NCBI GenBank assembly: GCA_965214705.1
Contig: OZ243972.1
Location: 1,920,001-1,984,000, forward strand
DNA from: Alphaproteobacteria bacterium
GTDB taxonomy: Bacteria; Pseudomonadota; Alphaproteobacteria; UBA828
Length of the DNA: 64,000 nucleotides
Direction: 5' to 3'
Shown: one piece after another, positions 1-64,000 of the stretch
Layout of the letters: every line of letters begins with the position of its first letter
Numbering within the stretch: the stretch's first letter is position 1
The notes under the pieces: generated by a model
Database searches by the model: none
Seen by the model: the letters and a program-made list of their open reading frames with translations, nothing else
Told to the model about the DNA's origin: nothing
Position numbers and translations under genes: made by a program

Positions 1-105
1 CAATGGTGATGAGACGGATTGAGTGTTTGGGTTCTCTTGCCGTGGCCGGCCGCGAACCGCGATGTCGGCCGGCAGAGTCCCTAATCGTGTCGACGGGAAA
101 ATAAA

Positions 106-801
106 GTGACAGGCGAAACTCCGAACCCTTTGGCCTCAGAGTGCGGCTCGGTGACCGGTCTGTCCAAAGATGCGTTCAAGGTGGCACGCTATTTTCCGAC
201 GCTCATTTTTTCGGTGAAAGTTCCGGGCAGCGAGGTTCTGAACGCCCACCTGATCGAGGCGATCTACGCCGAACGAGAACGCGACAAATCAGGTGTGCGC
301 AAGTCCAACTTCCCGGAGCTGGGGGGGTGGCACAGCCACGTCAAGCTGCACAAGGACGGCACGTATGCGGGATTGGTGAAATGCGTCGATGAGGCCGGGG
401 CCATGATGTGCCGCGAGCTCGGATATCACAGGTCCTATAGACTGAGAATCGGCACCATGTGGTCGATCATCAATCCACCGGGGGGCTTGAACCGGGCCCA
501 TATCCATCCCGGCTGCATTTGGAGCGGCGTCTACTACGTCCAGGCACCCAAGAATTCGGGTCGAATCGAGTTCATCGATCCGCGCACCCAGAACCTGATG
601 AGTGCTGTCGAATACATCCCCAAAACCAAGCGCCCACGAATGTGCTGGACGAAGGTCCAATACAAACCGGTGGCCGGCACAATGCTGATCTTCCCCAGTT
701 GGCTGTACCATAGCGTGGATCCCAATCGATCCAAGGCAAAGGGGAAGGATGCCGATCGGATCATCGTGAGCTTCAACCTGTCTCAGGCGAGGCGGAGATA
801 G
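106..801 (+). CDS. Putative 2OG-Fe(II) oxygenase (TIGR02466/PF13759-like)
   Basis: Motifs HIHPGCIWSGVYYV, FPSWLYHSV and RIIVSFN; GGWHS near N-terminus; start codon uncertain. Confidence 0.8.
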   Translation: MTGETPNPLASECGSVTGLSKDAFKVARYFPTLIFSVKVPGSEVLNAHLIEAIYAERERDKSGVRKSNFPELGGWHSHVKLHKDGTYAGLVKCVDEAGAMMCRELGYHRSYRLRIGTMWSIINPPGGLNRAHIHPGCIWSGVYYVQAPKNSGRIEFIDPRTQNLMSAVEYIPKTKRPRMCWTKVQYKPVAGTMLIFPSWLYHSVDPNRSKAKGKDADRIIVSFNLSQARRR

Positions 802-914
802 CCTCGCACGCCAACTGAGGCAAAGCGACTAGGGCCTATTCACACCTTAGCGACCTGTCCGACTTTCCGGGGCCACCTCAGTTGGCGCCGTGTCCCAAAT
901 TATGGAGAGATCGA

Positions 915-1250
915 ATGGAGATCGCGCTCATATGGATCGTCGCTGCCCTGGTGGTTGCCTTCATGGCCTTTTCGTGGGGTCGGCGCTTCTGGGCGTGGTT
1001 CTTCTATGGTCTGCTGATTTGGCCTATCGCTCTCATCCATCTGCTTGTGGCGGGCCGCACTGAGAAAGGTAGGCGAATGAAGGCGATTGATGAGGGCCGC
1101 AGGCGCTGTCCGCATTGCGCCGAGTTCATCAGACTGGAAGCGCGCGTATGTCCATTTTGCCGCACGGAGTTGCACAAGAAAGCGCCGGACGCAGCCCAGG
1201 CAAGCCATGAAACGCGCCCTGTCCCCAAGCATCCCTGGGCCGCAGACTAG
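915..1250 (+). CDS. Small membrane protein with zinc ribbon
   Basis: Two hydrophobic segments, then CPHCAE..CPFC; GGAG upstream of ATG 915. Confidence 0.7.
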   Translation: MEIALIWIVAALVVAFMAFSWGRRFWAWFFYGLLIWPIALIHLLVAGRTEKGRRMKAIDEGRRRCPHCAEFIRLEARVCPFCRTELHKKAPDAAQASHETRPVPKHPWAAD

Positions 1251-1284
1251 GTCGTTGACTCGCTGGCTCACAACCAAATGTGAA

Positions 1285-1500
1285 CTATGTCGATTTCTCG
1301 GTCATAGCGAGATGGTCGGCGGCGAGCATTTCGTAGCGCGTTGCGATGCGTCGGAACTGTTTGAGTTTAGCCAACAAACGCTCGACCCGATTGCGCTGGC
1401 GATATAGATCGCGGCTGAAGGCATGGAGCGCGGTAGCGGTGCTGCGGTCCGGACTGAACGGTACGGCTTACTGCGTCTCGATCGTCGCTCTGATCAAGAC
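1285..1500 (-). pseudogene. IS5-family transposase C-terminal remnant
   Basis: Minus-strand translation LYRQRNRVERLLAKLKQFRRIATRYEMLA matches the IS5 (IS427-like) C-terminal signature; in-frame stop upstream and no N-terminus. Confidence 0.65.
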
Positions 1501-1520
1501 TTGCCCCACCCAGCGTGCCT

Positions 1521-2693
1521 TCATGACGATGCTGTTGCTGCCGACTCGCCGTCCGCCATTGCGGCCTCGATGGCCTTTCCAATGCGCTCGGCGGCGGCCT
1601 GCAGGTCGCGGTCGCCGACATGGGCGTATCGCAGGGTCATCACAGGGTCGGCGTGCCCGAGCATGCGCGCGACGGTGGACAGGGGAACGCCCCGGGCGAC
1701 GGCCTGGCTGGCAACGGTATGCCTGAGATCGTGCAGGCGGACGTCGTCGAGACCGGCTTCCTTCCGCGCCCGATGCCACAGGTGCAGTGTGGGTGAAAGC
1801 GGTTTGTCAGGATGCCACGGGGACGGGAACACGTAAGGACTTGTGGCACGCGGCTGGCGGGCGAGGATGGCCTGTGCGGCCTGGCTCAGCCAGACCGTTC
1901 GCGGTCCGGTCTTGGTGTTGGCGAGGTTGAGGCGGTCGCCGTCGACCTCCGACCAGCAGAGCTTCAGGATCTCGCCCCTCCTGCAGCCGGTGAGCAGGAG
2001 CAGCCGGATGATATCGGCCTGTTGCTGGCGGGAGGGCCATTCCGCGACCAGCCGATCGAGGACGCGGTGAAGCCTTTCGATCTCTTCGTCGGAGAGGAAC
2101 CGGGTGAGCTTCGGGCGGGGATTCTTGGCGATGCCCTTGACGGGAGCGGTGTCCACATGACCAGCAGCGGAGGCGGCGTTCATGATCTGGCCGAAGATCT
2201 CGAGCGCCTTGTTGGCTCCGCCCGGAGCGGTGCGGCTGTAGGCGTCGAACCACCGTTCGACGTCGATCCGCCGGATGGCGTCCAGCGGGAGGCGGCCGAA
2301 GGCGGGGATCAGCTGCCGTTCGAGCACACGATTGGCGAATCGGCAGGACGTCGGGGCGCAGCGGCGGCGGTAAGCCGGCAACCACTCGTCAAGGATGAAG
2401 TCGCGGAACAAGGGAGCGCCGGAACGTCCTTCCGCCTTGCGCGGGACGGTTCCCAGACGGAGTTCCAAGGCTTCCTTCCGGGCGTCCTCAACGGTCATGA
2501 GCGCGGCCGGGCCGACAGTTCTCCTGACCGGCTCCCCCTGGACGCGCCCGTGCCAGACGAAGCTGCGATGCCCGGACGGGCGCACTCGCACGCCAAGGCC
2601 GGGCACCTCGCTGTCCCAGACCGCGTATTCCGTCGTGCCCGGCTTCAACCTGCCGACGCCCGCGTCAGTCAGACGGACCCTCCGCCCCTTCAT
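1521..2693 (-). CDS. Tyrosine recombinase/integrase with N-terminal arm-binding (DUF4102-like) domain; second gene of the recipient element's pair
   Basis: WDSEVPGLGVRV arm domain; catalytic GCRRGE, TKTG, HDLRH, LGH, RYAH; ATGA overlap with the upstream integrase stop at 2690-2693. Confidence 0.92.
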   Translation of the reverse strand: MKGRRVRLTDAGVGRLKPGTTEYAVWDSEVPGLGVRVRPSGHRSFVWHGRVQGEPVRRTVGPAALMTVEDARKEALELRLGTVPRKAEGRSGAPLFRDFILDEWLPAYRRRCAPTSCRFANRVLERQLIPAFGRLPLDAIRRIDVERWFDAYSRTAPGGANKALEIFGQIMNAASAAGHVDTAPVKGIAKNPRPKLTRFLSDEEIERLHRVLDRLVAEWPSRQQQADIIRLLLLTGCRRGEILKLCWSEVDGDRLNLANTKTGPRTVWLSQAAQAILARQPRATSPYVFPSPWHPDKPLSPTLHLWHRARKEAGLDDVRLHDLRHTVASQAVARGVPLSTVARMLGHADPVMTLRYAHVGDRDLQAAAERIGKAIEAAMADGESAATASS

Positions 2694-3052
2694 GGCCGCC
2701 TCCCCGACAGGACGGGAGACAGGGTCTCGACCGCTTCGCGGACCGTGGCGTCGGACAGGTGGGCGTATTTCAGGGTGGTCGATGCGTTCTCATGACCGAG
2801 CAGGCGGCCGACGGTGCGCACGCTCTCGCCGCAGAGCAGCGCCATGCTGGCGTACGAATGCCTGGTGTCGTGCAGGCGAACGTCCTGCAGCCCGGCTTCC
2901 TCCCTCACGCCATGCCAGAAGTGATCCAGCCACTGCCAGGGGGTGCGCAGACCGGCGACCGGGAAGACGAACCCGGACGACCGGGGCAGGCTGTCGAGGA
3001 CGCCGCGCGCCGCCGCACACAGCCAGACCGTGCGCGGGCCGGTTTTGCTGTC
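2690..3052 (-). pseudogene. 3' half of a tyrosine integrase interrupted by the ICE
   Basis: Open frame from 3052: DSKTGPRTVWLC...HDTRHSYAS...LGHENASTTLKYAH; no N-terminal half adjacent; continues the frame of 63309->64000. Confidence 0.9.
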
Positions 3053-3058
3053 GGTAAG
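3038..3058 (-). other. Left attachment junction (core GACAG 3052-3048)
   Basis: Minus strand CTT ACC GAC AGC AAA ACC GGC, versus right junction CTG ACG GAC AGA AAG ACA GGG. Confidence 0.85.
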
Positions 3059-3119
3059 AACCGCTATCCATCTAACTCACCTAAATACAACAATTATTCT
3101 CTTTCCTGACCTGATCCGA

Positions 3120-3169
3120 GATCAAACCGAAAGCGGATTCAATAGTATTGCAGCGCGCCAGAGCGTATC
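3120..3169 (+). promoter_or_regulatory. Putative integrase arm-type binding sites, left end
   Basis: GATCAAACCG followed by GCGGATTC/AGTATTG/GCGTATC; the same motifs occur in direct orientation at 63130-63180. Confidence 0.5.
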
Positions 3170-3175
3170 TGCCCG

Positions 3176-3493
3176 TCACGCGACCGCCCCAAGACCGTTC
3201 TTGGCGACCAGTGTCAGCAGCTTGAGCGAGGTGCCCCGGGGGCGCTTCTCGCCGCGCTCCCACTGGCTCACCAGACCCGTCGTCACGTTGAGGTAGCGCG
3301 CGAACACCGCCTGGCTCGCATGCTCGCGCAGCCGAAGCTCGCGAATGTCCTCCGGCGTCATCTCCTTGACGGGCGTGAGGCACATCTCGTCGAACTTCCG
3401 CATGGTCCGTTTCGACATCAGGCCCGCCTCGGCCAGGCCGAGCGCCGCCTCGTGCGCAGCCGCGAGCGCCTCACTCTTGTATTGCTTGGTCAT
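3176..3493 (-). CDS. HigA-like XRE/HTH antitoxin
   Basis: SQAVFARYLNVTTGLVSQWERGEKRPRG HTH; overlaps the 3' end of the toxin gene. Confidence 0.85.
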   Translation of the reverse strand: MTKQYKSEALAAAHEAALGLAEAGLMSKRTMRKFDEMCLTPVKEMTPEDIRELRLREHASQAVFARYLNVTTGLVSQWERGEKRPRGTSLKLLTLVAKNGLGAVA

Positions 3494-3878
3494 CGCATTC
3501 CACCTCGATTATCGATCCAGTCGCCTGCGCGGCCGCCAGGCCCTTCCTGTCCAGCGCCAGATACCCGTCGGCCAACAGCCTGTAGGTCTCGAGCTCGTCC
3601 CGGCGCAGGTTCTCGCGGTCGCTCTTGGCGAAACCGTAGACGAAGAACGCCAGCGCGCCCCGGCGGAACAGCACGATCGTGCGGAACCCGCCGGACCGGC
3701 CGCCTCCCTTGCGGGCGATGCGCTGCTTGATGACGCCGCCGCCGAGGTCGGCGTCGATCAGCCCTTCCCCGGCGCGCCGGACGGCCTCGCACAAGGCTGT
3801 ATCCTCCAGCCCTTCGCGGTCGGCGAAACGGGCGAAGGCCTTGGTCTTGAACGTCTGCAACCCGACCCTCGCGCGCAT
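3471..3878 (-). CDS. RelE/HigB-family toxin (toxin-first type II TA)
   Basis: FKTKAFARFA..DADLGGGVIKQRIARKGGGRSGGFRTI..FVYGFAKS; true start may be TTG 3860. Confidence 0.85.
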   Translation of the reverse strand: MRARVGLQTFKTKAFARFADREGLEDTALCEAVRRAGEGLIDADLGGGVIKQRIARKGGGRSGGFRTIVLFRRGALAFFVYGFAKSDRENLRRDELETYRLLADGYLALDRKGLAAAQATGSIIEVECDDQAIQE

Positions 3879-4088
3879 CCGCCTTCATGGCTCCTTTTAT
3901 GATACCCGGTGTGGCTTTTCAACTCGCGCCGTGCCCCTGCCCGCTACGCAGCCATCCTGCCGTCGTCTCCACCTGCGCGCCTCTCGCCGGCAGGAGAAGA
4001 GGCTTGGCCGTGAGCGGGGCGGCGGTCGGCGCTTCGGAGGGCGGGGCGCTGCCGCCGATTTCCACCACGGCACGATGGAGACGGCATC

Positions 4089-4415
4089 ATGAGCGCAGCG
4101 ATCGCATTGCCCGGCAACACGGCGGCGACCTTTCTCACCCATTTCTTCGGACCCGGCCTGGCCGACGATCGCTATGCGGTCGAGAAGTTCCGGGCGATGG
4201 CGGACGGCGAGATTCGGCGCTGCCCCGATCCGGCGCCGAAGGGTGGCAGGAACCGCAGGGCGAAGGTCTTCACCGCCACGCTGAAGGCGGTCAAGGAGAT
4301 GCGGCCCGCTCCCAACGAGATCATCGTCTGCACCGGCCTCAAGAGCCGCGGCGGGGTCCAGTACTGGGGAAGCGTATCGACGTCCTTGTTCTGCGACCGC
4401 CGCCAGAAGGGCTGA
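4089..4415 (+). CDS. Hypothetical protein
   Basis: GGAG RBS, GC3-rich codon usage, co-oriented with neighbours. Confidence 0.55.
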   Translation: MSAAIALPGNTAATFLTHFFGPGLADDRYAVEKFRAMADGEIRRCPDPAPKGGRNRRAKVFTATLKAVKEMRPAPNEIIVCTGLKSRGGVQYWGSVSTSLFCDRRQKG

Positions 4416-4526
4416 CCCCTTCCTCCCTGGGACGTCCAGCCGGCCCGCCGTCCCCGGTTCGGGGGCATGGGCAGCCGGCCGGACGTCCTCCGTCCCGAAT
4501 TCCACATCGGCAGGGAGAGCGCCGTC

Positions 4527-5792
4527 ATGGCATACAAGGATGTCAGCGTTAGACGCGAGCGCGACCTGGAACGCTACCACCGGCGGACCGAAGCTCGCCG
4601 GGCGGCCGGCCTTTGTCTCAAATGCGGCCGGACCGAGCCCGAACCCGAGCGCACGCTCTGTGCGCCCTGCGCCGAGAAGCGCAACGCCGCCGACCGCACC
4701 CGGTCCGCCAGGCTGCGCGCCGAGGGAAAACCGAGGCGTGATCCGGCCAGGGCAAAGCAGTACGAACGCGAGCGCGGACGCCGGCTGCACATCGAGAGGA
4801 AGGCCGCCGGCATCTGCACGAAGTGCGGCCGCGCCCCGGCACGCCCGGACCGGACGACCTGCGAGCCCTGCGCGGAGCAGCATCGCGCGCGCGACCGCGC
4901 CCGTCATGCCCGCGCCAGGGCCCGGGGCCTGGCCTATGGCGGCCGCGATCCGGAAGCCAAGCGGCGGGCCGGCCGGAAGCGCAGCCGCCGGCGCGCCGAA
5001 GCCCGCCGGGCCGCCGGCATCTGTATCCGCTGCGGACATGCCCCGCCCGCGGAGGGCCGGTCCATGTGCGAGCCGTGCCGCGAGGACCGGCGGGCCGCGA
5101 AACGCGCGCGCCATGCCGAACGCCGCGCCGCCGGATTGTGCGTGAAATGTTCAACGCCCACGCCCGGCGGGAAGGCCTATTGCGCTCCCTGCGGCGAGGC
5201 CCGGAACAAGCGGCGGAAGCGCAACCCGGAAGCCAGACGGGAGGCCGACCGGCGGCGCTATGTCGAGCGGCGCGCCAGGGGCGATTGCACCACCTGCGGA
5301 AAGCCCGCCAACGGGGCGGCCGAGTGCCGCGCCTGCTGCGACGCCGCCCGCGAGCGCTACCACGCCCGCCGCGCCGCCGGGGTCTGCGTCAAGTGCAAGA
5401 CCCCGGCATTCGGCGGCACGGCCTATTGCGCGCCCTGCGCCGTCGCCAAGAACGAGCGCCGAGACCGCGAGGCGGAGTATGTCGAGCGGCGCCGGCGCTA
5501 TGCCGACAGGCGCGCCAGGGGCCGATGCGTCGAGTGCGATGCGCCGTCGCCCGGGGTGGCGCGCTGCGAGCCCTGTTCGATCAGGCACCGTGAAGGATCG
5601 GGGGCGTTTCGCGGCATCCCGGTCCATGAGCCGCAATACACGGTCGTCGAACTCGAGACGGGAATCGAGCACGGCACTTATGACAGCATGGCCGACGTCG
5701 TCCTCTGCCTCGCCTTCGCCAAGCTGTCCGCGGAGCAGGTCGAGGTGATCCGCGACGCCCCGATCACCGGCAGCTTCACGGCCTGGGCGTGA
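4527..5792 (+). CDS. Arg-rich protein with seven CxxC..CxxC zinc-finger modules
   Basis: CLKC/CAPC, CTKC/CEPC, CIRC/CEPC, CVKC/CAPC, CTTC/CRAC, CVKC/CAPC, CVEC/CEPC, separated by basic helices; GGAGAG RBS. Confidence 0.8.
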   Translation: MAYKDVSVRRERDLERYHRRTEARRAAGLCLKCGRTEPEPERTLCAPCAEKRNAADRTRSARLRAEGKPRRDPARAKQYERERGRRLHIERKAAGICTKCGRAPARPDRTTCEPCAEQHRARDRARHARARARGLAYGGRDPEAKRRAGRKRSRRRAEARRAAGICIRCGHAPPAEGRSMCEPCREDRRAAKRARHAERRAAGLCVKCSTPTPGGKAYCAPCGEARNKRRKRNPEARREADRRRYVERRARGDCTTCGKPANGAAECRACCDAARERYHARRAAGVCVKCKTPAFGGTAYCAPCAVAKNERRDREAEYVERRRRYADRRARGRCVECDAPSPGVARCEPCSIRHREGSGAFRGIPVHEPQYTVVELETGIEHGTYDSMADVVLCLAFAKLSAEQVEVIRDAPITGSFTAWA

Positions 5793-5919
5793 ACGATGTT
5801 CAATCGGGCGGGGCCGGTCCGCCGCCGTCGCCCGGTACGTACTGCCGGCCCGGCGTCCGCCGATACATATAGCCGGCGGGCGGGCGGACCGTCCCGGCGG
5901 CCCACAGGGAGACGAGCAC

Positions 5920-6150
5920 ATGAGCAACGCCACGATGCCCGACAATCCCGTCTACGCCTTCGTGCCCGTCGAGGACCCCGACACGGGGTTCCAGCAGATC
6001 CGCATCGTCGTCGACGGGATGGACGTGGCCATCGGCACGTCGCTGATCGTTCTGGGCATCGACGAGGCGATGGAAATCGCGGACAGGCTGAACCGGCCGC
6101 TCGGCTGGACACGGGAGAGCTGGACCGCCTTCGCCGCTGAGCGCCTGTAG
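5920..6150 (+). CDS. Hypothetical protein
   Basis: GGAG RBS, plausible globular 76-aa sequence. Confidence 0.6.
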   Translation: MSNATMPDNPVYAFVPVEDPDTGFQQIRIVVDGMDVAIGTSLIVLGIDEAMEIADRLNRPLGWTRESWTAFAAERL

Positions 6151-6357
6151 CGCCGGGCCGGCGGCGGGGGCAGGCCATGCGGCCCACGGTCCGCCCATTC
6201 CGGCAGCACCGCCGCTCCGCGCATGCGGCGGGCGAATGCGTCCCGCGTGGCGTCCCCTTCGCGGAGTTGGAGAAGAGCGCGCTTCGGGCGATCGCCCGGA
6301 GAGCGGAGGGAGCGGTTTCCCTCGCCGGCGCCGGGCAGGCCAAGGGAGGCTCCGGCC

Positions 6358-6612
6358 ATGTTCGACCCCGATACCCATTTCGACGTCCCCACCGGCGACC
6401 TGCTCGCCGAGATCGGCATCGACCCCGCCGCCGCGAGCGAAGTCATCGCGGAAAACCGCGCCAGCCGCTGTCCCGGCAGGGAGCAGGTGCGGCCCGACCC
6501 GGGGACCGCGTTCCTCGACGTGGTCATGCCGCTCGACGGTGCCCTGCGCGGGGCGGCGCCGACGGATATCCCGGTCCCGCTCCCGTCGCGCCGGCAGGCC
6601 GATTGGAGGTGA
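6358..6612 (+). CDS. Hypothetical protein
   Basis: GGAGG RBS before ATG 6358 (MFDPDTHFDVP). Confidence 0.5.
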   Translation: MFDPDTHFDVPTGDLLAEIGIDPAAASEVIAENRASRCPGREQVRPDPGTAFLDVVMPLDGALRGAAPTDIPVPLPSRRQADWR

Positions 6613-6716
6613 AGGGAAGCCTGGAGAAGTTGAACGGCGGGGGGCCGGGGGGAGATCGACCCGGCCTCCGTCGTTCGCAACCCATCGTCATGAACGAGAA
6701 CTGAAGGAGCATCGTC

Positions 6717-7196
6717 ATGAGCTTCGGCATGAACCGCGTGGAATTGATCGGCCGCCTGGGCGCCGACGTCACCGTCAACCACCTGATGAGCGGCGGCCGT
6801 GTCGCCAATCTCAGCATCGCCACCGACGAATCGTTCATCGACAAGACCGGCAACCGGGTCGACAAGACGGAGTGGCATCGCGTCGTCACCTTCCAGGACG
6901 GCCTGATCGACATGCTGGTGCGGCACGCGAAGAAGGGCCGCCTGGTCCACGCCGAGGGCAAGTTGCAGACCCGGCGGTGGAAGAAGGACGGCGAGGACTC
7001 GGACCGCTTCTCGACCGAGATCCTGATCGTGCCCGGTCACAAGATCCAGTTTCTGGACAAGCCGAACGGGGCCAGCGGCAACGGCGCGCAGGCCGCGGCG
7101 GAGCCCGCGCAGGCGCCCGCGAGCGGCGAGGCGATGCCGGCGGGCGCCCCGGCGCAGGCTGGCAGCCTGGACCCGGACAGCGACCTCCCGTTCTGA
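6717..7196 (+). CDS. ssb: Single-stranded DNA-binding protein
   Basis: MNRVELIGRLGAD..TEWHRVV..EGKLQTRRW; acidic C-terminal tip DSDLPF. Confidence 0.93.
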   Translation: MSFGMNRVELIGRLGADVTVNHLMSGGRVANLSIATDESFIDKTGNRVDKTEWHRVVTFQDGLIDMLVRHAKKGRLVHAEGKLQTRRWKKDGEDSDRFSTEILIVPGHKIQFLDKPNGASGNGAQAAAEPAQAPASGEAMPAGAPAQAGSLDPDSDLPF

Positions 7197-7220
7197 ATCG
7201 TCAACTGTCTCTCCTCGCCT

Positions 7221-7253
7221 CGGGGGCGGTGCTTCGGCGCCGTCCCCGTTTTT
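7221..7253 (+). terminator. Rho-independent terminator after ssb
   Basis: CGGGGGCGGTGC-TTCG-GCGCCGTCCCCG followed by TTTTT. Confidence 0.7.
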
Positions 7254-7403
7254 CGTGCAGCGGGTCCGGAGACCGAACCCCCGATCACGCAGGCCGCGCC
7301 GGGCGGCCCGGTCACGGAGTGGAGGAAAGCCAAGAGTGGGCGAACGCCGCGAGGAGGGAGGGAGAGGCCCCTGCCTCGCGCGGCATCGGACAGGGAGCAC
7401 CAC

Positions 7404-7631
7404 ATGACCGACATCGCCTTCAAGCGCATCACGCCGGAAGAGTCCCGCGTCTATTTCGACGGCGACCTCGTCGGCGAGGTCCATCGCCAGGACGACATCC
7501 TGAACCCGGGATCGCACTTCTACGTTGCGCATCTGTCGGAGGACCCCCGCGGCCCGGTGCGCATCCATAAGCGCTCGCGCATACGCGAGGTGGTCACGCG
7601 GCTCGTCGTCACCCATCCTCTGTGGAACTGA
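7404..7631 (+). CDS. Hypothetical protein
   Basis: GGAG RBS, 75 aa, GC3-rich codon usage. Confidence 0.6.
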   Translation: MTDIAFKRITPEESRVYFDGDLVGEVHRQDDILNPGSHFYVAHLSEDPRGPVRIHKRSRIREVVTRLVVTHPLWN

Positions 7632-7817
7632 TCCGCGATGGCAGGCGCGGTCAGCCGGGTCGCGCGGTCCACGCGCCGCTTGCCTACGCCGTGCCCGCCG
7701 CGAGGCCGTGGGGCGGTGCGGGTGGAGAGAATGGGCGGGGCGACGTGATCTCCCATTGTGACCCACGTGCTCGCGCAAGCAACCCTGCGGGTCCTCCGGT
7801 CGCTCCGCTCCCTGCGG

Positions 7818-7939
7818 CCTGGGCAAGAAGCTCTAGGGGCGGACCGTGAAAGTCGCCGACCGTGAAGATCGCGGAGCGATCTTCCGCACCACTCGACGAC
7901 TTTCCGCACCACTCCGCCCCAAGAGCTTCTAAGCCCAGG
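7818..7939. promoter_or_regulatory. Long stem-loop (candidate ssDNA promoter or ssi, Frpo-like)
   Basis: CCTGGGCAAGAAGCTCTAGGGGCGGA pairs with TCCGCCCCAAGAGCTTCTAAGCCCAGG; nested stems AAAGTCG/CGACTTT and GAAGATCGC/GCGATCTTC. Confidence 0.5.
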
Positions 7940-8025
7940 TGCTTCCGCTGCGCGCGCGGTTCCCAACAGGACATCACGTCGGGGCACACGCTCCGATCCG
8001 TGCAACTTCAGATCGGGAGAGCGTC

Positions 8026-8955
8026 ATGACCACCATCGAGAACATCGACACCATCGAAGCGCGGGACGCGTCCATCACCGCCACTGTCTGCGACAACGCA
8101 GCGCTCTACGGCGCGGCTCCCGAGCGCGACGAGTTCGACACCCGCGAGGTCTGGGACGAGGACGACGCCATCGAGGCCGTCCTCGAATCCTTCCGCATCC
8201 TCAGCCAGGGCGTCGGGCCCGACGGCTTCCAGCTCGCCGACGAGCGCGAGAGCCTGCTCTGGGGCTTCGTCAACATGCTCGACAGCCAGACCAAGAGGCT
8301 CGACCGTGCCGCCGACAAGCTGACGCCGCAGCTGCGCGACCTCCAGCGCGACCAGGACGGCACCGAGATCAAGTCGCTCGAACTCGAACTCCTCACCAGC
8401 CGCGCGCACAACCTCGGCGACCGCCGCGACGCCTTCGAGCGTATGCGCGACGAGGCCGCCGACGCCTATCGCGCAGACACCGGCAGCGTGTGGCGGCCGC
8501 GCCGGGGATCGCACACCAGCCAGACCGGCAGGCTCACCTCCGCCGCCATCGACGCCCGCGACTTCATGCGCGCGAGGAAGGACCGAAAGACCATGGCGCA
8601 TCTGCCGCAGGGAACGCTGGTCGCCATCGCCGGCGGCAAGGACGTTGCCGACCCGGCGGCGGTGATCGCCAAGCTCGACCAGGCCCGCGCCAAGTACAGC
8701 GACATCGTCATCGTGCATGGCGGCGGCCCCGGCGTCGAGAAGATCGCCGCAAGCTGGGCCGAGCGCAACGGCGTCCACCAGATCGTCTGCAAGCCCGACT
8801 GGGACCGCCACGGACGCGCCGCACCGTTCCGCCGCAACGAGGAACTGCTCAACCTCCTGCCCAAGGGCGTCATCGCGTTCCCCGGCAGCGGCATCACCGA
8901 GAACCTCGTCGACCGCGCGCGGCAGCTCGGTATCCCGGTCCTCAAGGCGGCCTAG
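8026..8955 (+). CDS. DUF2493 / SLOG (YspA-like) domain protein
   Basis: C-terminal VAIAGG..IVHGGGPGVEKIAASWA..HGRAAPFRRN..AFPGSG; family common on alphaproteobacterial conjugative elements. Confidence 0.85.
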   Translation: MTTIENIDTIEARDASITATVCDNAALYGAAPERDEFDTREVWDEDDAIEAVLESFRILSQGVGPDGFQLADERESLLWGFVNMLDSQTKRLDRAADKLTPQLRDLQRDQDGTEIKSLELELLTSRAHNLGDRRDAFERMRDEAADAYRADTGSVWRPRRGSHTSQTGRLTSAAIDARDFMRARKDRKTMAHLPQGTLVAIAGGKDVADPAAVIAKLDQARAKYSDIVIVHGGGPGVEKIAASWAERNGVHQIVCKPDWDRHGRAAPFRRNEELLNLLPKGVIAFPGSGITENLVDRARQLGIPVLKAA

Positions 8956-9497
8956 ACCGCAACGCATCGCGGGCCGCGTCGTCTTCCCGGCATCGGGACG
9001 GCGGCGCGGCTCGTTCTCTTCGCACCGACCGTCTCGCGTCTGTACCGACCACCGCGCGCGCGCTTCGCGCGGCGCTCAATGCGCAGCCTGCCCCGGACTG
9101 CGATCCGGGGTCTCGCTTCGCTCGCTGTCGGCGCTGCGTTTCGCGTCCATGTCACGCGCTGCCGCACCGCTCGGCACGGTGCTTCGCACCGGTGCCCTCG
9201 CTCGCGAAGGCCGGATCGCCCGCATCAATCGCCGCGGCGGCTCCGAACCTCATCGCTCGGCGACGAAGATTCCCACATTGCTCATGCTGCACGAATTGAC
9301 CGCTCCTACCGCCGGAGCGGTCTGGTTCGTACACCCGACGCATCACGATGCAGGGGGTGCCGGAGCTGCGACTGCCTGCGAGGAGCTGCGACCGGCTACC
9401 ATAAATCGTAGCCGAGTGTATCTCTCGCGTGCCGGGAAAAGACGGCACGAATCGCGACCAGGGGGCAGCGAACCGTAACGCGCAGATAGTGTTTCAT

Positions 9498-9557
9498 TAT
9501 CAACAGGTTAGAGACGGCACCGTAACACTGGACACCGCCCGAGTTTCCGCGCGGTGT
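9498..9557. other. Candidate oriT region
   Basis: Exact IHF consensus TATCAACAGGTTA (9498-9510) next to inverted repeat ACACCGC..GCGGTGT (9532-9557) containing MOBF-like GGTGT; long non-coding stretch upstream of an RHH-like gene. Confidence 0.4.
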
Positions 9558-9761
9558 AGGCAATCCCCTGCATGGTCGCGATCTGTGCCAGGCCCCATCG
9601 CCCGCCCGACCTCCCGAGTCGACGAGATACGCCCGCCAACCGGTCTCGCCGCGGACCGAAACGCGGTAGTTTTCCTTCCCGAAAGAGCTGCCTGCCTTGC
9701 GCGAATTGCGAGAAAAGTGGCTCATCTAAGCCAGAAGGCCGAACGGAATCGAGACCGGGCC

Positions 9762-10085
9762 ATGACCGACACGACCGACAAAGCACAGCACAGACGCATC
9801 CGCGTGCTCCCCGAGCAGTGGGCCCGGATCGAAAACGCCGCCCGAGGGACGAGCCGCACGGCGAACGAGCTCGTGATCGACCTCGCATTAGAGGCGCTCG
9901 ACAGGCGCGAATGGCCGCGTACCGAGGCGGAAATCCATCTTCTCCGTTCCGCGATGTTCACCGCCCAGGCGATCATCCGGGACATGGAGAAGGACGGCCG
10001 CCACGACGAGATTGAGGCGATCAGCCGCACCATCTCCGAAGTCGCACCGGAATTGTCCAGCGAGGTCCCGCGGATTCGAAACTGA
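9762..10085 (+). CDS. Ribbon-helix-helix-like protein (possible relaxosome accessory)
   Basis: HRRIRVLPEQWARIENAARGTSRTANELVIDLALEAL fits a beta-alpha-alpha pattern. Confidence 0.55.
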   Translation: MTDTTDKAQHRRIRVLPEQWARIENAARGTSRTANELVIDLALEALDRREWPRTEAEIHLLRSAMFTAQAIIRDMEKDGRHDEIEAISRTISEVAPELSSEVPRIRN

Positions 10086-10216
10086 TAGCCGAGCGCCTTC
10101 CCCCCTGCGCGAAAATGTCAATATCCCTTCGCGGTGGAGTGATTCCGCCAACGGTCATACCCGCCGAATTTGCGATAGGACCCCCTATGGCTCTCATGGG
10201 CCCGGTCCAATAGGGG

Positions 10217-11674
10217 CTATTGCTCCCGTACACGGTTCCATCGGGCGGAAACGCCGTGCCCTCTGGACGCCGCTAGCCCGAGCTCTCTCAATCGAGCCAA
10301 TGCCCTCTTGACCTGACGGACGCTCACCGATGCGGGCAAACGCGCACGTATTTCGCGGAGCGCTAGAGGACGGTCAGCTTGGTCCAGAAGACCGAGGATG
10401 TCCCGCTGCCCCTCACTCAATTTCGGCAATTGAGAATTTGCTTCATCGGTAACAGCAATATGCTCTCTGACGATATGCTCTCTGACGATGACATGGACCG
10501 GCGCCGTGGAGTGGCGGAAACGCACCGTCACGCATCCCCCGGCGTCCTCGATTTCGGGCTGTGGCAGTCCGGCCGCGATTGTCACTTCCGCCATCTTCAG
10601 AGTACCACGGCCCCAGCGCTCGATGATGCCGCGCCGGTAGAAGGCATCGGCAATCAGCGGATTCCAAGGTATAGACTCGTGCGGCGCAAACAGCTTTTCG
10701 GGCGTCAGCCCGAAATGCAGCATCCCCGTCGACGTGATTTCCAAACGGTCATCGTAAATCGCCACACCGATGGAACCTCCGCCGATCGAATAGTCGCGAT
10801 GGCAGAGCGCGTTCGCCAAGGCTTCGCGCGTCGCCAACGGAGGAAAGAGCGGTTCGTCGATGCGCTCAATGCGGCCCTCCTCGATGCGACCGGCAATGGG
10901 CAGGCTATCACGCAGGAAGCGTTCGGCGGCCCGGAGCAAGGAGAATGTGTTGCCGTGGAATTGCCGGTTGTCGAGAAACTCCGTCCTGTCGATGCCCCTG
11001 AACCGAGCAACCCGAAGAAGGCACTGCGGCATGTCGAACCCAATCCGGTCCTCGTTGCCGAACAACGTGACCGCCGCACGCCACAATACTCCATCCCGAA
11101 ACAGCCCTAGACCGCGAAGTAGGTCGTGAGTGTCGCGCGTACCGGGATCCTCCAGCCGACCCCGGCGCACCGCCTCTTCCACAGTGGCGCGGATTTCATT
11201 CGCATCCAAGTCGTTGATCGACCATCCCTCGGCGGGCTGGTTCTCCCAGCGCCGCTCGCTATGCATGCGCTCGAATAGCAATCGTCGGTATTCATCCGCG
11301 CGCATTTCCACCGTGGTGTTGCCCACGCGCCGATACGCGGTGCCTCGATACATGTATGGACCCGCTTGCCCTCGTCCGACGGTGACGGCGACAACTTCAT
11401 GGCTTTCGTCGACCTGCATCCGTTCGATCGCCGGAAAGGCGGGTGGGTCAATCCTCGCAAGTTCGGCGCTAATTTGCTCGATGGTGCGTTCGCTCACCTG
11501 CTGGCCGACCACCCGCCCTTCCGGGGCAACGCCAAACAGAATCTGTCCTCCCTGCTGGTTGAGCATGGCGCAGACGGTCATTGCCGCTTCTCGGCGCGTA
11601 CCCGTCGTGCTCTTGAACTCGAGCGTTTCGGATTCGCCCGCCGCAATCATCCGCGCGATCCGCTCGACAGTCAT
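10217..11674 (-). CDS. AlbA_2 (Schlafen-like) + HATPase_c_4/RecG-C-like + wHTH protein
   Basis: GESETLEFKS..CAMLNQQGGQILFGV; REALANALCHRDY; IERWGRGT; ATGA overlap with the RM gene stop. Confidence 0.85.
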   Translation of the reverse strand: MTVERIARMIAAGESETLEFKSTTGTRREAAMTVCAMLNQQGGQILFGVAPEGRVVGQQVSERTIEQISAELARIDPPAFPAIERMQVDESHEVVAVTVGRGQAGPYMYRGTAYRRVGNTTVEMRADEYRRLLFERMHSERRWENQPAEGWSINDLDANEIRATVEEAVRRGRLEDPGTRDTHDLLRGLGLFRDGVLWRAAVTLFGNEDRIGFDMPQCLLRVARFRGIDRTEFLDNRQFHGNTFSLLRAAERFLRDSLPIAGRIEEGRIERIDEPLFPPLATREALANALCHRDYSIGGGSIGVAIYDDRLEITSTGMLHFGLTPEKLFAPHESIPWNPLIADAFYRRGIIERWGRGTLKMAEVTIAAGLPQPEIEDAGGCVTVRFRHSTAPVHVIVREHIVREHIAVTDEANSQLPKLSEGQRDILGLLDQADRPLALREIRARLPASVSVRQVKRALARLRELGLAASRGHGVSARWNRVREQ

Positions 11675-14600
11675 GGACGTTCTCCACCCGGCCGCTCCTC
11701 CGGTGCGGAAAAGGGGCAAGGAAGGCGAGCAACGATGGCCACAGTTTCCACGCTGACGTGGACGATCCGGCGGAACGCCGCGATCAAATCGCGCGGATCG
11801 TCGAACCAGCGGTTCGGGTCGTTGATGATGCCGCTCCGGTTGTCCCGCACGATCCGGTAGCGGTCGATGAACCATTCCAGGGGCGTTCGTCCGTTGACTT
11901 GGTACTCGTGAGCCCGCGGCGGGATACCTTTGAGGCGCAGGTATTCGTTAACAGTAAGGACCGTTCTTTCATCGTCCTCGAACCGCATTGCCCGCGCTCC
12001 GATCCTGAAATGTTCGGGTTCCGGTTCGCTCGGCGAGAGGAATTCCAATTCGAGCGGGTGTTCCGGACAGGTCTCGTAGCCGAGATGCAGCTCGGCCAGT
12101 CGACGGCCCGCTTCCGCAAAGGCACGAAAATCGTCGGCGAGCGGGACGCGCGGCAATTCCTTGGCGAGGTCGTTGGCGAAGCGTTCCCGGTAGTCCGGCG
12201 CATGCAGGACGCCGTAGACATAGTCGAAGATGGCGTCCTTTGTTATCGCGTTGTCACCATAGCGCACCCGGAACGCACGGAGCGCAGTGTCGGAAATGTT
12301 GTCGATTCGCTCCGGCGGCGGTCCCATGCCGGGCAAGCTCTGCTGGCCGCTCCGGCGCTCGTAGCGGTATCGGGGGAAGCATTGGCAAGCTTCTTCCACG
12401 AAGTGGAGGTCTGGCATTGTATCGACCACGAGGGCAGCAAAGGGCCTTCTTGAGCCAACCGCCGGCACGCAGATGGCACAGTTCTCGCTGTCGCCTTCCG
12501 GGAAGATACTGTCCAACTGGTACTTCCTCTGCGCGAACAGATGGTCGACATAGCAATGCTGTTTAGCAAAAGGACGGTATTGCGCGCTCCAAAGCTTGTC
12601 TTGGGAATATTCGACGGGTTCTTGCCGAAGTAATCTGCTCTTTAGCTCGCTATCCCATCGGAGATTGGACGAATGCCGTTGTGTGATGTCATCGACGACG
12701 GAACTCAATTCAACTTTTGACTCGGGATTCTCCTTCCACTCGTCTAACGCTTCTTTCAACTCCTCCAACGCATCCACATAGTTGTCTACCATCTTCCGGG
12801 CAATCTCGGCGCACACCTCTCGGGGGGTGTAGTTCTCGTATGGCGATGATTGACTCGGCTTGATCCATGAGTTCCTGCGGTGCGGAGCATCCTCACCTCC
12901 CGGTGACGCCCACTGTCGTGACAAAAGCCCGCCCTGGAACGGGCGATTGTCACGAAACTACGATTTCGCCTGTTTGCCTCGACCCATGAACCACGTTGTA
13001 TCAATGGCTTACGATTGCCATACGAGAACTACACCCCTCTCGGGAATAGTTGTAGACATACGTATCGCGACCAGTCTTGTAGCCGTTGCTGAATAGTCTG
13101 AAGATGGGCTCGTCCGTCCTTCCAGCCTTGGCCTCCTTCGAGCCCATCGCATAGAGTGACCGGAACGCCTCGTCGCGCTGGCCGATCCAGTCATGGTGCC
13201 GATCCGGGACAATCTCATCCCAGCTCTCGATGCCAGCAACCGAACTCCACTCGCGCAGCATCTCGAGCTTGTCCTCGCGGGAAAGATAGTCGCCGATGTC
13301 GCGATACAGGATGCGGCAGCCTTCATGCGTCGCATCTGGGTTTTTCGCGAGGATCGTGATTGCGACCGGCGCGCGGGAGCCTTGGCCGAATACCTTGCCG
13401 CCTTCCCGGCGCGAGCGCTCGCCTTGTGTCCGTTGGTTTCCCCGAAGATTCACGACGTAGATCGAGCTGAACTCCTCCGCCAGACAAGCCCGCACGCCGG
13501 AGTCGACACTGCCGTATAGCCAGTAGCCATTGGTTACGAACGCGATCACGCCCCGGTCGCCGATGCGATCCGACGCCCAGCGGATCGCCATCTTGTACGT
13601 ATCGTACAGGCTGTTCTTGTTGGTTGATGTGGAATGAGAAGCATAGGTATCCGCCACACGTGCTTCGAGTTCGGGATAATCCACGTTCGGATTGTCGTCG
13701 GCCGAACTCCTCTGCCCTGCCGACCAGGGTGGGTTGCCGACTATGACCTGGATGGGCAGCTTCTGCTGACGTTCGGCGCGTTCGCTGTTGTCCGGGAGCC
13801 AGTCCTTCGGGAACCCCGCGCGGCCGGAGTGCAGGTTGAAGGTGTCGGTGAGCACGATTCCGCCGAACGGCTCGTAGTCACCGTCATCGCCTGCTCGGCC
13901 GTGAAACGCCTCTTCTATATGGATGGCAGCGATATAGTAGGCGAGCAGGACAAGCTCGTTGGCGTGAAGCTCCTCCGAGTACTTGCGTTTAAGGTCAGCG
14001 TCGCGAATCAGTGCTGACTGCAACAGCCGAACAAGGAAGATGCCTGTTCCAGTGAAGGGGTCGAGCACATGGACTCCTTCGTCGGTCAGACCCCGGCCGA
14101 ACTCCGAGCGCGCCACGTGATCGGCGCTGGCCAAGATGAAATCCACGATCTGGACCGGCGTGTAGACGATGCCGAGCCGATCCGCGTCCTTCTTCATCGC
14201 AGTGGAGAAGAACTTCTCATACAACTCCATCAGCACGCGCTGGCGCGCGGCAGGGTTGTCCAGGCCACGTGCACGGAGTCGCACACTTTCATAAAACCCC
14301 TCCAGATCGCGGGTTTCGTTTTCCAGCCCGAACTCCCCGAAATCGCGCCGCAGCGCATCGAGCGCCCGGGCAACCGGATTGCCGCCGGCGAAGTCGTAGC
14401 CCTCGAACAGCGCCTCGAACACCGGACGGGTCAGAATGTGCTGCGCCATCATGTCGATGGCGCTCTCGGTTGTGATGGATTTGTTGATCGACACCTTGAG
14501 TTCGGCGTGGAATGCCTCGAACCATTCGCTCAGTGTCTCGTTGCCGGGGTCGGCAAGCAGGCCGCCGATGCGCGTCACCAGGCGCGAGAAGATGTCCGCG

Positions 14601-16684
14601 ACATCCTTCGCCCAGCTCTCCCAGTATTTCCGGTCGCCGCACTTCTCGACGATCCTCGCGTAGATTGCGCCCGGTGGCAGATCGAGCGGGGGGAACGCAA
14701 GCTCGGGCGAGTCGGGGATGGTCTCCCCGTTGACGCCATCCCGGCTGAAGATGATCCGGTCCGTCGGTCGGTCATTCAGATCGATCTGATTAATCTCGGC
14801 ATCGAGGCGGTCGTCATGCGAGCGAAGCGCGCGAACAACGCTCCAAACGACGTCGAACTCCTTGCCGCTGTCGAGGACCAGCGCCGGATCCCGCCCCTCC
14901 GGCACCGCGATCGGGAGCACAATGTATCCGTAGGTCTTGCCTTCGGCCCTGCGCATGGCGCGCCCGACGGCCTGCACGATATCGACGATGCTCTTGCGCT
15001 CGGTCATGAAGATCACCGCATCGAGCGCCGGCACGTCGATTCCCTCCGAGAGGCACCGCGCGTTGGACAGGATGCGGCAGGCGCCTCCAGTCGTGCTCTT
15101 CAGCCATTCGATGCGCGCTTTGCGGTCGAGCGCGTGATGCTGTCCGTCCACATGCCGGGTCTCGCACCGGAACGCCGTGGTGCGCTCGCCCTCCGGCAAC
15201 AAGGCCGCGGCTTGCTCGACAAGGCCGCCCCAATGCTTCGCCAGGAGTTCCGACGACTTGATTCTGTCCGTGAACGCGATCGCACGCTGCAAGGGTCGGC
15301 CGGGTCCGTCTTCCGGCCGTCGATTCTCCGGGTTCTGCAATGCCCGCCAGCAGCCGACGATGCGGGCGGCGTCGCTGAGGTTGATCGCACCCCCGGAGGA
15401 AGCCAGATGGGCCTGCAAGGCCCTGTCCACATGGCTTTCCGACAAGGCGAGAACGACGACCTTGTAGTCTGACAACAGGCCCTGCTCGACGGCCCGCGAG
15501 AATGGTAGCCGATGGAACTCGGGCCCGTAGGTCGCCTCGTCGTCCATCGAGAACACCTCGACGCCGTGTGTTGCGGCCCTTGTCTTCGCCCCCTCGGCAT
15601 AAAGGCGCGGCGTCGCCGTCATGTAGAGGCGTCGCACGGCTAGTATGCGCCCGGCGTCATGCACGAGGACGAACGGCGACGTCTTGTCACCGGGGCGTTC
15701 GATCCCCGTCGTCCGGTGCGCCTCGTCGCAGAGAATGAGGTCGAACGCCGGTGCGCCTTCGTCCTGCGCCCGCTCGACCAGACCGAGCGAGTGATAAGTG
15801 CAGAACACGACGGTCATGGTATTCGAAGGCACCCGCAACGCCTTGCCGATCATGGATGCATCGGTCGTGACGGGGATTTCCAGTTCGAGAAACGAGGCGT
15901 CCTCGTCAGTCCGTCCGGCGCGAGTATCCGAGCAGATGCCGACGTAGCGGTGCGCCAGTTCGCGCTGTTCCGCCCATTCGCGCATCGATTGCTGGAACAG
16001 GGAGATCGAGGGAACGAGGTAGAGCACCCTGCCTCCCTCGCCAGCGATCGCTTCGGCGATGCGCAACGCCGTGAAGGTCTTGCCGGTGCCGCATGCCATG
16101 ACCAGCTTGCCGCGGTCGCGGTCCGCGAATCCCTTCAGCACATTTTCGAACGCCCGTCGCTGGTGTAGCCGCAGGCTGAATGGCTCACGCCGAAAGGCCA
16201 GGTCTTCGGGTTTCTCGCGAACCAAGTCCGGCCAGTCGAACGGGCGGCTCGCTAGATCGCCAAACCGGAGCACGGAACACGCAGGCTTCAGTCCGGTGAT
16301 CGTCTTGACCGCGTTCGTCCCCCATTCGTCTCCGGTGTCTACGACGATTCGCGCCGTGAACGGTTCACGCGCCGACGCAGCGATGAAGGAATCGAGCTCG
16401 GCCTTCGAAATCCTCGTGCCCGGTGCGTAGCACTTGCATTGAATGGCGCAATGGCCGCCTCCCCGCTCCTCGGCAACGAGATCGATGCCGGTGTCGGCAC
16501 CGTCGAAATCATGTCGGGTGGCGGCCCATTCGGACCACAATTCCACCTGATCGAACCGGTCCCGGTAGAGCGGATCCTGCTCGAAATACGCCTTCATCAA
16601 CCGCTCGAACAGGCGGCCCTTCTCGGCCTCGGTCCCGGCGATCGACCGAATGTGGTCGAGGACGCGCTGGAAGCCGTCACTCAT
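11671..16684 (-). pseudogene. Type ISP restriction-modification enzyme (Mrr-like nuclease, SF2 helicase, N6-adenine MTase, TRD), interrupted by a MITE
   Basis: DTGIDLV..IQCK nuclease; MACGTGKT and DEAHRT helicase; DPFTGTG and GNPPW MTase; C-terminal YRPF..QCFPRY; removing 220 bp restores one 1597-aa frame (YVYNYSRE-VCAEIARK). Confidence 0.9.
12825..13036. mobile_element. 212-bp non-autonomous MITE
   Basis: Terminal IRs GGGTGTAGTTCTCGTATGGC / GCCATACGAGAACTACACCC; 8-bp TSD CTCTCGGG (12817-12824, 13037-13044); internal hairpin 12917-12954. Confidence 0.88.
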
Positions 16685-16892
16685 TCAAAGATTCCGTTCA
16701 AGCGGCGGTAGGGACCGGGTTGGCGGGTGGTGCATGTTCGTTTCTCGCTTGTCCGCGGTTTGTAAAGCACTTCAGTTCTTTGTTGTGTCATGTCAGGGCC
16801 GTTATTGGCCTTCTGATAGGACGGAGTATCGCTGCCCCGTCCGGGCGGACGATGTCTTCAGACTGCTTCCGATAGTCAGTCACAGAGTGGCC

Positions 16893-19097
16893 CTATGCTC
16901 CCTTGGAGTGACGTCGGTGGCTGCTGGCGAACAACCCTCCACCCTTGTGCATGGTGCTGCCGATCGCGAGCGGCCCCGCTAGCGCCGTAGCGAACGTAAT
17001 CCTTAGTCGGCCCGATAGACCGCCCCGCGGGCCACATCGGACCGACAGAATCTCGACAGTATCCGGTTCCGGCCAGCCGATGCGGGTCAGTTCGGCCACG
17101 ACATCCGTCCTCAGCGCTTCTTTGGCCGTCGTTCGGCGACGATGCCGGGTTACGCGATAGTCGGATATGCTTTCCCAGATCTGCGAGGGCGCGAACAGGG
17201 GGTCGCCTTCCGCCTCCAGCGCTGCAGGTGCGAGCGTCAGACGACCGGCAGGGCCTGCGCGCAGCACGTTCATGCCTGCGAGGGCATGTTCGAGCCGGAC
17301 ATGGTCGCCGGCTATCTCCCGCCACCCCAAACCGCCGCGCTGTAGCAGGTTTGGCGCAACGAAGAGAAGGCGTCGGCGCGGCAGGTCGGGCATTACCGCG
17401 ACATGGCGGTGGGTGCCGCCGCGGGCGGGGTCGCCGTTGTCCTCGTGGCCGCTAACATAGCGCGGTACGGACTGACCGCCGGGCAGGGCGGCCTGCATCC
17501 GGGCCAGCATGGCGCGGCGCGCGGCGCGGGCGACATGGGCCGGGTCCGCGTCCCCGGCGAGACCTCCCTCGATCGCGAACGCCAGCACGCCCGGCATTGG
17601 ATCGACCGGACGCATGAGGCCGAGGCCGAGATAGCGACCGTCGCCCAGCAGCAATGGCCCGCCAAGCGGCGCGGCAAAGGTCAGCGAAGCATGCCACAGC
17701 GCCTCCTTGGGAAAGCGCGTGCCCGTGGCGAAGGCCTCGGCCCGTTCGCCGTGACTGTCGAACGGCTCGCGTTGTACATGTACCGAAGTCGACGACATGC
17801 GGATTTCCGCGTGGCGCAGGGCCTGGCGCACGGCGTGAACGGCGCGGACCTCCTCACGCGCCCGCTCAGCAGCATCCTTGGTCTCGTCCCTTGTACGCGC
17901 GGGATCAATGCGCCGCCGCCGTGCAGTCGAGAGTGCGAGCGGAGTCACGCTGCGCCAGCATCGGCCGCTGCACTCATAGCGATCCGCCATGGCGTCATCG
18001 TCCACGGGCTGCAACTCGTCGAGAATCACGCCGTCAGCATCGGTCCAGGCGACCTGCGCGAGGGCCCAGGCGACATCGTCCGCGCGCAGCGGGCAGGTTT
18101 GCGGCACATGGACTGCGAGGCGCCGGATTGTCATGTCGGCATGGGGATGGCCGATCGATGGTAGCGGCACGATCCGCACGCGCGCGGCCTTGTCCGCGTC
18201 CGTTGCGCCCCGGCCGGCCAGATAGCGTTCGATATCGTCCGCCCGCGCAGGTATCGTCTCGCACAACCGAGCTGCGGCCTGATCGCGCGCCGCGGCAACG
18301 AGCGCCGCCGCTTCGCTCAGCTGCCGCGGGGCGAAGCCGCTTCTGGCATCGGCCCCGCGCAGCGCAAAGACCAGTCTTTTGGGCGGAGCATCGTATGCGA
18401 CGCTCGCAAAGAGCGGCTTAGCTGGCTGGATAAAGACGCGAACCGGCTTGCGGTTACTGCCGCCTCGGCGAAAGCGGGTGCGCGTCCCCTCGAAGCGGGC
18501 TTCGAGGCTCCGGCCGGTTCCCGGTTGCGGACAGGGCAAATTGCGTCCCCACCCGCTGCCCGCCGACGGGCGGTAGACGATGCCGCCGTGTTGGGAGACT
18601 CGCTCCTGCGCCTCGTGCGCGTCGAGCACGACCGCTTCTGCCCACGCCATGTCGATGCCGCGGCCAAGCTGGTAAAGATATTCCGCTAGTTCGCACAGCG
18701 CCGTTGCTCGCACGTCGTCGCCGTCGAAAGACCAACAGTAGAGCACTGGCGCGGCATCATCGAAAAGGATGGGACGGACGGTCTTGCCTACGCGGACGGT
18801 TGCCACCGCGTCCTCAATGTCGGAGGCGTTCTTCCGGGAAAGCGCGGCGTCGAGATCGTTGTTAGGCACGAATCTGGTGTAGCCTTGGCCCGGCACGCCG
18901 CGCGGGGCTGCGACCGCCGGAGGCGACAGTCGCTCCAGCCAGTCCAGCGCATCCCGCGCCGCGTCCGGCACCTTGGCACCCTCAGCCGCACCAGCCATCA
19001 ATGCCTGATACAGCCGCGCCGGCGCGGGTGGCCAGCCGTCGGCGCCGTGATAGCGGCCTTCATGAAACCTCACTGCGACGAGCAGTGCGCGTTCCAT
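16893..19097 (-). CDS. csb2: Type I-G Csb2 (Cas5/Cas6 fusion), long form with two Cas6-like modules
   Basis: GRYHG..WPPAPARLYQAL N-terminus; YQLGRG; two G-rich loops GPLLLGDGRYLGLGL and GPLAIGSTMHKGGGLF. Confidence 0.88.
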   Translation of the reverse strand: MERALLVAVRFHEGRYHGADGWPPAPARLYQALMAGAAEGAKVPDAARDALDWLERLSPPAVAAPRGVPGQGYTRFVPNNDLDAALSRKNASDIEDAVATVRVGKTVRPILFDDAAPVLYCWSFDGDDVRATALCELAEYLYQLGRGIDMAWAEAVVLDAHEAQERVSQHGGIVYRPSAGSGWGRNLPCPQPGTGRSLEARFEGTRTRFRRGGSNRKPVRVFIQPAKPLFASVAYDAPPKRLVFALRGADARSGFAPRQLSEAAALVAAARDQAAARLCETIPARADDIERYLAGRGATDADKAARVRIVPLPSIGHPHADMTIRRLAVHVPQTCPLRADDVAWALAQVAWTDADGVILDELQPVDDDAMADRYECSGRCWRSVTPLALSTARRRRIDPARTRDETKDAAERAREEVRAVHAVRQALRHAEIRMSSTSVHVQREPFDSHGERAEAFATGTRFPKEALWHASLTFAAPLGGPLLLGDGRYLGLGLMRPVDPMPGVLAFAIEGGLAGDADPAHVARAARRAMLARMQAALPGGQSVPRYVSGHEDNGDPARGGTHRHVAVMPDLPRRRLLFVAPNLLQRGGLGWREIAGDHVRLEHALAGMNVLRAGPAGRLTLAPAALEAEGDPLFAPSQIWESISDYRVTRHRRRTTAKEALRTDVVAELTRIGWPEPDTVEILSVRCGPRGGLSGRLRITFATALAGPLAIGSTMHKGGGLFASSHRRHSKGA

Positions 19098-19100
19098 GGT

Positions 19101-21012
<1,912 letters not shown>

Positions 21013-21016
<4 letters not shown>

Positions 21017-23799
21017 GAGGCTGCCTCATCGAGTCGCCGCGATGCGGCTTGGTCTGCGGCGCGCAGCAGTGCCTCCCACCAAGCGAGGCCCCAGGGTCCC
21101 CACTCGCGCTGCAGGCGCGCAAAGCGCATGGCGATCGCGTGGGCGCCAGATTCCGCCTCGCTTGGCGGCAGCTCGTCGTACCCGTCGACGCTGATCGCAG
21201 GCCTGGCATGACCGTGATGCGCGGCGATCAGGTGCAGCGCGAGATCGAAGCGCGCATCGGCGCGACCGACCGCGTCGAGACCGTTCTTCTCCGCATCGAG
21301 CACCGATTTGAGCTCGTGCCTGAAGCCGTTCAGAACATGCTGGTTCGGAGCTTTCGTCGTCTTGGCGTAGGGACCGCCTTCCCGCATTGCTCCGAAGGCC
21401 CGCTGCCAGCGCGGAGCCGCCTTGCCGTCGTCGTGATGGCAGGCGGCGGAAATCAACATGGCTTTGTCGGTCGATCCAAGGCCGAGCGCGTCGGCGATGC
21501 GTGCCGCTTCCTCGCCCGCCCACTGTCGATGCTCGTCGAGGCGCTGCGCCTTGCAGGCCACCGCCCTGGCGTCCTCGCTCTCGCCCGCGGCGCGCCGCTT
21601 GCTCACGATCAGCCAGGAGACGGTGTCACCCTCCGGCGTTTCGCCATAGGGTGCCGCCAACACCGATTGCCAGCCATCGGAGGCCTGCTCGCTGTCCGAA
21701 CATGCATCGACCCTGAGGGTCCAAGCGTGCAGGTCCGGGTCATCGTCCGGCTCGCCCCAATTGTCCTCGATCGTGGGAACCTGTCCGTCGGCATCGCCGT
21801 CCAGCAGACCTTCCGTCAGTCCGCCGTAGCGCGCATCCACCACGAGCCGCCTGCCGACGAGGGTTGCGTACAAGTCCTGAGTATTCCGTTCGCCGATATC
21901 AGCAAGACTCAGGGATTCCACCGGTCGGTTGGCGCCGTCAAGCAAGAAGGCGACGGGGCCATTCCCGGTTGGCGGTGCCAGCAGATTATGGCTTTCAATA
22001 ATCCCGTCACCGACCTCTTCGGAGATGGTCGCGGTGCGGGTTACCTTCCCATGATTCGTCAAGTGCTTGCGTGCCCGTTTCCTGAGCCACTCCACCACGC
22101 GCGAAGTTTCCGTCTCCAGCAGCTCGGCCGTTTGCGGCGGCGCCGCCGCAAAGAATACGTCGGCATCCCGCGCCGGCACAGCCTCCAGGTCATCGCTGTT
22201 CGCCCGGAAGTACAGCGGCAGGTAGCGACGCCAGGCGACAGCGGTTTGCGGCTCGTCGTCCTCCATCCACCCGCGCAGCCACGGCGCGATCTCAGGCCGG
22301 CTGGCGCGATCCTCCAGCGACGTCATCGCCCAGGCATCGACCAGCGGGCGGGTAAGCGGGGGATAGAGCGGCATTCGCGTCGTGGCGTCAATTATCCGCG
22401 CGCTGTGGGCAGGGTCGGCGGCGAGCTTTAGCAGGGTGCCGGGGCCAGCCTGTCGTGCGCCGGTCTCGTCCTTCGGCAACGCTTCGAGGAGGGTACGCAC
22501 GGCCTCATGGCGGGCGACAGCATGAGTGCCTGCCTTCTTCGCCGCGGGTGGGCCCTGATCGACCACCATTACTCTGGCTACGCCCAGACCGCGCCGGTTC
22601 ACCCGGCCGAGCCGCTGCACCATGCGTTCCCACGAGACCAGATCGCAGACCATATGATCGGCATCGAGGTCGATTCCGACCTCGCCGGCTGAGGTCGCGA
22701 CGAAGAACACAGGCTCGCTGCGCGTTGCTTTCGTGTCGCCGACAAGACCGAACTCTTGCAACTCCTCGGCGGCCTTCATTCGTTCGCGCACCCGCCGGCC
22801 GCCGACGAAGAGAATTACATGGGGCCGGAGATTCTCCTTGTCGACCCTCTTGCGGAGATTGCCCGCCACCTTCTCGGCGTCCTTGCGGCTGTAACTGTAG
22901 ACCGCCACCGCTGGCGGAGTCGCGGCGGCTGCGGACTCGGCCTGCATCAGGTCCCAGGCCCGCTCGGCAAGCGCCTGGTCGAGCCTCGAACCCGACGCGA
23001 GATCTTCGACCGTCAGGCTCTTGCGCGCCTCCAGCCGCTTGCGGACGGTGTCGTCGGCCCGGTCGCCATCGTTCAGACAGAACGGATTCCCAGCGGTATC
23101 GAGGCCCAAAGTGGCCGACAGGGGCAGCATGCGGAACGGCGGGGGAAGCCTATCGTGTGCCTCCAGGCCGGCAAACGCGCTCGCGTCCGCCGCATTCGTG
23201 GTCCGCGGCCGCTGCCCCTCTTCGATCGCCTGGAGGAGGCGCTCGAACGGACGGGCGAGATGCGCCTCGTCCAGCATCAGCAACGTATCGCATCCCAGCA
23301 GCCCCGCCGCGTAGGGTCGCATCCGGCGGGACAGCCCATAGCCTTCGAACAGCAGCCGCGAGCCCACCATGTCCACGGTGCCGACGATAATCGCCGGTGC
23401 CGCCGGATCAGCCATCCACTCCCGGTTGTCGGCATGCCGGCCGCGCAGGGTCGAAATCGGCAGCGGGCTGTCGCCGAGACCGAGGGCACGCCGCACCGGC
23501 CCGAGTTCCTCGTTTTCCTCCAGTCTTTCCTGCAATTTCTCGGCGAATCCCGTCGCCTGGTCGACCACGGCACGCCGGTCGACGACATAGGCCAGCCGCC
23601 TGGGCAATGGCGCGCCCGCCGCACGTGCCAGCAGCCAGATTGCCATGACGGCGGTTTTTCCCAAGCCTGTAGGGATATCCACCGCTGGGGGTAGTGCGCC
23701 GCACGCAAAATGGTCGTCGTACAGTCGCTGCTGCCACGGAAACGCGCGATATCCGGTTAGAGCCTCGAACGCGTCCTCAAACTGAACGTGCAGCGTCAC
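21013..23799 (-). CDS. cas3: Type I-G Cas3 helicase with C-terminal HD nuclease
   Basis: FPWQ, IPTGLGKT, DEAH, QRLGRVNR; C-terminal HHDDGK, FRHE, HHG. Confidence 0.93.
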
Positions 23800-24244
23800 C
23801 GCTCAAACTCCGGCATGGGGCATGGCATGGGCCGTAGACCTTGGTGCTGACTGCTGACTTGGGGCAGTGACCGATTCCGTGTTTGAATCTGCCTCTTCAA
23901 ATGGTCGTTCATTTCAAAGCGAGGGGGAAGTTTTCGCGTCTTCAATCTCGATGGAAGTCCGTTGGGCTTCCAGACGAAGAATCGCTCGGGTGATCGGAAC
24001 GTTCATTCTGGAGTATCGTTCTTGTCAGCTTGTCGCATCCTGCAAAGGTCATACAGCGTTTCAGTGCCCGGCAACAGCCAGCAGAGAACCGACAACTGGA
24101 TTGCCGTCACGTCCCTTGCTGAAGCGTTGAAGCCGAGAGGCTCGAGTGAACTGAGCGACACTGCACCGTACTGTCTTCGGCCCGGCCGCTTTGTGTGCTG
24201 CGATGCCAAGGCATCGTGAATGGACCGGAACCGGACGTTTCCCA

Positions 24245-25981
24245 ATGGCTCTGCAACAACTCGAACTCCATCTTCCCGCACCGTCGGCGACTGGCGAGCA
24301 TCCGCTGGTCCCGGCAAGGATGGTGAACGAATTCGTCTATTGCCCGCGCCTCGCCTATCTCATGTGGGGCCAGGCCGAATGGGCGGAGACCGGCGACACG
24401 GTGGACGGGCGTCGGGTGCATACTCGGGTCGACCGACCCAACAAACCGTTGCCCGATCCCGAAGCTCTGGAAACCGACGATGACAGGGTTGTCAGCCGCT
24501 CCCTGACGCTTTCGTCTGAGAAGCTCGGTGTTATCGCGAAAATCGACATCGCCGAGGCCGAGGACGGCGCGGTTACGCCGGTCGACTACAAACGCGGCAA
24601 GCGGCCCCATGTGGCGAAGGGTGCCTACGAGCCGGAGCGTGTCCAGGTCTGCCTTCAGGCGCTGCTGCTTGAAGAGCACGGCTACAAGGTCGAGGAAGGC
24701 GCCATCTGGTACGCCGAAAGCCGCGAGCGCGTCCGAATTGCCATAGACGATGAGCTCCGCCTCGCCGCGCGGGAGGCGGTGAGCCGGTTGCGCCTGACGG
24801 TCGCCCACGGCCGCATTCCGCCGCCCTTAAGCGACAGCCCGAAATGCCCGCGCTGCGCGCTCGTGTCCATCTGCCTGCCGGACGAGATGCGCGCGCTCGG
24901 GGGCTCCGACCTGGCGCCCCGCCCCATCGCCATCGGGGCGGACGAAGCCCTGCCATTGATCGTCCAGTCGCAGAGGGCGCGGGTCTCGAAGGAAGGCGAA
25001 ACCCTCAAGATCGCCGACGAGGAACAGGGCGATACCACCGTGCGGCTGAACGACGTGTCCGACGTGGCACTGTTCGGGAACGTTTCGATCACAACGCCCG
25101 CGCTCGCCGCGCTCATGGACCGCGAAATCCCGGTCGCCTTCCACAGCCATGGCGGCTGGTTTCGCGGCATCGCCCACGGAATCGGCCATCGCAATGTGGA
25201 AGTCAGAACGGCGCAGTATCAGCGCAGCTTCGACCCGACCTATTGTCTGGCCTTCGCCCGCGATCTGGTCGCCGCCAAGATCGTGAACCAGCGGACCATT
25301 GTGCGCCGAAACTGGCGCGGCGATCGCGACCCGCGCAAGGCCGTGCTGGACCGGCTCAACGCCGCCCGGAGATCGACGAAGCGCGCAACTGCGGTGAGCG
25401 CATTGCTCGGACTGGAAGGGGACGCGGCAGCGACATACTTCCGTGCGTTTTCCGATCTGCTGGCGCCGCCGGGCGCCAAGGAATCGGCGGAAGCCGGGAA
25501 TGCCTTGGCGCCATTCCGTTTCGACGCCCGCAACCGGCGTCCTCCGACCGATCCCGTAAATGCCATGCTGTCGCTCGCATACGCCATGCTGACGCGCCAC
25601 CTGACCGTCGCGCTCGCCACAGTCGGCCTCGATCCGTATCGGGGCTTTTTCCATGCGCCGCGATACGGAAAGCCCGCGCTTGCCCTCGACGTGATGGAGC
25701 CGTTTCGGCCGATCATCGCGGATTCGGTGGTTCTGTCGGCGGTCAACACCGGCGAGGTCTCGCCGGGGGACTTCGTGAGCGCTCCGACCGGCACGTCTCT
25801 GACACCAGCAGGGCGCCGCCGTTTCGTCGGCGCGTTCGAGCGACGGCTCTCTCAGGAAACCACACATCCGCTGTTCGGCTACCGGCTCAGCATGCGACGG
25901 CTTCTGCTGCTCCAGGCACGCCTGCTGTGCCGCCACCTGCTGGGCGACCTGCCCGATTATCCGCACTACCTTCCCCGATGA
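24245..25981 (+). CDS. cas1: Cas4-Cas1 fusion
   Basis: YCPR..DYKRGK..CPRCALVSICLP Cas4 part; GLEGDAAATYF, NAMLSLAY, GFFH, DVMEPFRP Cas1 part. Confidence 0.93.
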   Translation: MALQQLELHLPAPSATGEHPLVPARMVNEFVYCPRLAYLMWGQAEWAETGDTVDGRRVHTRVDRPNKPLPDPEALETDDDRVVSRSLTLSSEKLGVIAKIDIAEAEDGAVTPVDYKRGKRPHVAKGAYEPERVQVCLQALLLEEHGYKVEEGAIWYAESRERVRIAIDDELRLAAREAVSRLRLTVAHGRIPPPLSDSPKCPRCALVSICLPDEMRALGGSDLAPRPIAIGADEALPLIVQSQRARVSKEGETLKIADEEQGDTTVRLNDVSDVALFGNVSITTPALAALMDREIPVAFHSHGGWFRGIAHGIGHRNVEVRTAQYQRSFDPTYCLAFARDLVAAKIVNQRTIVRRNWRGDRDPRKAVLDRLNAARRSTKRATAVSALLGLEGDAAATYFRAFSDLLAPPGAKESAEAGNALAPFRFDARNRRPPTDPVNAMLSLAYAMLTRHLTVALATVGLDPYRGFFHAPRYGKPALALDVMEPFRPIIADSVVLSAVNTGEVSPGDFVSAPTGTSLTPAGRRRFVGAFERRLSQETTHPLFGYRLSMRRLLLLQARLLCRHLLGDLPDYPHYLPR

Positions 25982-25993
25982 CAGGTGGTCACC

Positions 25994-26287
25994 ATGAGCG
26001 ATGAGCGCACCTACATCGTCACCTACGACATTTCCGACACGCGACGCTGGCGGCGCGTTTTCAAGACCATGCACGGCTTTGGAGAATGGCTCCAGCTATC
26101 GGTGTTTCAGTGCCGCCTGTCCCGTCGGCGCCGCGCCGAACTTGAAACGAAGCTGCGCGAACTCATCAAGGCGGGCGAGGACCACGTTCTGGTGATCGAT
26201 ATCGGCCCAGCGGACAAGACCGATATTGCCGTCATGAGCATTGGCAAGACCTTTTCAGCGATCGAGCGTCAGGCGGTTGTTGTATGA
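25994..26287 (+). CDS. cas2: Cas2
   Basis: YIVTYDISD..GEWLQLSVFQC. Confidence 0.95.
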   Translation: MSDERTYIVTYDISDTRRWRRVFKTMHGFGEWLQLSVFQCRLSRRRRAELETKLRELIKAGEDHVLVIDIGPADKTDIAVMSIGKTFSAIERQAVVV

Positions 26288-26551
26288 TGGTGTACCCGTC
26301 TCAAGGGATTGCGATTCCGATGCCTGACACCGAAATCAGCCGTTCGAGTTCTGCCAAATCGGTTCGAGTGGTGAGGCAACGCAGAATTATCGGGAATCGC
26401 TCGATACTGTGTAACATATTGATTCCTAGGAGATTCGGGGCGTTCGCCAGGACACGCGAGGTACCGAAAGGGTGCCTGCGACAAGGAAATTCCCGAACCG
26501 CTCGAAATCGACCGGATTTTGTCTCGGCCGCCAACAGGTTGTATGGTGCCT
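26288..26551 (+). promoter_or_regulatory. CRISPR leader
   Basis: AT-richer non-coding region between cas2 and repeat 1; IHF consensus on minus strand at 26412-26424 (AATCAATATGTTA); inverted TCGAGTGGT/ACCGCTCGA motifs. Confidence 0.75.
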
Positions 26552-27849
26552 GCATCCGGGGCGCGCGCGCCCCGGCCTCATTGAAGCCGCAGGGTACGAC
26601 TCAAGACCAGCAGCATTGGGCAGGCATCCGGGGCGCGCGCGCCCCGGCCTCATTGAAGCCTCATGAATATCCATCAGATGGAAATGGATCGGGAGAGGGC
26701 ATCCGGGGCGCGCGCGCCCCGGCCTCATTGAAGCAAAATCCGCACCGGCGCGTCATGGAACATCGTCATGATAGCATCCGGGGCGCGCGCGCCCCGGCCT
26801 CATTGAAGCGGCTCACTGGGAGGTACTGACTACAGCAATCGTGCGGCATCCGGGGCGCGCGCGCCCCGGCCTCATTGAAGCCTGGTGAATCGGATCCGGC
26901 GACTCCTCGGGGAGACGGAGCATCCGGGGCGCGCGCGCCCCGGCCTCATTGAAGCTAGTAGACGCCGAGCTGCTGCGCCAGCTCCGACTGGCATCCGGGG
27001 CGCGCGCGCCCCGGCCTCATTGAAGCTTGCAGAACGGCAGCGTCTACAACCGGATCAACGTCGCATCCGGGGCGCGCGCGCCCCGGCCTCATTGAAGCCG
27101 GGGAGGAGGACCAGGCATCATCCGTATTTAGAGGCGCATCCGGGGCGCGCGCGCCCCGGCCTCATTGAAGCAGCCAATTCGCCGAAACCGCCTGCCTCGA
27201 TCTGACGTGGCATCCGGGGCGCGCGCGCCCCGGCCTCATTGAAGCGTTATCGAGGTGCCGATGGATAGCAGCGCCGAGGCAAGGCATCCGGGGCGCGCGC
27301 GCCCCGGCCTCATTGAAGCCTGGCCATCTCGGCGTAGGCGATCGGGCCATCAATCAGCATCCGGGGCGCGCGCGCCCCGGCCTCATTGAAGCTACGCCGC
27401 GTCGGGCGCCGACGGCCGGCCCGACGCGACCGGGCATCCGGGGCGCGCGCGCCCCGGCCTCATTGAAGCCGAGTAATATCAAGGCTTGATTGTTTGAGGG
27501 GACGGGTGCATCCGGGGCGCGCGCGCCCCGGCCTCATTGAAGCCGTACTGGAGCTGCCTGGACGAAATGTTGAGCTAAACGCATCCGGGGCGCGCGCGCC
27601 CCGGCCTCATTGAAGCATAGGCGACGGGCGATATCTCGTTGACAAGCTCCATGCATCCGGGGCGCGCGCGCCCCGGCCTCATTGAAGCACGGACGCCGAC
27701 GAGACCAAGCTCGATGGGATAGAAGGCATCCGGGGCGCGCGCGCCCCGGCCTCATTGAAGCAGTTCGGTGAACATGTGGGAGACACGTTCCGGGTTGCAT
27801 CCGGGGCGCGCGCGCCCCGGCCTCATTGAAGCTGCACGTAAGATATTGC

Positions 27850-29530
27850 GTAACTGCCCAGGTCGTCTGATTTGTCATTTTGGGCCAGTGAGTTGAGGCG
27901 TGTCTCGGTCGGAATTGGCGTAAAGGGGTTGACGGGAATTTCGGGAAATGACTCAACAGCGGCATGAGCAATCCCGAGTCGCCGCGCGGCCCTTCGACGG
28001 GGGCAGCGCCCGAAACGCCCGCACAGAAGATCGCCCATCTGGAAGAGGAGAACACCCGGCTTCGAGAGGAAAACGCTTGGCTTCGGCAGCAGAACGCGCG
28101 GCTGGAAGAGCAAGTCGCGCGTCTCGTCGAGCGCATCGAGGAGTTGGAGCGCCGTCTTGGCCTCGACAGCGGCAACAGTGGCAAGCCGCCTTCGAGCGAT
28201 GGGCTGAAGAAGCCGAGGTCGAAGCGGCGAACCCGAAGCCTGCGCGGCAAATCGGGCCGCAAGCCCGGCGGGCAGCCCGGCCATGAGGGCAAGACGCTGC
28301 GCCACCGCGATCACCCGGATCGGGTGAAGGACCACATGCCGGCTTCCTGCAAGGGATGCGGCTCGTCGCTTTTGGACGCGGCCAAGGCGGGAACGCCGGT
28401 CGCCCGCCAGGTCTTCGATCTGCCCGAGCCGAGCCCACTGGAGGTGACCGAGCACCGGGCGCATGCCAAGTGCTGCGGGCATTGCGGGACGGTGACGCGG
28501 GCGGCGTTCCCCGACGGGGTGTCGGCACCGGTGCAGTACGGCCCTCGCATTGCAGGCGTGGCGGTCTACCTTCAGCACGCCCACTTCCTGCCGGAGGATC
28601 GGCTGTCGCAGGTGATGGCCGAGCTGTTCGGCGCGCCGGTGACGGCTGCGACGCTGGCGACGATGAGCGAGAGGGCGGCAGAGCGGCTGCGGGACGTGGC
28701 CTCGCACATACAGGATCTGGCGGCGGGCACGGCGCGGGTGAAGCACATGGACGAGACCGGGTTCCGGATCGGCGGGCAGACGCAGTGGCTTCATGTGATC
28801 TGCACGCCGCATCTGGCGGCGTACCGGGTCAGCGGCAGGCGCGGCGCCTTGCTCTCGGGTGTTTCCGGCATCGTCGTTCACGATCACTGGAAGCCGTACT
28901 TTACGATGGAGGGTGTGGAGCACAGCCTGTGCAACGCCCATCACCTGCGGGAGTTGCAGGCTCTGGTGGACATCGAAGGGGAGGCCTGGGCTCGCCACAT
29001 GCAGCAGCTTCTGCGCCGGGCCAATCGCGCCGCCCGGATCGCACAGGACAAGGATATCGCCGTTCCGGCGAGGCTTGCGGCGCTGATCGAGCGCCGATAC
29101 GACGAGATCATTGCCGAGGCGTTGGCCTTCCACGAGAGCCAACCGCCGTTCTCGCCTGGCAAGAGGAAGAAACGCCGGAAACGACGGATCGGTCACAATC
29201 TGGCCTTGAGGCTGCGCGACCACAAGTGCGCGGTGCTCCGGTTCCTGACCGACCTCGAGGTCGGGTTCACAAACAACGAGGCCGAGCGCGACCTTCGGAT
29301 GATGAAGCTGCGCCAGAAGATCTCAGGCGGCTTCCGATCCGAGAAGGGGGCCGAGAACTTCGCCATCCTGCGCAGCGTCATCACCACCGCCAGAAAGCAG
29401 GGCTGGAACATCATCGAAGCCCTGATGAGCCCATCGGACCAACTCATCGCCACCGTCAAGTGCGCGTGAGCCGACGCGGCGAGAACTCCCCAACAGCGGA
29501 ATCATCCCCAGAAACAACCTGGGCAGTTAC
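27850..29530 (+). mobile_element. IS66-family IS (single-ORF, ISBst12-like) inside spacer 18
   Basis: IRs GTAACTGCCCAGGT / ACCTGGGCAGTTAC; 8-bp TSD GATATTGC (27842-27849, 29531-29538). Confidence 0.93.
27964..29469 (+). CDS. IS66 transposase TnpC
   Basis: NSGKPPSSD, zinc finger, HMDETG, CNAHHLREL, TNNEAERDLRM. Confidence 0.93.
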   Translation: MSNPESPRGPSTGAAPETPAQKIAHLEEENTRLREENAWLRQQNARLEEQVARLVERIEELERRLGLDSGNSGKPPSSDGLKKPRSKRRTRSLRGKSGRKPGGQPGHEGKTLRHRDHPDRVKDHMPASCKGCGSSLLDAAKAGTPVARQVFDLPEPSPLEVTEHRAHAKCCGHCGTVTRAAFPDGVSAPVQYGPRIAGVAVYLQHAHFLPEDRLSQVMAELFGAPVTAATLATMSERAAERLRDVASHIQDLAAGTARVKHMDETGFRIGGQTQWLHVICTPHLAAYRVSGRRGALLSGVSGIVVHDHWKPYFTMEGVEHSLCNAHHLRELQALVDIEGEAWARHMQQLLRRANRAARIAQDKDIAVPARLAALIERRYDEIIAEALAFHESQPPFSPGKRKKRRKRRIGHNLALRLRDHKCAVLRFLTDLEVGFTNNEAERDLRMMKLRQKISGGFRSEKGAENFAILRSVITTARKQGWNIIEALMSPSDQLIATVKCA

Positions 29531-29608
29531 GATATTGCGGCCTCAAAGGTCTGCGGCCCGGGCATCCGGGGCGCGCGCGCCCCGGCCTCATTGAAGGGGA
29601 ATTATATA

Positions 29609-30637
29609 GGCTCAATTCGCAAACCGTAGGCATGGCTTTGCCATCGCAGCCTCAAGGCAGGCTCTCGGCGATGGCTGATCGTCGAGTGCGATGAGATGGA
29701 ACCACCTCAGATAGCTGTCCAGGTACTTGGTGGCGATGCCGCGGCGGATGCGCAGAAAGCCCTTGATCTGGCTGTGGCGGCTGTTGACCGTCTGGATGTG
29801 CACGGCACCCCGGACCCGCTCCCCTGCAGAGCCGTTGATGCTCTCGTGAGGGATGTCGAGCGCGGCTGCGACGGGCGGATAGCAGCGGTTGGCGTCGGAG
29901 ACCAGCAGGGCATCCGGGGCGAGGACCGGCTCCAGCACCGCCTTCACGTTGTCTGCGTTCAGCGCGGGCAGGGTGTGGCTGAGGGTCTCGCCGCCACGGT
30001 CGGCGGCGACCAGAACCGGCACCTGCTCGCGCGAGAGGCCGCGTTTCTTGGCCTTGCCGCCGCGCCGGCGCGGCTTGCGGTCGAGCTTCCGCTGCCCCTT
30101 GCGGCTCTCCAGGACGAAGGTCTCGTCCGCCTCGACGATCCCGGCAAGCCGCTCCGGCGCCTGGCGGACCGCCGCCAGGAAGCGGTGGCGCCAGCGATGC
30201 GCCGTGCTCGGCGCAATCCCGCAGCGCGCGGCGGACGCCTTGATCGTCTCGCCCTCGGCAAGCGAGGCGCCAAAGGACAGCCAGCGCTCCTTGTGGTGCA
30301 GCCCAGACAGCGCCGTGCCCGTGAGCGCGCCGAACGTCCTCCCGCACTCCTTGCACCGGAAGCGGCGAAGACCCCGCGCCTTGCCCCGCGACACCGCCCC
30401 GCCGGCACCACAGCGCGGGCAGCGGCGCTCGTCATCCACGCCCAACTCGATCGCCGCCAGCGCGGACGCGCCCTCCGGTGGGTCCGACAGCACCGCCGCC
30501 ACATCGTCGCGCTGCGACGCCGTCAACTCATCGACACGCGAGAACCAGTCCCGAAACCGCTCGTGATCCATCTGTCTGACCCCCAAGGCAAATCGGGAAC
30601 AATCCTATCACAATGCCTACGATTCACGAATTGAGCC
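29609..30637 (-). mobile_element. Second IS1595-family IS (ISPna2-like) nested in the left IR of the first
   Basis: IRs GGCTCAATTCG..CGTAGGCAT; 8-bp TSD ATTATATA (29601-29608, 30638-30645). Confidence 0.92.
29612..30586 (-). CDS. IS1595-family transposase
   Basis: CPRC..CKEC zinc ribbon, VEADET, LVSD, HIQTVNSRHS; start may be ATG 30571. Confidence 0.92.
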   Translation of the reverse strand: MGVRQMDHERFRDWFSRVDELTASQRDDVAAVLSDPPEGASALAAIELGVDDERRCPRCGAGGAVSRGKARGLRRFRCKECGRTFGALTGTALSGLHHKERWLSFGASLAEGETIKASAARCGIAPSTAHRWRHRFLAAVRQAPERLAGIVEADETFVLESRKGQRKLDRKPRRRGGKAKKRGLSREQVPVLVAADRGGETLSHTLPALNADNVKAVLEPVLAPDALLVSDANRCYPPVAAALDIPHESINGSAGERVRGAVHIQTVNSRHSQIKGFLRIRRGIATKYLDSYLRWFHLIALDDQPSPRACLEAAMAKPCLRFAN

Positions 30638-30663
30638 ATTATATAGCTGACTATGCGCCGGTC

Positions 30664-30837
30664 CTATTTGACCGTACCGCCCGCCAGTTCTCGTTGCGGT
30701 TTCGGGGGTAGACGGAGCACGGCCTTGGCCAGCGCCTCGGCGCGGTGGTGAACCTCCTCGGGGATCGGGTCGTCCTCGGTTAGTTCATCCGCCTGTTTCT
30801 CAATTGTCCCCTCGGACGGGTTCGGTCGACTCGTCAT
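30664..30837 (-). CDS. Small passenger peptide of the IS1595 element
   Basis: 57 aa, AEALAKAVLRLPPK; ends just inside the element end. Confidence 0.4.
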   Translation of the reverse strand: MTSRPNPSEGTIEKQADELTEDDPIPEEVHHRAEALAKAVLRLPPKPQRELAGGTVK

Positions 30838-31097
30838 CCGGTCACCGTGCCATCGGTCCCGCGCGTCGTCCAGTCCTTTCACGACCGCTTGACCGCATAT
30901 CAGTCCCGCCCCTACCCTCATCTCCGCAACTGTCAACGTACGTCCCGCTTGCCGGGTCGCCCGCTGAATAAGCCCGAGACCCGGTGCGGGGTAGCTCCCC
31001 GCGCTTGGTGAATAGGCGGGACCCCTCGCGTTCGCGCGTTGATGGTTGCAACGGCCCGGCACCAGCCGGGACCGGGGCAACGGAGCGGGGGAATGTC

Positions 31098-31691
31098 ATG
31101 GGAGTCGTCTACGTCCTGACCAACGAGTTGATGCCGGGTCTCGTCAAGATCGGTAACACCAGTCAGTCGGTCAGAGACCGGATAAGGTCCCTGAACGGCA
31201 CCGGGGTGCCTTGTCCGTACGACTGCGTCGCCGCGTGGGAGTTTGGGGATGCGAAGGGGGCGGAGCGCGCGATCCACCGGGCGTTCGCGGATCGACGCGT
31301 TAGCAAGAAGGAGTTCTTCAAGATGGACCCCGAACGGGCGGTGGCCATCCTGGAGCAGTTCGGACGGAAGGATGTCACCCCGCCCAAGGCGAGGGGGACC
31401 GGGTCGGAGGGCGCGGGTTCCCCGAAAACGAAGCGCAAGTTGTTCCGGTTCTCGATGGTCGGCATCGCGCCGGGGGAGACCCTGACCTCGGTCTGGGACG
31501 AGAGCGTGACCTGCACCGTGGTCGACGACCGGCGGGTCAAGTTCGAGGGCGAGCCGATGACCCTCTCGGGGGCGGCAAAGCGCGTCATCCGGGGCCGGGG
31601 CAAGAACTGGAAGTCCGTGGCGGGACCCGATTCGTGGTGCTACGGTGACCCGCCTTTGACCCTCAACAAGATACGGGACAAGAAGCGGTGA
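31098..31691 (+). CDS. GIY-YIG (T5orf172/MUG113-like) nuclease with probable C-terminal RAMA-like domain
   Basis: GVVYVLTN..MPGLVKIGNT..ERAIH..RV..KEFF; C-terminal FRFSMVGIAPG..TLSGAA..AGPDSWCY. Confidence 0.8.
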   Translation: MGVVYVLTNELMPGLVKIGNTSQSVRDRIRSLNGTGVPCPYDCVAAWEFGDAKGAERAIHRAFADRRVSKKEFFKMDPERAVAILEQFGRKDVTPPKARGTGSEGAGSPKTKRKLFRFSMVGIAPGETLTSVWDESVTCTVVDDRRVKFEGEPMTLSGAAKRVIRGRGKNWKSVAGPDSWCYGDPPLTLNKIRDKKR

Positions 31692-31816
31692 GCCTCCTTC
31701 CCGAATCCCGCTGGTGGCACTGGTTCGTCTACCCCGTGGCGGGGATAATGGTGGCCATTCTTCTGGTGGGGGCAGTCATCGTGGTAGCCTTGGGGTGACC
31801 AGCCTGCGAGGAGAAC

Positions 31817-32107
31817 ATGCCCCAATCGCCGTCAGAGAACATGAACATCATCCCCGATCCGCTCGCCGTCGAGATATTCATGCGGGCTGCGGCCAAGGCG
31901 ATTTACAAAATTGACAAATTACCGCTAGAACAACGGACTACAAAGGGGATTCTTGTCTGCATCGATGAAGAAATTCAACGAGAGAAGGTCCTCGTTTCTC
32001 TTCAGGGGCTGGATCCAGGTCGTGAAACTCTTGAGATTCGCTTATTTTTCGGAAATGTTCTTCGAGATCTTCAAGAGTCCGAAGAGCGAGAATCTCTTCA
32101 AGGGTAG
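31817..32107 (+). CDS. Hypothetical passenger protein (lower GC)
   Basis: GAGG/GGAG RBS; AT-richer ORF inside the IS. Confidence 0.45.
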   Translation: MPQSPSENMNIIPDPLAVEIFMRAAAKAIYKIDKLPLEQRTTKGILVCIDEEIQREKVLVSLQGLDPGRETLEIRLFFGNVLRDLQESEERESLQG

Positions 32108-32127
32108 GGTTATAGGACTTCATACCC

Positions 32128-33120
32128 CTACTTAGTCGCCCTCGCCCCACTGTCCAGCCCGTTATCGGCAATCAGCGCCTCGTAGGTCAGTCGCTTACCG
32201 ATCATGCGCGCGACGGTCTCGGCCATCATGACCTCGGTGTCCCGCGGCCGCATGTTGTGCCGGGTCGCGAACTCGTTGACGTATCGGTGCAGGTGCTTGG
32301 GGCTGATCTTGTGGAAGGTGCCGTGGTACCCGCGCTTCAGGACCGCCCAGAAGCTCTCGATGCCGTTGGTGTGGGCCTGGTCCCGAACGTACTCGCTGGT
32401 GCTGTGGCACACCGCCTCGTGCTCGTAGCCCGGGATCCCCTTGTAGGAGCGTGACTCGTCGGTGTAGAGGGTGGCCCCCGCCGCGGCCCGCTCCCGCACG
32501 AAGCCCTGCAGCTCGTCCTTGCCGGTACCCTCGACGACCTTGACCGAGACCCGGTTCGACCCCCGGTCCTTGATCCCCGCGACGGCGGTCTTGCCTACGG
32601 ACCCCCGCCCCGTGTCGGCAAGCTCCCGGCGCTTGGCGTTACTCATGTTCTTGCGCTTGCCCCCGAAGTAAGCCTCGTCGGCCTCGACCGGACCGGACAT
32701 GGACTCCGGGGTGTCGGACCACGCCTCCCGCAGCCGCTGGACCATGAAGTAGGCCGACTTCTGCGTGATGTTCAGATCCCGGTGCAACCGCATGGACGAC
32801 ACGCCCTTGAGCGACACCGACCAGAGGTAGATCCCGATGGCCCACTTCTGGTAGCCGATCTTGGAGCGGTGCATCACGGTCCCCGTCTTGACGCTGAAGT
32901 TGCGCCGGCATTCACCGCACCAATAGGGCAGCGGACGACGGGAGGGAACCGGCTTCACGCGGTCCGTGCCGCCGCAAAGGGGGCAATAGGAGGGGACCCC
33001 GGCCTGACCCCACCGCTGCTCCTCGAACCAGGACTCGGCGGCCTTGTCGTCGGGGAACCGCCGAAACAGGTCGATGAGGCTGATGCCTTCGCGGTGGGAC
33101 TTACCGGGCGCTTTCGCCAT
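32128..33120 (-). CDS. IS1595-family transposase
   Basis: CPLC..CGEC, VEADEAYFGG, LYTDE, HTNGIESFW, YVNEFATRHN. Confidence 0.93.
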   Translation of the reverse strand: MAKAPGKSHREGISLIDLFRRFPDDKAAESWFEEQRWGQAGVPSYCPLCGGTDRVKPVPSRRPLPYWCGECRRNFSVKTGTVMHRSKIGYQKWAIGIYLWSVSLKGVSSMRLHRDLNITQKSAYFMVQRLREAWSDTPESMSGPVEADEAYFGGKRKNMSNAKRRELADTGRGSVGKTAVAGIKDRGSNRVSVKVVEGTGKDELQGFVRERAAAGATLYTDESRSYKGIPGYEHEAVCHSTSEYVRDQAHTNGIESFWAVLKRGYHGTFHKISPKHLHRYVNEFATRHNMRPRDTEVMMAETVARMIGKRLTYEALIADNGLDSGARATK

Positions 33121-33228
33121 GTGCTGTGTCCTTCAAGCCATTGATCTTGAAGGGGACTCTAGCACAAGGCGGGTGCATAGTCAAGTATATAATTCCCCAT
33201 TGAAGCCTACTCCACATTATCTTGCCTC

Positions 33229-36186
33229 TCATATTCCCAGATCATGCTCGAACCGTTTCGGCGCCGGCGTCTTCTCCAGCCCCCGCCCCGACGCACGCCC
33301 TGGCGATTGCGCGCGATCCTGCCCCGCGTCCTTCGCGGCATCGCGGCCTGCGCCGTCCGTAAGCCCCACTGCTTCAAGCGCGGCGATGCGCTCGCCGGTC
33401 ACGGCTTCGAGCTGCTCCCTGAGCGCGTTCCTGTCGTCGGTGACGAGCTCGGCGCGGTCGCGCGCGCGGCTGATCTCGACGTAGAAGGATTTCTGCGTCG
33501 TCAGTTTCGCGTGATTGGCCTCCATCGCCGCGATGACGTTGTCGACTGTGCGGCCCTGGAACGCATGCACGGTCGCGGCCCATGCGCGGTCGACGTGGCG
33601 GAGCTGCGGGTCGTCGGGGCGGAGATCGAGCATGCGCCCGTCCTCGAGGCGAAACGTCACTCGTCCATCCCTGACGGAGGTCACCTCGGCGATGCCGCTG
33701 TTGAGCAGCCCGAGGCCCATGTCGTTGCGGGTCCATCGGATGCGGTCACCGGCGCGGAGCTCGATCTCCTCGGCGCGGTAGACCTCGACCCCGCTGGTGC
33801 GGGCCGCGAGACGGTTGGGGTCCCACGAGACCGTCCCGCCGCCCTTCCCCTGGAGCGTCACCGTGTGGGCCTTGCGGTCGACGCCAAGGACGCGGAGCTC
33901 GTCGCCCTTGTCGACGCCGAGCCGCTTGTAGGGGCGGTGGAACACCACCACGTCGCCGCGCGCGTAGTTGGCCGCCAGCGTCTTCTCGGCGTTCGTATAG
34001 CCGCGCGAGACCAGCCGTTCTGCGTTCATGGCCGGCCCGTGCACGGCGCCGTCGCGCACCAGGCGCTCGCGCACGATCTCGTTGATGCGCTCGCGGAGCC
34101 CGTGGCTCGGCGCCATCAGCCCGGTCCTCGCGCGCTCGTCCGGAGACAGCGCGAGCCACCGCGCGGCGGCGGCGCCCGCGAGGTTGTCGGGCTTCACTTC
34201 GGCGACGTTCGGGCCGAGCTTCTCGAACGCTCGTCCGATTTCGCCGGCGAGGCTCGCCTCGACGGCTTCCTTCAGCGCCGGGTCGCGCTGACGCATGATC
34301 TCGTCCATGACGGCGGTCTTCATGCCGGCGGCCTGGAGCTGGGCGAAGGGCTTTCCGGCATCGACGGCGTCGAGCTGCTTCGCATCGCCCACCAGCACCA
34401 CGCGGGGGATGCGGAGCGCGTCGGCGATCCTGAGCAGGTCGCGGGTCTGGACGGTCGACGCGAGCGAGCCCTCGTCGACCACCAACGCGGTGTTCCTGAA
34501 CGCCGCGCGCATTTCGCGCGCGCCCTTCCTTGTCATGCGCCCTTCGGCGACGCCGGCGTAGCGCGCGAGGAAGCGCTGCAGCGTCTCCGATGCGATGCCG
34601 GCTTCCGATTCGAGCGTGCGGGCGGCCGAGGCCGAAGGCGCGAGGCCCCGGACCTCGTAGCCCTTCTTCTCCATGAGCGCGCGGGCGCGCCTGAGCATGG
34701 TGGTCTTGCCGGTGCCGGCATAGCCCTGGACGCCCACGGTGCGGTCGTTCGCGGACAGGATGAGCTTCACCGCCTCCTTCTGCCCATGGGTGAGAGGGCC
34801 GTTGCGGAGCGCCTTGTCGACGGCGCGGGCGCGCATCGGGACGGCGCCGCGCCCCTGTCCGGCCTCCATGAGGGAAGCGGTCTCGCGCTCGTCGGCGAGG
34901 GCGCGATCGGTGGTGAGCAGGCCGTCCATCCCCGGCAGGCGGGCGGCGTGCAGGGCTCCGGTCTTTTCCAGCGCCGCGACCTCGCGCTCGATCTCTCCCG
35001 CGGGCGCGGCGCCGGGGCTGAAGGCGAGCGCGGCGGCGAGCAGGTCGGTACGAGAGAACACCGCGTCGCGCTCGGCGATGTGGGCGACGGCCCATTGCAC
35101 GGCCTCGGCCGCCACGCCCTTCGCTCCCGCCGCATCGGACGCGGCGTCCGCTTTCTCCGTGGCGATCCCGGCCTTCGCGTCATCGACAGGGGCCGGTCCC
35201 GCCGCGCGGACGGAGCCGTCGGCCCGGCCGGCCTCATGCGTGGCCTCCCTGCCCGCCGTCCTGGCCGCCGCTTCTGCGGCGAGCCCGCGGGCATCGAAGC
35301 CCAGCGTCGCCGCCTGGTCGAGCCAGCTCTCGCGGAGCGCGGCGCGGTCGACGTCGCGCTTGGCGGCGCGGGTGAACAGCGCCGCGCGCTGGGCCAGGCG
35401 CTGGTTCTCCGCCGTGCCGCCGGCCCCCTGCCGGGCGAGTTCGGCCTCGATCTCGGCGCGCCGCGTCGAGTAGGCCTCGATGACGGCGCGCGGGACGCCG
35501 GCGATCTCGAACCGCCCGTCGGCATGCGTCTTCTCGATGCCGTATCCGAGCTTCGCGAGCTCGCCCGCGAGCTCGTTGCGGTACATGGCGCCGAGCAGCA
35601 TCTTCGAGGCGTAGAGCCTCTCGTTCGCCATCGAGCGCCATTTTCCGTCTTCGCCCCTCACCATGTTAGCGATGACGGCGTGGGTATGGAGCGCGGGATC
35701 GAGATTCCTGGATGCGTCGTGCCGGAAGGTGGCGATCACCGCCTTCTGGTTTCCGGTGCGCGCCATGCAGCCCGTTACGGGGTCTTTCATCCGGGTCTCG
35801 GCGGCGTTCCGCTCGAACCAGTCGAGCGCGCGGCCGACGGCGCGGTCGTGGGCGTCGATCGCGCGCGCGTCGCCGCCGACCAGCGCTGCGAGGGAGACGG
35901 ATTTGGGGGCGCTGAATGTGAGGTCGCGACCGGGACGGTGATGGATTCCGCCGTCCCCGCCGCACCTGCCGAGCTGCCTTCCGGAGCCGTCCGGCACGCG
36001 GCCTTCGAGGACCGCCCGGAAGGTGTCGGGGTCGACCGGGCCTTCGAGACCGAGTTCCGCCGCGCCGTGCCCGGCCCAGGCGCTGGCTTCCCGGTGATCG
36101 GGCGAGTCCCGGGCGTAATACCCGTCCCTTTCGTAATAGCTCGCCCCCTGCGCCGGCGCTGCCACCGCCCCGATCGAGGCCACCAT
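33229..36186 (-). CDS. traI: MOBF relaxase-helicase (TrwC/TraI-like)
   Basis: YYERDGYY tyrosines, DLTFSAPKSVS, HDASRNLDPALHTH; helicase GYAGTGKT, DEGS, GDAKQL, YVEISRAR. Confidence 0.95.
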   Translation of the reverse strand: MVASIGAVAAPAQGASYYERDGYYARDSPDHREASAWAGHGAAELGLEGPVDPDTFRAVLEGRVPDGSGRQLGRCGGDGGIHHRPGRDLTFSAPKSVSLAALVGGDARAIDAHDRAVGRALDWFERNAAETRMKDPVTGCMARTGNQKAVIATFRHDASRNLDPALHTHAVIANMVRGEDGKWRSMANERLYASKMLLGAMYRNELAGELAKLGYGIEKTHADGRFEIAGVPRAVIEAYSTRRAEIEAELARQGAGGTAENQRLAQRAALFTRAAKRDVDRAALRESWLDQAATLGFDARGLAAEAAARTAGREATHEAGRADGSVRAAGPAPVDDAKAGIATEKADAASDAAGAKGVAAEAVQWAVAHIAERDAVFSRTDLLAAALAFSPGAAPAGEIEREVAALEKTGALHAARLPGMDGLLTTDRALADERETASLMEAGQGRGAVPMRARAVDKALRNGPLTHGQKEAVKLILSANDRTVGVQGYAGTGKTTMLRRARALMEKKGYEVRGLAPSASAARTLESEAGIASETLQRFLARYAGVAEGRMTRKGAREMRAAFRNTALVVDEGSLASTVQTRDLLRIADALRIPRVVLVGDAKQLDAVDAGKPFAQLQAAGMKTAVMDEIMRQRDPALKEAVEASLAGEIGRAFEKLGPNVAEVKPDNLAGAAAARWLALSPDERARTGLMAPSHGLRERINEIVRERLVRDGAVHGPAMNAERLVSRGYTNAEKTLAANYARGDVVVFHRPYKRLGVDKGDELRVLGVDRKAHTVTLQGKGGGTVSWDPNRLAARTSGVEVYRAEEIELRAGDRIRWTRNDMGLGLLNSGIAEVTSVRDGRVTFRLEDGRMLDLRPDDPQLRHVDRAWAATVHAFQGRTVDNVIAAMEANHAKLTTQKSFYVEISRARDRAELVTDDRNALREQLEAVTGERIAALEAVGLTDGAGRDAAKDAGQDRAQSPGRASGRGLEKTPAPKRFEHDLGI

Positions 36187-36187
36187 G

Positions 36188-38209
36188 TCAGGGTTGCCTC
36201 AGGCGGTCACCGCCCGGCGCCTTCTCCCCGGTCTCGTCGCCCGCCGCGTCCGCGCCGGCGTTATCGCCGGGCGGCGAGGTCGCCGCACCGGACTCACCCG
36301 TCCCGGATTCCGCACCGTCCCGCGGCTCCGCCGCCGCCTGGTGCGGGGACCCGAGCGCCAGCTCGCCCTGTCCCGCGTCGCCATCCTGCCCCGCGCCTTC
36401 GCGCGATCCGGCCGACTGCCCGGCCTTCTCCGCCTCGGGCGCGTGCGCATCGCGCCGCGCCGCGAAGCGCTCCGCCCGCTTCGGCCGATCGACGTAGTCG
36501 AGCGCGATCGTCGCGGCCGGCAGCGGTCCGGGGAAGCGGAGATAGCCGTGCAGGCTTTCGAGCCGCATGATCTCGGACGCCAGCGCCAGCGGGCGCAGCT
36601 CGCGCCGCGGCGTGAGCGAGACCCCGTCGCGGATGGTGTTGGCGCCGTAGGAGAGCCCCTCGACCGCCTCCTCGACCTCGGCCCGCCCGAGCGAGGCCGC
36701 CGACCAGCGCGCGGTGTCCTCGTCGGGAGCGGAGAGCACCGCGCGGGTGCCGCAGAGCCCGGAGATGGTCTCCGCGCCGTTCCGGCCGTAGAGGTCGCGG
36801 AGCGCGGAGATAACCTGGATGCCGAGCACGAAGCAGCCGCCGAACTGGCGGGACTCGGCGAGCCCCGGCTGGAGCGAGGGCACCTGGTGCAGGGTGGGGA
36901 GCTCGTCGAGCACGATCCAGACCCGCCGCCCGTCGTCCTGGTCGAGGGAGAGGAGCGCGTTGACCGCGATCTCGATCCAGGTGGAGATGAGGCCGCGCAG
37001 GCTCGCGTGCTGGTCGGCGCGCGAGGTGAGGAACAGGAAGCCGCCTCGGTGGCCGCCCCGGTGGCCGCCGCGGTTCTCGTCGGCGATCCAGTCGCGGATC
37101 GAGAACGGGGTTCCCTCGTCGGACAGCACTTCGAGCGCGCCGAGATGGGCGGTCAGCATGGCGCGGACCGAGAGCGCGGTCTTGGGGTTCTCGGGATCGA
37201 CGATGGACTGCGCGACGGTGCCCTCCATGGCCTCCGCCAACGCGGCAAGCTCGGTCTTGAGCAGGTGGTCGACCAGTACGCTGTTTTCCGTGACGCCCTT
37301 CTCCCGCAGCACGCCCGCCCCGTTGGCGAAGAGCTGGCGGGCGGCGGTGACCCAGAAGGGATCGACGGTGTCCTTCTGCTGCGGGATCAGCGCCGCCGCC
37401 ATGGTGTCGAAGTCACGCGGGCTTCTTGCTTCGTGGAAGGGCGACCAGCGGGGCGCCCTGGCATCGAGCGGATTGAGCAGCACGTCCCGGTCGGGATCGT
37501 AGAAGCTCCGCGTGTAGCTCCCCATCTTGTCGTAGACGACGCAGCGCTCGCCGCGGTCCCTGATCTGGGCCACCAGATCCGAGATCAGCACGGTCTTGCC
37601 CGATCCGGTGGTGCCGGAGACGATGGTATGGCGGGTCTCGGCCCGGTCCGGGAAGGGCACGCCCGCGATCGTGTACGGTGCGGGGCGTGCGAACAGCGCG
37701 TCGCGCAGCCGCCGGTGCGCGGGCCGCACCCGCCGGCGGAGCTGCCGCGCGGTGGCGAGTTCGGCGCCCCGGATGCGCGTCGCCCGGTTGAGCCGGCGGC
37801 CCCGGAACCAGAACAGCGCCAGGATCAGCGGCATCGCCGCCGCCGACGCCAGGGCGCCGTCGCGCGCGCCCGCGAACACCCGGTCCCTCAGCCTCTCGCG
37901 GGTCCGGAGCGCGTCGGTCGAGGCGGCGAGGTCGAGGATGGACATCGTCTCGTACCGCCCGTCCCGCATCTTGACCTCCTGGCCGGAGGTCTCGCTGTAG
38001 CCGAGGGCGAGCTTGGCCTCGGCGAGGGTCGCCATGCCGGACGCGTACCAGTCGTACCATTCGGTTTCGCGGTAGGTGTTCCAGGCCGGGAAGGCCACCA
38101 CGCAGAGCGCGGTCACGAACAGCGCGGGGCGCACCATCTGGCCCCACATGCGGAGCCCGTGGAAGAAGGTCTGCCCGCCGCGCAGGGTATTGCTGCCCAC
38201 CTTGCTCAT
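36188..38209 (-). CDS. traD: Type IV coupling protein
   Basis: Start MSKVGSNTLRGGQ; two TM segments; GTTGSGKT, WSPF, LDELPTL. Confidence 0.93.
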   Translation of the reverse strand: MSKVGSNTLRGGQTFFHGLRMWGQMVRPALFVTALCVVAFPAWNTYRETEWYDWYASGMATLAEAKLALGYSETSGQEVKMRDGRYETMSILDLAASTDALRTRERLRDRVFAGARDGALASAAAMPLILALFWFRGRRLNRATRIRGAELATARQLRRRVRPAHRRLRDALFARPAPYTIAGVPFPDRAETRHTIVSGTTGSGKTVLISDLVAQIRDRGERCVVYDKMGSYTRSFYDPDRDVLLNPLDARAPRWSPFHEARSPRDFDTMAAALIPQQKDTVDPFWVTAARQLFANGAGVLREKGVTENSVLVDHLLKTELAALAEAMEGTVAQSIVDPENPKTALSVRAMLTAHLGALEVLSDEGTPFSIRDWIADENRGGHRGGHRGGFLFLTSRADQHASLRGLISTWIEIAVNALLSLDQDDGRRVWIVLDELPTLHQVPSLQPGLAESRQFGGCFVLGIQVISALRDLYGRNGAETISGLCGTRAVLSAPDEDTARWSAASLGRAEVEEAVEGLSYGANTIRDGVSLTPRRELRPLALASEIMRLESLHGYLRFPGPLPAATIALDYVDRPKRAERFAARRDAHAPEAEKAGQSAGSREGAGQDGDAGQGELALGSPHQAAAEPRDGAESGTGESGAATSPPGDNAGADAAGDETGEKAPGGDRLRQP

Positions 38210-38736
38210 CGGCCGGCCTCCGCGCCGGAGGGCGGGGCCGGGGGCGCCGGCTCCCCGGCCCGAGGGTCTTCGGCTCGAGAGTCTCCGGCCCGAGGGTCTC
38301 CGGCCCGAGGGTCTCCGCCTTCGTCGTCTCCCTTGCCGTTCGAACCGCGGCCTTCCGCCGCCGGAGCCTCCGCCGCATCCGTGCCGCCCGCGGGCCTGGG
38401 TGAGAGCACGTTGACGATCCCCTGCGGGCCGGCGACGACGATCTCGGCGATTTGCCGGTCCCGGCCCTCGCGGTCCCTGAACTCGCGGTGCGCGAGACGG
38501 CCCTCGACGAGCACCGCGGCGCCCTTCCTCACCATCGCCTCGACCGGGTCGACGGCGGGGCCGTAGACGGCAATGCGGTGCCACTCGGTGCGCTCGGCGC
38601 TGCCGCCGTCGGCGCGCTTCCACCTCCCGGTCGTGGCCAGGCTGAACGCGGCGGCGCGGCCGCCGTCCGGCAGGGCGCGGATGTCGGGATCGCGCCCGGC
38701 ATGGCCCGGCAGCGTCACTCGGTTGATGTGCAGCAT
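38206..38736 (-). CDS. ssb: Second SSB, lacking the acidic DxPF tip
   Basis: INRVTLPGHAGRDP..TEWHRI..VLVEGRL; tail with GDPRA repeats. Confidence 0.85.
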   Translation of the reverse strand: MLHINRVTLPGHAGRDPDIRALPDGGRAAAFSLATTGRWKRADGGSAERTEWHRIAVYGPAVDPVEAMVRKGAAVLVEGRLAHREFRDREGRDRQIAEIVVAGPQGIVNVLSPRPAGGTDAAEAPAAEGRGSNGKGDDEGGDPRAGDPRAGDSRAEDPRAGEPAPPAPPSGAEAGR

Positions 38737-38984
38737 CGTTCTGTCCTCCTCCTGGTTGAGACGAACCGCGCCGGCCCTGCCGGCGTGGGCGTAATGGGTG
38801 CGCGAAGGTCGCGGGCAACGCTGCCGCGGCGGACCGTCGCGATCGTTCGGGGTTTGCCGGCGGGCGCCGGCAGGAGGCCGAGCCGGGCCGGGAGGGGGCG
38901 AAGGGGCCTAGGCGGGAGAGGGAGCGGCGCTCCCGGCTCCAGGCCTTCCGTCCCGCCCCGCACCCCGCAACGGAGATCTCCGTC

Positions 38985-39398
38985 ATGGCACGCAACTCCC
39001 GACGCGCGTCCCGCCGTCCCGAACCGGATGAGCCGCCGCGCCGCGCCGCCTGGCGCGAGCGCGCCGTCGTGCTGGGCGGCCTCACGCTTGCCGTGCCTGC
39101 CACCCCTGTCTCGTTCGCCCTCGGCGCGGACGGCGGGATCGTCGGGTTCATGTGGCTGGTTGCCGTTGCCTGGACGGCACTCGCCAGCCTCGCCTGCGCG
39201 CTCCGGAGCGGCTTCCTTCACGGGGACTGGTCCGCTTTCAGCGGCGGCGGGCGCCGGCACGGGTGCGTGCCCGACATCCGTGGAGAGAGCTTCGACTGGA
39301 ACACCCGGACCGGCGCGTTCGCGTACATGCGGATAGCCGACGGCCGCGAGCGCCTGCTCGGCGACGACGGGCTCCGCAACCCCGACCAGGATCCCTGA
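38985..39398 (+). CDS. Small two-TM membrane protein, candidate entry-exclusion factor
   Basis: Two hydrophobic segments; convergent with the 3' end of traG. Confidence 0.5.
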   Translation: MARNSRRASRRPEPDEPPRRAAWRERAVVLGGLTLAVPATPVSFALGADGGIVGFMWLVAVAWTALASLACALRSGFLHGDWSAFSGGGRRHGCVPDIRGESFDWNTRTGAFAYMRIADGRERLLGDDGLRNPDQDP

Positions 39399-39409
39399 GC
39401 ACCGATTTG

Positions 39410-42328
39410 TCACCGCGCCTCTCCCCCCGCCGCGCCCCGGTCGTGGGCCGACGGGTCGTCGGCCGGCCGGCCCTCGACCCCGTCCGGCGCGGCATTTTCG
39501 GCGGTGCCGAACAGCTTGTCGGCGAGCCAGCCGCCGATCAGCGGCACGCTCTCCGTGGCATGGCGCTCCAGCGGCTTGTCGGCCTCGACGCCCGTCGCCG
39601 CCTGGCCCTCGCGCGTCCGTTCCCGCGCGATCCCGGTGCGCGCCTCGCGCCCGGCCTCGCTCACCGTCATGTCCGCCTTGGTCGCCGCGCGCTCGCGGAT
39701 CGCGTCGCTCTCGACCTCACCCGGCCCGGGCGCGCCCGCCGCGCCGGCGCGCTCCCGCGCGTCCCGGCGCCAGCCCTCGCTGGCTCCGGAGATCTCGCGG
39801 ACGTTGGACTCTGCATACCCGTCCCGCACCGCGTCGTACTCGGCGCGCCCGCCGATCTCCGCCGGGTCGGGGCCGGCAGGAGCGGGGAAGCGCTCGGCGA
39901 CGAAGGCTGCCGCATATTCGCGCAGTACCTGCGCGTCCTCGGGCGTCTGGACCTCGCCGATGCGGATCGCCCCGGCCGTGCCGATCGGCCTGCCGTCCGC
40001 GCCCGGACGATCGGCGAGCCAGACGAAGAAGGCCTGGCCCATGTCGCGGTCGACCGTCTGCGCCCGCGCCTCGACCCGGGCGGACTGCTCCGACCAGCTC
40101 TCGGCTTCCGTGTGCGCCATCGAGGCGCGCTCGCTGAAGCTCCGCATCCGGGTGAGGTTGGCCGAATAACTCTCGTCCAGGCTCGCCGCCTCGCTCTCTC
40201 CGGTGCTGGTGGAGTAGCGCCTCGATGCGTCCATCACCCGGGACCAGAGGTCCGTCACCTGGCGGCTCTCGGCGTAGTCCTTCACCCGGTTCCAGTCGTC
40301 GGACTCGATGGTCTGGCCGCGCCAGGTGGCGGAGCCCCCGGCGCCCAGGCTCACGATCTTGTCCCAGCTTCCGCCGATCTTCGCCTCGCCGGTCAGCATC
40401 AGCGCCTGGCTCTTCGAGATCCCCGCCGTCTCGGCGAGTTTCTGCATGTGCGATTCGAGCGCCTGCGCCTGCGCGCTCTCGCTCTCCGTGACGCCCCTGG
40501 CGAAGGCTTCGCCCGTACTCACGTCGTGGCTGTAGCGCTCGACCAGCGCGGTAGCGTCGGTGACGGCGGCGTTGCGCGCGCTACCGGCCTCCATCGACAG
40601 GTGCCGCGCGAGGGTGCGCGCCTCGCCGGCGCGCTCCTCGAAGTGCGTCGTGAGCGACTCCGACATCCGTATGCCGGCGGCGGGGATGCGGCTGGTGGCG
40701 CTTCCTGCGTCGACGACGACGGTGCCGTCGCCGGTCACGGTGAACAGCGCCCCGCCCGGGGTGTAGCCGGTATGGCGGTCGGCATCGACATGGGCGGAGG
40801 TGCGGACCTGGCGACCCTCCAGCGTCGCATAGCGGTGGACGTCCGTCGCCGTGCTGGCGAGCGAGATGTTGCCGGTGGTGCCCTCGTGGGCCGCCGAGGA
40901 CGCCGCGTCCTGGCCGACCGCCAGCACCGAGGTGGCCAGCACCGTCGCCTTGGAGAGCCCGTAGGCGAGCGCGGCGGCGAGGAACGGCACCGACATGGAG
41001 AGATAGCCCGACATCACCGCGACGTCGGAGGCGAGCGCCCTGATCCCGGCCTGGGCGACCAGCGAGATGCCGATATCGCCCCCCGGCATCAGGGCGGCGG
41101 CCTGCATGCGCTCCGCCGCCTCGCCCATGGAGATGCGGTGGAGGATGGCGTAGAGCGGCCCCCAGGACTGGAGCCAGATCAGCCCGGTGACGTACGACCG
41201 GAATATCGCCGCCCCGGCCGGCGTCAGCATCAGCAGCACCGCCATCGGGAAGGCGCCGACATAGAGGCACTCGAACACGATGCGCAGCAAGGGCACCCAG
41301 GTCTCCGCCTGCCTGCCGATCGCCCGGTAGGCGGAGACGGTCTGGGCCTCGGCCCGCGCCTCGGTATAGGCCCGGAGTGCGGCGGCGTTGCCGGCCTCGG
41401 CCGCCCACTGCTCGCCGGCGTTGTGGACCGCGTTCAGCACCATCTGCTGGCGCATGATCTCGGCGGCCGAGCGCGAGGCGCCGATAAGGAAGCCGTGCGC
41501 GGCGGGAAGCGCGGCCAGCAGCTCGGCCCGCGCCAGCGCGTCCGTCCTCGCGTCGGGGAAGATGCGCCGCCCGAACACCGTGCCGGCCCGGTTCATCTCG
41601 GCGGTCCATTGCGCGTTCAATCGTCCCGCCGCATCGCGGCAGGTGACGATGGCGCGGTCGATGGGCGTCGCGCCGGTGCCCGAGGCCGCCTGCCGCGTCG
41701 CGAACTCCATCATGCGCGCGGGCGAGGCGCCGGCGGACGGCGTGCCCGCCGCGGTCACCAGCGACCAGAGGTCCGTCGACTCCCTCAGATCGTCGGCCGA
41801 GACGTGCCCCAGCAGCAGCGCGTGGAACACGCACTGCCTTGCGTAGTTGCGCATGTTGCGCGCGAACACCGCGTCGGTGATCTCGAGCCGCGTCGCCTTC
41901 GCCGCGAGCCGCGCGCCGAAGATCAGACCGTGGCGCCGGTAGGCGAGGTCGTTCGGCAGCGCGAACGCCTGCTCGGTCAGCCTCGTGAGGCCATCGCCGA
42001 CCTGGCTGGTCACCGAGGCGAAGAGCGCGAGACCCATGGGCACGTTGGCCACCACGGCCGGCGCCAACGCCGGGTCCAGCCGGTCGACCACGCGCACGGT
42101 CGCCTTCGGCACGATCATCGCGCCCCAGACGGCGACGAACAGGAGGATCCATTTCGCGTTGTCCTTCCACGAGCCGCCGAAGGCGGTGCGGAACAGCACC
42201 CAGGCGAGCCCGGCGACGCCGGCGAGCTGGGCCAGAAGCACGTACGCCCCGCCGCCGGTAATCGCTACGACCGCGTTCAGCAGGTCGACCAGGTAGGTCC
42301 CGCCGCCGAGGGTGACGAGCTCGAACAT
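39410..42328 (-). CDS. traG: Mating-pair stabilisation protein TraG
   Basis: MFELVTLGGG..VANVPMGLA..WLQSWGPLYAIL (TraG_N); follows traH. Confidence 0.9.
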   Translation of the reverse strand: MFELVTLGGGTYLVDLLNAVVAITGGGAYVLLAQLAGVAGLAWVLFRTAFGGSWKDNAKWILLFVAVWGAMIVPKATVRVVDRLDPALAPAVVANVPMGLALFASVTSQVGDGLTRLTEQAFALPNDLAYRRHGLIFGARLAAKATRLEITDAVFARNMRNYARQCVFHALLLGHVSADDLRESTDLWSLVTAAGTPSAGASPARMMEFATRQAASGTGATPIDRAIVTCRDAAGRLNAQWTAEMNRAGTVFGRRIFPDARTDALARAELLAALPAAHGFLIGASRSAAEIMRQQMVLNAVHNAGEQWAAEAGNAAALRAYTEARAEAQTVSAYRAIGRQAETWVPLLRIVFECLYVGAFPMAVLLMLTPAGAAIFRSYVTGLIWLQSWGPLYAILHRISMGEAAERMQAAALMPGGDIGISLVAQAGIRALASDVAVMSGYLSMSVPFLAAALAYGLSKATVLATSVLAVGQDAASSAAHEGTTGNISLASTATDVHRYATLEGRQVRTSAHVDADRHTGYTPGGALFTVTGDGTVVVDAGSATSRIPAAGIRMSESLTTHFEERAGEARTLARHLSMEAGSARNAAVTDATALVERYSHDVSTGEAFARGVTESESAQAQALESHMQKLAETAGISKSQALMLTGEAKIGGSWDKIVSLGAGGSATWRGQTIESDDWNRVKDYAESRQVTDLWSRVMDASRRYSTSTGESEAASLDESYSANLTRMRSFSERASMAHTEAESWSEQSARVEARAQTVDRDMGQAFFVWLADRPGADGRPIGTAGAIRIGEVQTPEDAQVLREYAAAFVAERFPAPAGPDPAEIGGRAEYDAVRDGYAESNVREISGASEGWRRDARERAGAAGAPGPGEVESDAIRERAATKADMTVSEAGREARTGIARERTREGQAATGVEADKPLERHATESVPLIGGWLADKLFGTAENAAPDGVEGRPADDPSAHDRGAAGGEAR

Positions 42329-42330
42329 TT

Positions 42331-43758
42331 CTATCTGGCCCCCGCCCCGGCACCGCCGCGAGAGAATGCGAGCGCGGCCCGGAGATCGGCACTGAGCGCG
42401 CCCGCGAGCTCGGTCTCGATCAGGCGCAGCTTCTCGATGACGCCCAGCGCGACATTGAAGCGCCTCAGCCCCTCGCTGCGATGCCGGGACAGCGCCGTGC
42501 GGTTGGCGCGCAGGCCCTCGCGCCAGCGCCGCAGCTGATCGCCGTCGGCGATGTCGAGGGCGCCCGCGCGCTCCTCGACCGTGCGATGGAGATCGGAGAG
42601 CCAGACCTGGAGAATGTCGAGCGCCACGGCTTCCGCGAGCGCGTCCATCTCCTGGTCGACCACCGCGCCGCGGTAGGCGGCGGCGACGTTGGCGATGCGG
42701 TAGACCGGGAGCGTGGTGAGGTTGACCAGACCGAGCGCGGCGGGCGTGGGCGCCGTGTCGGCCCTCACCGCATCGACGAGGTCGCGGAGCAGGGTTGCGA
42801 CGCGACCCCGGAAGCCGTCGCCCGCGGGAATGTTCACCCGCCCGAGCGTGGGGTTGAGGCAGAGATCCGCGGTGTCGCAGCGGTAGACGGGGAGATCGCC
42901 GCCGCCCTCCATTAGCACCTCGGTGATGCGCCGGTCCAGCGCGAGCGGCTCGAGGATGCGGACCCTCGGGCCCGACGCGTCGCCGTCCGAGGTCGGCGCG
43001 GTGACGATCACCGTGCCGGTGATCGACATCGCGAACTCGGCGAGCTCCGTGTCGCCCGAGAGCAACGACGACGCCCGCACCGCCTTCCAGGCGTAGTTGA
43101 CGTTGACCGGCACCTGGTCGGCGATTTCCCCGGAGGCCGAGGCCAGCGTCGAGTTCCTCTTGCCGTCGGCGCCGCAGCCGTGCTTGGCGGCGGCATAGTC
43201 CGAGAAGATGCCCTGGCTGGTCCCGACGGCGGCGCAGATCGCCGCAGACGCCCGGTCGTTCTTCGACCACGCCGCGCCCACCAGCGCCTGGGCGGTCTCG
43301 CAGCTGTTCAGGTTCTGGCTGTTCACCCATTGCGCCAGCGCGCGGAGCTTCGACATGGTCTCGGCGATCACCGGCGAGATGGTTTCCAGGGCGAGCTCGA
43401 AGGCGAAGCCGGCGGCGTTCTGCGCGACCGCGCGGGCGAAGGCCACGAGCTGGTCGGAATCGATGAACGAGAAGGCGCCCGCGAAGGCGTCGATGCCGCC
43501 GCAGCCGGCGCGAAAGGAAGGCAGGTTGACGGTGGCGATCTGCTCGGAGCGTACAGGCGCCCGCATGTAGAGGTTGCCGAGCGTCCAGTGACCCGAGGCC
43601 TGGCCGTCGAAGGCGGTCGGGCCGGTCACGTTCGAGACCGTGCCCTGCCAGAAGGACTGCATCTCCGAGAGAACGTCGGCGCGGCCGGGCACGGAGGCGG
43701 TCAAGGCGAGCGACATCGCCGCCGCGACGATCGCGGTCTTCCCTGCATCAATAGTCAT
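42331..43758 (-). CDS. traH: TraH
   Basis: LPSFRAGCGGIDAFAGAFSFI, NSCETAQALV. Confidence 0.93.
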   Translation of the reverse strand: MTIDAGKTAIVAAAMSLALTASVPGRADVLSEMQSFWQGTVSNVTGPTAFDGQASGHWTLGNLYMRAPVRSEQIATVNLPSFRAGCGGIDAFAGAFSFIDSDQLVAFARAVAQNAAGFAFELALETISPVIAETMSKLRALAQWVNSQNLNSCETAQALVGAAWSKNDRASAAICAAVGTSQGIFSDYAAAKHGCGADGKRNSTLASASGEIADQVPVNVNYAWKAVRASSLLSGDTELAEFAMSITGTVIVTAPTSDGDASGPRVRILEPLALDRRITEVLMEGGGDLPVYRCDTADLCLNPTLGRVNIPAGDGFRGRVATLLRDLVDAVRADTAPTPAALGLVNLTTLPVYRIANVAAAYRGAVVDQEMDALAEAVALDILQVWLSDLHRTVEERAGALDIADGDQLRRWREGLRANRTALSRHRSEGLRRFNVALGVIEKLRLIETELAGALSADLRAALAFSRGGAGAGAR

Positions 43759-44587
43759 CGCCGGTCTCCAGTCGCGTCAGCACGAAGATGCGCTCCGCCA
43801 GCTGGTCTTCCGCGAGCACGCCGTAGCCGACCGGCAGCGCCCGCTTCGTCCTGGTGTCGAACAGCGCGACGGCGGGGAGCGGCGAGCCCGAGAGCCCGAG
43901 CCGGGCGGCCCGCCCGTTGTCGGGCACCGCTTCGGGCCAGCCCTCGAGCGGGCCGCCGGTCATCGACACGGCCAGCACGTCGAGGCCGTGGCGGAGGCTG
44001 AAGGCGCGCAGCAGTGGCCCGAACACCCGGCAGCCGCCGCAGTCGGGATGGCCGAGATAGATCAGCCCGTAGCGCTCCCCGAGCGTCGCCAGCGCGTCGG
44101 CGATCTCACCCCGGCGCTCGTCCGACCAGAACCGCTTGGCAAGCGCGCCCACGGGACGCGTCAGCGTGTAGTCGAGCGCGGGCGTCGCCCACACCGTGCG
44201 GCGGAAGGCGTCCGAGAACACGGCGGCGCGCTGCAAGGCATCGCGCTGGAGCGCGAGATAGGCCGCGACCTTCTCCGGCGTGGGGTCGAGAATCGCCTCC
44301 GCGCGCGCCTCCTCCAGGCGTACGCGCATCGTCGCGATCCGCGCCGTGGCGGTCTTGGACGCAGAGGGCGGTGCGGACAGAACGGGCGCCTGTTCCTCGT
44401 CGCGCTCCTCCTCGCGGTCGCAGTAGAAGTGCCAGCCGAGCGACGGACCCTCGCCCGGCGCACCGCCGCACCAGGGGCGCCACTCCCCGCCCGCCGCGGA
44501 GGCTCCGAGCGCGGCCCAGACGCCGAGCGCCGCGAGGATCCGTGGGAGGGCGCGCATGACGGCCCGTCCGGGAGCGAACGCCATCAT
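43748..44587 (-). CDS. traF: TraF (thioredoxin-like)
   Basis: LGWHFYCD, AILDPTPEKVAAY, CGGC, AVSMTG. Confidence 0.88.
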   Translation of the reverse strand: MMAFAPGRAVMRALPRILAALGVWAALGASAAGGEWRPWCGGAPGEGPSLGWHFYCDREEERDEEQAPVLSAPPSASKTATARIATMRVRLEEARAEAILDPTPEKVAAYLALQRDALQRAAVFSDAFRRTVWATPALDYTLTRPVGALAKRFWSDERRGEIADALATLGERYGLIYLGHPDCGGCRVFGPLLRAFSLRHGLDVLAVSMTGGPLEGWPEAVPDNGRAARLGLSGSPLPAVALFDTRTKRALPVGYGVLAEDQLAERIFVLTRLETGDDY

Positions 44588-45753
44588 TGCCCCCTCTCGT
44601 AGAAGTCGCGCACCCGGTCCCGCATGAAGGTCTGCGTGCCGCCCTTGTCCGGGAGAGAGATCGACGGCTCCATCGATCCGTCGATCAGGTTCTCGGTGAA
44701 CTCGGTGAGGTCGAGCCGGTCGAAGTCGATGCGCTCGATCTCGGCCACCGAGAAGCCCCGGCAGCTCGACCAGCCGAGGCCCAGCTGCGGCCGCGCCTGC
44801 TGGTGCAGGATGCGCCCGAGCTTCGAGCCGAACACGCACCAGGCGCGCGAGCGGCGGATACAGACGCCGAAGAGGGTGCGCTTCGAGCAATACTTGCCGA
44901 GATAGTGGGTGTTGCCGGCGTGGCGCTCCTCGGCGAGCTCGCGCTCGGAGGCCGAGCAGTTGGCGAGTCCGACCAGCAGGCCGGAGTTGCTGCAGCAGTC
45001 GGCCAGCCCGAACAGCTTGATGTGGCAGGCGCGGCGCTCGCCGGAGAAGAAGCGGAGATTGCCGCGGTCGAACTCGTCCGTGCCCATCTCCAACGCCATG
45101 TTGAGTCGCGCGGCGGCGTCCACGAACCCGGTGTTGGCCTCCGGCGCGACGCTCTCGCAGCCGGCGCCCACGCAATACGACACCCGCCCGCAGGACCCAC
45201 CGCGTTCCGCATCGGCCACCCGCGCCGTGCAGTCGGCGACGCTGCCGGAGGCAAGCCCGGAGGCGCCATGGCCGGGAGCCTGTGGAGTATCCGCGACGGC
45301 CTCCGCGCGCACCGCAATGGGATCGTTCGCGGCGACGGGGATATCGGGCCGGACCGTCACGCCCTCGATCACCGCACGGCCGGCCGCGCCGCCGGGATCG
45401 TTCGGGTCGGCGAGGCGCGCCCGCGCCGCGTCCTCCATCTCGTTCGCGCCGACGTTGCGCTCGGGCACGTTCGTGCCCGCATGACCCGGCACCGCCGCGG
45501 CGCTCGATGGATCCCGCGCGATGGCCGAGGCCGCCGCCGTGCCGGCCTGGCCCATTGCCCGGGCTTCCGCCTTGGGATCGCCCGCCCACGAGGCGCCTGC
45601 GAACAGCAGCCAGATCAGGGCGCACCAGACACTCGTGGCGGGGAGCGCAAGCCTGGCGGTCCACGCCAGCAGGCAGGCGAACCGGGTCATGCGCTCCACG
45701 GCAAGGTCAGCTCGGGTCGACCGGGAGTGCGTCGGCTTCATCATGTCCGTCAT
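44584..45753 (-). CDS. traN: TraN (short form)
   Basis: C-terminal FFSGERRAC..DCC..CSASE..YLGKYC..WCVFGSKLGRILHQQAR..CRGF. Confidence 0.88.
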   Translation of the reverse strand: MTDMMKPTHSRSTRADLAVERMTRFACLLAWTARLALPATSVWCALIWLLFAGASWAGDPKAEARAMGQAGTAAASAIARDPSSAAAVPGHAGTNVPERNVGANEMEDAARARLADPNDPGGAAGRAVIEGVTVRPDIPVAANDPIAVRAEAVADTPQAPGHGASGLASGSVADCTARVADAERGGSCGRVSYCVGAGCESVAPEANTGFVDAAARLNMALEMGTDEFDRGNLRFFSGERRACHIKLFGLADCCSNSGLLVGLANCSASERELAEERHAGNTHYLGKYCSKRTLFGVCIRRSRAWCVFGSKLGRILHQQARPQLGLGWSSCRGFSVAEIERIDFDRLDLTEFTENLIDGSMEPSISLPDKGGTQTFMRDRVRDFYERGQ

Positions 45754-46529
45754 CGCTCTCCGTCGAGGCGTTCGAGCATTTGCCGCGCGGCGCCGCGCCC
45801 GGCGTCGCCCTCGGCGGAGATGATCTCCAGCGCAGCGGCGAGGCCGATGTTTCCGGTGACGAGATCGTGCGGCGGAGCGGGATCGTTCGCGCAGCCCCGG
45901 CTCGTGCAGGGCGGCACGCCTCCCGGAACCGCGACCACCACCGGGACGCGCTCGACGCCGAACAGGCGGAACAGACGCGGGTCGATGGCGACGCCCGCTT
46001 CGAGATCGCCGAGGCGTTCGCCGACCGCCTTCACGATCTCCCGCAATCCTCCGTCTCCGACGCCGCGCAGCACCAGCGGCGCTCCCGCCCGCGCGGCGTC
46101 CCGCGCCCACTGCCGCCAGCTCTCCGGCGGCACGGCGAGGCTCATGAAGACGAGGATTTCCGGCGTGTCCGGGCGGCCGCCGATGCCCTCGGCGATCCGC
46201 GCCGCTTGCCTCTCGGCCGGGAGCGGCGGGGCGGCGGTCCCCATTCCCGCAGTCGTCTCCCGCGCGGCCGCGCCGGCCCGCTCCAGGGCGCGGTCGACGA
46301 TCGAGCGGGTCCACGCGCCGAGACCGCCATTCCCGGTTTCGCGGATGATTTCGGCGGCTAGCTCGCGCGCCTGAGATTCCGGCGAGGGCTCTTCGGCAAG
46401 CACGGCGCCGGCGCAGAGCGCCAGCGCCACCACCGCGGTCAGCCCGCCTCGGGCAAGGGCAGCGGCACGAGTGTCTCCGGCACGGGTGTCTCCGGCGCGC
46501 TGTCGGAGGTTTCCTACAAGATGCAGCAC
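45750..46529 (-). CDS. trbC: TrbC (F-type pilus assembly)
   Basis: ILVFMSLAVP..LVLRG..IDPRLFRLFGVERVP..GNIGLAAALE; start uncertain. Confidence 0.85.
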   Translation of the reverse strand: MLHLVGNLRQRAGDTRAGDTRAAALARGGLTAVVALALCAGAVLAEEPSPESQARELAAEIIRETGNGGLGAWTRSIVDRALERAGAAARETTAGMGTAAPPLPAERQAARIAEGIGGRPDTPEILVFMSLAVPPESWRQWARDAARAGAPLVLRGVGDGGLREIVKAVGERLGDLEAGVAIDPRLFRLFGVERVPVVVAVPGGVPPCTSRGCANDPAPPHDLVTGNIGLAAALEIISAEGDAGRGAARQMLERLDGER

Positions 46530-47515
46530 GTGCGTTTCCTCCACAGCAGGTACCCAAAACTCTCGCCCGAGACGGGCACCTCCCGGAGCGATTCCCAGAG
46601 CACCGAGGAGCGCCCCGTGGGGTTGCAGCCGGTCATGGGTGTGGTCGCGGGCACCGGCTGGGTCATCTGCCAGCGGTACTGGCTCTTCTTCATGATCGGC
46701 ATCGGGTAGCGCCCGCAGAGCGCGGCCGATCCCGACGTGCCCCAGGCGAGCCCGGCCCGATGCAGGCGGTAGACCAGCCGCTGGGCCGCCAGCAGGGAGG
46801 CCTGGACGCCGCCGACATGGGCCGCCACGTTGCCGGTCAATGGATACATCCCGCCCTGGCAGCCGGCGCACCAGAACATCGGATCGAGCGGCAGTCCGGC
46901 CGAGGCCGCCGCGCAGTCGGCGGCGCAGGCCGCCTGCGCCGGCAGGTTGGCGAACAGCGCCGCCTCCGGGTTCAGCAGGAACGACAGCTCGTCGTCGAGC
47001 CAGGCCGGGTCGAGCTCCGAGGTCCAGGCGATGTCGAGCGAGCCGCCTTCGAGGCAGCCGAGATCGAGCAGCGCCCCGATCCACGACAGCAGCGGGTACA
47101 CATAGTAATGTACGTGCCAGACCGAGCCCGCGGCGCCGTCGCCGCCCGAGGACCCGGTGCGCCCGCGCGCGGCGGGCAGCCCCGGGTCGATGGTGAGCCC
47201 GCCGAGATTGGGGAAGCACCACGGCGTCCTCGTGACGTCCACCAGCCTTGCCGGCTCCCACACCCCGAGCGAGAGCCCGATCCGGGGGATGGGCGAGCCG
47301 CAGAGGCAGATCGGCGAGGACGGGTTCGGGGTATCGGGCGCGCCCGATACGCTCCCGATGCGGATCGGCCCGATCGAGATCGGGAACAGGCATTCCCAGC
47401 AGACGTCCGCGATCGGATTGACGAAGCGCCCCGTGCAGGCCTGCGCCGAGGCAGGCCCGGCCGGCAGGAGGGCGAACAGCGCGGAAACAAGCAGGAGAAG
47501 ACGGACGGTTCTCAT
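46514..47515 (-). CDS. traU: TraU
   Basis: CTGRFVNPIADVCWECLFPISIG..WRKRTCC. Confidence 0.93.
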   Translation of the reverse strand: MRTVRLLLLVSALFALLPAGPASAQACTGRFVNPIADVCWECLFPISIGPIRIGSVSGAPDTPNPSSPICLCGSPIPRIGLSLGVWEPARLVDVTRTPWCFPNLGGLTIDPGLPAARGRTGSSGGDGAAGSVWHVHYYVYPLLSWIGALLDLGCLEGGSLDIAWTSELDPAWLDDELSFLLNPEAALFANLPAQAACAADCAAASAGLPLDPMFWCAGCQGGMYPLTGNVAAHVGGVQASLLAAQRLVYRLHRAGLAWGTSGSAALCGRYPMPIMKKSQYRWQMTQPVPATTPMTGCNPTGRSSVLWESLREVPVSGESFGYLLWRKRTCCIL

Positions 47516-48201
47516 TGCCTGCCCCCGACACGAGTGTCCCTCCCGTCCACGACGGCGTCGTCGAGCGCGATCTCCGTGATGCGCAGATGCGCGCCCGTGC
47601 GCGTGACCAGCGACGGCGTGAAGCGGAGTCCGAGCCGCGCGGCGAGCCGTCCGCCCTGGTCGAAGTGGAAGGGCCGCCCATGGCGCCGCGCGAGATCGAG
47701 CGGCCGCCCCGCCAGCAGGACGATCTTCGAGGGCCGTCCGTGCGCCAGCGCCCAGGCGATCTCGGCGTCGCGCCTGCCGTCGACGAACAGGAGGTCGCGG
47801 CTGAGCGGCACGTACGCGAACGGGTCGATGCGTGTCTCGGCGGCGGCGATTAGCGTGCCGTCGACGGCGCGGATGTCCCGGGCCACCGTTATCGAGGGGT
47901 CGAAGGTCCACGAGCGCGCCTGTCCGGCCGGCGCGATGCCGGGCACCGGATTCGGCTCCTCCAGCATGCCGCTCGCCCGCTCGCGCGCCTCCGCCTCGAA
48001 GCGGGCGAGCTCGCCGGAGCGTTCCATCTCCGCCAGCCGCACCTCGATCTGCTTGAGAAGATCGGGCTCGGCGACAGGCCAGGTCGCGCCACGCACACCC
48101 AAGTCCTTCGCGGAGACCGACGCGGAAGGCCCCGCGGCAAGCATTGCCAGGAGGCAAAGGACCGCGAGGGGCCGAAAGGACAATGGCGGAAAGCGCGTCA
48201 T
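47512..48201 (-). CDS. traW: TraW
   Basis: DLGVRGATWPVAEPD..FDPS..FDQGGRL. Confidence 0.9.
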   Translation of the reverse strand: MTRFPPLSFRPLAVLCLLAMLAAGPSASVSAKDLGVRGATWPVAEPDLLKQIEVRLAEMERSGELARFEAEARERASGMLEEPNPVPGIAPAGQARSWTFDPSITVARDIRAVDGTLIAAAETRIDPFAYVPLSRDLLFVDGRRDAEIAWALAHGRPSKIVLLAGRPLDLARRHGRPFHFDQGGRLAARLGLRFTPSLVTRTGAHLRITEIALDDAVVDGRDTRVGGRQ

Positions 48202-48767
48202 CGCCGCGTCTCCGCCGGCCCGATATCGTCCGGCCCCACCAGCGGCCCCGCGAGGCCGAGCCAGGGGAGGTCGGGGAGCGCCAGCGCCCGCCCGAGAATG
48301 CGGTCGCGGGGGACCGGCCCGACCTCCGCATAGCGGCTGTCGTGGCTGTCGCGATGATCGGCGTGGACGTAATAGTGCCCCTCGGGAACGGCGCCCGGCC
48401 GGATCGCTTCAAGCGGCCGTCCGTCGAGGGCGTGGCTCTTCGCGCGCGCGACAGGCGCACCGTCGAGGCGCACCGTCCGGTCCGCGTCCACGGTCACGGC
48501 CGCGCCCGGCAGGCCGCGCACGGTCTTGAGCCACGGAGTCCGCGCGCCGAGCGCCGGCGGCGGCTCGAACAGCACCGCGTCGCCGACGGCGGGCTCGCCG
48601 ATGGGCAGCACGAGATAGCCCCAGGCATCGTCCGACCAGCTCGCATTGACGTGCACGCGCGAGGCCGCCGCCAGCCACAGCGAGGCGAGCACTGTCATGA
48701 GCGCGAGCCCGATCCAGGCGCGCTTCCCGCCGCGCCCGCGGGCGGCCAGGATCGCCCGACCCGTCAC
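48198..48767 (-). CDS. S26 conjugative transfer peptidase (TrhF-like)
   Basis: VNASWS, KTVRGLPG, DSHDSRY. Confidence 0.85.
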   Translation of the reverse strand: MTGRAILAARGRGGKRAWIGLALMTVLASLWLAAASRVHVNASWSDDAWGYLVLPIGEPAVGDAVLFEPPPALGARTPWLKTVRGLPGAAVTVDADRTVRLDGAPVARAKSHALDGRPLEAIRPGAVPEGHYYVHADHRDSHDSRYAEVGPVPRDRILGRALALPDLPWLGLAGPLVGPDDIGPAETRR

Positions 48768-49138
48768 GGCCGGTCCTCCCGGCCGGACGTGGCCTGTTTC
48801 ATCCTGTCCTCGATCATGGAGCGCACGACATCGGTCACGTCCGGCGCGCCGGCAGCGACTGCGCGCGAAGGCAGCAGCACCACGTCCCGGCGCCCGACGA
48901 TGTCGCCGAGCGTCCGCTCCAGCGCCGCCGCCCAGAGCCGGGTCGAGGTCTGAATCTCGTCGGCTGAAGCGCCCCTGTGCGCGGCCCTCTCGGCATGCTC
49001 CGCCGCGAGCTCGGCGAGGCGGACGCTCGCGATGCGCGGTCCTTCGTCCACGGACAGGCGCACCGCGCCGGCGGCGACCGCCGCAGCAACGCCGGCAGCG
49101 AGCAGCATGGCGGAGAGGACCACCCGGACCTCGCTCAC
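48764..49138 (-). CDS. trbI: TrbI-like protein
   Basis: N-terminal TM; VVLLPSRAVAAGAPDVT. Confidence 0.75.
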   Translation of the reverse strand: MSEVRVVLSAMLLAAGVAAAVAAGAVRLSVDEGPRIASVRLAELAAEHAERAAHRGASADEIQTSTRLWAAALERTLGDIVGRRDVVLLPSRAVAAGAPDVTDVVRSMIEDRMKQATSGREDRP

Positions 49139-49392
49139 CGCGCTTGCTCCGCGGCCCGCTGCCGGGCCGTCATCGAGACGTACGAACGCGTGTCTCGGTG
49201 CTTGAACCAGGCGGTGCCGTCCTCGTCGTGGAACATGTAGAGGTAGTGGCCCGCCCAGTCGCGCTTCGAGCGCTCGGCGGACAGCACGCCCGCCAGGATC
49301 GCCGCGCGGAACACCTCCTCGGCGTCCCGCACCACCCGGATGCCGGGGGCAATGCCGCCCCGGTTCTCACGCCGCCTGCCGCGCCGCGCCAT
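49135..49392 (-). CDS. Hypothetical protein
   Basis: GGAGG RBS; FRAAILAGVLS..YLYM..FKHRDTRSY; coupled to trbI. Confidence 0.55.
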   Translation of the reverse strand: MARRGRRRENRGGIAPGIRVVRDAEEVFRAAILAGVLSAERSKRDWAGHYLYMFHDEDGTAWFKHRDTRSYVSMTARQRAAEQAR

Positions 49393-50095
49393 GGTCCGAT
49401 TCCTCCGTTTTCCGTTCGCCGGCACGAGTGTCCGCCTGCATGCCTTCGTCATCGCCGGTCCCTCCCTTCATTTCTCCGGTTGACGTTGTTCCCGTCGCCG
49501 CGCCGGTCTGCCGTGGCGGCTCGGAGAGCGCCTCGAAGCGGGCGAGCCAGAGCCTCGCGGCCCGTCCTGGTCCCACTGCGCGGATGCGCCGCCTCAGCGG
49601 CGGGAACGCCGCGCCCGAACCGGCATCGGCGTCCGCGAGGTCGCGGCGCTCCGCCGCCGCCGTCATGCGGAAGACGAAGCGGAGCAGCTCCGCGTGGTCC
49701 TCGCCAAGCACGGGATCGAGCCCCGCCGCCTCGCGCACCGCGCGTTCGATGGCGTCGGCGAGCTTCGCCGCACGCTGGGACGATCCCTCTCCTCGCAGCC
49801 ACGCCGATGGCGCGTCCGCGATCAGCGCGCAAAGCGCGAGGTTCCGCCGCTCGTCGGCGCCGAGCCCGTCGAGCGCCTCGATCTCCTCGCTGGCGATCAC
49901 GGCGTGCGCCGCCAGCGAGTGGTACTGCCGGGTGCGTCCGCCGAAGCGGCAGGTGTTGGCCAGCACGTGCGCCAGCGCCTCGAAGTCGATATCGGCGGGG
50001 GTCGCGCCCTCCGGATCGCCAGGCCAGGCGAGGCGCCCGCCGGCAGCCCCGGCGGTGGCGAGGGTTCCCCGCTCGTCTTCCGCTCGTGCGTTCAT
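49367..50095 (-). CDS. HD-superfamily (YfbR-like) phosphohydrolase homologue with degenerate HD motif
   Basis: IDFEALAHVLANTCRFGG..YHSLAAH; LIADAPSAW in place of LLHDAAEAY. Confidence 0.7.
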   Translation of the reverse strand: MNARAEDERGTLATAGAAGGRLAWPGDPEGATPADIDFEALAHVLANTCRFGGRTRQYHSLAAHAVIASEEIEALDGLGADERRNLALCALIADAPSAWLRGEGSSQRAAKLADAIERAVREAAGLDPVLGEDHAELLRFVFRMTAAAERRDLADADAGSGAAFPPLRRRIRAVGPGRAARLWLARFEALSEPPRQTGAATGTTSTGEMKGGTGDDEGMQADTRAGERKTEESDHGAARQAA

Positions 50096-52794
50096 TCGCC
50101 GTCTCCTTTCTTGTCCGCATGTTCGATGTCGCCATCGGCGCCGGCGCTGTCGTCTCCGCCGGCTGTCTCCTGGATGCCGGTTTCGCCGCCGGTTCGGCCG
50201 GAGCCGTCCCCAGGCCTCGCGCCGTCCGCGACGGGAGCGTCCCCCGCGAGCCGGTCGATGGCCTCGACGGTGGAGAGCCCCTCGGCCTTGAGCCGCTCGA
50301 CGGCCGCGAATGCGGGTCCGCGCGAGGAGAACAGCGCCACCGACCAGAGATCGAGCACGAGGCGCGCCACGCGCCAGCCGTCGGGACCGTGCAGCAGCAG
50401 CTCCGCATGGCGGCCCTCGGCGGTGGTCAGGCTCTTCAAGGCCCGCTCCATGCCGGGATCGCAGTGGATGCGCTTTTCCTGCTTCAGCAGCTCGACGGAT
50501 TCGTCCTTCTGGGCGAGGAAGATCGTCCAGTCGGAGTTCTCCCAGGCCGCCTGCGCCGCCGGGTTGGCGTAATAGTCGTTGACCGACTGGGTGCCGGTGA
50601 TGAGCGAGCCGCGGTATTTTCTGGCCCTGCGCGCCGCGCCTTCGAGGAAGGCCCGGCTGTTCTCGCCGGAGAGCAGGTCCCAGGCCTCGTCGATGACGAT
50701 GGCCTTCGCCCGCGTGCGCTCCCCGTGATACATGCGCTGGGTGGCGAGGAAGACCACCAGCATCAGCACCACGGCCTGGACGTCGCCCCGGCCCTTGAGC
50801 TCGGCCAGCTCGAACACGGTGAGCGCGGCATCGAGCGCCGGCGTCTCCGCGCCCGCGAACAGCCGTCCCATGGCGCCGCCGGGGCACCACGGACCGAGGG
50901 AGGTCGCCATGTCGGCGGCGCGGCGGTCGCCGCGGGCGTCGAGATGCCGGCGTACGGTGCCGAGATCGGCGTCGTTCCCGGCTTCGTCCCAGGCGGCCGC
51001 AATGGCCTCGGCGATCAGCGCCGCCTCGATGTCGTCGATCGACCCTCGCCTGCGGCACATGCGTCCGATGACGCCCGCCAGCATGGCGAAGCACTCTTCC
51101 CTGTAATCGCCGTCACGGTGCGCCGTGGCGGCGTCGATCATGGCGAAGGGATTGAGGCAGGCGGGATCCTTGCCGAAGGCGATGAAGGCGCCGCCCAATG
51201 CTTCCGCCGTGTGCTGGAAGGACCGGCCGTCGTCGATCACCACGGCCTCGCCGCCCGCGCCGACGATGCCGGTGACCAGCTCCTGCATCAGCACCGACTT
51301 GCCCGAGCCGGATTTTCCCGTCACGGCGACGTTGTAGTTGCCCGCCTCGTTGGCAAACGGCGACCAGCCGGCCGGCTGGCCGCGGCGGCCGATCAGGAAC
51401 AGAGCCGGCGGGTTGTCGAGATTGACGGGCTGTCCCCGCCACTCGCCGTGCAGCGGAGCCAGGTTGACCGCCGAGGAGCTCAGCAGGGTCTTCACGCGGC
51501 CCATGCGCGCGAGATCGCCGTTGAGCCCGCCCGCCGGGACCATCGGCAGGCAGGAGAGCCAGGAGGGGAGCTGGACGTAGCGCTCGGCGCTCACCCGCCA
51601 GCCCTGGCCGTGATAGATCGCGCGCACCGCCTGCTCGGCCTCGTCCAGCGCATCGAGCGGCGCGTAGACCGCGGCGAAGTAGCAGGCCTTCACCAGCCGC
51701 TCGCCGTCCTTGAGGCGCTCGGTGACGAACTGCCAGTCCCGTGCCTTCTCGGGCAGCCCCGGCAGGTATCGCGCGATCCCGGTGCCGGCCTGCTGGGTGG
51801 CGCGCGCGGACTTGAGGAACGCCTTCTCCCCGTCGGCCGCCTCGCCGGTCATAACGGTGAGACAGGTCAGCACCGGACATCCGGGCTGCAGGAAGTCGCG
51901 GTGGAAGTCGCCGATCAGCGCGTTGCCGCGCCAGCCCGGCCACACCTCGGGAAAGGTAGCGGCCGTCAGCACCCGCACCGCAACGTCGCCGGCACGCGTG
52001 TCGCTGCCGCTCCCTCCGTGGAATACCAGGCCCGTGGGCGCGACAGTGAGCGCGCGGCCGGGCGCGGCGCATTGCAGGTGAATGGGATCCCTCGGAGACC
52101 AGCGGCGGCGCGGCCGGTGGAGCGGGGTGGCCGTGCCCGGTTCGGCATCGGGCGCGATCGCGGGCGCGATCAGCTCGGCAGCGAGCGACAGCAGCGCATC
52201 GGGACCGAGCCTCCGCGCCACGGCCCCGGCCGAGGCGAGCGTCCCTTCGAGCGCCCGCCGGAAGGCCGAGAGCGCGGTCTCGGGAGCCGGGCCGGGAGGA
52301 CCCGCCAGCGAGGCGCAGACGAAGGCCCGGTAGTCCGACAGCGTGAATGGCGGCCCGCCCGGATGCAGCGCCCGCCAGCCCGCGCCGCCGAGGAGACGAA
52401 GCCTGCGGCGCGCCATGCCGGCCTGGACGGGACCCGCGTCCCCGCGCGGCCCGGCCCAGGCATCGAGCGCCGCGCCGAAGCGCGGGCTCGCCCAGTGGAT
52501 CACCTGCACCGTGCAGCGCTCGGGCGCGGCGTCGGCCAGCGTGCCCGCGAGCGCGCCGAGCGTCTCGGCGTCGATCCCGGCGAAGGGCGGGATCTCGACA
52601 ACGAACCCGACCGAGCCCGCGTTGACATAGAGCTCGCCCCGCTCGTCGAAGGCGCGCCAGGGCAGCAGCTCGCAAAGCGCCGCGCCGGTCTCGGGCGGCG
52701 ACCAGGGCTCCAGCCCGGCCGGACCCTCGAACAGGTCGAGCAGGCGGCGCGCGATGCCGGAGCCGGCGCCCGGCGGCGTCACCGCAGCCTCCAT
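50092..52794 (-). CDS. traC: TraC (VirB4-like ATPase)
   Basis: ELLPWRAFD, NYNVAVTGKSGSGKS, IDEAWDLL, ARRARKY. Confidence 0.95.
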   Translation of the reverse strand: MEAAVTPPGAGSGIARRLLDLFEGPAGLEPWSPPETGAALCELLPWRAFDERGELYVNAGSVGFVVEIPPFAGIDAETLGALAGTLADAAPERCTVQVIHWASPRFGAALDAWAGPRGDAGPVQAGMARRRLRLLGGAGWRALHPGGPPFTLSDYRAFVCASLAGPPGPAPETALSAFRRALEGTLASAGAVARRLGPDALLSLAAELIAPAIAPDAEPGTATPLHRPRRRWSPRDPIHLQCAAPGRALTVAPTGLVFHGGSGSDTRAGDVAVRVLTAATFPEVWPGWRGNALIGDFHRDFLQPGCPVLTCLTVMTGEAADGEKAFLKSARATQQAGTGIARYLPGLPEKARDWQFVTERLKDGERLVKACYFAAVYAPLDALDEAEQAVRAIYHGQGWRVSAERYVQLPSWLSCLPMVPAGGLNGDLARMGRVKTLLSSSAVNLAPLHGEWRGQPVNLDNPPALFLIGRRGQPAGWSPFANEAGNYNVAVTGKSGSGKSVLMQELVTGIVGAGGEAVVIDDGRSFQHTAEALGGAFIAFGKDPACLNPFAMIDAATAHRDGDYREECFAMLAGVIGRMCRRRGSIDDIEAALIAEAIAAAWDEAGNDADLGTVRRHLDARGDRRAADMATSLGPWCPGGAMGRLFAGAETPALDAALTVFELAELKGRGDVQAVVLMLVVFLATQRMYHGERTRAKAIVIDEAWDLLSGENSRAFLEGAARRARKYRGSLITGTQSVNDYYANPAAQAAWENSDWTIFLAQKDESVELLKQEKRIHCDPGMERALKSLTTAEGRHAELLLHGPDGWRVARLVLDLWSVALFSSRGPAFAAVERLKAEGLSTVEAIDRLAGDAPVADGARPGDGSGRTGGETGIQETAGGDDSAGADGDIEHADKKGDGE

Positions 52795-53579
52795 TCGGCC
52801 GGCGCGATCACCGCCCGCACGTAACTCCCCTCGCGGTAGATGCCGTCGGCATCCACGAAGGGCGCGATCCAGATGCGCGCCACCACCTCGCCGGTACGGA
52901 ACGCATCCGATGCGGCCGGATCGGGCGCGTTATCGGCGCGGGCATCGCCGGCCGCCTCGCCCTCGGCCGTGGGCGGCGCATCGTCCGGGACCGGCGGCGC
53001 GATCGCGGCCGAACCGGCTCTCAAAGCACCGGACGCGGAATGGCCGGTAGCGGCGGAGGAGTCCCGGACGGCGCCCGCTACCGGCGCGGCGCGACTTACT
53101 CTCGGGCCGGCGGTCGCATCGGTCGCGACATCGTTATTTCGCCGGGAGAGGCCCGTTTCCGAATCCGCGTCACCGGCATCGCCGATGCCCGAGAACAGCG
53201 ACCCGAGCCAGGCGAACGGATCGCAATCCGATTCGCAGGCCGGTTCGTCGGCAGTCCCGGCCGACAGGCCCGCAACGATGCGACCGCTGCCCTGTCCGTG
53301 GCGCGGGATTGCACCTGCGAGCCTCGTCCCATCTCGCGTCTCCGGCACGAGTGTCTCCGGCACGAGTGTCTCCGGCGCGCGCGTCTCCGACGCGCGCGTC
53401 TCCGACGCGAGTGTCTGCGGCACCGCCGGGTCGGCGGCGAAGACGGACGCGCACACCTTTCCCTGCGCCAGCGGGCATTGCCAGTCGTCGCCCACATGGG
53501 TCGCCGAGCAGCCCGCCAGCGCCAGCGCGGCAATCAAGGCCGCCCCCGCTGCAGGCGGCCGGTTCCTGCGTTCAGTCAT
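52779..53579 (-). CDS. traV: TraV lipoprotein
   Basis: Lipobox LAGC, WQCP..C, RIWIAPFVDADG. Confidence 0.85.
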   Translation of the reverse strand: MTERRNRPPAAGAALIAALALAGCSATHVGDDWQCPLAQGKVCASVFAADPAVPQTLASETRASETRAPETLVPETLVPETRDGTRLAGAIPRHGQGSGRIVAGLSAGTADEPACESDCDPFAWLGSLFSGIGDAGDADSETGLSRRNNDVATDATAGPRVSRAAPVAGAVRDSSAATGHSASGALRAGSAAIAPPVPDDAPPTAEGEAAGDARADNAPDPAASDAFRTGEVVARIWIAPFVDADGIYREGSYVRAVIAPAEWRLR

Positions 53580-54828
53580 TCCTCTTCCCCTTTTCGGTCC
53601 TTCCGTCGAGCCACGCGCCCTCGATGAACACCACCGTCACCCGGGTCCCGGCCTGGAGCTGGATCACCGGCTGGTACTGTTCGGCGCGCCGGATCAGGTA
53701 GTCGGCGACCTTGCGGCCCGCCGACGAAGCCCCGGAGCCGAGCCCGGCCCGGCCGATATCGTCGAGACCGGTATTGGCCATCGAAGCTCCCGTGCCGGTG
53801 GCGACGGCCTGCGGCGCGAACGCGCCCGAGACACCCTCGCCGAGCCCGGAGACGAGGCCGGCCAGGAACGCCTTCTCGACCAGCGCGCCCTCGCGGCTCA
53901 CCACGGGGCCGCGCACACCGGTCTTGCCGGCGCCGGCGACGAACCCCGCAACCTGTGTTTCCAGCACCGTGCCGGGGTGTTCCCCCGTGCCGGGCTCGTC
54001 TCCGACGCAGGTGAGCGTCCTGAGCCTCGCGTAGACCTTCTCCGACGAGAGGTCGCCATGGGCGGCGCCGGTCACGGTGCAGCCGTCGATATCGACGGCG
54101 AGCGCCCTGCCATCGACCGCCGCGGTCCATGCGGGACCGACGATCCTGAGCAGCACCGGGCGCGGGTCGCCCTGCGACGAGACCCCCGCCGAGGCGTCGA
54201 CGCCCGCGAGCACGATCGCCTCGGCGTGGCTCCCGGCCGGAAGCCAGGCGCCGATATCCCTGGCGGGGGGCGCGTCGAACGGCTCCTCCGAACCGTCGAG
54301 CCGGAAGGTCTCGATCAGAGACCCGGTCTCCGGCACGGCCCCGGACGCGGCATCGCCGGCCGTCGGGGCTGTCCGCCGCCCCGCGCCCCGCTGGAACAGC
54401 TCGCCCTTCGGCGCGCCCTCGGCCGGGGCGGCTTCTGAGCCCGCCCCCGCGCGCTCCATCTCGGCGATCTTCGCCGCGAGGCCGTCGATGACACGCTTCG
54501 CGTCCTGGGCATTGGCGGTAAGCTGGGTCCGGAGGCGCTCATTCTCCTGGTTCACGCGATTCGCCCTGGTCTCCATGTCGCGCAGCCGCGCGTCCATGTC
54601 GCCGAGTCGGGCTTCAGAGCGCCGCGTCCAGCTCTCCTCGGCCGTCCCCGGCGTCGCGAGCTCGGCATCGATGCGCGCCTCCGGCCGGGGCGCATTGCCG
54701 CCGCCCGCCGCGAGCCAGAAGGCGAACACCATCAGCACCGCCGCCGCGATCACCGAGAACAGCACCAGCTGCCGGTTGCGGGCGCGGCGCGACTCGCCGT
54801 CGCGCGCCTTCGCGGTGCGCGCGCTCAC
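53572..54828 (-). CDS. traB: TraB (VirB10-like)
   Basis: TM plus coiled coil; LPAGS..GVDA, GDLSSE, GVRGPVVSR, YQPVIQLQAG. Confidence 0.92.
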   Translation of the reverse strand: MSARTAKARDGESRRARNRQLVLFSVIAAAVLMVFAFWLAAGGGNAPRPEARIDAELATPGTAEESWTRRSEARLGDMDARLRDMETRANRVNQENERLRTQLTANAQDAKRVIDGLAAKIAEMERAGAGSEAAPAEGAPKGELFQRGAGRRTAPTAGDAASGAVPETGSLIETFRLDGSEEPFDAPPARDIGAWLPAGSHAEAIVLAGVDASAGVSSQGDPRPVLLRIVGPAWTAAVDGRALAVDIDGCTVTGAAHGDLSSEKVYARLRTLTCVGDEPGTGEHPGTVLETQVAGFVAGAGKTGVRGPVVSREGALVEKAFLAGLVSGLGEGVSGAFAPQAVATGTGASMANTGLDDIGRAGLGSGASSAGRKVADYLIRRAEQYQPVIQLQAGTRVTVVFIEGAWLDGRTEKGKRND

Positions 54829-55811
54829 CGTGACTCTCCCGCGTGCGGCGGATCGGCAACCGGACCGTCTCCGGCGCGAGTGTCTCCGGCACGGGCGTCC
54901 TCGTACACCGCCACCGCGAGCCTGCCGCCCGAGGGGCCGGTGCCGGGCGCCGCCAGCCAGAGAGCGGCGAGGCGGCCGATGCCCGCCAGCCCGCCGATGG
55001 TCTCCGGCACGCGTGTCTCCGGCACGAGTGTCTCCGGCACGAGTGTCCCGGCGAGGCCCGCGGCGCCCTCCGCGCCCCCTGAGGCCGAAGGGCCGGCCTC
55101 GAACACGAACGCCGAGAAGCGCGATCCACGCCAGGTCTCGATGACCTTCAATCCTGAGACACCCGTGCCGGGGACACTTGTGCCGACGACCGCGCGCCCG
55201 GCATGGACCGCATAACCGGCAAGCGGCTCGCCCCGCGCCGCCGCGCGGATCAGGCGCACCAGCGCGCCGATGCGATCGTCGCCGGCCGCCGCCGTTCGAT
55301 CGGACGTGGATGCGGTCGCAGGTGCCGGCGAAACGACCGCCGGGTTGCGGATCAGGATCTGCGTCGCGCCCACGGACACGGGCGTCAGAGCGAGCCGGTA
55401 GGTGAAGCCCCGCTCGGTGCCGATGAACAGCACCTCGGGCCCCGCCGCCGCCGCGCCGTCGCCCCCGAGGGGGCGCAGGTAGAGATCGCCGCTCGCCGGG
55501 TCGTGCTCGACGCGCAGGCCGCCGGGCGCCCGGATCACCTTGGCGACGCGGTCGCCCGGCAGCGCGATGCGAACAACCCCGGACATGGAGATGTCCGCCG
55601 CAAGCTCGGCATGATCCGCCGCCTCCAGGACACTTGTGCCGGAGACACTCGTGCCGGAGACACTCGTGCCGGCGGCATACGCGCACGAGGCATCCATGGC
55701 GGCGGCCACGGAGCCGTACGCCATACATATAAGGAGTGCCGCCGCCATCGCCGCGACGCGGCCGAAGCGCGCCATGGAGTGCGGTCCGGCCGTCACCGAT
55801 CCTGTATTCAT
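54825..55811 (-). CDS. traK: TraK
   Basis: Signal peptide; VVRIALPGDRV..GDLYLRP..LFIGTERGFTY; between traE and traB. Confidence 0.82.
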   Translation of the reverse strand: MNTGSVTAGPHSMARFGRVAAMAAALLICMAYGSVAAAMDASCAYAAGTSVSGTSVSGTSVLEAADHAELAADISMSGVVRIALPGDRVAKVIRAPGGLRVEHDPASGDLYLRPLGGDGAAAAGPEVLFIGTERGFTYRLALTPVSVGATQILIRNPAVVSPAPATASTSDRTAAAGDDRIGALVRLIRAAARGEPLAGYAVHAGRAVVGTSVPGTGVSGLKVIETWRGSRFSAFVFEAGPSASGGAEGAAGLAGTLVPETLVPETRVPETIGGLAGIGRLAALWLAAPGTGPSGGRLAVAVYEDARAGDTRAGDGPVADPPHAGESR

Positions 55812-55813
55812 CC

Positions 55814-56365
55814 TCAGTCCTCCATCTGCTCGAAGCGCAGCAGAGCGAGCCGGCCCGCGTCGATGCGGAAGGCGAGGCGGTAGCGCCGCTTCTGCCGCGA
55901 AGCCTCCTCGCGCCCGATCCAGGTCACCAGCTCGCCCGCGATCTCGGCGCTGAGTTCGCGCCCGTCGCTCTCGATGCTCCTCGGGTAGAACGCGGTCGAG
56001 AGGTCGCGCCGGGCCATCCGCTCGGCTTCCGACGCCACCCAGGCGCCGATAGCGCCCCGGGCCTCGGCATGGGCGAGGCGCGCGACCGCCTCGCGCACAT
56101 GGGCCGCGTTTTCGGGCGTGAGCGTGAGCAGCGTCACCGCTGCGGTGCGCGCCGCATCCTCCAGGTAGCGCCGCCCCGCCCAGCTCTCCCCCACCTCCCA
56201 GGCGGGACCCGAGACGGCGGGAACCAGCACGGTCACCCGTTCGCGGCTGGTCAGCCCGTGCGCCAGCACCAGGTTGGAGAGAACCGCGAGCGCCAGCAGC
56301 CCGGCGAGAACCGCCCGCGTGTCCCGCGCCCGGCGGCGCTCCGCGTCCATCGCCTCGCGCCTCAT
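55814..56365 (-). CDS. traE: TraE
   Basis: N-terminal TM, VLVP, YLE..LTLTPEN; between traL and traK. Confidence 0.82.
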   Translation of the reverse strand: MRREAMDAERRRARDTRAVLAGLLALAVLSNLVLAHGLTSRERVTVLVPAVSGPAWEVGESWAGRRYLEDAARTAAVTLLTLTPENAAHVREAVARLAHAEARGAIGAWVASEAERMARRDLSTAFYPRSIESDGRELSAEIAGELVTWIGREEASRQKRRYRLAFRIDAGRLALLRFEQMED

Positions 56366-56655
56366 CCGAAGTACCGCCTGACATGGCTTGGCGGGGTGCC
56401 ACGGAGCCGCAGCACGAACTCGGGCAGGAACCAGTAGAGCGCGTAGAGCGCGATGTTGGCCCCGCCGCCGCGCTTGACGCGGCGCAGCAGCAGCCAGCCG
56501 GCGATGCCGGCCACCAGTCCCGCGACGAACTGGTTCGCCGCGAGCCCGAGCACCGCCGGTCCCAGCAGTGCCGCCGCCTCGTCGAAGGTCCAGAACAGCC
56601 AGCGCTCCGGGTCGTCGAGACGGCGCGGGATCGCATGGCGCGCGGTGTCGTTCAC
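56362..56655 (-). CDS. traL: TraL
   Basis: IPRRLDDPERWLFWTFDE..LYWFLP. Confidence 0.9.
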   Translation of the reverse strand: MNDTARHAIPRRLDDPERWLFWTFDEAAALLGPAVLGLAANQFVAGLVAGIAGWLLLRRVKRGGGANIALYALYWFLPEFVLRLRGTPPSHVRRYFG

Positions 56656-56664
56656 TGTGGCCTC

Positions 56665-56988
56665 TCAGACGATCGCCGTGCCGACCAGGCCGGTCACGAT
56701 GCCGGTGCCCGCGCCCGCCGCCACGCCGACGCCGACCGCGCCGAGAAGCTGCATCGCGTTGAAGCGCAGAACCGAGCCCACCAGGGCCGCGCCCACCGCG
56801 AGCGCCGCCGCGAGCTGACCGCCGGTGCCGGACACCATGCCCGTCACCGTGTCCAGCGGATCCGTGAAGGTGGTGTCCGTCGTCGCCAGCGCCGCATCGA
56901 TGCCGAGCAGCGCCAGCGCCAGCGCGACGATCGCGCCCACGGCGATGCGGAGTGCGCGCTTCCTGCGGTCGTTCGAGATTGCAGTCAT
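56665..56988 (-). CDS. traA: Conjugative pilin
   Basis: Signal peptide plus two hydrophobic helices, directly upstream of traL. Confidence 0.75.
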   Translation of the reverse strand: MTAISNDRRKRALRIAVGAIVALALALLGIDAALATTDTTFTDPLDTVTGMVSGTGGQLAAALAVGAALVGSVLRFNAMQLLGAVGVGVAAGAGTGIVTGLVGTAIV

Positions 56989-57710
56989 CACCTGTCCTCC
57001 TTCCCGGTGTCGTCCCTGTCCGGCGGCGAGGTCGCCGCTCTCTCCTCGCGCTCCTTCTCGTCGGCCTCGGTGGTCGAGCGCGCCTCGCGCGCGGCCGCCC
57101 ACTCCGCCACCTTCGAGCGCAGATAGCGCGCCCGGTTGCCCATACGGCTGAACGGCGGTCCCTTGCCGCTGCCCCGGTAAGCCTGAAGCGTGCGGGGCGA
57201 CAGTTTCAGGAACTCCGCCGCCTCCTCGGTGCTCATGTAGCCGTCCTCGGTCATCTCCATCTCCTCATTGCCTTCCTTCCCCACCGGAACCGCCGGCGCC
57301 CCGTCCTCGACCGCCGCCCTGATCGCCTCGCGCTGGGCCGGGTTCGTATGCTCGGCCATGACGGCGTCCGCCTTGTCCATGGTGGCGAGCCGGGGCAGGC
57401 CGCCATCGAGCAGCCAGGTCGCAAAGGACCGGTTCCTGTTGACGTCGCGGCTGAACTCCGAGCGCTTTATGCCGGTGACCGCCAGGAACGCCCTGACCTC
57501 GGCCACGAAGCGGTCCCCGACCGGTTCGCGGCCCATCCCGACCAGCAGCTTGTCCACCGTATCCAGGCGCGGATTGCGCCCCTTCTTCTTCACCCGAAAG
57601 ACGAAGGTGGGATCGCGCATCGTCTCCCGGCCGAAGCGGCTGGGGGACATGTCGTGACGCTCCATATGGGCGTCGATGGCGCCGAGGAAGTGGGTGCGGT
57701 ATCGGGTCAT
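56988..57710 (-). CDS. Fusion of two Cro-like repeats and a C-terminal excisionase-type (HTH_17) domain
   Basis: Repeats SPSRFGRETMRDPTFVFRVK..PRLDT and KRSEFSRDVNRNRSFATWL..PRLAT; C-terminal YMSTEEAAEFLKLSPRTLQAYRGSGKGPPF. Confidence 0.75.
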   Translation of the reverse strand: MTRYRTHFLGAIDAHMERHDMSPSRFGRETMRDPTFVFRVKKKGRNPRLDTVDKLLVGMGREPVGDRFVAEVRAFLAVTGIKRSEFSRDVNRNRSFATWLLDGGLPRLATMDKADAVMAEHTNPAQREAIRAAVEDGAPAVPVGKEGNEEMEMTEDGYMSTEEAAEFLKLSPRTLQAYRGSGKGPPFSRMGNRARYLRSKVAEWAAAREARSTTEADEKEREERAATSPPDRDDTGKEDR

Positions 57711-57716
57711 GGGCCG

Positions 57717-57731
57717 GAACGTAGGTGGAAC
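57717..57731. promoter_or_regulatory. Alphaproteobacterial LexA (SOS) box GAAC-N7-GAAC
   Basis: GAACgtaggtgGAAC, 6 bp upstream of the ATG that opens the cro-xis/tra operon. Confidence 0.6.
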
Positions 57732-57739
57732 ATTCCGGC

Positions 57740-57769
57740 TTGACAATATATTTCAGTCTTCAATACACT
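57740..57769 (+). promoter_or_regulatory. Putative sigma70 promoter of the repressor gene
   Basis: TTGACA-18 bp-TACACT. Confidence 0.45.
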
Positions 57770-57801
57770 ACTGTTCTACGCAGCAGATACGAGCCACGAC
57801 C

Positions 57802-58488
57802 ATGCAAAGCGACCCGCTACGACAAAAAATCAGGGATCTGCTATGGCAGCGCGGCCTCACCATGAAGGAGGCCTCCGCCGCCATCGGCCGCAGCCCGAGC
57901 TACCTGAACCAGTTCATCGCCCGCGGCACGCCCAAGGCGCTCGGCTATGCCGACGCCCAGAGCCTCGCGAAGCTGCTCGGCTGCGAGGCGTCCGAGCTGC
58001 GCCATCCCGAGCCGCCCAGGCGCAGGCCGCAGAAGCGCCGCCGGCGCACCGCGCCCCCTGCCGGCGCGCCGCTCGTCGCCATCCCCGAGGTGGCGGTCGA
58101 GGCCGCCGCCGGGCCGGGCGCGCTCAACGAGGAGTTCGTCGACGAGAAGGCGCGCTGGTACCTGCCCGAGGGCATGATCCGCCACGAGGGCGACGCCGAC
58201 CCCGGCACCCTGCGCGTGCTCCGCGCCCGCGGCGACTCCATGGAGCCGCTGGTCTCCGACGGCGACCGGCTGCTGGTCGACCTCGCCCGGCGCACCCCCG
58301 GCACCGGAGAGATGGCGGTGCTCTGGGACGGCTCGGGGCTGGTGGTCAAGCGGGTCGAGGTGATGCCCCATGCCGAGCCGCCGAGGCTCCGCCTCCACTC
58401 CGCCAACCCCGACTACGAGCCCTACAGCTGCCTCGCCGAGGAAGCCCACATCGTCGGCAAGGTCGTCTGGACCGTGAGGAAATGCTGA
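57802..58488 (+). CDS. CI/LexA-like repressor with S24 autopeptidase domain
   Basis: N-terminal HTH; AAAG cleavage site; GDSMEP; VVKR; IVGKVVW. Confidence 0.9.
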   Translation: MQSDPLRQKIRDLLWQRGLTMKEASAAIGRSPSYLNQFIARGTPKALGYADAQSLAKLLGCEASELRHPEPPRRRPQKRRRRTAPPAGAPLVAIPEVAVEAAAGPGALNEEFVDEKARWYLPEGMIRHEGDADPGTLRVLRARGDSMEPLVSDGDRLLVDLARRTPGTGEMAVLWDGSGLVVKRVEVMPHAEPPRLRLHSANPDYEPYSCLAEEAHIVGKVVWTVRKC

Positions 58489-58594
58489 CGGGTGCGGCGC
58501 ACGGCGCCGGCGGCGGGTTCGGCCGCGACCCGGCGGGCGCGCCCGCGGCTGAGCCGGGAAAATGCACGACGGAGCGCGGTCCGGCGCGCGACAA

Positions 58595-58725
58595 TCTTCG
58601 GCATCGGCCCCGGCAGCACCGTATCTCGCTCGCCGCCGCCTCCCTCGCCATCGGCAGGAACAAGGCTTGGCTCCAGCAGTATCTCGCGCGCGGCATCCCC
58701 CGCGTCCTCTCCCGGAGGGAATGGC
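58595..58725 (+). pseudogene. Truncated paralogue of the repressor HTH
   Basis: ISLAAASLAIGRNKAWLQQYLARGIPRVL resembles LTMKEASAAIGRSPSYLNQFIARGTPKAL; similarity then ends. Confidence 0.55.
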
Positions 58726-59018
58726 CATTCACACCGGTGCGGCGTTCCTCTCGGCCGACCTTCGAAGGTCCCTGCCAAACGAGTATCGTTCCGAAGCCGC
58801 GGACCCGCACGATGGCGTCGTCGCCGCAATTGGCGCGCACCGTATTTGGTGCCCCGTCATCCTCTCCTCGTTTGGTGATCGTGCCGCTCGACATGACGCA
58901 ACGTGCGCACCGATCCGCAGGAAAAGCTGGCCTCGGTGGCGACGGGCGGCCGAAAGTCGCAGTCTTGGCAAAGCGATCACGCCGATTCTCGCATGCCTCC
59001 AGAAGGCCGCGTTCGATG

Positions 59019-60680
59019 TCAAGAACGCACAAGAGATTGGTGACGTCTCTCCGAGTTGCCTCCGGCCGGTAGAATCATCTGATTCAGGTCTAGGGATTCC
59101 GCCAGAACCTGAATACCCGTCGGTGCTTTGCCGGTTTCAAAGACCTTTTCCCAGAAGTCCAGATTCTGCTTTGGCCCGAACACCGTCGTACTCAAGTTCC
59201 TGTCGCACCAGCAGGGAAGATTCGCCAGGCTCACGAGGAAATTCCGCATGTGATCCCAGAGCGCATCGGGTAGCGGTCGATGCAGCAACCGGTCCTTGTC
59301 ATACATTTGAGCCGTAAAGGCGAAGTAATGTTCAATGACAAGCCGAAGCCAGCGCATCACATTTGCCAAGACTTCCTCCCGCGCCACACGCCATGCTCGC
59401 AAATGATCGTCCTGGATCGCGTCGCCCGCCTGTATCCGGGTTTCGATTCTGCGGCCCCCGGTTTCCGGGTCCCATTTTCCAATGAAGAAAACTTCGGCGA
59501 AGAGACTCATGATGCGGACGAGTTGTTCACGCTCGAGCTGACGCGGATTAGTGCCCTGCTCAAACTCCTGATCGATCGGCGTGCCAAGCGCCTTCTTGTA
59601 TAGGAACTCTTTGAAGAAGGACCGCTCGATGGCGTTGTAGGAGAGCGGTCGATCCGCACCCTTTCCGGCCCACTCGACAAATTCTAACAGGCTATTTGCG
59701 GACGCATGCATAACCGCGTCGCGCTGTGCATCAACGATGTATCGCTCCATCTCGCGGCGCTCACCACGGAAAAATCGCACAAGATCTTGCTCTGAGAACG
59801 AGTAGTCATCGTCAGAGAGACCTCGCAGATTTCGATATTGGTTGAGGCGTTCAGCGTAGAGGGTGCTTCCCAAATGCCGCATCACGGCCGTGTCGAACGC
59901 GACTTGGCGCAGTTTGCCGCCAGCGTTGGTGTTGGCCTGGAGCAGAACGTTCGTGTCAGGATCGACGAAAATCCGTACGGGCAACTCGCGCACGCCCAAG
60001 AGAATTTGTGCTGCTGCCTTGTGCTGCCCATCGAACACCCTGATCTCGCCCGCCCCATCGCCCGACGCTTTCCACCAAGCGAGTGCTATGTGGAGCTGAG
60101 GGCGGGAATCCTTGAATTCTTCGATCAGACCGCGAATGTTCGAGCCGATGCTTCGCGGGTTGATGCGATCGTCGTGGTGCAAGTATTCGAGAGGAAGCGA
60201 TGTGAAGAAGGATCGCATGCCACTCAGCTTGTCGTGAAGGAGCGGAACACAGCGGATTTCGTTCCGGTCAACATCTGGAAGGCTGAATTCAGCATTCTCA
60301 TCCTGGCATCGGATTCGCAACCGTGCCTTGGCTCCTCCGTGACGTTCCAGGATGTCGCCGAGATTCGCGCCGCGCTTCCCGGCTTGACGCGCCTGTTCCT
60401 GGAGCCGCTCAAACTCAGCTAGGCGACGAGCCACTTCTAGGTTCGAGGCTCCTTTTTTCCGATTGCATGAAGAATGGGTCAGCGCGAAGTTGTTCTCTGC
60501 ATCCAAACCGTCCTTCACCAGCGGATCGATATGGTCGATGTCGAGTTGTCCCTTGTGCAGTATCAAATCGATCGCCTCGTTGCATATGAAGCACAGCATG
60601 GTCTGTCGGTTATGCAGCCGCTGCTCGAGCTGTTGACGTTGCTCATCGGTCAGCGATGACAAGTATTGAGAGCGTGGCAT
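59019..60680 (-). CDS. HNH endonuclease fused to a DGQH(R/K) ParB/DndB-like domain
   Basis: CFIC..DIDHIDP..NFALTHSSCNRKKG; VFDGQHKAAA; lower GC than backbone. Confidence 0.75.
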   Translation of the reverse strand: MPRSQYLSSLTDEQRQQLEQRLHNRQTMLCFICNEAIDLILHKGQLDIDHIDPLVKDGLDAENNFALTHSSCNRKKGASNLEVARRLAEFERLQEQARQAGKRGANLGDILERHGGAKARLRIRCQDENAEFSLPDVDRNEIRCVPLLHDKLSGMRSFFTSLPLEYLHHDDRINPRSIGSNIRGLIEEFKDSRPQLHIALAWWKASGDGAGEIRVFDGQHKAAAQILLGVRELPVRIFVDPDTNVLLQANTNAGGKLRQVAFDTAVMRHLGSTLYAERLNQYRNLRGLSDDDYSFSEQDLVRFFRGERREMERYIVDAQRDAVMHASANSLLEFVEWAGKGADRPLSYNAIERSFFKEFLYKKALGTPIDQEFEQGTNPRQLEREQLVRIMSLFAEVFFIGKWDPETGGRRIETRIQAGDAIQDDHLRAWRVAREEVLANVMRWLRLVIEHYFAFTAQMYDKDRLLHRPLPDALWDHMRNFLVSLANLPCWCDRNLSTTVFGPKQNLDFWEKVFETGKAPTGIQVLAESLDLNQMILPAGGNSERRHQSLVRS

Positions 60681-60764
60681 CCTCGATGTCCTCTTGGGAG
60701 GTTTCGAAACTCGGGTTGAAGTGGCTGCGGACGATGGGCCTGCCATATCTGCCCAACTGCGGAC

Positions 60765-61937
60765 CTATAATACATCCGCGGCGATGCCGTCCGCGATCCG
60801 GGCCGCCGCCTCGTGCACCGACTCGCGCGCGAGATGCGCATAGCGCGCCGTCGTCTCGACCTGACTGTGGCCGAGCAGCTTGCCGATCATCGGCAGGGAC
60901 TCCCCCAGCGCGAGAGCCCGAGAAGCGTAGCTGTGACGAAGGTCATGAAGCCGCACGCCGCCGAGCCCGGCGCGCGCCCGGAGCGTCTGCCAGGCGCCGT
61001 CGATATCGCGCATGTGCGTGCCCGGCTTGTGTCCCGGAATGACCCAGGGATTGCCGGGCTTGCGGGGCAGCGCCGCCAGCAGCCGCGCCGCCGACGGCGG
61101 GAGCGGCACCGCGCGCGGGCCAGTCTTCGCATCCGCCAACGCCAGCTCGCCCGCGTCGAGGTCCACGTCCCGCCAGCGCAGGCTGAGGATCTCGTTCTTG
61201 CGGCACCCGGTCAGCATCAGCAGCCGGATCGCCGTCACCGCGCCCGCCGACGCGCCGCCCCGCGCCTCCGCCTCGTCCAGCACCCCGCCCAGCTTCTCGA
61301 ACTCCGCGTCGGTCAGGAACCGCTCGCGGCGCTTCGACGGATACCTCGCCACCGACCCGCACGGGTTGACCCCGTCCGCCACCATGCCCCAGCCCTCGGC
61401 CAGACGGTACATGTGCGACAATGTGGCCACCGTCATGTTCGCCATCGCGGGTCGGTCGCTGAGACCGTGATGCAGCTCCAACACGTCGCGGGGCTCGACC
61501 GCCGCCAGCGACAGACCGCCGAGCCTGGGCACGATGTGCCGTTGTACAATGCTGCGTGTCGTCCTCGCGGTCTTCGGCTTGCAGCGCACCGCCACATGCT
61601 CCTCGAGATAGCGCGCCGCGAGATCGGCCACCGTCGGCCCCTGCGACAGCTTCGCCGCCAGCGGCTCGGGCACCGGGTCCTCGCCCGCCTTGACCCGCGC
61701 GATGATGAGCGCCGCGCGCCGCTTCGCCTCCTCGGCGTTGAGCACCCCGTGACGCCCCACCGTGACGCGCCTCGGCCCCTTGGGCCCCCGCGCCTGGACG
61801 ACATAGACCCTGCCGCCGCCGGGATAGGCCCGTACCCCGAAGCCCTTCAGCTCGCGGTCCCAGAACACCGTGTCCCACTCGACCTCCAGCGCCGCGACCA
61901 TGCGGTTGGAGATCGTCCGCCTACGCGTCCCCTTCAT
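60765..61937 (-). CDS. ICE tyrosine integrase 2 (arm-binding domain + catalytic domain)
   Basis: WDRELKGFGVR; GCRKNE, AKTG, HDLRH, LGH, RYAH; ATGA overlap with integrase 1. Confidence 0.92.
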   Translation of the reverse strand: MKGTRRRTISNRMVAALEVEWDTVFWDRELKGFGVRAYPGGGRVYVVQARGPKGPRRVTVGRHGVLNAEEAKRRAALIIARVKAGEDPVPEPLAAKLSQGPTVADLAARYLEEHVAVRCKPKTARTTRSIVQRHIVPRLGGLSLAAVEPRDVLELHHGLSDRPAMANMTVATLSHMYRLAEGWGMVADGVNPCGSVARYPSKRRERFLTDAEFEKLGGVLDEAEARGGASAGAVTAIRLLMLTGCRKNEILSLRWRDVDLDAGELALADAKTGPRAVPLPPSAARLLAALPRKPGNPWVIPGHKPGTHMRDIDGAWQTLRARAGLGGVRLHDLRHSYASRALALGESLPMIGKLLGHSQVETTARYAHLARESVHEAAARIADGIAADVL

Positions 61938-63115
61938 GCCGCGCTCCGCTCCGGCGCCACATGGACGCCTATGCTGTCGCCCACCCGGCCCGCCGCCGCC
62001 CTCTCCGCGTCGCGCACCAGATGCGCATAGCGCGCCGTCGTCGCCACCCGGGAATGGCCCAGCAGCCGCCCGATCATGCTCAGGCTCTCCCCCAGCGCCA
62101 GCGCCCGGCTCGCGTAGCTGTGACGGGCGTCGTGAAGGCGCACGTCCTTGAGACCGGCTCGCTCCGCGACGCACTTCCAATAGTAGTCGAGGGTGGCTAG
62201 GTGGGAGTCCGGCTTGCGGCCGGGCACGACCCACGGACTGCCGTCCGTTCGGTCGATGCCGTCGAGCACCTTCAGCAGCGGCGGGGTCAGCGGCACCATG
62301 CGAGGCCCCGACTTCGCGTCCCTCAACCGCAGCTCGTTCGCCACCCGGTCGATGTCGTCCCACTTGAGCGTCAGGATCTCGCTCTTGCGGCAGCCGCTCA
62401 GGATCAGGAGCCGGATCGCCGCCACCGCCTGCGGCCACGGCGCCGATTTCGACGCCGCCTCGCGAAGCGTCACGCCCAGCCGGCGGTATTCCTCCGGCGT
62501 CAGGAAACGCTCGCGCGTGTGCTCGCGGTAGTAGTACAGCAACCGGCACGGGTTGGACCCGCGCGGCACCAGCTCCCAGCTCTCCGCCAGCTTGTACATC
62601 TTCGACAGGACCGCCGCGGCGGTGTTGGCCATGTAGGGGGTGTCGCGCAGCCGGTGGTGCAGCTCGGCCGCGTCTTCCCGCCCCACCTCCCCGAGCGCCT
62701 TGCCGCCCAGCGCCGGCAGGATGTGCAGGTCCAGCGCCGTCCGGTAGAGTCCCGCCGTCTTCGGCTTGCAGTGCATCGCCACATGCTTCTCCATGTAGCG
62801 CTCCGCCAGCCCGGCCACCGTGAGTGCCGGCGCCGGAGGCGCCGGGAAGGGATCCTCGCCCCGCTTGATCCGGTCGATCGCCGCCGCCGCCCGCGTTCTC
62901 GCCTCCTCGACGGTGATATCGCCATGCTTGCCAACCCTGGCGCGCTTCAGCCCGCCCGGCCCCCTGGATTGCACCACGTAGACCTTGCGTCCGGTGGCGT
63001 GCACGCGTACGCCGAAACCGGCAAGATCGCGGTCCCAGAAGGTTGCGTCGCCGCGATCGACGCGGAGCGCATCGACGGTGCGCTTGGCGATCTTGAGGGT
63101 ACTTCGCTTGGGCAT
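61934..63115 (-). CDS. ICE tyrosine integrase 1 (arm-binding domain + catalytic domain)
   Basis: WDRDLAGFGVR; GCRKSE, AKSG, HDARH, LGH, RYAH. Confidence 0.92.
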   Translation of the reverse strand: MPKRSTLKIAKRTVDALRVDRGDATFWDRDLAGFGVRVHATGRKVYVVQSRGPGGLKRARVGKHGDITVEEARTRAAAAIDRIKRGEDPFPAPPAPALTVAGLAERYMEKHVAMHCKPKTAGLYRTALDLHILPALGGKALGEVGREDAAELHHRLRDTPYMANTAAAVLSKMYKLAESWELVPRGSNPCRLLYYYREHTRERFLTPEEYRRLGVTLREAASKSAPWPQAVAAIRLLILSGCRKSEILTLKWDDIDRVANELRLRDAKSGPRMVPLTPPLLKVLDGIDRTDGSPWVVPGRKPDSHLATLDYYWKCVAERAGLKDVRLHDARHSYASRALALGESLSMIGRLLGHSRVATTARYAHLVRDAERAAAGRVGDSIGVHVAPERSAA

Positions 63116-63129
63116 TGGCTTCATCCCGT

Positions 63130-63180
63130 GATCAAACCGCACATGTGCGGCATCGAACCGAGGCGTATTCAAGCGTATTC
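63130..63180 (+). promoter_or_regulatory. Putative integrase arm-type binding sites, right end
   Basis: GATCAAACCG, ATCGAACCG and GCGTATTC x2; palindrome CCGCACATGTGCGG; matches 3120-3169. Confidence 0.5.
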
Positions 63181-63298
63181 TCCGCGCAGGTGCAAGAGGG
63201 TCGTGTCGCTAAAGAATCAAGAATAAGGTAGTTTATATAATGCTTTATGTCTCGACAGCGTAGCAGACCGTATGACCAGCGTAGCTGTCGAAAAGTGC

Positions 63299-63319
63299 CC
63301 CTGTCTTTCTGTCCGTCAG
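63299..63319 (-). other. Right attachment junction (core GACAG 63313-63309)
   Basis: Integrase homology ends at LYLTDRKTG; shares the core and codon-degenerate flanks with 3038-3058. Confidence 0.85.
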
Positions 63320-64000
63320 ATAGAGCCGCCCCTCCCGGTAGGAGCGCCATTGGAGGGTCAGGATCTCTGACTTGCGGCAGCCGGTGAGCAGCAGCAGGCG
63401 CACGGCGGCCACGTGCAGGGGGCGGCTGGCCTCGTGCCGGCCCAGCACGCAGGCGAGGCGGCGATACTCCTCGGGGGTCAGGAAGCGCTCGGACCGCCCC
63501 TGCCGGTAGCGGCGGATGCCGGCACAGGGGTTGCTGTTCTCCGGGCGGTATCCCCACGCCTCGGCCTGCTGCATGATGACCGAGAGGATCGGCGCCGAGC
63601 GGTTCGCGGCGGCGGGCGTCGCGTGCAGCCCGCGGAACCAGGCCCGCACGTCCTCCCTGGTTATCTCTCCGATGGGCCTGCCCGCGAAGAAGGGCAGGAT
63701 CTGCCGATGGAGGTAGTCGCGGTTCACTTGCATGGTGCGCGGCTTCCAGCGGCGCCCGTAGCGGCCGAAGACCTCCTCGGCGATTGTCTCGAAGAGGGTG
63801 CCGCCGGGGTCCGCCGCATCTGGCTCCCGACCGTCGCGCAACGCGGCGAGCATGGACCTGGCCCTGGCCCGCGCCTTGGGCTCGGTGATCGCCGTCGCGT
63901 CGCCTATGATTTTCCAGACCCGTTTGCCCCTGTGCTGGCTGTGGATGAAGTAGCGTCTGGCGCCGGAGGGCATGATCCGGACGCCGTACCCCTTCAGCTC
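63309..64000 (-). pseudogene. 5' half of the interrupted tyrosine integrase (start lies outside the window)
   Basis: ELKGYGVR arm domain..ERFLTPEE..LLTGCRKSEIL..RLYLTD, with no HxxR or Tyr motifs following. Confidence 0.9.

Follow-up and report, generated by a model that had tools for sequence, protein, structure and literature searches.

How did a block of about 60 kb come to lie within the coding sequence of a tyrosine integrase, at the very codons for a catalytic lysine? We addressed this question in a window of 64,000 nt from contig OZ243972.1 (1,920,001 to 1,984,000, forward strand), in which all positions are numbered. An element of 60,256 bp (3053–63308) splits one integrase gene, Int1, at GACAG on the minus strand. 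The N-terminal half (64078→63311) and the C-terminal half (3058→2693), both on the minus strand, are colinear parts of a single gene: compared to an intact paralogue (C1:614854-615975), they show 92.6% identity over 256 aa and 90.1% identity over 121 aa, respectively, and their sole overlap is the 9-nt LTD stretch built into both queries. DNA homology to the paralogue breaks exactly at GACAG. The initial annotation, which placed an ICE inside another integrase gene at its catalytic-lysine codons, was right in both its coordinates and its reading.

The N-half ends in ...RLYLTD (GAC = 63313-63311) and continues with RKTG and 17 junk codons until a stop (63245-63247). The C-half starts with CTT ACC GAC AGC AAA ACC GGC at 3058 (LTDSKTGPRTVWL...), and its stop codon (2690-2692) shares bases with the start codon (ATG) of Int2, a second integrase gene (2693→1524). 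The two Int1 junctions share an identical core of only 5 bp; over 21 bp they differ at six positions, all of them third codon positions, and our recount agrees with the earlier one. Given six mismatches in 21 positions, the chance of this distribution is 7/54264, or about 1e-4 (hand calculation). The junction at 63309 also occurs outside this assembly: Logan contigs from two studies (runs X1 and X17, one of them possibly the source sample) cross it without differences and extend 37 letters beyond it; contigs of runs X18 and X20 reach just 29 letters past it, under the 31-letter rule applied.

The roles of the catalytic residues of tyrosine recombinases are well established, and R, K, H-x-x-R, H/W and Y occur in this order in the translations of the element's own integrases (IntA and IntB), of Int2 and of the two Int1 halves. 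In two of the three alignments shown, the lysine of the interrupted motif falls opposite the G-K-G lysine of XerA and XerC-like proteins with solved structures. The insertion sits at the conserved beta2-beta3 lysine codons of a real integrase gene.

Int1 heads a two-integrase mini-element of 2.4 kb, of which there are 24 intact copies in a genome that carries ~100 integrase genes. Homology between copies stops at the Int2 stop codon, and the mini-element terminus lies ~130 bp upstream of Int1. As the 24 intact pairs have unrelated flanks, the mini-element is evidently mobile as well as abundant, and Int1/Int2, rather than IntA/IntB, could have taken up the ICE through a recombination site within their own gene, much as archaeal SSV-type integrases carry attP in theirs. 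We consider this very unlikely: the mini-element terminus is elsewhere, one split half reads into the ICE and the other out of it, which is the topology of a gene insertion and not of a self-split, and the targets described below are of Int1, Int2 and IntA/B type, yet the insert always brings an integrase of one IntA clade and one and the same arm sequence.

The insert itself is an ICE by its domain content, as had been proposed, with F-type transfer genes, a TrwC relaxase, a coupling protein and an integrase pair (Table 1). IntA and IntB, translationally coupled P4-like tyrosine integrases, match Phage_integrase and Arm-DNA-bind_3. The relaxase, the coupling protein and a mating-pair apparatus with its VirB4/TraC ATPase were recognised through TrwC, TrwB_AAD_bind, TraC_F_IV, TraL, TraE, TraH, TraG_N and TraW_N matches (Pfam), in a scan that left out several genes at 43.8-47.5 kb and 52.8-55.8 kb. 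The ends are discrete and bear a short repeat, GACAG at both ends here, with the same arms in a second copy. The HTH_3 + Peptidase_S24 protein is a candidate SOS-responsive regulator and the HTH_17 protein a candidate excision or directionality factor.

Table 1. Features of the split integrase gene and of the inserted ICE (positions in the window)
Feature	Position	Strand	Remarks
Int2, second mini-element integrase, 390 aa, intact	1524..2693	-	
Int1 C-terminal half	2693..3052; stop 2690-2692	-	D-SKTGPRTVWL..., HDTRH, Y box
GACAG core, distal junction, attL-like	3048..3052	-	break in paralogue homology
Distal ICE arm, ends ...GGATAGCGGTTCTTACC	3053..3178	-	99.8% identity to copy 2
Listed feature adjoining distal arm	3179..3878	-	
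Type ISP restriction-modification enzyme (cargo)	13004..16684	-	
cas genes (cargo): GSU0054, GSU0053, Cas3-like, Cas4-Cas1 fusion, Cas2	16899..27832	.	
CRISPR array, 18 repeats (cargo)	26552-27832		
TrwC-family relaxase-helicase	33232..36186	-	
Type IV coupling protein	36191..39151	-	TrwB_AAD_bind, TraG-D_C
F-type mating-pair genes	39413..56655	-	Pfam
TraG_N	within 39413-43330	-	
TraH	42337-43776	-	
TraW	47515-48201	-	
S26 peptidase	48201-48767	-	
TraC	50095-52794	-	
TraE	55817-56365	-	
TraL	56368-56655	-	
252-aa protein, C-terminal HTH_17	56991..57746	-	
HTH_3 + Peptidase_S24 repressor-like protein	57676..58485	+	
HNH nuclease-domain protein, 575 aa (cargo)	59022..60746	-	
IntB, second ICE integrase, 390 aa	60768..61937	-	ATG overlaps IntA stop (ATGA); own motif D-A-K-T-G
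IntA, first ICE integrase, 393 aa	61937..63115	-	Arm-DNA-bind_3 + Phage_integrase; own motif D-A-K-S-G
Integrase-proximal ICE arm	63116..63308	-	four TACGC repeats; CGGTTTGATC, present in distal arm too; conserved in relatives
Read-through tail of truncated Int1, ICE-encoded: RKTGALFDSYAGHTVCYAVET, stop	63245..63310	-	first four codons mimic (R/S)-K-T-G
GACAG core, integrase-proximal junction, attR-like	63309..63313	-	paralogue homology stops here
Int1 N-terminal half	63311..64000; start codon 64078, beyond window	-	Arm-DNA-bind_3, SAM-like, central domains, box I (LLLTGCRKSE)

The second complete copy of the ICE (C1:3009610-3077194) interrupts a gene of Int2 type, again at the lysine motif. 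Its backbone is 91-99.96% identical to the present copy over the aligned segments, and both halves of the gene that it splits have their best matches in the same clade. By eye, a 13-bp identical core, CCGACAGCAAGAC, is found at both of its ends, and three of the four mismatches between its junctions fall at third codon positions.

The initial annotation asked whether homologous elements, too, have an integrase truncated at the lysine motif as their upstream flank. This was so at all ten integrase-proximal junctions that we examined; four come from this genome, five from other genomes and one from a metagenome, and the host labels of metagenome bins may be wrong for mobile DNA. Each junction adjoins the N-terminal half of an integrase, which breaks off at L-x-D-(S/R)-K-T-G and reads GAY-(AGA/AGC/TCA)-AAG-AC(A/C)-GG there, and each insert is oriented as its target gene. 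The interrupted genes belong to different integrase subfamilies, with nine distinct target sequences among the ten junctions; loci L002 and L007 may represent a single event. Eight of the targeting integrases form one clade (8/8, SH-aLRT 98) in a tree from a quick IQ-TREE search, not a finished careful one, and the tree neighbours L008, L014 and L009-L015 have no integrase upstream. The seven closest target homologues (91-93% identical; seven same-genus genomes) are all uninterrupted at the site. Site-specific targeting of the lysine motif by this ICE lineage is well supported by these sequence comparisons and, as close relatives occupy the equivalent position in further integrase genes, such genes are the lineage's apparent landing site. 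We did not find integrase-gene targeting described in the literature searched.

A truncated N-half that travels with the ICE, or homologous recombination or misassembly among integrase paralogues, might produce a similar picture in a genome with so many integrase genes (~100) and a region where short-read contigs fragment. However, the N-halves differ between ICE copies (median 61% identity over 150 nt) and come from different subfamilies, the junctions are sharp and share no more than 5-13 bp, and the identical junction is found in contigs of two runs and the same arrangement in unrelated assemblies, making such an origin extremely improbable.

The most likely explanation for the whole, to which we give a probability of about 85%, is that the ICE integrated through tyrosine-recombinase site-specific recombination into the L-x-D-S-K-T-G codons of an integrase gene. 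The deduced attP, CTT ACC GAC AG(A/C) AAG ACA GG(G/A), is an in-frame mimic of the motif. Both ICE ends are known in only two copies, whose distal arms are 99.8% identical, and the left half of this attP therefore comes effectively from one sequence. No stretch of the genome matched a degenerate attP-like pattern, and neither attP circle nor excision product was seen in the assembled contigs of public runs. We propose that the attP core, CTTACC-GACAG-(A/C)AAGACAGG, mimics the coding sequence of the lysine motif, which would allow related integrase genes reading GAY-(AGY/AGR/TCN)-AAG-ACN-GG to serve as attB. Strand exchange would occur in or adjoining GACAG, the right half-site would be AAGACNGG, and CTTACC-GACAG-AAAGACAGG is the expected junction upon circularisation of the ICE. 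IntA and IntB may act jointly on this asymmetric core, by analogy with XerC/XerD. Two tandem integrase ORFs occur at 30 of the 36 loci examined, and in this ICE the two genes overlap by ATGA. Integrase genes would offer widespread, low-cost landing sites, and D-A-K codons would shield the IntA and IntB genes from self-insertion. Disabling a rival element might benefit the ICE, and its excision might be precise and reversible, as the initial annotation supposed.

These codons also weaken the earlier idea that the target would be hard to mutate away. The motif is intact at 102 places in this genome, of which 24 read D-A-K, 5 D-T-K and 5 D-G-K, and IntA and IntB are themselves D-A-K (GAC GCG AAG and GAT GCG AAG, respectively), indicating that the codon after Asp is free to change. 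This codon may be what protects the ICE's own integrase genes.

As to what is recognised, the choice of the lysine motif supposed by the initial annotation stands as a trait of the lineage (10/10). The sister lineage, L008/L058, lies between genes, at GCAGAAAGAYATGGACA and upstream of an unrelated one, so that recognition may be of a DNA word and not of "integrase genes" as such. The ICE would in that case target a short word (about GACAGMAAGACAGG) with no selection for hitting integrase genes, which would be struck simply because the word is nearly confined to their lysine motif in these GC-rich genomes. This alternative rivals the adaptive reading, not the mechanism, and is also favoured by the 18 intact integrase genes with a perfect GACAG(A/C)AAGAC that stay unoccupied, the word alone being insufficient to force insertion. 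We nevertheless think it rather unlikely, since all ten junctions of the lineage lie in integrase genes, of different subfamilies and in at least five genomes plus one metagenome record, and the likeness of attP to its targets tracks the codon frame over 21 bp.

Beyond integration at the lysine motif by this lineage, we would tentatively suggest that paired-integrase elements of this family have repeatedly evolved att sites mimicking catalytic-box codons of tyrosine-recombinase genes, with integrase genes as a general protein-constrained landing pad. The ten junctions document the lysine box as the site of one clade, and the H-x-x-R-H box, in reverse orientation, appears to serve a second lineage (L016, L017, L019, L020, C1:3419041 and possibly L031). 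If this landing-pad proposal is true, it would permit entry into any genome already colonised by integrase-bearing elements, across phyla, crippling the resident element. Integrating elements usually attach at tRNA genes or at the ends of housekeeping genes; the attachment site of the present lineage would be the motif that encodes the active site in the integrases of other elements. Any genome with a P4-like integrase would then be a potential recipient. One mobile element could in this way directly inactivate another or ride on it, islands that are nested or in tandem in symbiont genomes rich in elements would be accounted for as well, and the lineage would be a natural test of how far tyrosine recombinases tolerate synonymous variation in the core. 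The IntA/IntB pair and its roughly 20-bp degenerate site may interest genome engineering.

Several known systems resemble this one in part. Archaeal SSV-type integrases have attP in their own gene, so that integration cuts this gene in two and puts one half at either end of the integrated element. The ICE is not of this type: an SSV-type element splits its own integrase, whereas here a foreign integrase is split, its N-half reading into the ICE and its C-half out, and IntA and IntB are intact. Conjugative elements at tRNA-Leu(UUG) likewise have two adjacent tyrosine recombinases thought to act on one attachment site, and in both cases the target is conserved because it is functional; those elements have 11-13 bp direct repeats, whereas the ICE has P4-like arm-binding integrases and a protein-coding motif as target. 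RIT and Tn554-like multi-recombinase elements are also built around overlapping tandem tyrosine-recombinase genes and, in the parts of PMC3414803 and PMC10214605 available, RITs occur inside other mobile elements and have three genes and inverted-repeat ends, compared to two genes, each with Arm-DNA-bind_3, in the pair here. Neither integrase pair is a RIT element (ritA-ritB-ritC), there being two recombinase genes only, followed in the ICE by the HNH protein gene and, in the mini-element, by the end of homology at the Int2 stop, nor is it a BIM (bipartite module), defined in the same portion of PMC3414803 as one recombinase with a conserved non-recombinase partner, both genes here being recombinases. 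The initial annotation took RIT insertion into integrase genes as known; that portion of PMC3414803 gives a transposase gene and radC instead. Streptococcal IMEs integrate site-specifically in the conserved ICE genes traG, maff2 and snf2 (serine integrases) or in oriT (tyrosine integrases) (PMC5357655) and, like the ICE, attach at a conserved gene of another mobile element, which they thereby disrupt. Unlike these IMEs, a full ICE with a tyrosine integrase pair would here target the catalytic-lysine codons of integrase genes homologous to its own.

The ICE in the window interrupts an integrase gene, Int1, whose two halves are listed in the table together with its companion Int2 and the ICE's own tandem integrases, IntA and IntB. 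We compared the halves of Int1, separately and unjoined, with the source genome (7.9 Mb, 67% G+C, three contigs, C1 to C3, with the window at C1:1920001-1984000). Both had their best match in a single intact gene, C1:614854-615975, with 92.6% identity over 256 aa for the N-half and 90.1% over 121 aa for the C-half. The two alignments abut on this paralogue, their sole overlap being three residues built into the queries; at the DNA level, the N-half tracks it up to GACAG, the 5-bp core present at both ICE ends, and the C-half from GACAG on. An Int2 paralogue (88.5%) comes after the intact gene. These results bear out the split integrase described in the initial annotation, every coordinate of which was correct, and the possibility raised there, that the halves match different integrase clades, does not hold.

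Integrase genes and target units (window positions unless a contig is named)
Feature	Position	Strand	Remark
Int1 N-half	start 64078 (just beyond window) to ...RLYLTD at 63311	minus	ORF reading
Int1 N-half tail	RKTG + 17 unrelated codons, stop at 63245	minus	ORF reading
Int1 C-half	CTT ACC GAC AGC AAA ACC GGC (3058-3038) opens LTDSKTGPRTVWL..., stop at 2690	minus	ORF reading
Int2, intact integrase	2693 to 1524	minus	ATG overlaps Int1 C-half stop
IntA	63115 to 61937	minus	Arm-DNA-bind_3 + Phage_integrase (Pfam)
IntB	61937 to 60768	minus	Arm-DNA-bind_3 + Phage_integrase (Pfam); ATGA overlap with IntA
Int1-Int2 unit, split copy	1521-3052 plus 63311-64000
Int1-Int2 unit, examples	C1:614854-617147, C1:433598-435859, C3:480292-482556		intact

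Judged by its gene content, the 60,256-bp insert between the cores (3053-63308) is a conjugative element, as first proposed: besides the two integrases, Pfam matched a TrwC relaxase, a TrwB-type coupling protein, TraG_N, TraH, TraC, TraE, TraL, TraW and an S26 peptidase. Further genes encode an HTH_3/S24 repressor-like protein, an HTH_17 protein, a RelE/HTH pair, an SSB and a YspA-SLOG protein. Defence genes carried as cargo are a type ISP restriction enzyme and, together with its CRISPR array, a cas operon. The CRISPR-cas region (16899-29600) encodes GSU0054, GSU0053, a Cas3-like protein, a Cas4-Cas1 fusion and Cas2; the array (26552-27832) has a 36-nt repeat in 18 copies, and a 19th lies beyond an inserted 1.7-kb repeat (27849-29530), a sequence of which the genome holds several near-identical copies. 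Outside the array, the spacers had no match of at least 24 nt in their own genome.

The interrupted gene is one of many. The genome holds 24 intact Int1-Int2 pairs plus fragments, spread over all three contigs, whose shared sequence starts ~130 bp before Int1 and stops where Int2 ends. Conserved among them is the left boundary, ACACC-N6-CGCACCTNCGGTGCTAA; their flanks are unrelated. The split Int1 has that same left boundary, and the ICE of the window therefore landed in a multicopy two-integrase mini-element of 2.4 kb. The whole unit consists of two overlapping P4-like integrase genes and the ~130-bp leader, and by its sequence seems to be a two-integrase mobile element not described before. 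In a DNA search of 30 relatives, a copy of the N-half, 91-93% identical, was found in seven genomes of the same genus, and in all seven the gene passes GACAGCAAGACCGG or GACAGCAAAGTCGG without a break and continues with the C-half, followed by the Int2 gene. Homology to the window locus stops at 64198-64230 and the flanks differ, except for one further 122-nt match in one relative (L136); what these genomes contain is thus the same mobile unit in unoccupied form, rather than the equivalent chromosomal locus. It is in this form that the empty site, which the initial annotation suggested looking for in related genomes, was present with its motif intact (7/7).

Insertion at the same motif, L-x-D-(S/R)-K-T-G around the beta2-beta3 catalytic lysine, recurs. 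Two more copies of the ICE backbone are present in the genome. Copy 2 (C1:3009610-3077194; aligned backbone segments 91-99.96% identical) lies in the second gene of a different mini-element of this kind, splitting an Int2-type gene into an N-part that ends LMLAD and a C-part that begins at the motif; both parts best-match one set of Int2-type paralogues, and CCGACAGCAAGAC is common to both junctions. Copy 3 (C3:225383 onward) adjoins an IntB-type gene that breaks off at the same residue, as does the Int1-type gene beside a more distant pair at C3:2284709 (IntA 63% identical). A scan with IntA of one genome per species returned 48 loci; in all five whose upstream sequence could be used and whose identity was 82% or more (L001, L002, L003, L004, L007), an integrase N-half ending L-x-D-S-K-T-G precedes IntA, some 180-195 nt before its start. 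A metagenome scan with IntA added one junction, whose region is identical in two close relatives (L055 and L056), and otherwise one partial sister (L058) and no further close relatives. All ten junctions read GAY-(AGA/AGC/TCA)-AAG-AC(A/C)-GG, with the insert in the orientation of the target gene; the upstream flank of the ICE integrase and its homologues is thus repeatedly an integrase cut at the motif, as had been anticipated. Nine target sequences are distinct. Two loci from one genome, L002 and L007, match at 83% on the target side of the junction and at 97% on that of the ICE, and may therefore not be independent. On the evidence of these junctions, the insertion site is chosen rather than accidental.

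The distal ends were less informative. The RelE/HTH end of the ICE was searched for in four genomes; six loci retrieved from the hits in two of them had no integrase fragment nearby, and the distal, attL-like junction is therefore known for the window ICE (copy 1) and copy 2 only. That of copy 3 is lost: a truncated ssb gene (C3:302800-303700) is followed at once by another IntA/IntB-type pair (58% identical), and it looks as if this other element inserted into, or replaced, the distal part of copy 3. No circle or empty-site read was seen among the Logan contigs of four of the 21 listed public sequencing runs. These contigs are fragmented by paralogues, and their joints had sides of just 21-47 letters and probably derive from other paralogues; contigs of two runs (X18, X20) fell below the 31-letter bridging rule.

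A quick maximum-likelihood tree built from 46 IntA-like proteins groups eight of the targeting integrases in one clade (8/8, SH-aLRT 98); in the branches next to it (L008, L014, L009-L015) no integrase lies upstream. The sister lineage L008/L058 (67% identical) is inserted at intergenic GCAGAAAGAYATGGACA, ~240 nt upstream of the IntA-like start and adjoining a divergently transcribed gene for a secreted-looking protein, so that its target is not an integrase gene. The core word there resembles the lysine-motif word, and the attachment site may therefore be a plain DNA word that coincides with the integrase motif. The idea that the target is hard to mutate away is weakened: the codon after Asp varies freely, with 24 D-A-K, 5 D-T-K and 5 D-G-K among 102 intact motif instances in the genome. 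Eighteen of the 102 have a perfect, unoccupied GACAG(A/C)AAGAC.

A second IntA-like lineage (53-59% identical; L016, L017, L019, L020, C1:3418633-3419041 and possibly L031) has a C-terminal integrase fragment just upstream, on the opposite strand, beginning at the H-x-x-R-H catalytic box. In L016, L017, L019 and L020 this fragment lies ~220-270 nt upstream of the IntA-like start, with the junction CAT TAT xTA xGx CAC. The fragments belong to different integrase types, and in L023 the same element end lies within a LivH-like permease gene.

The ends of the two complete copies predict that the circularised ICE would read ...GGTTCTTACC-GACAG-(A/C)AAGACAGG(G/A)..., a predicted attP that imitates L-T-D-(S/R)-K-T-G in frame. 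A degenerate attP-like pattern, for attP or a tandem junction, had no match in the genome. The rare codons AGA and TCA recur at the junctions in GC-rich hosts, which suggests that the junction codon comes from the ICE; strand exchange would then lie in GACAG or to its left. Right of the core, AAGACAGG, likely a core-binding half-site, corresponds to the K-T-G codons of the target; left of it there is little similarity, and inspection by eye gave no convincing inverted-repeat symmetry around the core. Such an asymmetric core would suit two different recombinases acting jointly, and retention of the tandem pair in 30 of 36 loci examined is consistent with this. The only words common to both ICE arms, CGGTTTGATC and TACGC-type repeats, may, on modest evidence, be the arm sites that the Arm-DNA-bind_3 domains bind. 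The ICE's own integrase motifs (GAC GCG AAG TCG and GAT GCG AAG ACT) have no AG at the place where the core has it after GAC, which would spare these genes from self-insertion.

Two further loci may bear traces of excision or insertion. At C1:3723785-3724565, a target-gene paralogue (87-93%) has its motif codons replaced, exactly at D-S-K-T-G, by ~29 nt of unrelated sequence; homology returns at ...CCGCGTACGGTCTGG and is gone again ~70 nt on, with no full C-terminal half thereafter. This may be a footprint of imprecise excision. At C2:439927-443275, an IntA-like gene with D-A-K-T-G-P-K runs into GCACTTTTTCCGACC, resembling the integrase-proximal arm of the ICE, and the remainder of the gene returns ~2 kb on, with a duplicated stretch, possibly the remnant of a related insertion in a slightly different register. 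About 24 kb left of the window there is a fourth F-type ICE backbone, also related (73-86% identical; C1:1838130-1895972); on the right, the target mini-element is followed by a Toprim-like gene and IS91-like transposase/integrase pairs (64100-70500 region). The surroundings are a patchwork of mobile DNA.

In archaeal integrases of the SSV type, the gene that is split is the element's own. Integration of one element inside conserved genes of another is known; we found no report, in open-access article text, of an element that uses the catalytic motif of other integrases as its attachment site. RIT elements, BIM (PMC3414803) and Tn554-like multi-recombinase units (PMC10214605) differ from the ICE and the mini-element in gene content, which rules out identity with BIM and RIT. 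A known parallel is offered by streptococcal IMEs, which integrate inside conserved genes of other elements (traG, maff2, snf2, oriT; PMC5357655).

Follow-up and report, generated by a model that had tools for sequence, protein, structure and literature searches.

At dif and at the plasmid sites cer and psi, an asymmetric core is divided between XerC and XerD, each of which binds one half-site and exchanges one strand pair. FimB and FimE of E. coli are adjacent paralogous tyrosine recombinases that act on one site with different outcomes. To our knowledge, the integrases of the P4/SXT type act singly, as a rule at a tRNA or another single site. Tn554, SEs, GInts and RITs are described as moving by means of two to three tyrosine recombinases whose genes form an operon at one element end and whose translation is suggested to be coupled (PMC10214605, PMC8138268). 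Tn554 requires TnpA, TnpB and TnpC, and knockouts of intA and of intB of SEs each abolish attL x attR recombination (PMC10214605). For MTnPi1-3 of Prevotella intermedia (‘Tyr duo’), tandem integrase genes have been described, with a high copy number in each genome and targets that are short and degenerate (PMC4755523, PMC5704250).

Here, a window of 64,000 nt (the whole stretch of DNA analyzed; positions 1,920,001 to 1,984,000 of contig OZ243972.1, hereafter C1) from an alphaproteobacterial genome of 7.9 Mb was found to contain a 60-kb element with a tandem pair of integrase genes (the invader), inserted into the first gene of a second such pair (the recipient). Like XerC and XerD, the members of the pair are two paralogous, catalytically complete tyrosine recombinases, their heteromeric action being predicted here. 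In contrast, Xer proteins lack an arm-binding domain and are encoded by chromosomal housekeeping genes that are not adjacent as a rule. The scores against the XerC and XerD equivalogs TIGR02224 and TIGR02225 (41–55 bits) were far below the cut-offs of 335 and 330, so that ‘XerC/D-like’, the term used in the preliminary description of this DNA, can only mean ‘works like’. Fim proteins differ in being small, in lacking arm domains and in inverting a switch instead of integrating an element. P4/SXT-type integrases share with the present ones the domain order and the location at the element end by attL, and their arm-type repeats in the P' arm may be matched here by the candidate sites described below. 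However, the present genes form an obligatorily linked pair, occur in multiple copies and, in one lineage, target integrase coding sequence.

As reported, Tn554 and SEs combine one ordinary and one large recombinase, whereas here two equal-sized close paralogues both carry an Arm-DNA-bind_3 domain, and the pair resides on a 60-kb integrative conjugative element (ICE). Extra partners are reported for the known systems (Tfp, Srap, TnpC, GinC, GinD), whereas no third gene was conserved here within 3.5 kb downstream. Thus, neither the Tn554 layout (TnpA, large TnpB and small TnpC) nor the SE operon (intA-tfp-intB with srap) was found: the two products comprise 396 and 390 aa, and their ATGA overlap leaves no room between the integrases. 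Likewise, the three tandem tyrosine recombinases between inverted repeats of RITs were not found; directly downstream of the two invader genes lies an ORF for an HNH-domain protein. MTnPi elements resemble the present ones in having two integrase genes in tandem, multiple copies and short degenerate target motifs. However, the ‘Tyr duo’ partners are described as distantly related, with no significant mutual homology, and the hosts are Bacteroidetes, whereas here the partners were 54% identical in family I, which includes the invader, and on average 37.5% identical in the sister family II, both partners were retained, and the hosts were Proteobacteria-type MAGs. Full-text searches of a limited collection of papers for tandem or paired P4-type integrases returned no description of this family and, as distant precedents only, Tn554, SEs, GInts, RITs and the MTnPi ‘Tyr duo’.

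Organization of the nested elements

The body of the invader spans about 60.2 kb (3053..63299) and carries F-type conjugation genes and defence cargo. At attL, the crossover core GACAGAAAGACAGG (63300..63313, complementary strand) corresponds to the D-R-K-T-G codons in the split integrase gene of the recipient; there, the similarity to other element copies starts and the similarity to an intact homologous target (C1:615570-615670) ends. At attR, the target sequence resumes with the core GACAGCAAAACCGG (3039..3052, complementary strand), and this far end of the element was 99% identical over 574 nt to a copy ending at C1:3077220. Contig pieces spanning the attL junction (63065-63346) were present in four runs of two studies; being assembled contigs, they are blind to excision circles and empty sites.

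The P' arm (63116..63299, complementary strand) separates the crossover core from the first integrase gene. It contains candidate arm-type sites on the complementary strand, namely TACGC at 63283, 63262, 63177 and 63167 and TACGG at 63272, with a spacing of 10–11 nt. TACGC occurs four times in a single orientation in this 184-nt arm, as compared to a window background of 1.2 per kb with both strands counted. Similar repeats were seen by inspection upstream of the first genes in other lineages.

Pfam searches revealed a TrwC relaxase (33229-36186), a coupling protein (TrwB_AAD_bind; 36188-39151) and the F-type transfer genes TraG_N, TraH, TraF, TraN, TrbC, TraU, TraW, TrbI, TraC, TraV and TraK. 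With relaxase, coupling protein and F-type T4SS between the att sites and an integrase at one end, the invader is, by gene content, an MPF-F integrative conjugative element. Its cargo includes type I-U-like Cas genes (16893-26287), a Type ISP restriction enzyme (13001-16684), a RelE/HTH pair (3176-3878), an S24 repressor (57676-58488) and IS66 and IS1595 transposases (all by Pfam). In addition, an ORF on the complementary strand (56988..57746) matched HTH_17, an excisionase/AlpA-type fold, with 44.6 bits at the C-terminal residues 170-220. This ORF, whose true start may be an internal Met, is a candidate for the directionality factor, and its availability as a separate gene was counted in favour of a two-subunit recombinase.

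The first integrase gene of the invader, IntA_inv (61934..63124, complementary strand), encodes 396 aa from the ATG at 63124 and belongs to the clade of first genes (support 100). The earlier gene end of 63180 corresponds to an upstream TTG at 63172. Since residue 4 is Met in 29/29 aligned homologues, the true start may be the ATG at 63115. The second gene, IntB_inv (60765..61937, complementary strand), encodes 390 aa with the N-terminus MKG. Stop and start overlap as ATGA (61934..61937; ATG 61937-61935, TGA 61936-61934), which confirmed the two overlapping full-length integrases of about 390 aa described previously, and the same overlap is present in a copy at C3:225447. A consensus scan for promoters and terminators from 60400 to 63400, uninformative for a GC-rich host, returned no site.

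IntA_inv and IntB_inv were 54% identical in the alignment. Pfam scores were 44.2 bits (Arm-DNA-bind_3) and 67.1 bits (Phage_integrase) for IntA_inv, and 30.9 bits (Arm-DNA-bind_3), 32.6 bits (SAM-like) and 73.6 bits (Phage_integrase) for IntB_inv; all three domains were found in the three intact genes, i.e., both invader genes and the second gene of the recipient (IntB_rec). The PF00589 scores of 67–80 bits (cut-off 27) place the proteins in the tyrosine recombinase superfamily, and the three intact genes have the P4/SXT-type domain order, in which an N-terminal Arm-DNA-bind_3 (DUF4102) domain (44.2, 30.9 and 30.2 bits; cut-off 27) precedes the SAM-like core-binding domain and the catalytic domain. 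The catalytic residues of IntB_inv are R238, K271, H331, R334, H357 and Y366, and those of the other genes occupy the same alignment columns.

The recipient pair showed the layout of the invader pair, as had been proposed. IntB_rec (1521..2693, complementary strand) comprises 390 aa, shares the MKG start with IntB_inv, overlaps the split first gene by ATGA at 2690-2693 and was 88% identical to the second gene of an intact pair (C1:614757-617150). The C-terminal part of the split gene (about 2690..3052, complementary strand) contains the motifs HDTRHS, GH and KYAH. The N-terminal part (63300..64000, complementary strand) runs past the window end, with the ORF reaching C1:1984171, and reads ...LTGCRKSEILTLQW...LYLTDRKTG up to the junction. 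In the alignment, R-K-HxxR-H-Y was retained in all four genes, including the split one. The arm-binding domain, previously assigned to the invader genes, was found in the three intact genes; the N-terminal piece of the split gene, cut by the window end, scored 26.0 bits against the cut-off of 27.

In 11 cases, a member of the invader lineage was inserted into another integrase gene at its D-(S/R/T)-K-T-G codons. Thus, the nesting of related elements noted earlier is real and recurrent. The integrase pair, which had been proposed to allow the nesting, is not needed to explain it, since the homing is explained by the 14-bp attP core of the invader, which mimics D-S-K-T-G codons. A split first gene at C2:439798-443311 was rejected as a further homing event; its insert lacked similarity to the invader ends. 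The asymmetry of the att core was judged by eye, and weakly symmetric cores are also used by single integrases such as lambda Int.

Conservation and divergence of the pair

The genome contained 99 near-full-length integrases of this kind, which formed 38 adjacent same-strand pairs, 37 of them tight. Among 78 related loci of other genomes, an intact pair was again present at 51, most of the remainder having a broken partner or lying at a contig edge. Thus, the pair arrangement exceeds chance. One apparent pair of this genome (C1:379832-382314) was discarded as an artefact of nested insertion.

Altogether, the pair was seen as a unit across about 90 elements of the two families. The tree comprised four clades: the first and second genes of family I were sister clades (support 99), and those of family II had a support of 100 (first genes) and 95-100 (second genes). 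Among the 67 rows of the first-gene clade, 60 had an intact second gene beside them and seven a second-gene remnant, so that no first-clade gene stands alone (0/67). First and second genes thus formed two clades that co-occur and co-diverge, as had been anticipated. The distance matrices of first and second genes were strongly correlated (Mantel r of 0.925 for 62 family I pairs and 0.962 for 26 family II pairs), and 0 of 2000 permutations reached these values in either family. Since identity within pairs equaled that between pairs (54% vs. 53% in family I; 37.5% vs. 37.5% in family II), gene conversion has not occurred and the duplication is old. When the first genes of both families were forced into one clade, the AU test gave p = 0.222, i.e., one or two duplications are both compatible with the data. 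Physical linkage by itself is enough to produce both the co-divergence and the co-occurrence.

The full RKHRHY set was present in 87/89 first genes and 83/89 second genes, and most exceptions lacked the C-terminal catalytic positions in the alignment. As judged from codon substitutions, purifying selection acts on both genes (median dN/dS of first and second genes 0.26 and 0.20 in family I, 0.27 and 0.27 in family II). The two genes were separated by a 3-nt gap in 23/27 family II pairs, the ribosome-binding site then lying within the first gene, and overlapped by ATGA in the invader lineage. The first-clade gene was upstream in 60/62 intact family I pairs, and the order was equally constant in family II. 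In the two exceptions (L074 and L081), both members fell on the second-gene side of the tree. A conserved third gene (Xis, TnpC or Srap-like) was searched for within 3.5 kb downstream (blastp 1e-8, ORFs of at least 55 aa, thresholds that small or fast-evolving genes could escape) and none was found, the largest cluster comprising 10/88 elements. The pair is, therefore, the sole constant module.

Single-gene relatives were also present. A clade of five (L083, L086-L089) was basal on the second-gene side, three more (L028, L041 and L046) were nested within that side and lacked a first gene within 4 kb, and four single integrases of this genome branched outside both clades. Thus, the integrase fold as such needs no partner.

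With regard to specificity, the first and second genes of family I were separated at only 10 alignment positions, which were moderately conserved, and at a single position if 85% conservation was required. Four of the ten (373, 374, 376 and 382) are in the tail after the catalytic Tyr, a segment that Cre, lambda Int and XerC/D donate to the neighbouring subunit. Two arm specificities were not visible, since all candidate arm repeats share the consensus TACGC. The int-proximal conserved 5-mer of the core was ACAGG in the family of the invader and ACACC in that of the recipient. Family II pairs 1, 25 and 8 have shuffled partners, but no half-site covariation was seen among them: every family II element has the same ACACC...CGCACCT.CGGTGCTAA junction, so that nothing covaries and these natural chimeras are uninformative. 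First and second family I genes are less clearly specialized than XerC and XerD.

Possible roles of the two integrases

The reading put forward here, with belief and doubt evenly balanced, is that the two arm-type (P4/SXT-like) integrases, conserved as a pair, inherited together and each with a complete catalytic set, act jointly as a two-subunit recombinase that would insert and excise the 60-kb element. The XerC/XerD-type model is considered the likeliest one, and a heteromer in which each subunit would take one half-site, as proposed in the preliminary description, is plausible. Both proteins would be made from one transcript in about equal amounts, and they are predicted to assemble as A2B2 on the synapse of attP with attB. 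There, the left core half-sites of both att sites would be bound by one of the two proteins and the right ones by the other, and each protein would swap one strand pair as XerC and XerD do at dif, with the arm domains binding the TACGC repeats. One partner would read the conserved int-proximal 5-mer (ACAGG or ACACC), and the variable side of the core may be loosely specified, which would provide many usable sites and could lead to dozens of copies per genome.

Unlikely, but deserving weight, is a division of labour in which two active recombinases work separately, e.g., one for integration and one for excision as for FimB/FimE, or on different site pairs such as att and the resolution of tandem or nested copies. 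The full catalytic sets and the selection on both genes would fit this, as would the single-gene relatives, which show that a single protein can be enough for the basic reaction; for multi-copy, nested elements an additional reaction, e.g., resolution, could be of advantage. However, the invader ends show a single core type and a single arm consensus only, the separate HTH_17 ORF can supply directionality, and the close coupling of translation points to equal dosage and not to independent regulation.

It is improbable that a single working integrase is accompanied by a catalytically intact partner with a mainly architectural or regulatory role (arm-site occupancy, target choice or blocking of re-excision). 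That the first gene never occurs without the second, while a few second genes lack a first, is consistent with such a partner, as is a derivation of the first-gene clade from a second-gene-like ancestor that was once a single gene. A purely architectural protein would, however, be expected to lose its catalytic residues, as in Tfp and GinC, which lack RHRY (PMC10214605), whereas the first gene keeps RKHRHY in 87/89 cases at a dN/dS of about 0.26.

Slightly less credible still are redundant paralogues, either of which would suffice, the pair being kept by linkage and dosage. The 54% identity, the shared domains and the few discriminating positions would be compatible with redundancy, but both genes stayed intact across about 35–40% divergence in two families with no homogenization, and broken partners were found mainly in decayed or interrupted elements. 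Finally, a juxtaposition of the integrases of two unrelated elements by insertion is hardly conceivable: insertion of one element into the integrase gene of another does occur, and the discarded pair at C1:379832-382314 arose in this way, but ATGA or 3-nt spacing, mirrored trees and constant gene order argue against it in general and rule it out for the invader pair.

If both proteins of the two-subunit recombinase truly form one enzyme, it would be a natural arm-type integrase with the strand exchanges split between subunits. Strand-exchange order, half-site recognition and target choice would then be separately testable and engineerable, which is relevant to programmable integrases. It is possible, and suggested here only tentatively, that the elements represent a large, undescribed class of mobile elements whose arm-type integrase is an obligate heteromer, which would be the first case among lambda/P4 integrases of a XerC/D-style split of the two strand exchanges, and that one conjugative lineage homes into the catalytic-lysine codons (D-S-K-T-G) of its rivals, disabling them while nested inside. 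One lineage uses the conserved coding sequence of other integrases as landing pad, a form of competition between mobile elements that would immobilize the invaded one. The two-gene module, present as 37 pairs in a single 7.9-Mb genome, is all that stays constant in this very successful class of elements. Its distribution is patchy: matches were obtained in 12/12 genomes searched of the same genus, but for the remaining genera of the class in only 8 out of 150. Near-identical copies were also seen in metagenome bins labelled as different phyla.

Integrase pairs of the window and the invading element

In the invader, the two full-length integrase genes lie on the reverse strand, with the first (upstream) gene at 63124..61934 (396 aa) and the second (downstream) gene at 61937..60765 (390 aa, starting with MKG). 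They overlap by ATGA at 61937-61934, which combines the ATG of the second gene with the TGA of the first. All 29 aligned homologues share the Met at residue 4 of the first protein, so 63115 may be the actual start of translation. The invaded element, termed the recipient, showed the same layout on the same strand: its second gene (2693..1521, 390 aa) also starts with MKG and overlaps by ATGA at 2693-2690 with the C-terminal piece of a split first gene (about 3052..2690), whose N-terminal piece (64000+..63300) lies at the opposite window end and extends past it. Arm-DNA-bind_3, SAM-like and Phage_integrase domains were present in every intact gene of both pairs, and R, K, HxxR, H and Y were aligned in all four integrases, including the split one. 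The preliminary description of both pairs was thereby confirmed.

The junctions, placed from sequence similarity with other element copies and with an uninterrupted homologue of the target, gave the reverse-strand cores attL (GACAGAAAGACAGG, 63313-63300) and attR (GACAGCAAAACCGG, 3052-3039) and an insert of about 60.2 kb. Genes for a TrwC relaxase, a coupling protein and a complete F-type transfer set make the invader a conjugative element, which carries the integrase pair at one of its ends. An HTH_17 (excisionase-type) ORF was also found. The 184 nt separating the core from the first gene contain four TACGC and one TACGG repeats in a single orientation, 10-11 nt apart, which are candidate arm sites.

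The cargo includes a RelE-type toxin-antitoxin pair, an S24 repressor, a type I-U-like CRISPR-Cas locus (16893-26287; GSU0054, GSU0053, Cas3-like, Cas4-Cas1 fusion and Cas2) and a Type ISP restriction-modification enzyme of 1227 aa (13001-16684). A 441-aa ORF at 4467-5792 (+), with about nine repeats of an arginine-rich C-x2-C ... C-x2-C unit, had no Pfam match. The gene next downstream of the second integrase, at 59019-60746 (-), encodes a 575-aa protein that has an HNH domain at its N-terminus and a DGQHK motif, a possible link to DGQHR/DndB-like domains; this protein was not conserved beside the pair in other elements.

Conservation and co-evolution of the pair

The 7.92-Mb genome of the window contains 195 ORFs resembling these integrases, 99 of them near full length and forming 38 adjacent same-strand pairs. 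One pair was rejected as an artefact of an interrupted gene, leaving 37 tight pairs. The genome is also rich in integrase fragments, and other elements have inserted into several of the pairs (for example at C1:613347-617150 and C1:379832-382314; C1 to C3 denote its contigs). In family I, to which the invader belongs, the genes overlap by ATGA in the invader lineage and are separated by 12-39 nt in other pairs; in the sister family II of the recipient, 23 of 27 pairs have a 3-nt gap, with the ribosome-binding site within the first gene. Matches, many of them adjacent, occurred in all 12 same-genus genomes searched; among 150 other genera of the class, only 8 had any at E 1e-90, and one of these showed several adjacent pairs.

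A scan of species-representative genomes yielded 78 related loci (L-numbers), nearly all in metagenome bins. The pair was intact at 51; at most of the others the partner was frameshifted, interrupted or truncated, or the locus lay at a contig edge, and a few were true single integrases. Accidental juxtaposition of the two genes is extremely improbable. No conserved third gene was found within 3.5 kb downstream of the pairs. Some lineages of family I have a conserved ORF, with the C-terminal sequence ...GRGRYD(R/T)H(T/M)KRAQP.KDIWL.PLR.DWKRTLNR, whose stop lies about 40-50 nt ahead of the first integrase (C1:1821550-1821800, C2:475230-475480, C2:540760-541000, L070 and L079); either the pair is not at the extreme end of these elements or the ORF is a third operon gene. 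The pair of the invader recurred at 90-94% protein identity in metagenome bins assigned to different classes or phyla, namely Gemmatimonadetes (L013), Ectothiorhodospiraceae (L015), Rhodospirillales (L016), Alphaproteobacteria (L014, L037) and Thalassobaculaceae (L040); either distant hosts exchanged it recently or short contigs were placed in the wrong bins.

As anticipated in the preliminary description, first and second integrases formed separate, co-occurring clades. The integrases of this genome fell into four clades, with family I first and second genes as sisters (support 99) and family II first (100) and second genes (95-100). In a larger tree of 163 rows, the first-gene clade (support 100) comprised 67 rows, 60 with an intact second gene and 7 adjoining a second-gene remnant. 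Five single integrases (L083, L086-L089) form a clade at the base of the second-gene side, and four single genes of the window's genome fell outside both clades; duplication of a lone integrase is therefore the most likely origin of the pair. In one pair, seen at L074 and L081 (2769-5200 in each), both genes fell on the second-gene side; it may stem from a duplication of its own or be the pair that branches earliest. Grouping the first genes of both families gave an AU p of 0.222, by which a single shared duplication is neither supported nor rejected.

The distance matrix of the first genes correlated with that of the second genes at r of 0.925 (62 pairs) and 0.962 (26 pairs), values reached in none of 2000 permutations. 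Within-pair identity equalled between-pair identity, indicating no gene conversion. The full catalytic set was retained in 87 of 89 first and 83 of 89 second genes, and median dN/dS was 0.20-0.27 for both. The pair thus evolves as a unit, and both genes are maintained as active enzymes.

A proposed two-subunit integrase and its alternatives

An A2B2, XerC/D-like heteromeric integrase is the leading reading, to which about an even chance is given. The phylogeny matched what the preliminary description expected of such a family, and its interpretation is supported in part. Clades, co-divergence and selection are, however, equally expected where two useful genes are tightly linked, and hence are no evidence of protein contact. 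Three points speak against strong specialisation of the partners: in family I, first and second genes are told apart by only 10 positions at 65% conservation and by only one at 85%; all arm repeats have a single consensus; and there are single-gene relatives. In Cre, lambda Int and Xer, the segment past the catalytic Tyr is donated to the neighbouring subunit, and 4 of the 10 positions lie in this tail, which was counted in favour of a heteromer.

A division of labour between the two integrases is a less likely alternative. That one partner is mainly architectural is doubtful, both genes being largely catalytically complete, and redundancy of the two integrases is slightly less probable still.

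Xer family models scored far under their cut-offs for these integrases. Movement depends on several tyrosine recombinases in Tn554, SEs, GInts and RITs (PMC10214605, PMC8138268), and 'Tyr duo' MTnPi elements occur in Prevotella (PMC4755523, PMC5704250). The features defining these systems were all absent from the invader pair, which consists of equal-sized close paralogues, both arm-domained, without an extra partner. No description of tandem P4-type integrase pairs was found in the full-text literature searched. The pair belongs among multi-recombinase mobile elements, a kind already known.

Insertion into integrase genes

The reconstructed attP core of the invader, ...CTT ACC GAC AGC AAG ACA GG... 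(L-T-D-S-K-T-G), mimics the conserved hairpin bearing the catalytic lysine of integrases. In the invader's and a neighbouring lineage, 11 insertions are immediately preceded by an in-frame N-terminal piece of an integrase that ends in ...D(S/R/T)KTG: in this genome, the window copy (63300-63313, 3039-3052), C1:3009749, C3:225447 and C3:2284652 (junction regions C1:3009598-3009640, C3:225370-225400 and C3:2284400-2284460), and, in other genomes, just upstream of the first integrase, L013, L014, L025, L031, L032, L037 and L040. Russian-doll nesting of related elements is thus real and recurrent; the core sequence, and not the pairing, explains it.

Relatives at L017, L020 and L036 occupy a similar DNA motif lacking an upstream integrase reading frame, and ...ACAGG also terminates several further family I lineages, whose contexts are unrelated. 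Family II ends, including the recipient's, have the target ACACC or ACACG followed by 5 nt and CGCACCT.CGGTGCTAA.

In several lineages, same-strand C-terminal integrase fragments follow the second integrase, or the single one, at a distance of 7 bp to about 2 kb (L018:7175-7345, L032:5435-5626, L035:5189-5668, L042:5160-5327, L061:5172-5372, L062:5160-5354, L087:5801-6070 and L088:6053-6292). Most begin at about residues 298-334, near the HDLRH box, and that of L035 at 227. Such fragments could reflect either a second site of homing within integrase genes or a short element that consists of nothing but the pair.
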